DNA of 32,000 bases, taken from assembly GCA_964577555.1 (NCBI GenBank), contig CAZNZM010000005.1, positions 13,773 through 45,772 on the forward strand. The letters run 5' to 3'. Below, piece after piece: positions 1-32,000 of the stretch. How positions within the stretch are numbered: position 1 is the stretch's first letter; each line of letters opens with the position of its first letter. The notes under the pieces were generated by a model that worked only from the letters and a program-made list of their open reading frames with translations, did no database searches and was not told where the DNA came from. A program made the position numbers and the translations under genes. Origin of the DNA: an uncultured archaeon (lineage in GTDB: Archaea; Iainarchaeota; Iainarchaeia; Iainarchaeales; Iainarchaeaceae).

Positions 1-99
1 GCCAATGTTTTCTTTAGCCCAACCAACTAGCCATATAAAAATAAAAAAGATTACGACAATTCTTATATTGTCGAACAAACTTGCAAGCAATGTTAGCAT
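1..99 (-). CDS. small membrane protein, N-terminal fragment (gene runs off the left edge); third member of the small-membrane-protein paralog trio
   Basis: Hand translation of the minus strand from the ATG at 99..97 gives MLTLLASLFDNIRIVVIFFIFIWLVGWAKENIG, with no stop before the window edge. The product contains a hydrophobic helix. SLFDNIRIVVIFFIFIWLVGWAKENIG aligns position for position with ELFNDLNLIVKIFAFLMLVSWVRNHIG of the 473..880 product. The ORF is too short to appear in the ORF track. Confidence 0.45.
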   Translation of the reverse strand, partial: MLTLLASLFDNIRIVVIFFIFIWLVGWAKENIG

Positions 100-153
100 A
101 AAATCACTTCACTGTTTACTATTTATGATTGATTACTAATAAATTAATATCCT

Positions 154-471
154 CTACCTTCTCATGGTAGTTCCTATTCCCCAAATAATGGTTGACAAAA
201 ATCCAAGTCCAAGCAAGGTTTGAAGTATGTAAAGCGAGAGAAAAAGTTCAAAGTATTTGAAAACCATGAAATAAATAAGCACCGCAGAAACAACTATTAC
301 TAAAGGCCCAGAACCTAGGAAACCTCTTACAGTAGTATATATCATAAAAATCATTATTATTTGCATTAAAATTTTGGCTTCCCAAAAAAGGCTTGTAATT
401 ACTACTGGAATCAAAGCCAGAATTATTAACCCTAAAATTATCAATAAAAGTATGTTGCCCTTTTGATTCAT
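154..471 (-). CDS. small polytopic membrane protein (105 aa, about 4 hydrophobic helices), paralog of the 473..880 product
   Basis: The track ORF 154..642 would overlap the upstream gene by 170 nt. An internal ATG at 471..469 (MNQKGNILLLIILG...) lies 1 nt after the TGA stop of 473..880 and is preceded by AGGAG (477..481) at 5-nt spacing. The product is almost entirely hydrophobic. TVRGFLGSGPLVIVVSAVLIYFMVF aligns with WVRNHIGSGTMSWVLIAALTFFIF of the neighbouring gene. Confidence 0.6.
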   Translation of the reverse strand: MNQKGNILLLIILGLIILALIPVVITSLFWEAKILMQIIMIFMIYTTVRGFLGSGPLVIVVSAVLIYFMVFKYFELFLSLYILQTLLGLGFLSTIIWGIGTTMRR

Positions 472-472
472 A

Positions 473-880
473 TCATCTCCTCGTAAACATTCTTTGTGCA
501 TGGCTCCGCGCAGCATGTTCAGCCATTCTTTTTTGTATGTCAACACCGCTCGAAACAGGCGACTCCATGTCTTCTTCCGGTGCTTTTGGGGGCCCTCCGG
601 CGCTAATAAAGAAGAAATCCACGAGTATGCCGCTAACCCCAAACATCAAAAGCATGTATAAAATGTAAATTGGCCCAAAAATCGCCCAACCATCCAAAAA
701 TATGAAAAATGTCAAAGCCGCAATAAGCACCCAAGACATAGTCCCGCTTCCAATGTGGTTTCTTACCCAACTTACCAGCATAAGAAAAGCAAATATTTTG
801 ACTATCAAATTAAGGTCGTTAAACAACTCAAAAACGGAATCAATGAAAAGCATTGTATCAACTAACCCAAACCAATACAT
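473..880 (-). CDS. small polytopic membrane protein (135 aa) with a basic/charged C-terminal tail
   Basis: The ORF has 3-4 hydrophobic segments followed by a polar tail (GGPPKAPEEDMESPVSSGVDIQKRMAEHAARSHAQRMFTRR). The ATG at 880 overlaps the g1 stop by 19 nt and is preceded by G-rich GGGGGA (884..889) 4 nt upstream. An alternative ATG at 853 (MLFIDSVFELFNDL...) gives an N-terminus of similar length to the paralog at 1..99, so the start is uncertain by 9 codons. Confidence 0.65.
   Translation of the reverse strand: MYWFGLVDTMLFIDSVFELFNDLNLIVKIFAFLMLVSWVRNHIGSGTMSWVLIAALTFFIFLDGWAIFGPIYILYMLLMFGVSGILVDFFFISAGGPPKAPEEDMESPVSSGVDIQKRMAEHAARSHAQRMFTRR
477..481 (-). promoter_or_regulatory. Shine-Dalgarno-like AGGAG before the 154..471 gene
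   Basis: The minus strand reads cgAGGAGatgatATG, with 5-nt spacing. Confidence 0.5.
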
Positions 881-3800
881 GTTTCCCCCGCCTTTAATGA
901 ATTTGAAACTTCCGAAATATTTAATTTTGCTCCTTTTGAATCATAAACTGTTTTAGGATTCCAAAAAATTTCAGCCTTCCTGCCGGAATCGGAAATACAA
1001 GCATTGCCAGACTCTACCAATTTGAATACATCCAAAACAGTTGTTATTGCCCCCGTGCTTCCGCCAGAAGGATCATTATATTTTACCCCGGTTATTCCAG
1101 AAAGCCTTGCTTTTTCGCTTATTTCTTCAGGAGTCATTAAAATCGCTTTTCCTTTTGGATGCTCTAATTTAAGAGAATAAATTTCCAATGGATTAGTAAA
1201 GAATATTGTTCTTATATAAGAATCGCCTTTATAAACGATTGGCCCAAAGTCAACGCCGTAAGCACTCTCCCAATCATTAAGAGGGTCTTTTGTTGTGGCA
1301 GCCCTGTCCGAACGCGAATCAAAAGACTCTGTTATTAATGTTCCAGAAAAGTCAAGGCACGCTCCTACGCCATTCCAAAAAGTCAATGTTTCACCAACAT
1401 CGACAGGCACTTCATTGTTGGCAACAGTATAAAAAACAGACAAAGGCTCTTCAGAAATTGAATTTGCCGAAACCTTTATCATCACCGGCGTGGCTTTGGA
1501 AGGCGAAAAAACCAAGTTTGCTTCAGAAGGCGAAATTTTTTCCAAAATAAACAAATTGCCTCTTGTTGAAGGAGAAGAGTTTAATTTGTAAAAAGATTTT
1601 TCAAGTTTTGTGGCGGCAATTGAATTGGCATTGCTTCCATTGTCATTATAAGTTTTCATTGGTTGGCTGGAATTGTCAAACAATATTTGCCCTTCTTCGT
1701 TGAAAAAGCTTACCCCATAACCTTGCCTGTTGAAAGAATCATTTTCAAGTCCTACAAGGCCATCCAATGGCAAATAATAAAATGCAGAATTTGGTCTTGG
1801 TTCATGCAAAAGATAAAACTCTATTTCTATTTTCACATTAGGAGAACCATCCGCGTTAAAAAACCTGAAACTCTTGTCAATTCCTGAAATATTTATCAAC
1901 ACGTCATAAATTCCCGGGCTTGGCAATTCATGTGAATCAAAAAACCTGTTTCTGAAAGAAATATTGTGATTTATAAAAATATTCGCAATTCCATAAGGTT
2001 TGCCATCAGGAGAAGTGGCTTCCTTGTAAAACCACTCCGCAGTATCAAAAAACCTGCCGTTAGAATAATGTTCCGCAAAGTCGTTTATGAAATCCTCGCT
2101 AAAAGAATCCCTTATAAGCATTGCATTGAAATGAATAGTATTCATAAAAGATTCTTTGTTGGGAATCTCCTGTGTCCAAGAAATTGCGTTTTCATTTGCT
2201 TCTATTAAATGTTTGATTGCAGGCTCTCCTTCAATAAATCCTGTCCAATTCTCCAAATAGCAATTTTCTGTTTGTGAATTTCTGTCAACATTAAGGTCTC
2301 TCGCCAGTGTTTCAAATTCCTTGTTTAAAGGATTTGCAGGGCATTTGAGGTTTTGGTTTTGGTTGAAAAAATCTTTTAACGCCTTGAGCCTTTTTGAAAT
2401 CATAATACTAAATTGTGTTGCGTCACAATAAATGCCGTTCGGATTTTGTTCAAGACACGTGTCCTTATCAATATTTGTAAAACTCCAATCAAATCTAACT
2501 TTTGGCAAAGAGGCTTTTCCAGTTCTTCCGAATTTTACCCCGTTTTCGCATGAAAGAGTATCAAACGAAAGCTGTGGAATTGTTTCCTCTTCTTCCATTG
2601 TCTTGAACTTCAAATGAATTTTGGATTCCACATTGACTTTTTCTCTGTCGGGCACCTTAAAAGGCCCGAAATTGCTGTTTCCCCTTTCAATTTTTGTAGG
2701 CAAAGCATGTAAATGTTTGGTTGCATTGAAAGTGAAAGTAGCATAAGAAGGTTTTTGATTGGCAACGCCGTTGTTAATGAAAACCAAACCGACTTTTTGC
2801 TTATTATATTGTCCTATTATTTTTGCAGAATCCATGTTGTAATACGCAACCAAATCTTTGTTGTCAGAAACTATTGGCCCTGCATCAGAAACTAGGTTTA
2901 TAACATAATCAGGCAAACTTGAAGTATGCCTTTGGGTGCAAGGATCGTTTCCAAAAATTTTTCCATATATCCCTCCAATAAAAAAACCACCAAGAGAATA
3001 CATTGCCATGATGTTAGTTGGCGTAAAAAAACTCTTGGCTGTCGCGCTTGCAACCACGTTTCCTAAAGAATTGTTTGCAGACTGCACAATAGCATTCGTT
3101 GAAGCAAAACTTAATTTAAGAACCCCTGTTTTTGCAACAGATTCGCCAAATTGATTGGCAACAAAAGACTGCAAGGAAGAAGAACTTTCACCAACCAAAG
3201 AAACAGCTTCAGCTATCGCTGCTTTGCATTGACAAACTTCCGGATCGGCTTGGCACATACTAATAGCAATAGTTGCGGCGCTTCCCAAAGAAGTTGCACC
3301 AGCATTCAAATAAACCGATGCTTGTTGAATATAAGCCAATACTTCACTGTTAAGGTATTCTTTTTGAGCAAGTAATTCCGAAGCATCCAATTGTGTAAAT
3401 CTGCCGTTTATGAATTGCCCACCATTCATTGCCACATCCTGCAATTTTGAGTCATTCTCAATAATTTTACTCATAATATTTTTCGCATTTTCACACGCAG
3501 TTTTAGCAGATTGAACAGAAGCAATAGCCGAAGTTATATTAGCATTTGCAGGAGTTATACTGCATGGACCATAAGCACTTTGTGTGCTGGAAAGTGCAGA
3601 ATCAATTTTTGAACAAACAGCATCAATATTGTTATTGGATAAATTATCAGCAGCAACCGATGCTTGTTGTGCTGATTTTGTTGCATCCATTGATTGTCCA
3701 ATTCCTGAAGCAACCCCTTTTGCAGCAGCATTTGAAGCCATTAATGCAGGCCTTATTCCCATTAACGCGCCATATATTGCTCCAACACCAGCACCAGTCC

Positions 3801-6800
3801 AATCCCACCATCCTTTTTCAGTTGCGTCGCCCCAATCGCAAATGCTTGCATCCACAGTAATATTTTCGCTCAAAAACTTGTTAGTTAATTCAGTAGAATC
3901 CTTTGAACCGTTTCCAATAAGAGTGAAAGAATATTTGTTAAGCTCGAAAGCATCATTCATAGTGGGTTTTGCAATAACATCAAAAGTCAAAAGCTCTCTA
4001 TAATTAGTATTTTTAGTTTTAATAAAAACCTTGACCCCATAAATGCCAGGTATTTCCTGCCGTGATACCCTTACCGTTTTGGAACTATTCACAGGCTTCA
4101 AAGTGAATTTTTCCGGTTCAACAAGTATTCCGCCTTCAGATCCGCCAGAACAACCAGCATCATCTTTGCACATCCAAAAATCAATCTCCATATTTCCACA
4201 AGCCGAAGAATCAATCGTAATACCCGCTTCGTTTGAATTTTCAGGAATAACCAAAGGAGTTTCTGCTTGTGGCGTGAATTTGATGCAATCCCTCAAGTTA
4301 AGCGTGTCGATTTCAACTTTTATTTGATTGCTTGAACCAACACTTTCCTCGCCATAATCAGTAAATTGCGAAGCATCAATTGTTATGCTGAATTCCGCCT
4401 TTTTTCCCAAAGAATTGCCTTTTGGCGTAAAAATTATTTCAGCAATATATTCCCTTCCACCAGGGACCCTTTCAAAAAGCGTGCTAAAAATTCCATCCGC
4501 CAAAATATCTTTTCCTATTTGCCCTGTTATTGAATCAATTGCCTGAACTTCTACAAAGCCAAACTTGTTGCTTTTCCAATCAACCTTTGCCTTTAAATTT
4601 TTCAAATCGATAGGCTTGTTTTTTTTGTCAATACAATTGTTTTTAATATAGAATTCGGTTTTGGCTACGCCTGAAATTGTTGCATCTTTCCATTCCTTTA
4701 TTGAAACCTCAATACAATTTTGATTTGCCGGAGGCTCAGCCAAAGAAATTGCAGTAGAAAAAGGAATTTCAAAAGGCCAAGTATTTTTATTTTTGTCTGT
4801 AAATTCAAGATAGAGTCTTCCTGAAATGTTTTTCTTTTCTTTTATATATTTTCCGTCTTCGCTTATTGCTGCTATGAAATTCATTTCTTTTGACTCGTTG
4901 AATCCTACTTTTATACCGGAATTCATAGATGCATAATTTGTCATTTTTTGTTCATCCAGCAACCCTAAAAATTTTCCATAAAATCCTGCTTTTGAAAGTT
5001 CAAGTTCCAAAGGAGTCAAATTGGCAATTGAAACAGATTTTTTTTCCTCTCTTTTTGATGAAATATTCAAATTATAATTCAATTTTTCAGGAGAAAATTT
5101 CAATATTTCTTTAGTAACTTTTAATTGATATGATTTTCCTGAATAGCCTGGTTTTTCAACAACTACTTTGAATCTTGTGTTTGGCTCCAAAGCAGGGATT
5201 TTTATAAGTGCTTTTCCTTCCAAATCGGTAGTGCCGATAATCGTTGTTTTTTTTCTGTCAGGATGCACCAATTCAACTCTTACATTTGCGCCATCAACTC
5301 CAAAATAATCTTCTTCTTTATACTCTTTGGCTTCAACTTTTAGTTCAAATTCCGTAAAAGCAGGAATTATTTCAGGAACAATCGCAATATTCATGTCATT
5401 GCTTGCCACTATTTTAAAATCAATTTTTTTTTCAAACACTATATTTTTTTCAGAATGAATAATTATTGATAATCCAGATTCTGATAAATTAACCGGTTTT
5501 ATTTTCAACCTTCCTGTTATTGATTTGTTTTTATTTAATTTTCCTAAAATTATTCCTTCAATTTTGAAAGTTTCCCTGTTTGAACCGAATTTTTCCGAAT
5601 CCGCACTGAAAATGCTGTAATCAAGTATTTTTATATTTTCTTGGTTGGAATTTGAAATAATTAGTTTTGCATTGTCATATGTTGCTTCTTTGTTGTTCAA
5701 AATGGAAAATTCAATTTCATATTCCCCGAAATTTCTTAATGAATAAGGCTTTTCAAGGTATAATTCTTCCTTTAAATCAAGCACTTTTTCATTGAAACAA
5801 AAAAATTCGCCGCAGTCTGTTGAAGAATTATAAACATATGTTTTTGCATATAACCATTTTTTTGTTGCAGAATTTTCCGCAAAACCAAGTTCAGAGTCTT
5901 GCGGATCCCTGTATATTTCCCCATTGCTTTTTACTGCAAACGCCCTGTAATTAAAAAATAACTTGCTTTGTGCGTTTGCAAAATTTTTCAATTTGAATTT
6001 AACTCCGAAATTAATTATTTTTCCAGCGTTGTTTGATTTTTCCCAAGCGATTTGCACCCATTTTGCATTGCCGTTGGTTAGGTTGCTTAAATCTTCTTCC
6101 AAATTTCTTGGCGGATTATAAGTTGAACCCATCAAATAAGTTGCTTTTGGCGCATCAACTTCATATATATACATTGTATCTTTTTCAACATTATTCTCAT
6201 TTCCGACGTTAATAAAAGCCCCTGCCTGTTCATATTCAAAATCTTTCGGAATAACCAACAAAAACTTTGCTTCATATGATTTGCCAGGCTCCAATACCTC
6301 GGCTTTTTTTCCATCAGAACTTATTTCTACCAAACTTATTTTGATGTTTCCTGAAATAGATTCTTTTTCAAGTTTTGCCATGATTTTTGCCGCTTTTTCA
6401 GGCAATATTATTGAGGACGTGGAGTGGTATTCTGCATACCCTTCGGCTGTTACAACCACTGAAACCTTTTCTCCTGCCCTGATTTTTGCGCTTCCTTTTC
6501 CGCTGCTGTCCAAAACTATTTTTCCTATTCTTTTTTCATAATCAAAAATTTCTGCGTTGGCAAAAGGAACCGCTTTTCCATCCTCGTCCAAAGTTTCTAT
6601 TTCAATTGTGCCATATCCTATTTTCAATTGCAGAATAATTTCTTTGGTGGCGCCTTCGTTTATTTCAAATGCTTCAGAAAGCCCGTTTGCAGGATATTTT
6701 TGTGCAATAACTCTGTATTTTCCGTTTTTAATACCGGTAAATTTTGCAATTCCATTGTTATTGGTTGTTTTTGGCTGGTATTCATTCAAAGCAAAATTCG

Positions 6801-8040
6801 TGTCAGGTTCTATGATTATTACCTTAGCATTTCCGACAGGCTTATTTTCTTCATCAATTATTTTGACATCAAGTGAATTGCAAGTGTTTGGAGTGCATGG
6901 CAAAAGTTCTACATCTATTACGCTTTTTTGGATGTTTGACGAATCAACTTCAATAATGCCAGATGGCAAATACCCATTTGACGAGACAACTATTTTTGTT
7001 TTTCCTTGCCTCGTTATTTGTATCTCAATTTCTCCTTTGCCTTCAATTGAATACTTGCTTGAATCCGGCAATTCTATATTTGCTTTTGCCTGCAATTTTG
7101 CCTTGCTTCTTTTGTCAACTATGTTGAGTTTTACAGAACCAAATTTTTGTTCTTCCAAAGTTGCTTCAAAATCAGTTGTTTCTTTTGAAATTATCTTTGC
7201 GTTTCCGCTGAAAGTGCTTAAGTTTTTATTATTCGGAACTATGACTATTTTGTAATCACCAGGTTCAAGCGAAAATTCAGCTTTGCCAAAACCTGATATT
7301 TTTTTGTCAACAAGCGACCCAAATTCATCATTTACAAATACTTCCGCGCCGTCAACATTATTGCCAAATTTGTCTTTTACTGAAACTTTGAGAAACCCTT
7401 CTTCAATTATGCGCGGCGCTAATTTTATTATATTGCTTTCTTCAAGGTTGTATGATTTAACTTCAAAACCGCTTCCAATGACTTTTGCGGACATCGCACC
7501 GCAACCTGGCGGAACCTCCACATCAAGTTTGCCGCTGCTTACCTGCTTTATTGGGTTTGTTATTTTGATTGCTGTTGAACAACTTAATTCTATTGTAAGC
7601 ATTTTTCCTTCTATTTTTGCCCCGTCAGGTCCTACAAAAATCAAGCTTTTGACAATTTGTTTTTCTCCATCCGAAGGTTCAAGTGTTGCTTTGATTATCT
7701 CTTTTTCATTTTCAATTTTTATGGTTTTTGAAAATTCTTTGAAGCCTGTTGCGGAAATTTTTATAGTTATTTCTTTTCCTTTAGGAATTTTTTCAAAAGT
7801 TGCATTTCCGCTTCTGTCAGTCATTTTGGCTGGCAAATTTCCTGCACCAATTAGTTGGACTTTTGCCTTCCAAACAGGGCTTTCCCTGCTGGTTACGTTT
7901 ATATTGACATCAGAGTATTTTTCACCTGAAAAAAAAACAAAATACCCTATGCCTAATACTGATGCCAAGGCTATGGCTAATAATATTACTGCCACAAACT
8001 TATTCGCTTCTATTAATTCCCTGATTGAATCAAATTCCAT
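862..8040 (-). CDS. giant membrane-anchored surface protein, paralog g1 (2392 aa); Ig-like / carboxypeptidase-regulatory-like beta-sandwich repeats plus a conserved Cys-bearing C-terminal region; function unknown
   Basis: This is a 7179-nt uninterrupted ORF in stop-rich AT-rich DNA, with an ATG start and a TAG stop. It has an N-terminal helix (FVAVILLAIALASVLGIGYFVFF). Its repeated modules carry the x-V-K-(I/V)-(I/V)-D-x(4)-P-V-x-N-A-K-V signature (for example LDVKIIDEENKPVGNAKVIII). It is collinear with the other three giants through the blocks NGNAKWV, EGGILVEP, YCDATQFSI, SAFYYLPLDGLVG and CISDSGRKAEIFWNP. Confidence 0.96.
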   Translation of the reverse strand: MEFDSIRELIEANKFVAVILLAIALASVLGIGYFVFFSGEKYSDVNINVTSRESPVWKAKVQLIGAGNLPAKMTDRSGNATFEKIPKGKEITIKISATGFKEFSKTIKIENEKEIIKATLEPSDGEKQIVKSLIFVGPDGAKIEGKMLTIELSCSTAIKITNPIKQVSSGKLDVEVPPGCGAMSAKVIGSGFEVKSYNLEESNIIKLAPRIIEEGFLKVSVKDKFGNNVDGAEVFVNDEFGSLVDKKISGFGKAEFSLEPGDYKIVIVPNNKNLSTFSGNAKIISKETTDFEATLEEQKFGSVKLNIVDKRSKAKLQAKANIELPDSSKYSIEGKGEIEIQITRQGKTKIVVSSNGYLPSGIIEVDSSNIQKSVIDVELLPCTPNTCNSLDVKIIDEENKPVGNAKVIIIEPDTNFALNEYQPKTTNNNGIAKFTGIKNGKYRVIAQKYPANGLSEAFEINEGATKEIILQLKIGYGTIEIETLDEDGKAVPFANAEIFDYEKRIGKIVLDSSGKGSAKIRAGEKVSVVVTAEGYAEYHSTSSIILPEKAAKIMAKLEKESISGNIKISLVEISSDGKKAEVLEPGKSYEAKFLLVIPKDFEYEQAGAFINVGNENNVEKDTMYIYEVDAPKATYLMGSTYNPPRNLEEDLSNLTNGNAKWVQIAWEKSNNAGKIINFGVKFKLKNFANAQSKLFFNYRAFAVKSNGEIYRDPQDSELGFAENSATKKWLYAKTYVYNSSTDCGEFFCFNEKVLDLKEELYLEKPYSLRNFGEYEIEFSILNNKEATYDNAKLIISNSNQENIKILDYSIFSADSEKFGSNRETFKIEGIILGKLNKNKSITGRLKIKPVNLSESGLSIIIHSEKNIVFEKKIDFKIVASNDMNIAIVPEIIPAFTEFELKVEAKEYKEEDYFGVDGANVRVELVHPDRKKTTIIGTTDLEGKALIKIPALEPNTRFKVVVEKPGYSGKSYQLKVTKEILKFSPEKLNYNLNISSKREEKKSVSIANLTPLELELSKAGFYGKFLGLLDEQKMTNYASMNSGIKVGFNESKEMNFIAAISEDGKYIKEKKNISGRLYLEFTDKNKNTWPFEIPFSTAISLAEPPANQNCIEVSIKEWKDATISGVAKTEFYIKNNCIDKKNKPIDLKNLKAKVDWKSNKFGFVEVQAIDSITGQIGKDILADGIFSTLFERVPGGREYIAEIIFTPKGNSLGKKAEFSITIDASQFTDYGEESVGSSNQIKVEIDTLNLRDCIKFTPQAETPLVIPENSNEAGITIDSSACGNMEIDFWMCKDDAGCSGGSEGGILVEPEKFTLKPVNSSKTVRVSRQEIPGIYGVKVFIKTKNTNYRELLTFDVIAKPTMNDAFELNKYSFTLIGNGSKDSTELTNKFLSENITVDASICDWGDATEKGWWDWTGAGVGAIYGALMGIRPALMASNAAAKGVASGIGQSMDATKSAQQASVAADNLSNNNIDAVCSKIDSALSSTQSAYGPCSITPANANITSAIASVQSAKTACENAKNIMSKIIENDSKLQDVAMNGGQFINGRFTQLDASELLAQKEYLNSEVLAYIQQASVYLNAGATSLGSAATIAISMCQADPEVCQCKAAIAEAVSLVGESSSSLQSFVANQFGESVAKTGVLKLSFASTNAIVQSANNSLGNVVASATAKSFFTPTNIMAMYSLGGFFIGGIYGKIFGNDPCTQRHTSSLPDYVINLVSDAGPIVSDNKDLVAYYNMDSAKIIGQYNKQKVGLVFINNGVANQKPSYATFTFNATKHLHALPTKIERGNSNFGPFKVPDREKVNVESKIHLKFKTMEEEETIPQLSFDTLSCENGVKFGRTGKASLPKVRFDWSFTNIDKDTCLEQNPNGIYCDATQFSIMISKRLKALKDFFNQNQNLKCPANPLNKEFETLARDLNVDRNSQTENCYLENWTGFIEGEPAIKHLIEANENAISWTQEIPNKESFMNTIHFNAMLIRDSFSEDFINDFAEHYSNGRFFDTAEWFYKEATSPDGKPYGIANIFINHNISFRNRFFDSHELPSPGIYDVLINISGIDKSFRFFNADGSPNVKIEIEFYLLHEPRPNSAFYYLPLDGLVGLENDSFNRQGYGVSFFNEEGQILFDNSSQPMKTYNDNGSNANSIAATKLEKSFYKLNSSPSTRGNLFILEKISPSEANLVFSPSKATPVMIKVSANSISEEPLSVFYTVANNEVPVDVGETLTFWNGVGACLDFSGTLITESFDSRSDRAATTKDPLNDWESAYGVDFGPIVYKGDSYIRTIFFTNPLEIYSLKLEHPKGKAILMTPEEISEKARLSGITGVKYNDPSGGSTGAITTVLDVFKLVESGNACISDSGRKAEIFWNPKTVYDSKGAKLNISEVSNSLKAGETCIGLG

Positions 8041-8069
8041 GGTTTCGTCTAAAAAGTAGTTTTAAGCAG

Positions 8070-8077
8070 TTAATAAA
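8070..8077 (-). promoter_or_regulatory. TATA-box-like element upstream of g1
   Basis: The minus strand reads TTTATTAA, centred about 33 nt upstream of the ATG at 8040. A second candidate, TTTATAAA, lies at 8120..8127. Confidence 0.3.
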
Positions 8078-8100
8078 GTTTTTCAGCAAAATTATTTTTT

Positions 8101-8155
8101 CCAAAAAATTTGTGTTTTTATAAACAATTTCTGTAGAGCACAGCAAAACCAAAAG
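8101..8155 (-). terminator. candidate oligo-T termination region downstream of g2
   Basis: Downstream of the g2 stop, the minus strand reads ccTTTTggTTTTgc (8143..8155) and aaaTTTTTTgg (8103..8108 as A6 on the plus strand). These lie upstream of the g1 TATA-like box. The tracts are short and weak. Confidence 0.25.
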
Positions 8156-8189
8156 GTTGTTGAAATGATTATATTTGTTCCGTTTTGGG

Positions 8190-11100
8190 CTATTGTCCAA
8201 TGCATGTCCTTCCGGCTTCTAAAGAATTTGCAAAGCTTGAAATATTTTTTTGCCTGCCGTTATATGTATAAACGTATTGTGGGTTCCACCAGAATTTTAC
8301 TGAATTTCCAGTACTTGTAACGCATAACATGTTGTTTTCAACCATTTTGAAGGCATCCGAAATGCTTGCAATCCTGCCTGACAAACCCATTGAGTAGTCA
8401 TTATACTTCATACCAATTATCCCATTTAGCGTGACTTGTTTTCCGCTTTCATCAGGAGTCATGAATTCAACTCTTGATTCAGGTTTTGCCCTTATTTGCG
8501 TTTGCTTTTTCGGGTCTGAAAATATTATTGTCCTTAAATAAACGTCTCCAGAGTATTGTATCGAAGGCCAATCAATTGCATAACTTGATTTGTAATCGTT
8601 TATTTTGTCAGATTCCTTGCCTTGTCTGTCCGGTTTTTGATAAAATGCTTCTGTTACTGGCGCCCCTGTAAAGTCAAGGCAGTTTCCTGCTCCGTCCCAA
8701 TATGTAAGGCTTGTTCCAGTGCTGGTTGTAGCAGAATTTTCAATAATGCTGTAATAAGCATTCAAAGGTTGTGAACTTTTTTCAGAACTTATTTTCATTA
8801 TAAGCGGAGTTGCTTGCGAAGGCTGGAAAACTATTTTCGAACCTTTTCCTTCCTTGCTTGCTACTTCAAGCACCATGCCTCTTGTTTGCGGAGCCGTGTT
8901 CAAAGTATAAAGGTCATTATTGCTTGCAACCAAAATTTTTGATATTGCGTTGCTGCCTGAATCTTCAAAAGACATGACCGCATTTTTTCCATTATTAATT
9001 GCCACTATTGAAGTCCCGCCTTGGTTATAAAATGTTGCACCATAATTTTTTCTGTTTATTTTGTTGCCTTCCACGCCCACCAAACCGTCAAATGGAATAT
9101 AATAAAAAGGAGAATTTGGATTTGGATCTGCTATTCTTGTCATAATAATTGCAACATATCCCGTAATGCTTCCATTTTCCCTTATAAGCTTCCAATCGCC
9201 GCCAGTAAAATAAACAGCCAATTCAACCCTATAAAGCCCCGGATTGTTTATTTCAGAAGTATCCGCAAATTTCCTTCGCACAACAAATTTTCCTTCATCC
9301 ATTAATTTGTTGAAGCCTATTTTGTTTCCTTGGCTGTCACTTATCAAGCTTGTAAAGTATGAATCCGCATCAAAGAATTGGCCACTACTATAAGTTTTGC
9401 TGAAATCTAAAAAGAATTCTTTTGAATAATTGTCTTTTATCAAATAAGCGTCAAATATTAAAAGTTTTTGCAAGGCTTCCATATTCGGAATTGCTTTGGT
9501 CCATTTCACGTTTTTGCCTTCAATATATCTTATGAGTTGCGGAGTTCCTGCTATTGTTTCTGTGGTCCTGAATTCGCAAAACTTGGCTGCGTCGCCTTTT
9601 GTAGGGTCCCCGAAAAATATGGCATTTACAACGCTTCCTGATTGCTGTTTTTCTCCGGCAGTTGAACTTGAAATTGACGCGTTGAACAAATACGCTCCAT
9701 CTTCAAGGTTTGCGAAATCGCATGAAGCATTTCTTTTTTCGTCTTTTGAAATTCCAAGCAATTGCACTACGCAAGGCTCTAATTGTGTTGTTCCTTTGAC
9801 GCCTGAAACCGAAATGGTGGCGTCTTGATAGTCATCGGTTTTGTTTTCAACAGAAACATTGACTTTTATTTGGTTGTTTTCTTCTTTAAGCGTTATTTCT
9901 TTTACCCCTAAAAACCCATTTGGCACATTTCTTGACGAGCTTCCTTTGTATTGTTCTGCAATGCTGTTTGCTATTTCGCTTTTTGCATCTTTGGCAAACG
10001 AACATTCAAAATTGTAATTGTTTTCCTGCAAAAATTCGTTCAACATATTAAGTTTTTTGTTTAATTCAATGGTGAATTGCACTGCATCACAATAAACATA
10101 ATCGGGGTTGTCTGCGTCGCATTGATTGTAGGAAATTCCCCCTTCGTTTTCTTTCCAACTCCAATTAAATTTTACACGCGGCAAAGCGCCTTTTCCTGTT
10201 CTGCCTATTTCAAGTCCGTTTTGGCATGCAAAGCTGTCAAAAGTGGTTTTTGGAATGTAAGTTTTTTCTTCGGAAGTATTGAATTTGACGTGGAATTTTT
10301 GCGAATATACTTTGTCTTCCATATTGTTTAATGTATTGCATGGAACCATGTTTATCCAAAAATTCCCGAAATCTCCGTTAGTGCTTCCGGCTCTTCCGCA
10401 TTGTACTAATGCATTTTGGTGGGTTGGATCGCCGTGGATATGTTCTTTTGCCCGCATTGTGGCTATTGCATAAATAGGTTTTTCTTCCTCTGCAGACAAA
10501 TTTGTAAAAACAACGCCTACTACTTGTTTTCCATTCGGATTTGTTTTGTTGAATTTTTGTATTGCATCAGCAATATCCAACATCCATTCCCCTTTAAATC
10601 TCGAATCGCTTACAATTACATCAATAGCGTCAGGCCCAACATACCTTGGCTTGGTTTTGTCATCGGTTCCTACAAGATTTATAACGTAATCGTTGAGTGT
10701 GTGGGTTTCGAATTGTTCGCAAGGATCTTCTCCTAAAATAGTCATGAAAATTATTATGACAAATACTATTATTCCAACGACTGCGCCTATTCCCGTTGAT
10801 GCTCCGATTGCAAGAACAGTTATCAATCCTGCTGCTACGCCTGCAGCAGCGCCTCCTAATGCTATTCCTGCCTTTTCAGCATCATTAAGCCCGGAAGCGG
10901 CTTCTTCCCAAGCGCACTTGTTTGCTTTTACGTTTACTTTTTCTTGCAACATATAATTTGTTAAAGTTGCTTCGTCTTTCTTTCCTTTACCAATCATTGT
11001 GAATGCATATCTGTCCATTGAAAAGTATTCTCCTTCTTCAGGCTCCACAATAACATCGTACTCGGCTATTTGTCTGAATGTTCCGCCAGCAGGCTTTGCT

Positions 11101-14100
11101 TCTATTGTCAAACCATAAAAACCCGGTATTTCAAGCCTTGATACTTTTACATTTCTTGATTCCGCTTTAAGTCTTGTGAAATGATCTGGTTCAACAAGTA
11201 TTCCGCCTTCGTCTGTTCCGCCCCTGCATTGATAATTTTCTCTTCCCCCGCAAAACCTAAAATCCACTTCAACAGGACCGCAATCAACAGTATCAATTGT
11301 AAATTCCGCTTCTCTTTGGTTTGGTTTTAACTTTATGCCTTCGTCAGCCGCTGGAGTGAATTTTATGCATTGGTCAAGATTGGCTATTGCTATTGAACCT
11401 GAAATGTCATTGGTTGCTCCAACAAGTTGTTTTCCAGAATTTGTTTTGAGGCTTGCACCTATTTTTATTTTGAATTCGGCTTTTTTTCCTGTTGAATTCG
11501 GTTTTGGCACGAAAGTCATTCTTGCAGGATAAACCTTGCCATATTCCAATTTTTCAAGCAATACACTTGAAACGCTTTGTTGAAGTATTTCCCTGCCTAT
11601 TTGTCCGCTTGAAACATCTGTTACTGAAAATTCTATTTGCCCCAATTGACCCGTCTGTCCCTGCCAATTCACGGTTGCCTGCAAATTTGCCAAATCAATA
11701 GGCGTTTCTTCTTTTGATATGCAATTATTGACTATTTCAAATTCAAGCGAAGCTTGATTGTCAACCGTTGAATCCTGCCACTCAGCAGTTGAAAGCGAAA
11801 TACATGGGGCATTGGCAGGCATTTCAGCAAGGTTTATCAAAGCCTCGTATGGCAAGGAAGCAATCCAAATAGCGTTTCTGTCATTTGGAGTGCCAAACTC
11901 AAGCATGAAATTTCCTGAAATTTTTTTTTGCTGTTCAAGCAAATCAGCTTCAGAACCAACTGCTGATAACAAATTGATTTGTTTTGAATCAAGGCTTTGT
12001 ATTTGGTTTCCAACCCATTGCTGGACAAAAGTATTCATTCTTGCTTCATCCAGCAACCCTTTGGAGTTTATTGATTCGCGAATGCTTTTGATTGTAATTG
12101 GAATAGCTAAATTGTTTATTATTCTGACTTCCGAATTAGTCCCGCTTTTTACTTGCATATTCAAGGAAACCGAGACTTTTGATGGCTCAAATGAAACCAC
12201 TTCGCTTTTGAATTGTTTTTCAACAACGTTGGAAGCCAAACCTGATTTTTCAGCCCAAACAAACAATTTTGTTCCAGGCGAAGAAGCCGGCAAAAGCATT
12301 TTTGCGTTGCCGTTCCAATCGGTCACTGCACTGAATCTGGTTTCGCTTCTATCCGGCAAAACCCTTAAAGCGTAAATAACTGCTCTTTCAACGCCAAAGC
12401 CAGTGTCTTTTCCGGTGCTATAAGCAGCGTTTACAGAGATTTCTGTTTGAATATACGCCGGCAACGTTTGAGGCATTACTGACAAGCTTATGTTACCTTG
12501 CGCAAAAGGCAAAAAAGCGACAGGGCTTTTGAAAACCTCGGAATTGCCTGAGATTAAAGACAAAATCATGTTTTGCGGATTTGTGCTTTTTGGCTCTATT
12601 TCAATAATACCTCTCACGCTTTTGTTTTTTAAAAAATTTCCTGCTGCGATTTGTTCAATTTCATAACCTTGGTTTGTTGATGAAAACACCCTTCCATCGG
12701 CATTTGTAATTGAATAAGATTTAATCAAAAAGCCATTTTCATGTTCAATCTTTGCCGAAAAAGTTGCGTTGTTATATTCGTAATCGGAATTGTTTGTAAG
12801 AGTGAATTCCAAAACATATGGGCTGAATGTTTTCACTTTATATGGTTGTTCAATATACAGATTGGTTTCCTTGTCCAACAGCCTTGTTCTTAAACAAAAA
12901 TTCAAATTGCATAATTCTTCTATTCCTTCCAAAAACCTCAATTCATGGCTGTTTGCATAAAATCCTTTTTTTGATTGTGTGTCCGCCTCGTTGCCAAGAG
13001 TGTTGTCTGCAGGAACTCTAATATATCCTGAATCTGAAAAGGCATAAACTCTGTAATATAAAGGGAGTTCTGTTGAAGGCGCTGTGCCTGGCTTTATTCT
13101 TACATCAGCTTCAATTTCGTATTTTCCTGGTTCTGGCCTGTTCCATTGCACCGACACCCACTTTGCATTGCCTTGCGTTGTTTTTTCTTCATCATCTCCC
13201 AATGGCGGGTTGTATGTTTCTCCTTTGTTAATAAGCCGTGCAGGAACCCTTGTTGATTCTATCCATAAAACATCGCTAGCCACGTTTGCTTTGTCTCCCG
13301 CTCTGAAGAAAAAACCAGCTTCGGAATAATTTGAGTTGTTCGGAATTTCCATTAAAAACTTTGCAGTATAAAGCGAGCCTGCAGCAAGCGAAACAGCTTT
13401 TGTGTCCTTGTCTCTAAACATTCCTAAAAACATTATTTTTGGCTGGTTATCCGAACTTCCCTGTGTTAAAACCGCGTTGAATTGGATTGACTTGTTCGGC
13501 AACACTTGTTTTGGCGAGAAAAAATAAGATGCATAACCTTCTTTTCTTACAACAGCATACACGCTTTTGTCTGCTTTCACTTTCAAAGTGCCGGCGCCAT
13601 CAGGCCCAAGCGTTATTACTCCTATTGTTTTTCCATAATCCGCAATTAATTGTGCTTGAGCGCCAATCACAGGCAAGCCGTCTTCATTTACAGCCTTTAT
13701 GTTTATTGTGCCTTGTCCTATTGTAATACGCATTTGAACGTTGTTGTCTGTTGCAGGATTGACTTCAAACAATTCAGATTTTCCTTCGGCTGGGAATTTC
13801 TGAGCCAAAGCATAAAATTTACCCCTGCCTACACCCCTTATTGAAGCAACTCCGTTGAAATCAGTGATTCCGAAAGGATAAGCTGTCGCAACCAAACCAT
13901 CTTCGCCAAGCAGAATTACTTTTGCGTTTTCAACAGGCAAATTATCTTCATCAATGACCTTGACATTCAAATAACCGCATTTTGTAGGAGTGCACTTTTC
14001 AAGTTCAATGTTTATCCTTTGTTCGCTTCCCCTCGGAAAAGAAAACGTTGAAATTTCCCTTTTTGGCGAAGGAATAAAATCATTCTTGTAGGCACTGATA

Positions 14101-15218
14101 TAGTATGTTCCGCTGTCTTTCAAAAAGAACACCGCAGAACCGTTATAATCCTCGGTTTTTTTGCTTCCAACAATTCCGCTTGCATTGAAAAGAAAAACAT
14201 CAGCCCCACTGATTTTTGCTCCGCCTTTTTCCGAAACATTGACAACAAGTTTTAGCTTGACATCTTTTGAAACCAATATCTCTTTTTTAGAAATAATTCC
14301 TTCAACGACTTCAACAGGAATGCTTTGAGAAGCGTATTGCCCCGCGGGATCGCTTATCGCCGCAACGTAATTGCCCACAGGAATTCTTGTAAATGACACC
14401 TTGCCAAAGGAAGTTGCACCCTCTATTTCCGTAGGCGAATTTGAAGAATCAAAAAGCTTTACAAAAATGTCATTCAAATACCTTCCAGTATCAGCATCTT
14501 TTATATCCAAATCCAAATTACTTTTTGGCAAGTCCAAGCCTTGAAAATTAATTTGCCCGACTTTGGTTTGCACCATTGCAAAAGCCGATTTAAAACCAAC
14601 CGCAGTCGCACTTGCCTTTATTGTCCCGCAATTTTCCGGAGCCATTACCTTAAGCTCTCCTTCAGTTGTAACATACTCGTCTTTGTCAAAATTTTTTGCG
14701 GATTGAACAGTGCATGAAAGCTTGACCGAAATTTCTTTGCCAACAAGTTTTTTAGAGTCAGGGCCCACAAAAATCAAAGTGACTTCCCTTGCAGCTTGCG
14801 TCTTCGCAACCAAATCCATTTTCAATTCCATTTTAGCTCCTACGGAAACAATCAAATTTTTGTTTGAAACAGGCTTGTATCCTTCCTTGTTTGCCGAAAC
14901 CTTGAATTCCTTGCCAATGGGCAAATCAAACAAAGCTTCGCCGTTTGAATTTGTTTTCACTTCAAATTGGTTATCCGAGTCCTCGACCAGAACCTTTGCT
15001 TCGCTTATCGGATTGCCTTTGTCATCTTTTACAAGAACGCTTACCTGTGCGTTTTCAGGCTTTGCGTTCATAAAAAAAGCAAACGCCAAAATAATGAAAA
15101 TTACGAGTATTAAAATAATTGAATAAGGAAAAAAAGGTATTTTGCCTTTAAGAATCTCATACCTTCCGACAATTTCTTCTCTTATATTTGCCAGCTCCAT
15201 TGCAAAAAATATGTTCAT
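8190..15218 (-). CDS. giant membrane-anchored surface protein, paralog g2 (2342 aa by the track; 2336 aa if it starts at 15200)
   Basis: This is a 7029-nt uninterrupted ORF with a TAG stop. Its architecture matches g1, including LIFVGPD, KCTPTKCGYLNVKVID, QGNAKWV, EGGILVEP, the 47-aa Gly/Ala-rich hydrophobic segment, DYVINLV, YCDAVQFTI, SPFYYIPFDGLVG and FWWNP. The second ATG at 15200 gives MELANIREEIV, which matches the g1 N-terminus MEFDSIRELIE. A TATA-like TTTAATAA (15223..15230, minus strand) is centred about 26 nt upstream of 15200, so 15200 may be the true start. Confidence 0.96.
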   Translation of the reverse strand: MNIFFAMELANIREEIVGRYEILKGKIPFFPYSIILILVIFIILAFAFFMNAKPENAQVSVLVKDDKGNPISEAKVLVEDSDNQFEVKTNSNGEALFDLPIGKEFKVSANKEGYKPVSNKNLIVSVGAKMELKMDLVAKTQAAREVTLIFVGPDSKKLVGKEISVKLSCTVQSAKNFDKDEYVTTEGELKVMAPENCGTIKASATAVGFKSAFAMVQTKVGQINFQGLDLPKSNLDLDIKDADTGRYLNDIFVKLFDSSNSPTEIEGATSFGKVSFTRIPVGNYVAAISDPAGQYASQSIPVEVVEGIISKKEILVSKDVKLKLVVNVSEKGGAKISGADVFLFNASGIVGSKKTEDYNGSAVFFLKDSGTYYISAYKNDFIPSPKREISTFSFPRGSEQRINIELEKCTPTKCGYLNVKVIDEDNLPVENAKVILLGEDGLVATAYPFGITDFNGVASIRGVGRGKFYALAQKFPAEGKSELFEVNPATDNNVQMRITIGQGTINIKAVNEDGLPVIGAQAQLIADYGKTIGVITLGPDGAGTLKVKADKSVYAVVRKEGYASYFFSPKQVLPNKSIQFNAVLTQGSSDNQPKIMFLGMFRDKDTKAVSLAAGSLYTAKFLMEIPNNSNYSEAGFFFRAGDKANVASDVLWIESTRVPARLINKGETYNPPLGDDEEKTTQGNAKWVSVQWNRPEPGKYEIEADVRIKPGTAPSTELPLYYRVYAFSDSGYIRVPADNTLGNEADTQSKKGFYANSHELRFLEGIEELCNLNFCLRTRLLDKETNLYIEQPYKVKTFSPYVLEFTLTNNSDYEYNNATFSAKIEHENGFLIKSYSITNADGRVFSSTNQGYEIEQIAAGNFLKNKSVRGIIEIEPKSTNPQNMILSLISGNSEVFKSPVAFLPFAQGNISLSVMPQTLPAYIQTEISVNAAYSTGKDTGFGVERAVIYALRVLPDRSETRFSAVTDWNGNAKMLLPASSPGTKLFVWAEKSGLASNVVEKQFKSEVVSFEPSKVSVSLNMQVKSGTNSEVRIINNLAIPITIKSIRESINSKGLLDEARMNTFVQQWVGNQIQSLDSKQINLLSAVGSEADLLEQQKKISGNFMLEFGTPNDRNAIWIASLPYEALINLAEMPANAPCISLSTAEWQDSTVDNQASLEFEIVNNCISKEETPIDLANLQATVNWQGQTGQLGQIEFSVTDVSSGQIGREILQQSVSSVLLEKLEYGKVYPARMTFVPKPNSTGKKAEFKIKIGASLKTNSGKQLVGATNDISGSIAIANLDQCIKFTPAADEGIKLKPNQREAEFTIDTVDCGPVEVDFRFCGGRENYQCRGGTDEGGILVEPDHFTRLKAESRNVKVSRLEIPGFYGLTIEAKPAGGTFRQIAEYDVIVEPEEGEYFSMDRYAFTMIGKGKKDEATLTNYMLQEKVNVKANKCAWEEAASGLNDAEKAGIALGGAAAGVAAGLITVLAIGASTGIGAVVGIIVFVIIIFMTILGEDPCEQFETHTLNDYVINLVGTDDKTKPRYVGPDAIDVIVSDSRFKGEWMLDIADAIQKFNKTNPNGKQVVGVVFTNLSAEEEKPIYAIATMRAKEHIHGDPTHQNALVQCGRAGSTNGDFGNFWINMVPCNTLNNMEDKVYSQKFHVKFNTSEEKTYIPKTTFDSFACQNGLEIGRTGKGALPRVKFNWSWKENEGGISYNQCDADNPDYVYCDAVQFTIELNKKLNMLNEFLQENNYNFECSFAKDAKSEIANSIAEQYKGSSSRNVPNGFLGVKEITLKEENNQIKVNVSVENKTDDYQDATISVSGVKGTTQLEPCVVQLLGISKDEKRNASCDFANLEDGAYLFNASISSSTAGEKQQSGSVVNAIFFGDPTKGDAAKFCEFRTTETIAGTPQLIRYIEGKNVKWTKAIPNMEALQKLLIFDAYLIKDNYSKEFFLDFSKTYSSGQFFDADSYFTSLISDSQGNKIGFNKLMDEGKFVVRRKFADTSEINNPGLYRVELAVYFTGGDWKLIRENGSITGYVAIIMTRIADPNPNSPFYYIPFDGLVGVEGNKINRKNYGATFYNQGGTSIVAINNGKNAVMSFEDSGSNAISKILVASNNDLYTLNTAPQTRGMVLEVASKEGKGSKIVFQPSQATPLIMKISSEKSSQPLNAYYSIIENSATTSTGTSLTYWDGAGNCLDFTGAPVTEAFYQKPDRQGKESDKINDYKSSYAIDWPSIQYSGDVYLRTIIFSDPKKQTQIRAKPESRVEFMTPDESGKQVTLNGIIGMKYNDYSMGLSGRIASISDAFKMVENNMLCVTSTGNSVKFWWNPQYVYTYNGRQKNISSFANSLEAGRTCIGQ

Positions 15219-15222
15219 TTTG

Positions 15223-15230
15223 TTATTAAA
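15223..15230 (-). promoter_or_regulatory. TATA-box-like element upstream of g2
   Basis: The minus strand reads TTTAATAA, centred about 26 nt upstream of the ATG at 15200, which is the start homologous to the g1 start. A second candidate, TTTAAATA, lies at 15259..15266. Confidence 0.3.
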
Positions 15231-15282
15231 TTATTTGTTCAACCAATTGTCGGTTGCATATTTAAAAAGTCCGGTTATTAAA

Positions 15283-15420
15283 GGATTTTTTTTGCAAGCC
15301 ATTTTTTTGGAAAATTTTGAAATTTTTTTTGTTGTTTGTTTTGCGAGCCGTTTTTGTCATTTTTTTTGAACTTATTTTTTTTGTCATGTTTTTTTTGAAG
15401 AACAATTTTTGAAATTGGTT
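15283..15420. repeat. array of oligo-T tracts (T5-T9 on the plus strand) separated by short GC-containing islands, in the g3-g2 intergenic region
   Basis: Read directly as ggaT8 gcaagcca T7 gg..T8 g..ttttgcgagccgttttt gtca T8 gaactta T8 gtcatg T8 gaag. It shares the exact 17-mer ttttgcgagccgttttt (15339..15355) and the following island order (T-run gaa(c/t)ttat T-run ... gaag) with 31791..31850. Confidence 0.8.
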
Positions 15421-15449
15421 TTATTTGTTTGCGAATAACTTTATAGTTT

Positions 15450-18400
15450 TTAGAATGCCTTTCTCGTGTTCGGCGAAGCTATGCATTGGTTGATCGCTTC
15501 TTCCTCTTTTGGCAGTATTGTGGAGTACAATTTTTTCGGGTTCCAGAAAAATTCAGATTTAATGTTGCTTCCAGTAATGCAAATGTATTCGTCTTTAACC
15601 AAATTGAATATGTCTTGCAGGCTGGTTATTCTCGGGGTTACTCCGTTTCCGTTGAGGGGAACTCTTTTACCTGTAGTGGTTCCGATAAGCCTTGCTTCAT
15701 CAGAAGCTATATCAACAATTTCAAGCCTGCTGTCGCTATCTTGCGGCGTGTAGAATATGGTTTCGTAAAATACTTTGCCGAAGTTTACTGGGTCTTGGCA
15801 GAATTCAAACGCGTATCTGCTTTCTTTTGGCAAGCCAACCAAAGCACATTTGGTGCTTATGCCGTGGGTATCAGTAATATAATTTTGTTGTGACATTACC
15901 GAACCGTCAAATCCTCTGCAACTTGCTCCTACACCATTCCACTTTGTAAGGTATGGACCTACATTTACCGCGTCTCCATCAATTGCTGGCTGGTAAACAG
16001 CGTATGCTGATCCGCTTGTTTTCTTTTCAATTTCAAGCATGACTGGAGTAGCGTTGGATGGTTGGTATAACAATTCAAGTCCTCCGTCAACTCTTGAAAG
16101 CTTTGCTATTACGCCTCTTTCATCTATTTGCATTGCCTTGAAATTGTTTGACTTCACTACTTTCAATATTCCGTTTTCTATCGGCGCCGAACCGGCAATG
16201 TCAACGGTTCTTACTGCGTTGGAACCATTGTCTATTAATATGCTGTCTCCTTCAAAGTTGATGCCATATCCTGTTCTTCCGCCTCTTTTTACATCTTCGT
16301 CAAGCGGTGGAACCCCTACCAAACCATTGATAGGCAGGTAATAGAACGGGCTGTCGGGTTGTGCCCCTTTCACTTTTTCCATTCTCACAACTATTTTTGC
16401 CGTAGGCTTGCCAGTGTTGTCAAAGAGCTTCCAATCCTTGTCTTCGTAATTTATGTCAATCGTGATATTGTATGTTCCTGGCCCCGGCAAAGTAAAGTCA
16501 GGTTGGCTGTAAGCGTCAAAAGTAAAAAGCTTTTGATCTCTAAAATAAGTTCCCAAGCCGCTTTCCGGAATGCCTTGCATGGAGAAATACCATTCAGGAG
16601 CTTGGAAGAAAGTATTGTTTGAAGCCACGTCAAAGTCGTGCTGGAAGTCTTTGCTGTAACCATCAACCATGAGCAAAGCATTGAAATTCACCAATTGCAC
16701 TATTTCGTTGTTTCTTATTCCTGAAGCTTTTAGAAATTCTGCCAATCTTGTTGTAGAGTAAGGAGTGCATTGTCCCAACCCAGATTCGCCTATAAACAAG
16801 TTTTTGGAAGCCGAATTTGTTGCAGAAACATCTTCGCACTTTTCACAGGATATTTTTGGAGAAATTGTAGCATTTGCAGTATAATACCCTTGTGCAAGGT
16901 TGTTGAAAGTGCATTTAACTTCTTGAGTTGTTCCAGCGGCCAACAATATTTTTTGCGTTCCGCCAGAGCAAATTATTTCAGGAGCGTTTGAAATAGGTTT
17001 GATTTTTAACACTACATCTGTTTCTATTTGGCTCGGATTTGTGTTTTTAACTTCCGCAATGACTTCTATGCTGTTCCCTGTTTTGATAGTGTCAAGCGAT
17101 GCTATTCCGACATCATAACTGCCTATCTCGTTTTTTATTGAAGTATTTTCTCCAGGCGTTGGGCATTGGAATTGGGAAGCATTTTGTCTCAAGAAATCAT
17201 CCAATATTTTGATTTTTTTAAGTATGGCTATGCTGAATTGCGTTGCGTCGCAGTAAACCCCGTTTGGGTTGTTTTCGTTGCATTCGTTTTCCGCTATTGA
17301 ACTCCAATTCCAAGCCAATTTTATTTTCGGCAATGCGTCAGGCCCTGTTGCCCCGGTTTTTTCTCCGTCTTGGCAGTTCAATATTGAAGGTGCTTGGATT
17401 GTTTCGATTTCAGGCGGAACCGCGTTGAATTCCAATTTATATGTTTGTTCAAGCCTTTGGCTAGGCAAATCCTCTTCAAGCTTCTTCTTTTGCTTATTTA
17501 AAGTGCTTGTGTCAAAGAAGCCGAGGAAACCGCCTTCCTCGTCATAAAAGTCTTTTTTCTTGTATGTTTTATCCTTGTATTTATGCCTTATTCCATTAAT
17601 CAAAAGGTTTGAATAATAAGGAGCTTCTTCTGTTGTTATCAGCCTGCTGTCATTCACGAAAACAGCCTTGTATATTTGCGTGCCTTGTGAAAGCACATCG
17701 CTTGGAGTATTAGTCAAAGGCATTGGCACTATAGTGCTGCTTTCCTCTTTTTCCTTGCCAAGCCCTTCAACTTCAAGCCTTATTTTATCATCCTCAACAG
17801 CTTGTTGTCCTTCGCCTTGCACCAACTTTATTCTTTGAATTTCAACATCTGGTTGCAAAATAGTGAATGGTACTTCTTTTTCCTGTCCGGAATAAGAAAT
17901 CAAAGTTCCTACAAATCCGCCTAACAACCCCGCTGCTAAAGGACTTGTTCCAAAGACTCCTCTTACAAGCCCTGCTCCGCTTTTAAGCAAACCCTCAGCA
18001 AGACTGCCAGCAGCACCTTGTGCTGCAGAATTTCCTATTGACATTCTTCCAGTAATTGGTAAAATGTTGGCGAAAGCAATTGGCGGCAAATTTGTTACAT
18101 CCTGCTCTTGTTTTTCACTTTGAGCAGTGGTATTAGTTTTATTATTATCTGTTTTGGGTTTTCCTGTTAGAATTTCCCTGTCTCCGGCTCCCCAATTGGT
18201 GAGCATTACAAGCCCTGCAGAAATTGCTCCATAAGCCAAGCCGTCCTGCAGAGCGTCAAGGAAGTCCTTTGTATTAACTTTTACTTCAACAGGTCTCTCT
18301 ACACAATTATTAGCTATTTTTGCAGAGTCAAAGCCGTCAATATCAACTTTTGGATCGTCATAAACCTCAAATTCGTATTTGCTTAACTGCCAACAACCAG

Positions 18401-21400
18401 GAGCATTAATAATCACTCTTATATTTTTTGCGAGTTGGGTTTTTTTGTCCGAACCGAACTTTCCGCTAATAACCACAGGATATTGTCCAGGATTATTTTG
18501 CTCTGCAAACACTTCAATTGCCCTGCTTTGGCCAGGCGCAAGCGTGAATTTTCTTTCAGGATTGGTTTTAAGCGGGCTTTTTATTTCAAAGTCTATAGGC
18601 TCGCCGCATATTTCAGTGGCAGTAATAGTGAATATTCCTGTTTCTTTTTGGTTTATTGCAATTCTTTCTTTGTCATAAGCCAAACATTCAGTCAGATTGA
18701 CGGAAGTAATTTTTGTTTTTATTTTGTTGTTAAGTATTTGGGCTCCATTATCAACCGGGTTTGAAGCCTGTATTTCCACTTCCGCTTCAGCTGTTCCATT
18801 GACTCCGCCATAAGGAGTAAAAGTCAGTATTCCTGTCACGCTTTGCTGTGCTTCCAATTTTCCAAGCATGAGTTTAAAGTAGCCAGGCCTTAATATAGTG
18901 TCCCCAGCTCCTTCAATGCTTATCTTATATTCCCCAATTTGGTTTGTCTTCAAGTTTATTTTAGCTTCCAAGTCTTGCAATGCAACCGGCTTTTTTCCTA
19001 TGGTGCAATTGTTTTGTATTAAAAACTCCATTCTTTTTGGCGAACCCGAAGTGCTTGTAACCCACTCGTTTTTTGAAAGTACAAGACAAGTCGGGTCGTC
19101 AACTTCGTTTCCAAGTCCTATTGAAATTTTTACAGGCACTTTTATGTTCCATTCTTCGCCGAAAACCGATACTATTATTTCAAGTTCAGCGTCAATGTTT
19201 TGCCTTTGTTTTAAAAGCATCGCGTCCTGTGACAAAAAGGTTTTTACTACTATTTCCTGCCTCTCGCCTGTTTTAAGAGCCATACCCTTGTAGGAGCTTT
19301 CAAGCCAATTTCTTACTTTTTGAATATCAACAAGTTTTTTGAAATTTCCTTTCAAAGCTATTTGCTTTATGGTCAAATCATAAGGCGCCGCGTTTCTTAT
19401 TGAAATCTTGTCAGAGCTTTCAACCTTGTCTTTAGTATTAAGACTTACTCCCAATTGCGAAGGCGTTGCCTCAACAAGCTTGTCGCTTACCATTAATTCT
19501 ATTTCCTTGACATTAAAATTCGCTTTTTCAACTTGCAATTTGAGCTTTTCCCCTGGCTTCTGCCCCGGCAAAGTGATAGTGGCAGTGCCATCAGGCCTTG
19601 TAAAAGCATAATCAATCACATTGTCAAACTTGTCAAGTATTCTTACAACAGCCTTGTCAACTTCCTGCCCATTTGCCGAATCCCTTATAACAACTTTTAT
19701 ATCAGTGGGTATTCCTGAAGCGAAAAACGTTTTGTCAATTTCCACGCTTAACTCTTGCGGCGCTGAAACAATTATAGTCAAATTTTTTTCATAAACTATT
19801 TTTTGGTCAGACGCCAATTTGATATTCACTACTCCGTTTATCGATTTTTGAGGTATAAATTCGGCTTCAATTCTCACTGATTTGTCAGGCGAAAGCTCGC
19901 CAACATTAATCTTTGGAAACTCAAAGCCATTTACAACCCCTTTTCTTGAAACGGTTTCCGCATCAATGGCTTCGTAATTAAAAAACTTTATTGATTTGTC
20001 GGGATTGTTTACCCTCAAGTTAGCGTTGTTGTGTATTATGGTTTGGGAATTATTTTTTATTATGAATAACATCCTATATTTGTTGAATATTCTTGCATTG
20101 TATGTATCGGTTACCGATTCAAGCAAATCCTTTTCAATATCAAGTATTGTGGATGTAAAACAAAATTGTTCGTCACAAAGCGTTACTGCCCCCACTTCAA
20201 ATATTTCCTGTTTGGTGTTGCTGTACAATTCATTAGTAACCGTATTGTCAATTGGGTCCCTCTCAACACTACTGCCTATTTCTCCGCGGACTTTGTAATT
20301 AAGCACCAGCTTGTCTCCCAAAGATGCAGTGTTTTTTATATTCACTTCAGCATCCACTTCATAAATTCCCGGCAATGGATCAACCCATTCAACATTAACC
20401 CATTTTGCATCATCAATCGTAACATCATAATCCGAAGCATCCAGCCTTGTTGCTTCTTTTTCAAACTTTGTGGCTCTTATTTGCCTTGTCAAAGGAGCGC
20501 TTACTTCTCCCAAATAAATTTCGTCTTTTTCCATTATCGTATCTTCGCCAGCCCTTATATGCATTTCAATATTATCATAAGTTTCATCTTCCTCCTTTTC
20601 AGGAACCCTTACTTGGAATTTTGCAATATATTTTCCACCCGCCTTCACAATGTCAGCTTTTTTGTCTTTTTCATAAAGCCTTTTGAACAAAACCTGTATT
20701 TTTTTATCAAGTATGGGTTTCTCCATTACAACTTCAAAAGAAACAACGCCTTGAGGCACAAGAGATTTTTTTGTTGTGACATAAGGAGTATAAACTTCTT
20801 CGTCCTCCTTTTTGACAATCGCGTAAACTTTTGCATTAGCCCTTATTTCTCTTTCAAAAGTGCCGTTTGAATCAGTGAATTCAGGCCCTGCAATCGGAAA
20901 GTTTGTGCGCGAATCTAAAAGAGTCACATTTGCAAAAGGAATCGGATTGCCTTCCTTGTCAACCACATGAACCCTTACAATAGACTTTCCAACATCCATT
21001 TTTACTATAAGATTCGGCTCTCCTTCGTCTTTTTGCGCTCCATTGAAATAAGCTGCGTCGCTTCTTCCTGAAAATCCTTCCCTGAATGCGAAAGCCCAAT
21101 AGTTTCCAGCGCTTACACCGAAAAACCTTGCAATGCCATTAACATCGGTTTTTCTGGTGTCATAACCTGCAAGATTGTTTGTTGAAGCATTATAAATCGC
21201 AACAACCGCATTGTTAATTGCGTTGTTTTCTTGGTCCACTACTTTTACTCTAAGCACTCCGCAAGTGGTATTAGTGCATTTTTCAACCTCTATTTTTACT
21301 ACATCATTTGACATTCTCAAACCTGAAACACTCTTGAATTGGTAGCCTTCGGCAATTACGTTTGCAATATAATCAACTTCCCTGCTTAATGGGAATTCAG

Positions 21401-22556
21401 TTTCGCCATCATTATTTGTAGTATTTGTAGTCACTTCGTTGCCGTTTGATGCGAAAACCAATTTTACACGAGCATTTCTTATTGCCGAGCCGTTCCTCTT
21501 GTCAACAACTTTGACTTTTATTTTTCCTTTTATATCCTCAGCCAAAGAAATATTGACTGACGATGTTTCCCCAGCAGTTATTGTCGCTCTTCTTTCACCT
21601 TGCCCATATACTCCGGCGCTGTCAAAAGTCCTCAAAACATAAGTTCCCGGCAATTCATTGAAAGTAGCCTGTCCAGATTGGGTTATATCGCCATTAAGCG
21701 GCCCCACATTGGGATTTTCAAGCAATTCTTCATACTTGTATATTTCAACCCTTATTCCATCAAGCGGCTCGTTTTTTGAATCCGTTACCATTACATTAAG
21801 GGTTCCTTTTGGTTGGCTTACAGGTTGCAACCTGATTGTTTGCTCTTCAGAAGAAACAAGATAACCGCTTACTTCTCTGTATTTTGTTGAATCAGTAATA
21901 TCAACGGTCAACCTGCCGCAATTGTTTGGCACTCTTACCTTTGCCTGTCCGCGAGAACTTGCATCCAAATCAATAGGCTCCGGAGCTCTCACAGAAGTAT
22001 TTGAACACTTGAATCTCAAAGTCAAAGGCTCGGTTATTGTTTGTCCAAAAGAATCAACCAACTTTATTGTCCTTTCAGTTAAACTTGCCTCTGCTTCCTT
22101 TTCCAAAGTCACGACTTCAACTTGAGGAACAACATTAATAAGTACGGCCTTTTCAACCTGAACATAACCATCCTTGCTTACTTTTACATTAACCTTGTCA
22201 TTTTCTTTAACACCAAAATACTTTGCATTTCCTTCTGAATCGGTTTTCACCAACACAACATCCGCATCCTGCTTTGAAAAAGAAACCAAAGCACCCTCAA
22301 TCGCTTTTGCATCTTTATCAATTACATTTATTGTAAGAGTATCCTTTGGACCCTCAAAAAACCCAAGAAAAGCCAAGCCACCAAGAGCCAAAAAAACAAG
22401 CCCCAAAAAAATGAAAACAAGAAGACTTGGAGCAATCCTGTCAATAGGGTCAATTATTTCATAAACAGGAATTCTTTCATTTATCGAATCAAGAAAATCA
22501 TAATACTTTTCTTCAATTGAATAATAAAACTCCTTGATTCCGTCAAAAAAACCCAC
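15450..22556 (-). CDS. giant membrane-anchored surface protein, paralog g3 (2368 aa), GTG start
   Basis: This is a 7107-nt uninterrupted ORF with a TAA stop. The codon at 22556..22554 is GTG. Reading upstream in frame there is no ATG before a TGA stop at 22592..22590. GGTGA (22561..22565, minus strand) lies 4 nt upstream of the GTG. The N-terminus (FYYSIEEKYYDFLDSINERIPVY) aligns with g4. About six N-terminal beta-sandwich modules can be read, followed by the blocks DDAKWV, YCDATQFSI, SPFYYLPINGLVG and FFWNP. Confidence 0.95.
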   Translation of the reverse strand: MGFFDGIKEFYYSIEEKYYDFLDSINERIPVYEIIDPIDRIAPSLLVFIFLGLVFLALGGLAFLGFFEGPKDTLTINVIDKDAKAIEGALVSFSKQDADVVLVKTDSEGNAKYFGVKENDKVNVKVSKDGYVQVEKAVLINVVPQVEVVTLEKEAEASLTERTIKLVDSFGQTITEPLTLRFKCSNTSVRAPEPIDLDASSRGQAKVRVPNNCGRLTVDITDSTKYREVSGYLVSSEEQTIRLQPVSQPKGTLNVMVTDSKNEPLDGIRVEIYKYEELLENPNVGPLNGDITQSGQATFNELPGTYVLRTFDSAGVYGQGERRATITAGETSSVNISLAEDIKGKIKVKVVDKRNGSAIRNARVKLVFASNGNEVTTNTTNNDGETEFPLSREVDYIANVIAEGYQFKSVSGLRMSNDVVKIEVEKCTNTTCGVLRVKVVDQENNAINNAVVAIYNASTNNLAGYDTRKTDVNGIARFFGVSAGNYWAFAFREGFSGRSDAAYFNGAQKDEGEPNLIVKMDVGKSIVRVHVVDKEGNPIPFANVTLLDSRTNFPIAGPEFTDSNGTFEREIRANAKVYAIVKKEDEEVYTPYVTTKKSLVPQGVVSFEVVMEKPILDKKIQVLFKRLYEKDKKADIVKAGGKYIAKFQVRVPEKEEDETYDNIEMHIRAGEDTIMEKDEIYLGEVSAPLTRQIRATKFEKEATRLDASDYDVTIDDAKWVNVEWVDPLPGIYEVDAEVNIKNTASLGDKLVLNYKVRGEIGSSVERDPIDNTVTNELYSNTKQEIFEVGAVTLCDEQFCFTSTILDIEKDLLESVTDTYNARIFNKYRMLFIIKNNSQTIIHNNANLRVNNPDKSIKFFNYEAIDAETVSRKGVVNGFEFPKINVGELSPDKSVRIEAEFIPQKSINGVVNIKLASDQKIVYEKNLTIIVSAPQELSVEIDKTFFASGIPTDIKVVIRDSANGQEVDKAVVRILDKFDNVIDYAFTRPDGTATITLPGQKPGEKLKLQVEKANFNVKEIELMVSDKLVEATPSQLGVSLNTKDKVESSDKISIRNAAPYDLTIKQIALKGNFKKLVDIQKVRNWLESSYKGMALKTGERQEIVVKTFLSQDAMLLKQRQNIDAELEIIVSVFGEEWNIKVPVKISIGLGNEVDDPTCLVLSKNEWVTSTSGSPKRMEFLIQNNCTIGKKPVALQDLEAKINLKTNQIGEYKISIEGAGDTILRPGYFKLMLGKLEAQQSVTGILTFTPYGGVNGTAEAEVEIQASNPVDNGAQILNNKIKTKITSVNLTECLAYDKERIAINQKETGIFTITATEICGEPIDFEIKSPLKTNPERKFTLAPGQSRAIEVFAEQNNPGQYPVVISGKFGSDKKTQLAKNIRVIINAPGCWQLSKYEFEVYDDPKVDIDGFDSAKIANNCVERPVEVKVNTKDFLDALQDGLAYGAISAGLVMLTNWGAGDREILTGKPKTDNNKTNTTAQSEKQEQDVTNLPPIAFANILPITGRMSIGNSAAQGAAGSLAEGLLKSGAGLVRGVFGTSPLAAGLLGGFVGTLISYSGQEKEVPFTILQPDVEIQRIKLVQGEGQQAVEDDKIRLEVEGLGKEKEESSTIVPMPLTNTPSDVLSQGTQIYKAVFVNDSRLITTEEAPYYSNLLINGIRHKYKDKTYKKKDFYDEEGGFLGFFDTSTLNKQKKKLEEDLPSQRLEQTYKLEFNAVPPEIETIQAPSILNCQDGEKTGATGPDALPKIKLAWNWSSIAENECNENNPNGVYCDATQFSIAILKKIKILDDFLRQNASQFQCPTPGENTSIKNEIGSYDVGIASLDTIKTGNSIEVIAEVKNTNPSQIETDVVLKIKPISNAPEIICSGGTQKILLAAGTTQEVKCTFNNLAQGYYTANATISPKISCEKCEDVSATNSASKNLFIGESGLGQCTPYSTTRLAEFLKASGIRNNEIVQLVNFNALLMVDGYSKDFQHDFDVASNNTFFQAPEWYFSMQGIPESGLGTYFRDQKLFTFDAYSQPDFTLPGPGTYNITIDINYEDKDWKLFDNTGKPTAKIVVRMEKVKGAQPDSPFYYLPINGLVGVPPLDEDVKRGGRTGYGINFEGDSILIDNGSNAVRTVDIAGSAPIENGILKVVKSNNFKAMQIDERGVIAKLSRVDGGLELLYQPSNATPVMLEIEKKTSGSAYAVYQPAIDGDAVNVGPYLTKWNGVGASCRGFDGSVMSQQNYITDTHGISTKCALVGLPKESRYAFEFCQDPVNFGKVFYETIFYTPQDSDSRLEIVDIASDEARLIGTTTGKRVPLNGNGVTPRITSLQDIFNLVKDEYICITGSNIKSEFFWNPKKLYSTILPKEEEAINQCIASPNTRKAF

Positions 22557-22560
22557 AAAA

Positions 22561-22565
22561 TCACC
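22561..22565 (-). promoter_or_regulatory. Shine-Dalgarno-like GGTGA before the g3 GTG start
   Basis: The minus strand reads ttGGTGAttttGTG. GGTGA matches the canonical SD core complementary to the 16S rRNA 3' end (general knowledge; the 16S sequence of this organism was not seen). Confidence 0.45.
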
Positions 22566-22600
22566 AATTAACTGAAACTGATATAATAATCATTTAATCT

Positions 22601-22631
22601 AATTATAAAAGTTTCTTTCACCTTTATAAAC
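22601..22631 (-). promoter_or_regulatory. candidate promoter region upstream of g3 (two TATA-like boxes)
   Basis: The minus strand reads TTTATAAA at 22623..22630 and TTTTATAA at 22603..22610. Either would give a 5' UTR of about 25-45 nt that includes the GGTGA motif. Confidence 0.3.
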
Positions 22632-22656
22632 TTTAATTTTTTTTGAATTTCACCTT

Positions 22657-23142
22657 TTAAAACGGCAATTCAACAATATAAGTATTTGCAGGCATCTGAA
22701 TCTTTATTGTTTCAATGATATAACCTGTTGCTAGTGAAAGCACCAAAACTATCAACACCAAAAAAAATATTTTCCATTTTTCTTCCCAAAAATTTTTTCT
22801 TCCAGCCATATCATCTTTTATTGCCAAACCTATTTCTATTCCTGAAGAATGCGCCACACCCAAAGGAAATATTGCAAGCAATATTAGCAACGGATTTGTA
22901 AACAAATAACCGCCAAAAATCAAGCCGATTACAAACATTACAACAAACGAAAATTTGGCATAATACAATATTGAAAGAGCCATCAAACCCAAACAAATAA
23001 ATGCGAGTTCAATTTGAATCGGAAAAGAAAATTTCAACAAAGGCTCTCCGTCTAAAAAAAAATTGGAAACAATATTTGAAGCAATAACTCCAATAACATA
23101 CAAGGCAAACCCAATCAACAAATTAATTCTATTGCCCAACAT
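22657..23142 (-). CDS. polytopic membrane protein (161 aa, about 5 hydrophobic helices), tightly coupled to g4
   Basis: The ATG at 23142 lies 2 nt after the g4 TAA stop (23145..23147). The product is dominated by hydrophobic helices, with one short polar loop (KDDMAGRKNFWEEKWK). I cannot assign a family from the sequence alone. Confidence 0.75.
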   Translation of the reverse strand: MLGNRINLLIGFALYVIGVIASNIVSNFFLDGEPLLKFSFPIQIELAFICLGLMALSILYYAKFSFVVMFVIGLIFGGYLFTNPLLILLAIFPLGVAHSSGIEIGLAIKDDMAGRKNFWEEKWKIFFLVLIVLVLSLATGYIIETIKIQMPANTYIVELPF

Positions 23143-23144
23143 AC

Positions 23145-26100
23145 TTATTCCATTTTTTTAGTAAAATATTCTGTATTCCATAAAAGTTCCATTTTTTGAT
23201 CCTCAACTTTAATGCAAACTTTCTCATCTTTAACCATGTTTAATAAATTTTGCAAATTATATTGTGTTCTTTTATAAGCTTTCATTTCGTCATTATTTAA
23301 CGAAACATCGCCGCGACCATCTGCTCTTCCGATTATATTATTTATTTTATTTATTTCTTTAGTTAGTATTGTACCTTCTTTAATGCATTTTACTGAAATA
23401 ACCGACCCAGTATCTTCTTGAACAACTTGTGCAGGCACATAAGCTAATGCTGAAAAAGTTTTGTTGAAAGGTTCGTTATCTGTGAACAATAACCCATAAT
23501 ATTTTTTATCATTAGTGCTCTCATCAGTATTACCTTTATCGCAAAGTTCATAACCATAAAATGGTCCATCTTTTGAATCAGCCAAATTTTTACTATTTTT
23601 TTCAATGTATTTTAGTTGGAAAGGCTCAGAGTTTCCATTATGCTTGAATTCATAGAAAACACCAGCAGGTTCTTCAGCTTGTTTAGTAATAGTCACTTCT
23701 ATCATTATAGGATTTGAAAGAGATGCACTAATAAGATCTTTTGAAATTGTCATTAATTTACCATTTTTTGTTGCTTCATAAGTTCTATTAATTGTTGTAC
23801 CTGCATTTCCACGTTGTTTGTAATTTTTGATTTGATAATTATCCTTGTCAAAGTTGTTTAAATAAATATTATTTACTCCATCACCGCTAAAAGAAGTTCC
23901 CCACTCAACTTTTCCATCAATTGGGATTTCAAACAAAACATTTTTTGAAAAACTCGTTTTATTGTCTTCATCTATTTTTTGCATTGTTCTGTCAATTTTC
24001 AGATAAACTTCAGCATTATAATCTGCTTTATTTTCCCATTTGTATTTTCCAATGCTTACGTTATAATCACCAGCATCCACATTTTTATCATTACTAGTGT
24101 TAAAAGTTAAATTGATTTCATAATATTGTTCTTTAAATTTTTCTTTAAATTCATTGTCATAGCTGTCCTTCATCAAGTACATTTTAGGTTCAATGTTTTC
24201 CTTGTAAAACTCAAAGAAATTTTTTATGCCATAATTACTGCTGACAATTCCTTTTTTCATCACCATTTCCTTGACTTTCTTGCTCATCTCTTTTTGATTG
24301 ATTGCAACTATTTTAAGCTTTCCATTATCAACTATGTTTTGTAATGCTTTTTTTAGATCGTCAATATTAATTTGATTATTATCACTAATACTAATGGTGT
24401 TGCAATTTTGAGTATTATTTTGAGTATTATTATTATTATTATTAATACAATTTACAATTTGTTCATGCGTTTTAATGTAACTTGTTAGCGGCGCATACCA
24501 AATTTTATTACTTCCCCCAATTGAAAAAGCGTTTTCGAATAAGTCGTTAAAATTAACACCGCTACTCAAATTTTTTACTTCCAAGTAAATTGCCAAACCA
24601 TTCATATCCTCATTTGAAATTTTAGTATTTGCTTCTTTAAGCACTTTTATTGTTTCATTCAAGATTGTTAGGTTATGTTGTTTATCAGTATTCGGTTTTT
24701 TTTGCAATAATTCTTCTAAACCTTCTTGCTTAAGCTTCATTATTTCAATCGCTTCGTCATTTTCATTCGTAAAAATTCCTTTTTCGTTTTGTTTCAGCAC
24801 ATACCTGAAAAGGTTTTCAGCTGTTTTATTAGCCGGATCTTCGCACTTGAAATTTGTTGCATTTTTTACACACTCACCAAATTTACTATCCGTTGTTGTT
24901 ATTTTTCCAGCAACTTCTTTGATTTTGTCAATCTTTTTTGTAATTGAAATAGTTGCTTGCACCGCGTCACAAAATATATTTCCTTTGCCAACGTCGCAAG
25001 TGTCTTCTTTGATTTCGTCTTTTCTCCAATCATACTTTATTTTTTCCAAACCGTATTTTTCAAATGCGGCTTCTCCTGTTTCTCCGCCGTTTTCACAAAT
25101 AGTAATCATGTATTCTTCCGGTGGTTTTCTGTCTTCTTTTTTATCATCAATTATTTCTTTTATATTGAATTTGACGTTGAGCCTTACAAGTTCTGATGAT
25201 GCTGTTATTGTTCTGCTTACTTTTGCAATTATGTCTTCATTTATTGTGGTTCCTGTTTTATTCCATTTTGAGGTGTCAAATGAAATTGCCAAATTGTGTT
25301 TTGGGTCTGTCGGGTCTGGCTGGATTTTCATTACAAGCCAGTTTTTTTGCCTGAAAACCATTTCTTGCGGGGAAAAATCGTGCAAGTAATCAGCCGTTCC
25401 GCACCCTTTTTCTTCGTCAATTATGAACAATCCTCCATTATCTTTTGTATAATATGTTCTATCTGTAGGCATGTTTCCTAGCCTTGTGAAATCAAGGGCT
25501 TGGTGGTTTATGCATTCGCTTGGCTTTTTTGCAGGACTTCCGAATGTTTCAAATTGTTCGTTAAGGCGTTCAGCGTACTCCAACGCGTTCCACAAATCCT
25601 GTACAATTATAGGGAATGCTATTTGTTGTTGCATTCCAAACGGATTTATGAATTTGACAATAAGGCTTGTTCTTGCTTGTATAGCATAATAACCAGAAGT
25701 CAAGAAATACCTCAAGTTTCCAATGTCTTTGAATATGTTTGGTCCGAACAATTCCGCTTTTGGCGCGTTGTTTCTGTATTTTTTGAGAGCCTTGACTATT
25801 TCAAAAGACAATACTTGGGTTACTTTGCCGTTTGGTTGTGTGAGGTATTCAGGGCCAAGGAATGTATAGCTTTCAATAAGTTCTCTTGCGCTTCCCGCGG
25901 ATTGATTGGCTGTCAAGTTGCTTTCATTCGCAACTCTGTATGGTTGTCCGTTTATCGGGTTATAATTCGGATATTGTCCAACTTGATAACCAAATCCAGT
26001 GTCTGCAGGATTGGCAATTGCCAAGCCAGGGAAAAATATTGTTGAAGTGCTTTCTTCAAGATAAACGCCTTCAGCATAGCAAGTATTTATCACTTTCAAT

Positions 26101-29100
26101 GTTACTGGCAAGCCAAAGTAATTGTTGAATGCAATTGTTCTGGCAGGATCAATTGATATGCAGTCCCTGTAATTTTTTGACCAAGGATTTGTCACATTGA
26201 CATACACCGTTTTTATTTTGTTTGTTTTTTGCGAACTGTTTGCCTGCCTTGCCTTGATGTCAAGCGCGTATCTACCAAAGAAATTTGAAGGCTCAACTAT
26301 TACATCTGATTCTTTGCCAGGTTCAATTGTAATCATCTTGTCTTTTACGGTTATGCCGGGCTGTGCATCAAAACTTATTTCTATTGGAGCTTGGCAACTG
26401 TTTCTTATTCTGAAGCCACCTGTTCCGCAACTCCAAGCCATCATAGCATTTGGCGAATAAGAAGCCATTCCAGAATAGAATGGCGCGCCAAAGTAAGAGT
26501 TAGGATAATATGCGTTGGAATAACCATACATTCCAAGGTCTCCATAAGTATTTGGTGTTGAAGGAGTTCCAAGATAGGGCGGTTGTCCGGTGCCATAGCC
26601 ATACCTTGAAGTCATTGGGTCAAAAGCACCATACCTTGAATTTGAATATTGCGAAAACCTGTTTCCGTAAAGCCCGAAACCAATGTTGTAAGGACAACTT
26701 TGAACTACAATATCCCTGTCCGTTAATGTTTCAATGCATTCGTTGATGTTATTAATGCTTATATTGACATTGATTTTTTGCAAAAGCTTTTGTTCGCCGG
26801 TTTGAGTAAAGTTTGATGCTTGCAATTCAATCCTTGCATTTGCCGTGCCACTAATTATATTGTCAGGCTTGAATTTGAAAGTAATTACTTGATCAGAGTC
26901 TTTTTCCAAAACATCAAAAACTTTTCTGAAAACCCCGTCTATTTTGCTTTCAAATCCATTATCAGTGCCGGCAGTGAACGAGCCAAAAATGTTTTGGTTG
27001 CCTGAAACAACTCTTGCAGAAATATTTCTAAGATTGACTTTTTTGCTTCCAGATTTGCAGTTATTAACCAAAGTCACTGCAAATTGGCTTGTTTCGCTTG
27101 GCGTTCCGCTTATTTTCCACTCTATTGGGTTTTTAAGGTTAGCGACAGGTGCAATCATAAAGCATCCTGTGTCATCCACTTCATCGCCAAACCCGATGTT
27201 GATTTCTATCGGAATTTGAGCAACCCATTTTTGTCCAAAAGCATCATTGCTTGCTGTAATGATTGCTGAACCAACTACTCTTGTAGGTTGTGTTATGTTA
27301 GAGCTTGTTGCAACAAGACTCAAGTTGCCAGACATTAGAATGTTGCTGTCTGGTTGAATTGATGCAGGCAAGTTTGGTTCAAACAATTTGATTTGAACAT
27401 AACCTTCAAGAGATTTGCTGAAATTTATTTTTTCAATTTGCAAAGGTATTTGAGTTATATTCAATATTTTTCCTTCAAAGTTTTTAGGTTCGGAATCGTC
27501 AATATTAATATTCAATTTGATTGTTTTTGGTTCTGTAACAATTATGTTCGACGAGGACTTCATTTCCAATTGTGCCTGCTTATAACCTGTCTTTTCCGCG
27601 CTTATAATTATGCTTGAACCCTCGGAAGGCGAAGACAAAGTATAAGAAAATACTCCTTCAAAATCAGTGTCTCCAGAAGCCACAACCTCATCATTTTTTC
27701 TTATGCTGACTTTTGCATTAGGAATTCCAGTGCCATCAGTATTACTGACTTTTACCAACAAATTATTGTTTATCAAAGGCACGATTATTTTTGGCAAAAC
27801 ATCGATATTCATTTGTCTTGCAGGCTGGACTTTTATAAAAATGGTTTTCTTGTATATTTCTGACGCATTGCTTCCCGAAACGCTTGATACTATCGACAAT
27901 TCAACAGGCAACGTTCCTTCCTTTTTAGTGGTGAATTCAATTGTTCCGAAAATGACAGAACCATAAGAAAGCTCTCCAACAGAAAGCTTCAATTCTGATC
28001 CATTAAGCCTGCCTTGTTTTTGTTCTCCAAGTGCAGTTTTTACATCATAAGAATTCATTACAAGCCCAGCTGTCTTGTCTTTCACAGAAATTTGAGTTGA
28101 ACCGAAAGGTGTTTTTGATATTGTTGAAATCTCAAAATTAAGTTTGTAACTGCTTTCAATTTGTGCATTATAAGACTCGGCAACATTTGAAGCAATTCCT
28201 TCCCTCAAATCTTCTATGGAATAAGAAGCGCAAAAATCTTCACTGCAAAGAGATGAAGGCCCTATTGAAAAAGACATTTTCAAAGAATTAGCATAAAGCC
28301 CTTGCTTTTGTGAGGTAGAACCGCTTGTGCCAAGCATTGAATCAACAGGCGCCCTTACAAACCCACTGCTTTTGCCTGCAGCCCTATACCATATTTCTCC
28401 AGAAGAACCAATTTTGGCTTCATCCCTTACTTGCACATCGGCTTCAATTTCATAAACCCCTCCTTTAATAGACTTGAATAAAGCGTTACCCCACTTTGCG
28501 TTTCCTGAAGTAAGATGCTGTAAATCAGTTGCTTGACCGACAGGCGGATTATAAGTAGTGCCTTTTAAAATTGAATTATACGCGCCTCTGATATCAGTTA
28601 TATATGCCACGTCTTTTTCCATTGAAGTGCTCGTATCCTTGCCAGTCCTAATATGCACTTCAACCTCGTCAAACACGGAATTTTTAGGCACAAAAAGCCT
28701 GAATTTGGCAGTATACTTTTGTCCAGGAGAAAGTGCTGAATCGCTTTCCGAAACTTTTTCATTTCCAGCATACAACCCATCAGGTTCTATGCCGAATGCA
28801 GAGACGCTTTTAAACAACACAACCCTTTTTTCAATTGAAACATCTTTTTGCATTTGAATCGGAATAGTCACATAATCCGAAAACCCAGAAGCTGAAACAG
28901 AGAGGAAAACTTTTTTATCAGCCCTCACAATTATTTCCTTCTTTCCATCAGAATCTGTTGTAGTTTCATCCAGAACTTCAAAACTGGATGCATCAACAGC
29001 CTTTACCATTGCACCTACAACAGGGCTTCCTTGTTCGTCAAAAACCCCAAAATTTATTTTGCCAGAACCAAGAGGAATTTTTATTTTCAAAATGTTTTGT

Positions 29101-30638
29101 TGCCTATTATTGACTCTTATAGTGTCACTGGTTTTTTCACCATAACCAGGCTTCACTGCATAAACATAATAATTTTCTTCTTCAACCCTTTCAAAAGTAG
29201 CCCTTCCATCAAGCCCTGTGACAAGTTCAGAGCCAACCTGCGCGCCATCAGAATTTTTTTTAAGCTTCAACCTGACATTCTCTATAGGCTTATCCTTTTC
29301 ATCAGTCACAACCACGAAAAGGCTTTGGCTGTTTTCAATAGTGGCTTGTTCAATTTGAACCGTGACAAAGTCGTTTGAAGGATTCATTTTCATTGAAGCA
29401 ATCAAATAACCAGCTTTATCAACATTAATATTATACTGCACATCCTCGCCAACACTGAACTCGACTTTTCCAGCTTCATCGGTTTGCTTTGAAGTAATCA
29501 CATTCTGTCCTTTTGAAAGACTTACAACCGCACCCTTAATTAATTCCCTTGTTTCCTTGTCCTGCACAACCAATTTTATTTTGCCGGCAACTGAATCATT
29601 CATTACCACTGCAATTGTCGTTGTAGAATTTGCCTTGACTTCTTGAACCACGTTTTGTTTCAAACCATCATACTCTCCATAATTGCCCTGCCTGTCAAAA
29701 GCAACAACATAATAATTCCCAACAGGCACATCACTGAAAGAAGCCGTGCCATTAGTGCTGGTTGACTTTTCCTCAATCAACGCTCCTTGAGTACCATTGC
29801 TTGCCCGAGAATAAAGCCTAACATCAATTCCAGCAATAGTTTCGCCTTTGTTGTTGGCAACAGTAACCAACACACTTCCCTTAGCCAAAGAACCTTTGCC
29901 TATCTCCATTTTCAAGTCATTATCAGATAAATAAATAGTTTCATTAGCAAGAACATAATCGCCCAAAACCTTTGCATTCAATTGCCCGCAATTATCAGGC
30001 ACATCAACTTCAACAATACCATTCCTTACAACTTCAGTAGAAGAAAAATCCTTATTCTCGACGCAAGAAAACTGCACTTGAACACTATCACCAAAAGCAC
30101 GCTGTGTCCCAGCCTCAAAAACACTAATAACCTTTGAAACAGTTTTTATTTCTCTTACAAGCTTAACCGAAACAGAACCTTTTTCATTCTCCAATTTTAT
30201 TGTTTCAGGCTTGTCAAGTTTATAACCCTGCTTTGACGCACTCACCTCAACATTCAAACCACGCGGCACAGAAAGCAAAACCACTCCCTTACTGTCAGTC
30301 TTTCCTGAAACTTCCTCACCATTAAATTTTCCAAAAACAACCGCGGCAGCAACAGGACTTCCTTGTTCATCAACAACACTAACACTCAATTCCCCATTGC
30401 CCGCAACAGCGCCAGAAACCAAAACAAAAAAACCAATCAGCAGCAAAGCCAAAAAAATCAAAAAAACAGGAAACGAAGGCACATTCTTTGATTCAATAAA
30501 ATCCACTACACTATAAACAGGCAAACCCTTTTCGTTCAACCAATCAAGAAAATCATAATACTTGTCTTCCAATTTCTCATAAAAACCCTTGTCAGAATCT
30601 GAAGGCGCCATCAAACCACTGCCAAATAACTTAATCAT
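23145..30638 (-). CDS. giant membrane-anchored surface protein, paralog g4 (2497 aa), the most divergent member
   Basis: This is a 7494-nt uninterrupted ORF with an ATG start and a TAA stop. It has a 55-aa conserved pre-TM segment (FYEKLEDKYYDFLDWLNEKGLPVY) followed by the helix FPVFLIFLALLLIGFFVLV. It carries beta-sandwich modules (for example LFVVVTDEKDKPIENVRLKL) and the blocks SGNAKWG, FCDAVQATI and CIKVEDQKMELLWNT. It lacks the central hydrophobic hairpin and instead has a Tyr/Gly-rich tract. The C-terminal third is Asn/Lys-rich. Confidence 0.95.
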   Translation of the reverse strand: MIKLFGSGLMAPSDSDKGFYEKLEDKYYDFLDWLNEKGLPVYSVVDFIESKNVPSFPVFLIFLALLLIGFFVLVSGAVAGNGELSVSVVDEQGSPVAAAVVFGKFNGEEVSGKTDSKGVVLLSVPRGLNVEVSASKQGYKLDKPETIKLENEKGSVSVKLVREIKTVSKVISVFEAGTQRAFGDSVQVQFSCVENKDFSSTEVVRNGIVEVDVPDNCGQLNAKVLGDYVLANETIYLSDNDLKMEIGKGSLAKGSVLVTVANNKGETIAGIDVRLYSRASNGTQGALIEEKSTSTNGTASFSDVPVGNYYVVAFDRQGNYGEYDGLKQNVVQEVKANSTTTIAVVMNDSVAGKIKLVVQDKETRELIKGAVVSLSKGQNVITSKQTDEAGKVEFSVGEDVQYNINVDKAGYLIASMKMNPSNDFVTVQIEQATIENSQSLFVVVTDEKDKPIENVRLKLKKNSDGAQVGSELVTGLDGRATFERVEEENYYVYAVKPGYGEKTSDTIRVNNRQQNILKIKIPLGSGKINFGVFDEQGSPVVGAMVKAVDASSFEVLDETTTDSDGKKEIIVRADKKVFLSVSASGFSDYVTIPIQMQKDVSIEKRVVLFKSVSAFGIEPDGLYAGNEKVSESDSALSPGQKYTAKFRLFVPKNSVFDEVEVHIRTGKDTSTSMEKDVAYITDIRGAYNSILKGTTYNPPVGQATDLQHLTSGNAKWGNALFKSIKGGVYEIEADVQVRDEAKIGSSGEIWYRAAGKSSGFVRAPVDSMLGTSGSTSQKQGLYANSLKMSFSIGPSSLCSEDFCASYSIEDLREGIASNVAESYNAQIESSYKLNFEISTISKTPFGSTQISVKDKTAGLVMNSYDVKTALGEQKQGRLNGSELKLSVGELSYGSVIFGTIEFTTKKEGTLPVELSIVSSVSGSNASEIYKKTIFIKVQPARQMNIDVLPKIIVPLINNNLLVKVSNTDGTGIPNAKVSIRKNDEVVASGDTDFEGVFSYTLSSPSEGSSIIISAEKTGYKQAQLEMKSSSNIIVTEPKTIKLNINIDDSEPKNFEGKILNITQIPLQIEKINFSKSLEGYVQIKLFEPNLPASIQPDSNILMSGNLSLVATSSNITQPTRVVGSAIITASNDAFGQKWVAQIPIEINIGFGDEVDDTGCFMIAPVANLKNPIEWKISGTPSETSQFAVTLVNNCKSGSKKVNLRNISARVVSGNQNIFGSFTAGTDNGFESKIDGVFRKVFDVLEKDSDQVITFKFKPDNIISGTANARIELQASNFTQTGEQKLLQKINVNISINNINECIETLTDRDIVVQSCPYNIGFGLYGNRFSQYSNSRYGAFDPMTSRYGYGTGQPPYLGTPSTPNTYGDLGMYGYSNAYYPNSYFGAPFYSGMASYSPNAMMAWSCGTGGFRIRNSCQAPIEISFDAQPGITVKDKMITIEPGKESDVIVEPSNFFGRYALDIKARQANSSQKTNKIKTVYVNVTNPWSKNYRDCISIDPARTIAFNNYFGLPVTLKVINTCYAEGVYLEESTSTIFFPGLAIANPADTGFGYQVGQYPNYNPINGQPYRVANESNLTANQSAGSARELIESYTFLGPEYLTQPNGKVTQVLSFEIVKALKKYRNNAPKAELFGPNIFKDIGNLRYFLTSGYYAIQARTSLIVKFINPFGMQQQIAFPIIVQDLWNALEYAERLNEQFETFGSPAKKPSECINHQALDFTRLGNMPTDRTYYTKDNGGLFIIDEEKGCGTADYLHDFSPQEMVFRQKNWLVMKIQPDPTDPKHNLAISFDTSKWNKTGTTINEDIIAKVSRTITASSELVRLNVKFNIKEIIDDKKEDRKPPEEYMITICENGGETGEAAFEKYGLEKIKYDWRKDEIKEDTCDVGKGNIFCDAVQATISITKKIDKIKEVAGKITTTDSKFGECVKNATNFKCEDPANKTAENLFRYVLKQNEKGIFTNENDEAIEIMKLKQEGLEELLQKKPNTDKQHNLTILNETIKVLKEANTKISNEDMNGLAIYLEVKNLSSGVNFNDLFENAFSIGGSNKIWYAPLTSYIKTHEQIVNCINNNNNNTQNNTQNCNTISISDNNQINIDDLKKALQNIVDNGKLKIVAINQKEMSKKVKEMVMKKGIVSSNYGIKNFFEFYKENIEPKMYLMKDSYDNEFKEKFKEQYYEINLTFNTSNDKNVDAGDYNVSIGKYKWENKADYNAEVYLKIDRTMQKIDEDNKTSFSKNVLFEIPIDGKVEWGTSFSGDGVNNIYLNNFDKDNYQIKNYKQRGNAGTTINRTYEATKNGKLMTISKDLISASLSNPIMIEVTITKQAEEPAGVFYEFKHNGNSEPFQLKYIEKNSKNLADSKDGPFYGYELCDKGNTDESTNDKKYYGLLFTDNEPFNKTFSALAYVPAQVVQEDTGSVISVKCIKEGTILTKEINKINNIIGRADGRGDVSLNNDEMKAYKRTQYNLQNLLNMVKDEKVCIKVEDQKMELLWNTEYFTKKME

Positions 30639-30661
30639 GAAACCCGATTAATATTATTTTC

Positions 30662-30669
30662 TATATAAT
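30662..30669 (-). promoter_or_regulatory. TATA-box-like element upstream of g4 (candidate archaeal promoter, leaderless or near-leaderless mRNA)
   Basis: The minus strand reads gATTATATAg, centred about 27 nt upstream of the ATG at 30638, and no SD-like motif lies before the ATG. AT-rich DNA makes chance matches likely. Confidence 0.35.
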
Positions 30670-30727
30670 CTAATTCAACTATCATTTAAAGCTTTTCCTT
30701 TTGTTCCGCCTTGCAAAAACAGTATCT

Positions 30728-30749
30728 AAAAATTAAATAAAAATTAAAT
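30728..30749. repeat. perfect tandem duplication of the 11-mer aaaaattaaat in the divergent intergenic region
   Basis: aaaaattaaat occurs at 30728..30738 and again at 30739..30749. Confidence 0.85.
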
Positions 30750-30831
30750 AACCTTGCTTGTTTTTGGCTTTGAATTTTTCCAAACAGTTTTTTACAACGC
30801 GCCTTGCTAGGTTTTTTCATAAAAAAAGAAA

Positions 30832-30840
30832 ATATTATAT
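30832..30840 (+). promoter_or_regulatory. TATA-box-like element with an upstream purine run (BRE-like) for the 30866 gene
   Basis: The sequence aaaaaaagaaa-ATATTATAT is centred about 30 nt upstream of the ATG at 30866. Confidence 0.35.
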
Positions 30841-30865
30841 TCTTTATCAACTCATTATTAAAATC

Positions 30866-31570
30866 ATGAAAAATATTTTCAGGCTTTTTCAAGTATTGCT
30901 TTTGCTTGTTTTGTTAGAGTCAAGCATTGGAATGGGAAATTATGGTTATTATAAAGATGGAGACGCAATAATTGTCATAGATAACTTTGACGATTCAGGA
31001 AATGCAGTATTTGAAAAAAGGGGTTATGACATTCTTTTAGACAAGGATATCAATCAAAATTCCAGGTCGGACGTTGAATTCAAGCTTAAAAAGGACAAAC
31101 AAGAAATTCCTTTATTTGTATTAAAATTAAAAAATGTTGAGAATACAGGGCCTTTTAATACTGCAAATTTTACATTTGAAATAGAAAATAAATTGAACAA
31201 TAAAAATATTCAATTAACTAGCCTTATGCAAGAATATGAATTAGTAAACAGTAGTAGTATTGTTGTAAAAGAAGATATTGATACAATTTTGCTTTTATTT
31301 TTTAGTTCTGGAACCAAAAATTTTGACAATGCTATTAAGCTTATTCTTTCGCTTATTCTTTCAGTTGATGAAGGAATTCGGTATGACGCAGAAATAGAAA
31401 AATTAGATGTTACAATTTCAGAAGCTTTAATAGATGCGCTTACATCACTATCATCACCTACACTACCTGTAAAGTCTAAACAATCTGACCAATCTGACAA
31501 TGCTTCACTTGATTTTGTTCTTGCAACACTTGACAAAAAACTTGTAAGCAATATATTTGAAACCAAATAA
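30866..31570 (+). CDS. hypothetical secreted or membrane-anchored protein (234 aa) with an N-terminal signal-peptide-like helix
   Basis: The track ORF begins at 30758, but its first 36 codons are basic low-complexity sequence lying in the intergenic region. The internal ATG at 30866 gives MKNIFRLFQVLLLLVLLESSIG, a typical signal or anchor sequence. A TATA-like ATATTATAT (30832..30840) preceded by a purine run lies about 30 nt upstream. A TAA stop is followed 6 nt later by a T8 run. I recognise no family. Confidence 0.6.
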   Translation: MKNIFRLFQVLLLLVLLESSIGMGNYGYYKDGDAIIVIDNFDDSGNAVFEKRGYDILLDKDINQNSRSDVEFKLKKDKQEIPLFVLKLKNVENTGPFNTANFTFEIENKLNNKNIQLTSLMQEYELVNSSSIVVKEDIDTILLLFFSSGTKNFDNAIKLILSLILSVDEGIRYDAEIEKLDVTISEALIDALTSLSSPTLPVKSKQSDQSDNASLDFVLATLDKKLVSNIFETK

Positions 31571-31576
31571 TAGTTA

Positions 31577-31584
31577 TTTTTTTT
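31577..31584 (+). terminator. oligo-T (T8) candidate terminator for the 30866..31570 gene
   Basis: The T8 run begins 6 nt after the TAA stop, with further T-runs behind it. Oligo-T tracts on the non-template strand are the known archaeal termination signal. Confidence 0.45.
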
Positions 31585-31615
31585 GAGACAAGTTTTTTCT
31601 TTTTTCGTCAAGAAA

Positions 31616-31670
31616 TTTTTTTGTTTTTTTGCCGAGACTTTTTTTAAGTCCATTTTTTTTTAACTGCTTT
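31616..31670. repeat. direct repeat copy 1 (55 nt, perfect match to 31946..32000)
   Basis: tttttttgtttttttgccgagactttttttaagtccatttttttttaactgcttt is identical at 31616..31670 and 31946..32000 (offset 330 nt). Confidence 0.9.
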
Positions 31671-31945
31671 TTTTTTGATTTTCTGCGCTTTTTTTGTTTT
31701 TCTCAAGCCAAGTTTTTAGACAATTTTTCAATTTTTTTCCTGTTGGATTTTTTTTTAATTGTTTTTTTTGAGCTGGATTTTTTTTTGTTTTTTTGCGAGC
31801 CGTTTTTTTTTGAGTTTTTTTTTGAATTATTTATTTTTTTTTTGTTTGAAGTTTTGTTTTTTTTTGGATAGTTATGTTTTTTTATTTTTTTAATTTTTTT
31901 TAGCCGGTTTTTTGCTAATTTTTTTTGTTTTTTTTTACCAAAGAT

Positions 31946-32000
31946 TTTTTTTGTTTTTTTGCCGAGACTTTTTTTAAGTCCATTTTTTTTTAACTGCTTT
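31946..32000. repeat. direct repeat copy 2 (truncated by the window end)
   Basis: It is identical to 31616..31670. The match runs to the last base of the window, so its true length is unknown. Confidence 0.9.

What the first reader, a model, noticed from the sequence alone, without database searches (positions are those of the whole stretch)
862..30638. Head-to-tail array of four collinear giant paralogs (2342-2497 aa each) filling about 90% of 32 kb
All four minus-strand ORFs show the same order of landmarks along their whole length:
- an N-terminal signal-anchor helix;
- a module with a conserved Cys pair (g1 LSCS...PPGCG, g2 LSCT...PENCG, g3 FKCS...PNNCG, g4 FSCV...PDNCG);
- several beta-sandwich modules with the V-K-V-(I/V)-D-x(4)-P-(V/I)-x-N-A-x-V signature typical of carboxypeptidase-regulatory-like / Ig-like folds;
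- a (G/D)(N/D)AKW(V/G) block;
- a C-x(30-34)-C-x(8-9)-CDAxQ block;
- SPFYY(L/I)P-x-(D/N)GLVG in g1-g3;
- a C-terminal C-x(10)-(F/W/L)-W-N-(P/T) block.

I see no catalytic motif (no HExxH, no GDSGG-type motif). There is no C-terminal sorting signal, so the proteins appear to be anchored at the N-terminus. The window contains no secretion, glycosylation or mobile-element gene.

Four tandem 7-kb paralogs with their own small membrane partners look like a self-contained cell-surface module. It could be an envelope or S-layer-like lattice, or a host-attachment apparatus of a small-genome episymbiont. Beyond the beta-sandwich repeats I cannot place the family, so most of each protein may be uncharacterised.
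Basis: partly seen in the sequence, partly recalled or inferred. Interest (0 to 1): 0.85.

Follow-up and report, generated by a model that had tools for sequence, protein, structure and literature searches.

The report
Conserved giant surface-protein operon of Iainarchaeota
Four neighbouring genes for 2,300-2,500-residue membrane-anchored proteins, plus small membrane-protein genes, form a gene cluster kept in fixed order across a phylum of tiny-genome archaea (Diapherotrites/Iainarchaeota); it probably builds a major cell-surface structure, and about three quarters of each protein, including a confidently modelled 600-residue end module, matches nothing known.

Summary
Four collinear minus-strand paralogs of 2,342-2,497 aa fill 90.0% of the window.

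The source is a DPANN archaeon (Candidatus Diapherotrites/Iainarchaeum). The array is not a local oddity. An exhaustive profile search with the C-terminal ~600-aa module finds 826 clusters of mostly 2,200-3,200-aa proteins. In 76 related loci the order is conserved: g4-type, g3-type, one or two g2/g1-type giants, then two small paralogous membrane proteins (s2, s1). The s2/s1 pair follows the last giant in 53 loci.

Known domains (transthyretin-like, Ig-like and macroglobulin-like sandwiches) cover only about the first 560 aa plus one unit near aa 950. The C-terminal module gives a confident model (pLDDT 87, pTM 0.83) with no significant match among solved or viral structures. A hypervariable hinge of 134-1,126 aa carries LysM, fn3 or Cys-rich inserts in other members.

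Best reading: an N-terminally anchored stalk-and-head surface assembly, either a coat or an attachment apparatus, built from non-redundant paralogs with small membrane partners. The function has not been tested. The cluster is not self-contained, because it continues past the left edge of the window.

The parts
862..8040 (-). g1, giant paralog (2392 aa); g1-type, the last giant of the array
   Evidence: ORF. Paralogy. The giant next to s2/s1 is g1- or g2-type in 52 of 52 loci.
8190..15218 (-). g2, giant paralog (2342 aa); closest to g1 (33% identity)
   Evidence: Its ortholog L2c in L002 is 35% identical over the full length.
15450..22556 (-). g3, giant paralog (2368 aa, GTG start)
   Evidence: Identical to database protein P0001. 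Orthologs are 39-61% identical.
23145..30638 (-). g4, giant paralog (2497 aa), first gene of the array, with the most diverged C-terminus
   Evidence: Ortholog L2a in L002 is 35% identical. Weak end-to-end match to the C-module profile (46 bits).
22657..23142 (-). s3, 161-aa polytopic membrane protein, starting 2 nt after the g4 stop codon
   Evidence: Hydrophobic segments. Homolog at the same position in L002 (E 3e-9). A 155-aa membrane protein with 3 strongly hydrophobic segments sits at the same position in L005, with no detectable sequence similarity. No Pfam family.
473..880 (-). s2, 135-aa membrane protein with about 3 hydrophobic segments and a basic C-terminal tail; its start overlaps the g1 stop by 19 nt
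   Evidence: Homolog follows the last giant in 53 of 76 loci. No Pfam or PDB sequence match.
154..471 (-). s1, ~105-aa polytopic membrane protein with several hydrophobic segments, a paralog of s2 (shared R/K-x-x-[LIV]-G motif); probable start at Met58 of ORF 154-642
   Evidence: s1 vs s2 E 4e-5. The 113-aa L002 ortholog is 55% identical and starts at the equivalent Met. The s2-to-s1 gap is -16 to +85 nt in 49 of 52 loci. Alignment A5.
1..99 (-). s0, start of a third small membrane gene, cut off by the window edge
   Evidence: The translation MLTLLASLFDNIRIVVIFFIFIWLVGWAKENIG resembles the ~86-aa family found after s1 in 41 loci. The resemblance was judged by eye and not scored.
865..2658 (-). 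C-terminal module of g1 (aa 1795-2392), without the Ig insert
   Evidence: AlphaFold2 model with pLDDT 87.3 and pTM 0.83. No Foldseek match with E <= 1e-3 in the PDB or BFVD libraries. No Pfam or PDB sequence match to the module profile.
8193..10331 (-). C-terminal module of g2 (aa 1630-2342)
   Evidence: Profile match at 749 bits. Member of alignments A1 and A2.
15453..17489 (-). C-terminal module of g3 (aa 1690-2368), with an inserted CARDB-like Ig sandwich
   Evidence: Model with pLDDT 73.5. Only the inserted sandwich matches solved folds (3idu CARDB, E 8e-5).
23157..25130 (-). Diverged C-terminal module of g4 (aa ~1837-2494)
   Evidence: 46-bit match spanning profile positions 27-646. It keeps the C...C...CDAVQ and C-x10-LWNT blocks.
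2659..3852 (-). Hinge of g1 (aa ~1397-1794): Ala/Ser-rich insert flanked by Gly-rich hydrophobic segments
10338..10928 (-). Hinge of g2 (aa ~1431-1627), containing a strongly hydrophobic stretch (peak at aa 1477-1495)
   Evidence: Kyte-Doolittle score 3.15..
17490..18281 (-). Hinge of g3 (aa ~1426-1689): low-complexity insert between LAYGAISAGLVMLT and SPLAAGLLGGFVGTLISY
   Evidence: This is the least conserved and most gapped region among g3 orthologs.
7933..7989 (-). N-terminal membrane anchor of g1 (aa 18-36)
   Evidence: 124 of 128 full-length family members have such a helix.
15063..15119 (-). N-terminal membrane anchor of g2 (aa 34-52)
22368..22424 (-). N-terminal membrane anchor of g3 (aa 45-63), preceded by the motif YYDFLD...IPVYEIIDPID
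30417..30473 (-). N-terminal membrane anchor of g4 (aa 56-74), preceded by the same motif

Best explanation
The window holds most of a conserved gene cluster of Diapherotrites/Iainarchaeota (DPANN archaea). The cluster encodes a multi-component cell-surface assembly.

**Architecture of each giant (shown)**
1. A short N-terminal segment and one membrane helix.
2. About 500 aa of transthyretin-like, Ig-like and macroglobulin-like sandwiches.
3. About 900 aa of unassigned sequence punctuated by conserved Cys pairs.
4. A hypervariable hinge.
5. A conserved C-terminal module of about 600 aa with no recognisable fold.

**How it is proposed to work (inferred)**
- The helix anchors the protein in the archaeon's own membrane.
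- The sandwich domains form a long extracellular stalk.
- The C-terminal module is a distal head.
- The hinge is a display site for lineage-specific binding domains.
- The three anciently diverged types (g4, g3, g2/g1) are non-redundant subunits that work together.
- The small polytopic membrane proteins (s3, then s2, s1 and s0) form the membrane-embedded base or insertion platform.

Whether the assembly is mainly a coat (a canopy-like envelope) or an attachment apparatus for hosts or surfaces is not resolved. I favour a structural-adhesive surface layer.
For: **Architecture**
- An N-terminal hydrophobic helix is present in all four giants and in 124 of 128 full-length relatives.
- Sandwich domains of the types found in surface proteins are confirmed (CarboxypepD_reg E 1e-20 to 1e-36, plus Big_1, SpaA, bMG3 and MG4).
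- Cysteines fall in conserved pairs along the whole length.
- Relatives carry LysM, fn3, Y_Y_Y or Cys-rich repeats, which are extracellular domain types.
- No catalytic motif was found, and there is no phage or defence family hit.

**Conservation**
- The C-module profile finds 826 clusters, 525 of them at E <= 1e-30, nearly all with the module at the extreme C-terminus of a 2,200-3,200-aa protein.
- There are 190 confirmed sites in species-representative genomes, nearly all titled Iainarchaeum, Diapherotrites or archaeon. They include the complete AR10 genome and Ca. Iainarchaeum andersonii.
- Tandem giants occur in 49 of 76 loci, and s1/s2 follows the last giant in 53 of 76.
- The order g4 to g3 to g2/g1 to s2 to s1 is fixed, and the giant beside s2/s1 is never g3- or g4-type.
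- Each window paralog has its own ortholog in L002 at 35-39% identity.
- Identity among g3 orthologs is fairly even along the whole length (0.36-0.56 per 100-aa block). It is lowest in the hinge, at 0.30-0.36.

**Gene coupling**
- s3, s2 and s1 start within a few nucleotides of the preceding stop codon.
- Each giant has its own AT-rich spacer with TATA-like elements.
Against: - No expression, localisation or binding data exist.
- The charge distribution around the anchor helix does not settle its orientation.
- The stalk and the 900-aa middle region were not modelled. Their beta-sandwich nature beyond the Pfam hits is inferred.
- Heteromeric assembly is inferred only from conserved co-occurrence and order, which in small syntenic genomes could partly reflect inheritance.
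- Strongly hydrophobic internal segments (g2 aa 1477-1495, and 50 of 128 relatives) do not fit a simple stalk-and-head picture.
- s3 is detectable by sequence in only one other locus.
- N-glycosylation sequons occur at about 1 per 100 aa. By my own estimate from the proteins' composition this is roughly what chance gives, so there is no sign of the heavy glycosylation typical of many S-layer proteins.
Confidence: 0.55

Rival explanations
1. It is the S-layer or main envelope lattice of Iainarchaeota. The giants would be the lattice-forming and stalk subunits of a canopy-like coat held at a distance from the membrane, analogous to tetrabrachion of Staphylothermus.
For: - The cluster is conserved across the phylum in fixed order.
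- Purifying conservation extends along the whole length.
- The proteins are membrane-anchored with no catalytic motifs.
- A fixed set of non-redundant paralogs fits a defined architecture better than it fits a variable adhesin repertoire.
Against: - No Pfam or NCBIfam S-layer family matches.
- There is no C-terminal anchor or PGF-CTERM-type signal.
- At about 260 kDa each, the proteins are above the 40-200 kDa range quoted for S-layer proteins (10.1101/2021.04.28.441871).
- The S-layer protein reported for Micrarchaeota, another DPANN lineage in which a member of this family is annotated (P0154), is an unrelated 101-kDa protein.
- Sequons occur at about 1 per 100 aa, roughly the chance level by my own estimate.
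- Abundance is unknown.
Confidence: 0.25
2. They are host- or substrate-attachment adhesins, with the C-terminal module or the hinge inserts as the ligand-binding end. The paralogs would recognise different ligands rather than assemble together.
For: - The stalk is built from domain types used by bacterial fibrillar adhesins (SpaA, SdrD_B, Big_1).
- Hinge inserts such as LysM and fn3 are binding domains.
- The hinge is hypervariable, at 134-1,126 aa.
- Giant surface proteins in other DPANN archaea are proposed to mediate host contact (SPEARE, PMC6642349).
Against: - A strictly conserved paralog order and number across the phylum is unusual for adhesin repertoires, which normally vary between strains.
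- The putative head module is conserved rather than variable.
- No Iainarchaeota host is known from the literature I searched.
- No ligand has been tested.
Confidence: 0.3
3. It is a contact-dependent membrane-penetrating or fusion device. The Gly-rich hydrophobic segments flanking a coiled-coil-prone hinge would insert into a partner's membrane, giving the archaeon access to another cell's contents.
For: - 124 of 128 relatives have at least one Gly-rich, moderately hydrophobic segment just before the C-module, and 99 have two or more. 50 have at least one strongly hydrophobic one.
- Several g3 orthologs have Gln/Lys/Glu-rich, coiled-coil-like hinge inserts.
- The giants are anchored at the opposite end, in the archaeon's own membrane.
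Against: - This reading is purely sequence-pattern based.
- No fold resembles viral fusion proteins (BFVD and PDB searches), although only the C-module was modelled.
- Hinge composition is very inconsistent between members.
- g4 has no such segments.
Confidence: 0.07
4. It is an alpha-2-macroglobulin-like protease trap anchored on the cell surface.
For: - Macroglobulin-domain hits occur in g3 and g4. In g4, bMG3 scores 45.6 bits and MG4 32.5 bits, both above the Pfam whole-protein cut-offs. In g3, MG4 is at the cut-off and bMG3 is below it.
- The N-terminal membrane anchoring resembles the anchoring of bacterial alpha-2-macroglobulins (my own knowledge).
Against: - No thioester motif is conserved. 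CxEQ appears only as CLEQ in g1 and CDEQ in g3, at non-equivalent and non-conserved positions.
- Pfam finds no thioester domain, A2M, receptor-binding or CUB family.
- Foldseek with the C-module finds no complement or A2M core, apart from generic matches to the Ig insert.
Confidence: 0.03

Closest known systems
Fibrillar surface proteins and adhesins built from CarboxypepD_reg (transthyretin-like), Big_1, SpaA/SdrD_B and macroglobulin-type sandwiches
   Same: The N-terminal ~560 aa, plus one unit near aa 950, match these Pfam families. The proteins are long, repeat-rich, membrane-tethered and lack catalytic motifs.
   Different: - The anchor is an N-terminal membrane helix, not an LPXTG or other C-terminal sorting signal.
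- These domains cover only about a quarter of the length.
- The ~900-aa middle region, the hinge and the ~600-aa C-terminal module match no family.
- The genes occur as a fixed set of ancient paralogs with dedicated small membrane proteins.
SPEARE giant proteins of Nanohaloarchaeota (PMC6642349)
   Same: Both are very large, mostly extracytoplasmic, membrane-anchored proteins of a DPANN lineage. Both come in several copies that take up several percent of a ~1 Mb genome. SPEARE proteins are proposed to mediate cell-cell interaction.
   Different: SPEARE proteins are defined by serine-protease, laminin-G/adhesion and intracellular restriction-endonuclease domains, and most have a C-terminal anchor. 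None of those domains is found here, and the anchor is N-terminal. No sequence relationship was detected.
Archaeal S-layer proteins, including the Micrarchaeota SLP_Mh and stalked canopies such as tetrabrachion
   Same: A membrane-tethered, non-enzymatic surface protein set conserved across a lineage. A stalk-plus-head organisation could give a canopy.
   Different: No S-layer family matches. The size is about 260 kDa, compared with the 40-200 kDa range quoted and the 101 kDa of SLP_Mh. Three to four different giant subunits are involved instead of one or two. The comparison with tetrabrachion rests on my own knowledge and was not tested.
Bacterial alpha-2-macroglobulins
   Same: N-terminal membrane tethering and a run of macroglobulin-like sandwiches.
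   Different: There is no thioester motif, thioester domain, bait region, CUB or receptor-binding domain.
CARDB domain (PF1109 of Pyrococcus furiosus, PDB 3idu)
   Same: The sandwich inserted in the g3 C-module (model residues ~127-233) matches this fold (Foldseek E 8e-5, TM-score on the target 0.69).
   Different: It is an optional insert. It is absent from g1 and from 34 of the 181 family sequences surveyed. It is not the conserved core of the module.

Membership tests
CarboxypepD_reg / Big_1 / SpaA-type beta-sandwich repeat surface proteins | Significant matches to the sandwich-domain families | tested here: met
   PF13620 scores 74-126 bits against a cut-off of 32.3 in all four giants. Big_1 and SpaA are above cut-off in g3 and g4.
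CarboxypepD_reg / Big_1 / SpaA-type beta-sandwich repeat surface proteins | Repeats make up most of the protein | tested here: not met
   Hits are confined to about aa 50-560 and aa 940-1020. Profiles of aa ~570-1440 and of the C-module find nothing else.
Alpha-2-macroglobulin / thioester-containing proteins | Macroglobulin (MG) domains | tested here: inconclusive
   bMG3 and MG4 pass the whole-protein cut-offs in g4. In g3, MG4 is at its cut-off and bMG3 is below. They are absent or weak in g1 and g2, and they overlap the CarboxypepD_reg hits.
Alpha-2-macroglobulin / thioester-containing proteins | Conserved CxEQ thioester motif within a thioester domain | tested here: not met
   CxEQ is found only in g1 (CLEQ, aa 1862) and g3 (CDEQ, aa 794), at non-equivalent and non-conserved positions. 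No TED or A2M Pfam family matches.
Archaeal S-layer proteins | Match to a described S-layer family or domain | tested here: not met
   No such Pfam or NCBIfam match for the giants.
Archaeal S-layer proteins | Forms a 2-D lattice and is among the most abundant proteins | not testable with these tools
   This needs cryo-ET and proteomics of an Iainarchaeota culture or enrichment.
SPEARE proteins (Nanohaloarchaeota) | Serine protease, laminin-G/adhesion and restriction-endonuclease domains | tested here: not met
   None of these domains appears in the Pfam or NCBIfam scans. The definition is taken from PMC6642349.
Gram-positive thioester-domain (TED) adhesins | TED fold with a Cys-Gln thioester pair | tested here: not met
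   The invariant YCDAxQF block prompted this idea. However, the confident C-module model has no Foldseek match with E <= 1e-3 to any solved structure, and Pfam finds no TED family.
The unnamed Iainarchaeota giant-protein family defined here | C-terminal ~600-aa module with the invariant C...C...YCDAxQF, DFxxDF, FYY, GYG, PSxATP and WN blocks | tested here: met
   g1, g2 and g3 match the profile at 468-969 bits and g4 at 46 bits. Invariant columns are listed.
The unnamed Iainarchaeota giant-protein family defined here | Tandem array ending in the s2-s1 membrane-protein pair | tested here: met
   In the window, g1 is followed by s2 (473-880) and s1 (154-471). The same arrangement is found in 53 of 76 related loci.

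The most novel reading that the evidence does not exclude
The cluster encodes a previously undescribed kind of archaeal surface machine, specific to Diapherotrites/Iainarchaeota and relatives. It would be a heteromeric assembly of three to four ~260-kDa paralogs, built on a base of small polytopic membrane proteins and topped by a head domain with a new fold. This machine would be either the phylum's actual cell envelope or its apparatus for contacting other cells, rather than one more adhesin family.
Probability: 0.3. Interest if true: 0.85.

Novelty: new variant of a known kind. Interest (0 to 1): 0.62.

Why it matters
How DPANN archaea build their surfaces and contact other cells is largely unknown, and no Iainarchaeota culture turned up in the literature I searched.

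This cluster takes up about 30 kb. Diapherotrites genomes are about 1.05-1.24 Mb, so the cluster is roughly 2.5-3% of the coding capacity. It has been kept in fixed order across the phylum, which implies an important function.

The work gives four concrete handles:
- a family profile;
- a conserved operon layout;
- a confidently modelled C-terminal module with no match among the structures I could search;
- a hypervariable insertion site that carries recognisable binding domains in some members.

With these, metaproteomic, structural and binding experiments can be aimed at a defined target. If the assembly is the envelope or the host-contact device, it would be a new architectural type. If it is simply a large adhesin set, it is still a sizeable uncharacterised family, with 826 clusters at 50% identity.

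Tried and rejected
**Sequence and family searches that found nothing**
- PDB sequence searches found nothing significant with g1 or with profiles of the C-module, the two middle regions and s1/s2.
- Pfam and NCBIfam on isolated pieces found nothing beyond the sandwich domains.
- PHROGs and PADLOC gave no hit, so phage and defence readings were dropped.

**Fold searches**
- Only Foldseek against the PDB and BFVD could be run. "No similar fold" therefore holds within Foldseek's sensitivity only.

**Ideas tested and rejected**
- Thioester protein idea, from the CDAxQ block and the macroglobulin hits. Rejected because CxEQ is not conserved and there is no thioester domain.
- Internal transmembrane hairpin with a cytoplasmic loop. 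Considered because g2 has a strongly hydrophobic internal stretch. Weakened because only 50 of 128 relatives have a strong segment and because hinge inserts include LysM and fn3. It remains unresolved.
- Identity with the Micrarchaeota S-layer protein. Rejected because that is a different 101-kDa protein.

**Low-yield steps**
- The second word-indexed homolog search, using the module profile, returned only 7 proteins. The exhaustive search was the informative one.
- The sigma-70 promoter and terminator scan is not appropriate for archaea and found nothing.
- My first regex for the sandwich signature was too strict. The signature is nevertheless visible in the alignment and confirmed by Pfam.
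- Literature searches found no description of this family.

Full report
**1. Checking the observation**

The window contains four long minus-strand ORFs at exactly the reported coordinates:
- g1: 862-8040, 2392 aa
- g2: 8190-15218, 2342 aa
- g3: 15450-22556, 2368 aa, GTG start
- g4: 23145-30638, 2497 aa

Together they cover 28,809 nt, or 90.0% of the window.

All-vs-all BLASTP shows collinear similarity over the first 1,200-1,500 residues of every pair, at 24-33% identity with E-values from 5e-60 to 0. A second collinear block covers the last 450-790 residues of g1, g2 and g3.
- the Cys-pair module, the AKW block, C-x(30-34)-C-x(8-9)-CDAxQ and C-x10-[FWL]WN[PT] in all four proteins;
- the FYY...GLVG block in g1-g3, where g1 reads SAFYY rather than SPFYY.

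There is no HExxH or GDSGG motif. Every protein has one strongly hydrophobic N-terminal helix and no C-terminal one. The same array is present on NCBI, JGI and Logan assemblies.

**2. Source organism and family size**

A word-indexed search with g3 returned 22 relatives. All are unnamed or labelled as MAGs of "archaeon" or Candidatus Diapherotrites.

I then built a profile of the C-terminal ~660 residues from g1-g3 and nine relatives (alignment A1) and searched it exhaustively against 1.84 billion cluster representatives. It found 826 proteins at E <= 1e-3 and 525 at E <= 1e-30. Nearly all are 2,200-3,200 aa long with the module at the extreme C-terminus. Names available for some of them are "hypothetical", "carboxypeptidase regulatory-like" or "LysM", from Ca. 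Diapherotrites, Ca. Iainarchaeum, Ca. Micrarchaeota or "archaeon".

A scan of one genome per GTDB species found 190 confirmed sites. Almost all record titles read Ca. Iainarchaeum, Diapherotrites or archaeon. They include the complete genome of archaeon GW2011_AR10 and the Ca. Iainarchaeum andersonii single-cell genome. Three bins carrying bacterial or thaumarchaeal labels are probably mis-binned.

The window's own proteins are annotated "hypothetical protein". One copy is labelled "protocatechuate 3,4-dioxygenase beta subunit", a name that none of my domain searches supports.

**3. Known and unknown parts of the proteins**

Pfam assigns only sandwich domains:
- CarboxypepD_reg (E 1e-20 to 1e-36);
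- Big_1, SpaA, SdrD_B and an Ig-like family;
- the macroglobulin domains bMG3 and MG4.

These hits lie within roughly aa 50-560, plus one unit near aa 940-1020. NCBIfam adds nothing above threshold.

The rest finds no relatives:
- Profiles of the two middle regions (g3 aa 612-1032 with the AKW block, and aa 1031-1425) find no solved relative and no further Pfam family.
- The C-terminal module has no Pfam match and no PDB sequence match.

So about three quarters of each protein is unassigned.

**4. The C-terminal module**

An AlphaFold2 model of the g3 module was of moderate quality (pLDDT 73.5, pTM 0.58). Foldseek against the PDB matched only a ~110-residue sandwich inserted in it (CARDB domain 3idu, E 8e-5; also GH3 and complement sandwich domains), with TM-scores on the query of at most 0.14.

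That insert is optional. g1 lacks it, as do 34 of the 181 family sequences surveyed. I therefore modelled the g1 module (598 aa) with a 21-sequence alignment (A2). The model is confident (pLDDT 87.3, pTM 0.83, with 389 residues at pLDDT >= 90). Its layout is:
- a Cys-rich N-terminal part leading into a long helix that begins at the invariant YCDAxQF block;
- a mixed alpha/beta region;
- a large beta-rich C-terminal part.

The invariant residues are mostly Cys, Gly, aromatic residues, Asp, Arg, Asn and Gln. No His or Ser is invariant, so nothing suggests a hydrolase-type active site built on those residues.

**5. The hinge**

Between the middle region and the C-module lies a segment whose length ranges from 134 to 1,126 aa (median 366) in 123 full-length relatives. 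It is the least conserved and most gapped part among g3 orthologs.

It is flanked by Gly-rich, moderately hydrophobic stretches, for example LAYGAISAGLVMLT and SPLAAGLLGGFVGTLISY in g3. Of 128 relatives, 124 have at least one such stretch, 99 have two or more, and 50 have at least one stretch hydrophobic enough to look transmembrane. In g2 the hinge contains a very hydrophobic stretch with its peak at aa 1477-1495.

Inserts in other members include:
- Gln/Lys/Glu-rich coiled-coil-like sequence and Cys-rich segments;
- a LysM domain in P0099;
- fn3 and Y_Y_Y domains in P0044.

LysM and fn3 are extracellular domain types. This argues that the hinge lies outside the cell and is not a cytoplasmic loop between two membrane passes. 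What the hydrophobic flanks do is unexplained.

**6. Gene neighbourhood and its conservation**

In the window:
- s3 (161 aa, polytopic) starts 2 nt after the g4 stop codon.
- s2 (135 aa) overlaps the g1 stop codon by 19 nt.
- s1 most likely starts at Met58 of ORF 154-642, 2 nt after the s2 stop.
- Each giant is preceded by a 100-231-nt AT-rich spacer with TATA-like elements.

The left edge of the window cuts a third small membrane gene, which starts near position 99.

In a Diapherotrites genome with only 35-39% identical orthologs (L002), the order is: g4-like, s3-like, g3-like, g2-like, a 59-aa N-terminal remnant of a g1-like gene next to an inserted TnpB, s2-like, s1-like. Each paralog therefore has its own ortholog, which means the duplications are ancient.

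Across 76 related loci, each holding at most about 22 kb:
- 49 have two or three C-modules in tandem on one strand.
- 53 have an s1/s2 homolog downstream of the last giant.
- Adjacent pairs are g3 to g2 (19), g2 to g1 (13), g3 to g1 (10), g2 to g2 (10) and g4 to g3 (3).
- The giant beside s2/s1 is g1-type in 28 loci and g2-type in 24, and never g3- or g4-type.

Many genomes, AR10 among them, seem to have a single g2/g1-type gene. This fits with g1 and g2 being the most similar pair (33% identity).

s1 and s2 are paralogs sharing an R/K-x-x-[LIV]-G motif. They are more conserved than the giants (45-55% identity in L002) and match no Pfam or PDB family.

Downstream of s1, other loci carry an s0-like gene (41 loci), further small membrane genes (43 and 25 loci) and a ~500-aa protein (32 loci). 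That protein has only a borderline similarity to HerA (E 0.004) and usually lacks a Walker A motif. Whether these genes belong to the system is open.

**7. Interpretation**

Shown:
- the domain layout;
- the N-terminal anchor helix;
- the paired cysteines;
- the absence of the catalytic motifs searched for;
- the family size and taxonomic range;
- the conserved order and the s2/s1 linkage;
- the confident but unmatched model of the C-module;
- the hypervariable hinge with binding-domain inserts.

Inferred:
- Extracellular location of everything after the anchor helix. This rests on the domain types, the Cys pairs, and the LysM and fn3 inserts. The charge distribution around the helix is uninformative.
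- A stalk-and-head geometry.
- Cooperation of the paralogs in one assembly. This rests on the phylum-wide retention of three diverged types in fixed order, and on the fairly even conservation along their length.
- A base or insertion role for the small membrane proteins. This rests on translational coupling and conserved adjacency.

I commit to a membrane-anchored, multi-subunit surface structure with a structural-adhesive role (confidence 0.55). The rivals are:
- a true S-layer or canopy (0.25);
- independent adhesins (0.30);
- a membrane-penetrating contact device (0.07);
- an alpha-2-macroglobulin-like trap (0.03).

The first two overlap with the main statement and differ from it mainly in emphasis. 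The last is essentially refuted by the missing thioester motif and domains.

**8. Comparison with what is known**

- Sandwich-repeat surface proteins: the N-terminal quarter belongs with them. The proteins as a whole do not, because the repeats cover too little of the length.
- SPEARE proteins: the defining protease, laminin-G and restriction-endonuclease domains are absent.
- Described S-layer families: no match. The S-layer protein reported for Micrarchaeota is unrelated.
- Phage or defence families: no match.
- Literature: my searches found no description of this family or operon.

I rate it a new variant of a known kind, namely giant surface proteins of small-genome archaea. There is about a 0.3 chance that it is a truly new type of envelope or cell-contact machine.

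**9.

The DPANN origin, the largely uncharacterised sequence, the real small-membrane-protein partners and a surface role all hold up. However, the module is not self-contained within the window, the giants do not each have their own small partner, and the ancestral set is three types rather than four.

Noticed in passing
window 1-99 (-): Start of a third small membrane gene, cut by the window edge (MLTLLASLFDNIRIVVIFFIFIWLVGWAKENIG...). It resembles the ~86-aa family that follows s1 in 41 related loci, so the conserved cluster runs past the window. The resemblance was judged by eye.
   Followed up: partly
L021 14512-16002, L009 14382-15884 and 30 other loci (outside the window): A conserved ~500-aa protein lies 2-3 kb downstream of s1 on the same strand in 32 loci. 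It has no Pfam or NCBIfam family, only a borderline HerA match (PDB 4d2i, E 0.004), and most copies lack a Walker A motif. Between it and s1 lie two to three more small membrane ORFs.
   Followed up: partly
window 26439-26684 (g4 aa ~1319-1400): A Tyr/Gly/Ser/Pro-rich low-complexity insert of about 80 aa (…YGNRFSQYSNSRYGAFDP…YGYSNAYYPNSYFGAPFYSG…) is found only in g4.
   Followed up: no
window 15219-15449 (g3-g2 spacer): The spacer is an unusually A-rich stretch on the gene strand, with reiterated units such as caaaaaaaatgacaaaaa and caaaaaaatggcttgcaaaaaaaa. Its function is unknown.
   Followed up: no
window 30866-31570 (+): A divergently oriented 234-aa ORF with a signal-peptide-like N-terminus (MKNIFRLFQVLLLLVLLESSIG). 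It is called as a gene in the JGI record and has no family above threshold.
   Followed up: partly
g3 aa 18-44 and g4 aa 27-55 (window ~22425-22505 and ~30474-30560): A conserved acidic and aromatic motif, YYxFLD...(I)PVYx(I/V)(I/V)D, lies upstream of the anchor helix. It is found in 57 of 128 full-length relatives and is absent from g1 and g2. It could be a targeting or interaction signal.
   Followed up: partly
L002 24663-26212: In a related genome the g1-type gene is reduced to a 59-aa N-terminal remnant next to a TnpB/IS605 OrfB gene, while the downstream s2 and s1 genes are intact.
   Followed up: partly
L002 26-1294; L005 1-313: Upstream of the g4-type gene in L002 lies a 422-aa protein with a class III (type IV pilin-like) signal sequence (…RGFTLFTALVAFILIV…). 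Its C-terminus weakly resembles the protein in the same position in L005 (E 0.001). No counterpart was seen in the window.
   Followed up: no
L023, L024, L025: Contigs carrying the array sit in bins labelled Chloroflexi, Woesebacteria and Thaumarchaeota. These are most likely mis-binned Iainarchaeota contigs.
   Followed up: no
window 15450-22556 (g3), JGI annotation: One public copy of g3 is annotated 'protocatechuate 3,4-dioxygenase beta subunit'. None of my domain searches supports that name, so it is probably a mis-annotation.
   Followed up: partly
window 2453-2464 (g1 aa 1860-1863): g1 has CLEQ, the same four residues as a macroglobulin-type thioester motif (CxEQ). The aligned positions in g2-g4 read CDAD, CNEN and CDVG, so this is a chance occurrence.
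   Followed up: yes

Follow-up and report, generated by a model that had tools for sequence, protein, structure and literature searches.

The window analysed here, a 32,000-nucleotide stretch from the 0.98-Mb genome of a Ca. Iainarchaeum (DPANN), encodes an operon in the conserved order g4-sC-g3-g2-g1-sA-sB, in which the giant paralogues g1-g4 are accompanied by small membrane proteins (Table 1). Together g1-g4 occupy ~29 kb. A search of 201 genomes sampled from the phylum detected the C-terminal half of the giants in 173; the family occurs in almost all sampled genomes of its own order and was not found in the other sampled lineages of the phylum. The N-terminal half of g2 carries CarboxypepD_reg, Big_1 and Ig-like domains, no Pfam family was matched by its C-terminal 846 aa, and our literature searches returned nothing on this giant family. 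Because the giants take up ~3% of the genome, are near-universal in the order and match no characterised family, they are probably the main cell-surface structure of the Iainarchaeota. Among the small proteins, tblastn found sA in 50 of 66 related loci; its gene follows immediately after the last giant gene in the loci whose coordinates were compared. The true start of sB is probably an internal MNQKG.

Table 1. Genes and sequence elements of the giant-protein operon, with positions in the window.
Feature	Positions	Strand	Description
sB	154..642	-	small membrane protein, weak sA paralogue; in 50/66 loci
sA	473..880	-	small polytopic membrane protein directly downstream of g1
g1	862..8040	-	2392-aa paralogue, 35% identical to g2
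g1 Gly-rich segment B + NDPC	2938..3009	-	aa 1678-1701; dG +4.9; AF2 low confidence
g1 downstream clamp cysteine	2938..2940	-	C1701
g1 insert	3043..3753	-	aa 1430-1666 (237 aa), predicted elongated bundle, four long helices, six cysteines
g1 Gly-rich segment A	3736..3798	-	aa 1415-1435; dG +6.2; AF2 coil, pLDDT <50
g1 upstream clamp cysteine	3838..3840	-	C1401
g2	8190..15218	-	2342-aa giant with hairpin; ORF + translation
Beta-sandwich host domain	10278..11030	-	g2 ~aa 1397-1647; hairpin in its loop
DYVINLV	10671..10691	-	follows EDPC
EDPC motif	10719..10730	-	cysteine C1500 (10719-10721) = downstream clamp cysteine
47-aa segment	10731..10871	-	g2 aa 1450-1496
Hairpin helix 2	10731..10799	-	g2 aa 1474-1496, STGIGAVVGIIVFVIIIFMTILG; predicted membrane-grade
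Hairpin helix 1	10800..10871	-	g2 aa 1450-1473, AGIALGGAAAGVAAGLITVLAIGA; Gly/Ala zipper, marginal hydrophobicity
Upstream clamp cysteine C1435	10914..10916	-	'CxW' motif; covaries with C1500
g2 N-terminal signal-anchor helix	15069..15125	-	aa 32-50, YSIILILVIFIILAFAFFM; dG -5.2
g3	15450..22556	-	2368-aa paralogue; without clamp cysteines
g3 Gly-rich segment B	17886..17951	-	aa 1536-1557; dG +4.3
g3 Gly-rich amphipathic segment A	18183..18239	-	aa 1440-1458; dG +5.1
sC	22657..23142	-	161-aa polytopic membrane protein between g4 and g3; in 6 loci
g4	23145..30638	-	2497-aa outlier paralogue; no hydrophobic segment at hairpin position

In the middle of g2 lies a 47-aa segment (AGIALGG...FMTILG) that is entirely free of D/E/K/R/H/Q/N/P, residues which make up 37.5% of the protein; the chance of such a run is ~6e-7 per protein, and it ranks third longest of its kind among the 807 ORFs of the genome. 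An earlier note on this DNA had located the segment, together with Gly-rich counterparts in g1 and g3, and all of its coordinates proved exact. Hydrophobicity is distributed asymmetrically within the segment. On the additive 2005 Hessa scale, the best 19-residue dG of helix 1 is +0.8 and that of helix 2 is -4.6, the latter within the range of the four N-terminal anchors (-3.1 to -5.2), and the Kyte-Doolittle 19-residue maximum of the hairpin (3.15) exceeds that of g2's own N-terminal anchor (3.03), a helix preceded by a conserved ~30-aa N-terminal segment with an IPFFP motif at its end. By these predicted values only helix 2 is clearly membrane-grade in g2 and its orthologues, helix 1 being marginal. 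As the earlier note held, the segment is long enough for two spans; its second half proved hydrophobic enough for membrane integration. Its label of 'glycine-zipper-like' is likewise a fair one, given G1456xxxG1460xxxG1464 in helix 1 and a single S1474xxxG1478xxxG1482 in helix 2, which otherwise consists of Ile/Val/Phe, and acidic residues do stand on both sides (EEAASGLNDAEK before, EDPCEQFETH after). AF2 models a helix-loop-helix between two confidently modelled strands, with one helix at g2 1446-1460 that fades to pLDDT <50, a tip that is also below 50, and a second helix at 1479-1495. Orthologues retain the element down to ~40% identity; those at 50-93% identity conserve both helix 2 and the turn (GASTGIGAVVG), and helix 2 is identical in the 93%-identical orthologue P0005.

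The proposal that a membrane hairpin is conserved in g1-g3 was not supported. The corresponding segments of g1 and g3 have dG values of +4 to +6, and their Kyte-Doolittle 19-residue mean stays below 1.5 throughout; judged from their sequences, the hairpin is not conserved as a membrane element across g1-g3, and position alone is homologous. In g1, where WWDW and a clamp cysteine lie upstream of segment A, the insert is predicted by AF2 to form a bundle of helices of 64, 41, 45 and 67 residues with pLDDT 91-98. Its six cysteines (1476, 1493, 1516, 1596, 1603 and 1605) make an extracellular location most likely, and cysteine counts in g1-type orthologues are mostly even. Foldseek searches with the g1 model (PDB, BFVD) returned generic sandwiches and helix bundles, with a weak match to a trypanosome receptor and a weak match of the bundle to ClyA (E 0.02, target-normalised TM-score 0.36-0.41). 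In g3 the two Gly-rich segments enclose a polar, hypervariable insert, just as those of g1 enclose the bundle; a ~16-aa helix resembling segment A, followed by such a hypervariable polar insert, is conserved in 21 g3-type orthologues.

All of these elements occupy one loop of a beta-sandwich domain, whose strands on either side of the g2 hairpin are modelled by AF2 with pLDDT >90 and whose g2 model matched only generic Ig / PapD / ASH-like sandwiches when compared with the PDB by Foldseek. Across 154 relatives the loop varies in length from 4 to ~580 aa and is thus an insertion hot spot. Two cysteines bracket it, at the positions of g2 C1435 and C1500: 142 relatives have both, 9 have neither (these spanning at least 5 lineages) and only 2 have one. 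The (N/E)DPC that had been described as conserved is real, and its cysteine belongs to a covarying pair that had gone unnoticed. A C1435-C1500 disulfide probably closes the loop. The residues around the downstream cysteine are freer: g2 has DPCEQ, relatives have DPCTQ, DPCKE, DPCAK and others, and the DP is often replaced (KEDC, GKSC, GPQC, DDKC), for which reason Asp-Pro self-cleavage by an FrpC-type self-processing module was dropped as a reading of this motif. The hydrophobic element itself is dispensable: a loop helix with dG <= -1 occurs in only 50 of the 154 relatives, loop hydrophobicity forms a continuum and not two classes, the close relatives P0017 and P0018 have lost the hydrophobic element, and in one homologue the loop element is wholly deleted. 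The earlier note would have given up the membrane reading if homologues generally lacked such segments; these counts show that this is half the case.

Four lines of sequence evidence place both large halves of g2 outside the cell and the number of hairpin passes at either 0 or 2. The flank after helix 2 is, family-wide, the most acidic region (28.8 D+E versus 3.4 K+R per 100 aa), which argues against helix 2 ending inside the cell, and the flank before helix 1 is likewise acidic throughout the family. Homologues that do not have the hydrophobic loop (P0018, P0017, P0080, P0028, P0067, P0046 and P0021) must have their two halves on one side. The remaining two lines are the cysteine covariation described above and a fifth paralogue (contig C3), which has the same C-terminal module behind a classical signal peptide, MKRFEAIALLLPIILTLFSSPVFA|G, and no other hydrophobic helix. 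Cysteines are also invariant in both halves of the giants. Sequons are denser than the 0.54 per 100 aa of soluble ORFs, with 0.8-1.1 per 100 aa in the N-terminal half of the giants and 1.1-1.6 in the C-terminal one; this is weak evidence in that observed/expected is ~1 everywhere and only the raw density sets the giants apart. The placement of both halves outside by the earlier note is in this way supported; as to the two mid-chain passes it predicted, helix 2 is by its dG hydrophobic enough for one, and helix 1 only marginally so. Among the 46 relatives whose compact loop is membrane-grade, the dG of the upstream helix is always positive (median +2.95), and some upstream helices, such as that of P0025, contain lysines. 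Nor was a positive-inside signal found in the turns of these 46 homologues, with 3 K/R in 647 residues (0.5 per 100 aa) and no K/R in the GASTG turn of g2. Tight hairpin turns are often uncharged, so the scarcity of K/R weakens the case for a two-pass hairpin without excluding it. On balance we lean modestly towards the g2 hairpin making two passes through the cell's own membrane and serving as a second anchor.

We propose that the 47-aa segment is the form specific to g2 of a hypervariable, cysteine-bracketed loop on the beta-sandwich domain, which in g2 and its orthologues would fold as a ~47-aa helix-turn-helix whose helix 1 is a Gly/Ala zipper and whose helix 2 is rich in Ile/Val. As the protein is exported by the Sec pathway, helix 2 would partition into the archaeon's own cytoplasmic membrane, and helix 1 could pair with it by small-xxx-small packing to give an out-in-out hairpin. 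This would tether the protein twice, by its N-terminal signal anchor and by the hairpin in mid-chain, and leave the Ig-domain half (~1400 aa) and the C-terminal module (~850 aa) outside, with the C1435-C1500 disulfide probably lying across the base of the hairpin at the outer face. The same loop would hold an extracellular four-helix bundle in g1 and a polar low-complexity insert in g3, with short Gly-rich linkers, predicted not to span the membrane, connecting each of these inserts to the sandwich.

Several other readings have to be weighed against this one. It is unlikely, in our view, that the hairpin is instead buried in a protein assembly, where it would form, with the Gly-rich segments of g1/g3 and/or with sA and sB, the oligomerisation core of a g1-g4 hetero-complex. 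The fixed order of four paralogues and small membrane proteins does suggest a hetero-oligomer, Gly-rich amphipathic helices sit at the homologous position in every paralogue type, AF2 monomer confidence is low there, as expected if folding needs the complex, and loop hydrophobicity is continuous. However, translocon biophysics leads one to expect that a helix of dG -4.6 in the Sec translocon enters the membrane, and the rest of the system is kept in lineages without the g2 hairpin, so that an obligatory core is hard to maintain. That same continuity of hydrophobicity, along with loop lengths of 4 to ~580 aa and repeated losses that include one complete deletion, would also suit a segment that is no more than the neutral filling of a tolerant, indel-prone loop, drifted to Gly/Ala/Ile/Val and inconsequential whether it inserts or not. 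We hold this to be quite unlikely, in that helix 2 and the turn are conserved in g2 orthologues to ~50% identity, the Gly-zipper spacing is retained, conservation extends to the cysteines and acidic residues that flank the hairpin, and the same loop is predicted to be a well-folded, conserved domain in g1.

Two further readings accept that the loop enters a membrane and differ in how, or in which one. A simple stop-transfer reading gives one span, and in all 46 compact membrane-grade loops negative dG is confined to the C-terminal helix; helix 2 alone might then cross from out to in and place the C-terminal 850 aa of g2 in the cytoplasm. This seems highly improbable against the strongly acidic flank after helix 2, the covarying cysteine pair, the loop-less homologues, the signal-peptide paralogue with the same C-terminal module, and the invariant cysteines and many sequons of the C-terminal half. 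Alternatively, with the N-terminal anchor in its own membrane, the protein could insert the loop into, or attach it to, the membrane of another cell (host or partner), the loop being shielded until contact in the style of a fusion loop or pore-forming hairpin. Loop length and content are hypervariable between lineages, Trp-rich motifs (WWDW) stand ahead of the Gly-zipper helix, the g1 bundle has a weakly ClyA-like fold, and some homologue loops match Gly-zipper_YMGG, Bacteriocin_IIc, MccV, Diphtheria_T and P22_gp7 below threshold. These Pfam matches are, however, largely compositional and none is to the window's own proteins; the fold matches are to helical bundles of a generic kind, nothing evident would prevent a helix of dG -4.6 from entering the producer's own membrane while the protein is exported, the hairpin is compact and has no amphipathic shield, and Iainarchaeum has no known host association. 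We consider an action on another cell very unlikely for the g2 hairpin, and continue to favour insertion into the cell's own membrane.

Although speculative, and scarcely probable on present evidence, a wider reading would treat the cysteine-bracketed loop as a lineage-variable, membrane-engaging module on a phylum-specific apparatus made up of g1-g4, sA and sB. What fills this one socket would then differ between paralogues and lineages, being a 95-angstrom helical bundle on Gly-zipper hinges, a membrane hairpin or a Trp/Phe-rich interfacial loop; at least some of these would grip or insert into the membrane of another cell, and the apparatus would be a DPANN device for cell-cell contact or membrane bridging and not a passive wall protein. 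More generally, the points at which the giants touch the membrane constrain models of the Iainarchaeota envelope; those predicted here are the N-terminal anchor and, in g2 only, the mid-chain hairpin, with both large halves outside. The hot spot is also a natural case of a single loop that tolerates 4 to ~580 aa, its contents including a whole helical-bundle domain and a predicted membrane hairpin, and is of use to protein engineering and to the study of how a soluble loop can become a membrane anchor.

Several known systems share features with the giants. The arrays of CarboxypepD_reg, Big_1, SpaA and MG-like sandwiches that make up their N-terminal halves, behind a membrane anchor, recall giant Ig-repeat adhesins and the MG arrays of alpha-2-macroglobulin, and complement C5/C3 and A2M were among the weak Foldseek matches. 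In contrast to A2M-type proteins the giants have no bait region, thioester domain or CGEQ motif, and their C-terminal 850-aa module, which belongs to no known family, separates them from both groups; we know of no mid-chain membrane hairpin in Ig-repeat adhesins or A2M-like families. A thioester (A2M-like) reading of 'DPCEQ', prompted by the MG-domain matches, was rejected, as the motif is not CGEQ, is conserved only at its cysteine and gave no TED match. Class II fusogens and archaeal fusexins have fusion loops that, like the g2 element, are hydrophobic and project from a beta-rich ectodomain, with a stabilising disulfide nearby (putative in g2), but these loops are short (~10-20 aa), contain many aromatic and glycine residues, and are not membrane-spanning. 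Foldseek with both models against the PDB gave no three-domain fusexin fold, the matches being generic Ig/PapD/ASH sandwiches and helical bundles with a query-normalised TM-score <=0.2.

Closer in form are the Gly-zipper two-helix membrane hairpins of the bacterial outer-membrane lipoproteins SlyB/Pcp and YfgH, as described in two reports (10.64898/2026.06.08.730324; 10.64898/2025.12.22.696046). The likeness lies in a short GxxxG/A-rich helix-turn-helix that enters the membrane from the side on which the remainder of the protein lies. The g2 hairpin differs in having its Gly zipper in helix 1 only, helix 2 being an ordinary Ile/Val transmembrane helix by prediction; in its host, a single-membrane archaeon in which g2 is not a lipoprotein; and in its place, bracketed by cysteines 1450 aa into a 2342-aa protein. 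Among the Gly-zipper families compared (PF05433 Rick_17kDa_Anti, PF13488 Gly-zipper_Omp and PF13441 Gly-zipper_YMGG, and also PF13436), none matched the g2 hairpin and its flanks, the g1 segments or the g3 region up to E = 10. Pfam searches covered full proteins, the hairpin alone and ten homologue loops; Gly-zipper matches came only from the homologue loops, all of them below threshold and driven by composition. The best score was that of P0093 (25.3 bits against a cut-off of 28.9), and P0072 scored 21.2 against a cut-off of 25.

A further parallel is helical-hairpin integration, usually seen in polytopic membrane proteins, in which a marginal transmembrane helix is aided by a strongly hydrophobic neighbour. 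To our knowledge helical hairpins have not been known as an insertion in the loop of an extracellular beta-sandwich. The g2 element would follow the same pattern in that its marginal helix (+0.8) adjoins a strong one (-4.6) across a tight, uncharged turn, with both ends predicted to lie outside (trans).

The 47-residue segment of g2, one of four giant surface-protein paralogues (g1-g4) in the window, lies exactly where the earlier note had placed it, at residues 1450-1496 (window 10731-10871), and is uninterrupted as described, with zero Asp, Glu, Lys, Arg, His, Gln, Asn or Pro within the run. These residues make up 37.5% of g2, the chance of a 47-residue run without them is ~6e-7 per protein, and the run ranks third in length of its kind among the 807 ORFs of the genome. 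Its Kyte-Doolittle maximum (3.15) exceeds that of the g2 N-terminal anchor, small-xxx-small motifs are present as GxxxGxxxG (1456-1464) and SxxxGxxxG (1474-1482), and the segment is flanked on both sides by acidic residues, with EDPC and DYVINLV coming after it. Since coordinates, run statistics, hydrophobicity, motifs and flanks all check out, the observation is confirmed, and the g2 element is real, non-random and kept among orthologues. The segments reported for g1 and g3 were likewise found at their coordinates.

The two helices of the hairpin are unequal. On an additive Hessa (2005) scale, helix 2 (residues 1474-1496; IGAVVGIIVFVIIIFMTIL) has a dG of -4.6 kcal/mol, within the range of the N-terminal anchors, and the best window of helix 1 (residues 1450-1473; IALGGAAAGVAAGLITVLA) gives +0.8. 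An AF2 model of g2 1241-1800, computed from an alignment of 60 sequences (mean pLDDT 81.7), contains flanking beta strands with pLDDT >90 and two helices (1446-1460 and 1479-1495) separated by a stretch of pLDDT <50. The hairpin is thus predicted to protrude from one loop of a beta-sandwich, for which Foldseek returned generic Ig, PapD and ASH-like sandwiches only.

Two profile HMMs served to anchor the loop in 154 non-identical relatives, comprising database proteins and the ORFs of 66 loci. The distance between the bracketing cysteines, that of the 'CxW' motif (g2 C1435) and that of the 'DPC' motif (g2 C1500), ranges from 4 aa to ~580 aa. Following by-eye correction of seven alignment shifts, both cysteines were kept in 142 sequences and both were missing in 9, from at least five separate lineages, these 9 including the homologue P0018 (a clean deletion) and the window's g3 type; the discordant cases, with one cysteine only, are 2 sequences of a single clade. 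Because the two are kept or lost jointly, we infer a putative disulfide across the loop base. Loop content was sorted into three classes: short amphipathic loops rich in Trp, Phe or Tyr (homologues P0080, P0017, P0028, P0067 and P0046), compact g2-like hydrophobic hairpins (46 sequences with helix dG <= -1), and long inserts of 200-430 aa between two short Gly-rich segments (the g1 type). Loop hydrophobicity itself varies continuously, between about -7 and +12, and does not split into two classes, with a dG of -1 or lower in 50 of the 154 loops. Among the compact membrane-grade loops, all 46 have their strong helix on the C-terminal side (median dG -2.95) and a positive value for the best window upstream of it (median +2.95). 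Seventeen of these 46 hairpins hold a CxxC within the loop, mostly CPPC, CPVC or CVPC, and mostly only a few residues from the start of helix 2 (e.g. P0015, P0019, P0051, P0016, P0014 and P0011). The window's g2 hairpin is without these three motifs; in bundles of the g1 type, a CxC or CxxC occurs close to the C-terminal end of the bundle.

The hairpin's claimed conservation across g1-g3 holds for the position and the Gly-rich nature of the two linkers, but not for membrane grade: the Gly-rich segments of g1 (dG +6.2 and +4.9) and g3 (+5.1 and +4.3) are not membrane-grade, and the inserts between them differ. In an AF2 model of g1 1209-1960 (mean pLDDT 81.5) both Gly-rich segments have pLDDT <50, and the 237 aa between them are modelled at pLDDT 91-98 as four long helices (64, 41, 45 and 67 residues). 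Six cysteines in this predicted bundle, with mostly 4, 6 or 8 in g1-type orthologues, suggest that it is disulfide-bonded and hence extracellular. Foldseek related the model to generic four-helix bundles, trypanosome haptoglobin-haemoglobin receptors and, weakly, ClyA, with no other fold, and a comparison with viral models gave nothing useful. Relative to the first reading, the g1 helical bundle, the covarying cysteine pair and the insertion hot spot that it brackets are new. A Trp-rich motif (WWDW, WFDW, WWSW, FDWA; window 3799-3837, g1 residues 1402-1414, and homologues) lies immediately before Gly-rich segment A in g1-type proteins and resembles the aromatic belt at membrane interfaces. A conserved ~16-aa amphipathic helix comes after 'KDW.DA' in 21 g3-type orthologues; next come a hypervariable polar insert and a second Gly-rich segment, with minimum dG +1.4 to +11. 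No counterpart of the hairpin segments was found in g4. Upstream of its sisters' loop position, g4 carries 85 aa of low complexity, enriched in Tyr, Gly, Ser and Pro (residues ~1330-1415, window 26400-26650; YGNRFSQYSNSRYGAF...SYSPNAMMAW), and its C-terminal half has a poly-Asn run, NNNNNNTQNNTQN, at window ~24300.

Four independent arguments put the C-terminal half of g2 outside the cell, together with the N-terminal half. Lys and Arg are expected after a stop-transfer helix that ends in the cytoplasm, yet family-wide acidity peaks in the flank that follows helix 2 (28.8 Asp+Glu versus 3.4 Lys+Arg per 100 aa) and the flank before helix 1 is likewise acidic, which argues for both halves outside. 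Some homologues lack the hydrophobic loop entirely, and their two halves must therefore share one side; the covarying cysteine pair, which straddles the loop, counts in the same direction. Finally, the genome encodes a fifth paralogue (contig C3, ~93250-96645, mostly within locus L009; a 1131-aa open frame) that has, of the giants' parts, the C-terminal module only, aligning to g2 1664-2333. Its N-terminus, MKRFEAIALLLPIILTLFSSPVFA|G, reads as a classical, presumably cleavable, signal peptide, and no further hydrophobic helix was found in its 1131 aa, which counts for that module being outside. Weaker evidence consistent with this location comes from invariant cysteines in both halves and from the sequon density of the giants (0.8-1.6 per 100 aa versus 0.54 in soluble ORFs).

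With both halves on one side, g2 makes either no further passes or two. Once in the translocon, a helix of dG -4.6 should partition into the bilayer, and for this reason we lean, by a small degree, towards two passes, in which the Gly-zipper helix 1, marginal alone, would be carried into the membrane as the partner of helix 2. Our preference is no stronger because helix 1 is marginal, the turn is nearly devoid of Lys and Arg (across homologues, 3 in 647 residues), AF2 models the tip with low confidence and the element has been lost repeatedly. In g2 the hairpin most likely serves as a second membrane anchor. The three-pass topology proposed earlier is reasonable for this protein but should not be extended to g1 and g3. 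As nearest functional analogue of the hairpin we regard the two-helix glycine-zipper membrane hairpins found in bacterial lipoproteins such as SlyB and YfgH (10.64898/2026.06.08.730324; 10.64898/2025.12.22.696046). Membership of a glycine-zipper family fails, as the window proteins matched none of the Gly-zipper Pfam families and the best homologue fell under the gathering score. Membership tests also left a thioester reading of 'DPCEQ' and a fusexin fusion loop unsupported, and a colicin-like buried hairpin was considered and is unsupported.

The genome (979 kb, 15 contigs, 95.5% complete) contains an archaeal SSU rRNA, and relatives of the window proteins occur only in 'Candidatus Iainarchaeum'/Diapherotrites MAGs, including I. 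andersonii SCGC AAA011-E11 and the complete AR10 genome. The four giants occupy 29 kb of the window, ~3% of the genome.

Positions and sizes of the four giant genes in the window
Gene	Position	Strand	Length
g1	862-8040	minus	2392 aa
g2	8190-15218	minus	2342 aa
g3	15450-22556	minus	2368 aa
g4	23145-30638	minus	2497 aa

Pairwise identity among them is 23-35%, and each possesses an N-terminal hydrophobic anchor (additive Hessa dG -3.1 to -5.2), ~1400 aa of CarboxypepD_reg, Big_1 and MG-like sandwiches, and a conserved C-terminal module, which in g2 (~850 aa) matched zero Pfam families. Relatives of the g2 C-terminal half were found in 173 of 201 phylum genomes sampled (55 of the 58 of high quality), almost all of the same order and typically with 2-6 matches per genome, and in none of 19 genomes from five other families of the phylum; 569 related clusters emerged from 1.84 billion cluster representatives searched. 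The giant family is present in nearly all sampled genomes of the order. Gene order g4-g3-g2-g1 is kept across related loci, and the operon g4-sC-g3-g2-g1-sA-sB (window 154-30638, loci L010-L074), in which sA, sB and sC are small membrane proteins, is conserved across Ca. Iainarchaeum. Homologues of sA and sB, weak paralogues of one another, occur in 50 of the 66 loci, immediately 3' of the last giant in loci whose coordinates were compared. One contig assigned to a 'Chloroflexi bacterium' MAG (L059, JAFCCG010000009.1) bears an Iainarchaeal g4-g3-g1-type cluster and is most likely mis-binned. At the window's edge, an open-ended minus-strand ORF (31703-31999) in a region of 30% G+C is almost wholly Lys-rich low complexity (KKxxKK...).
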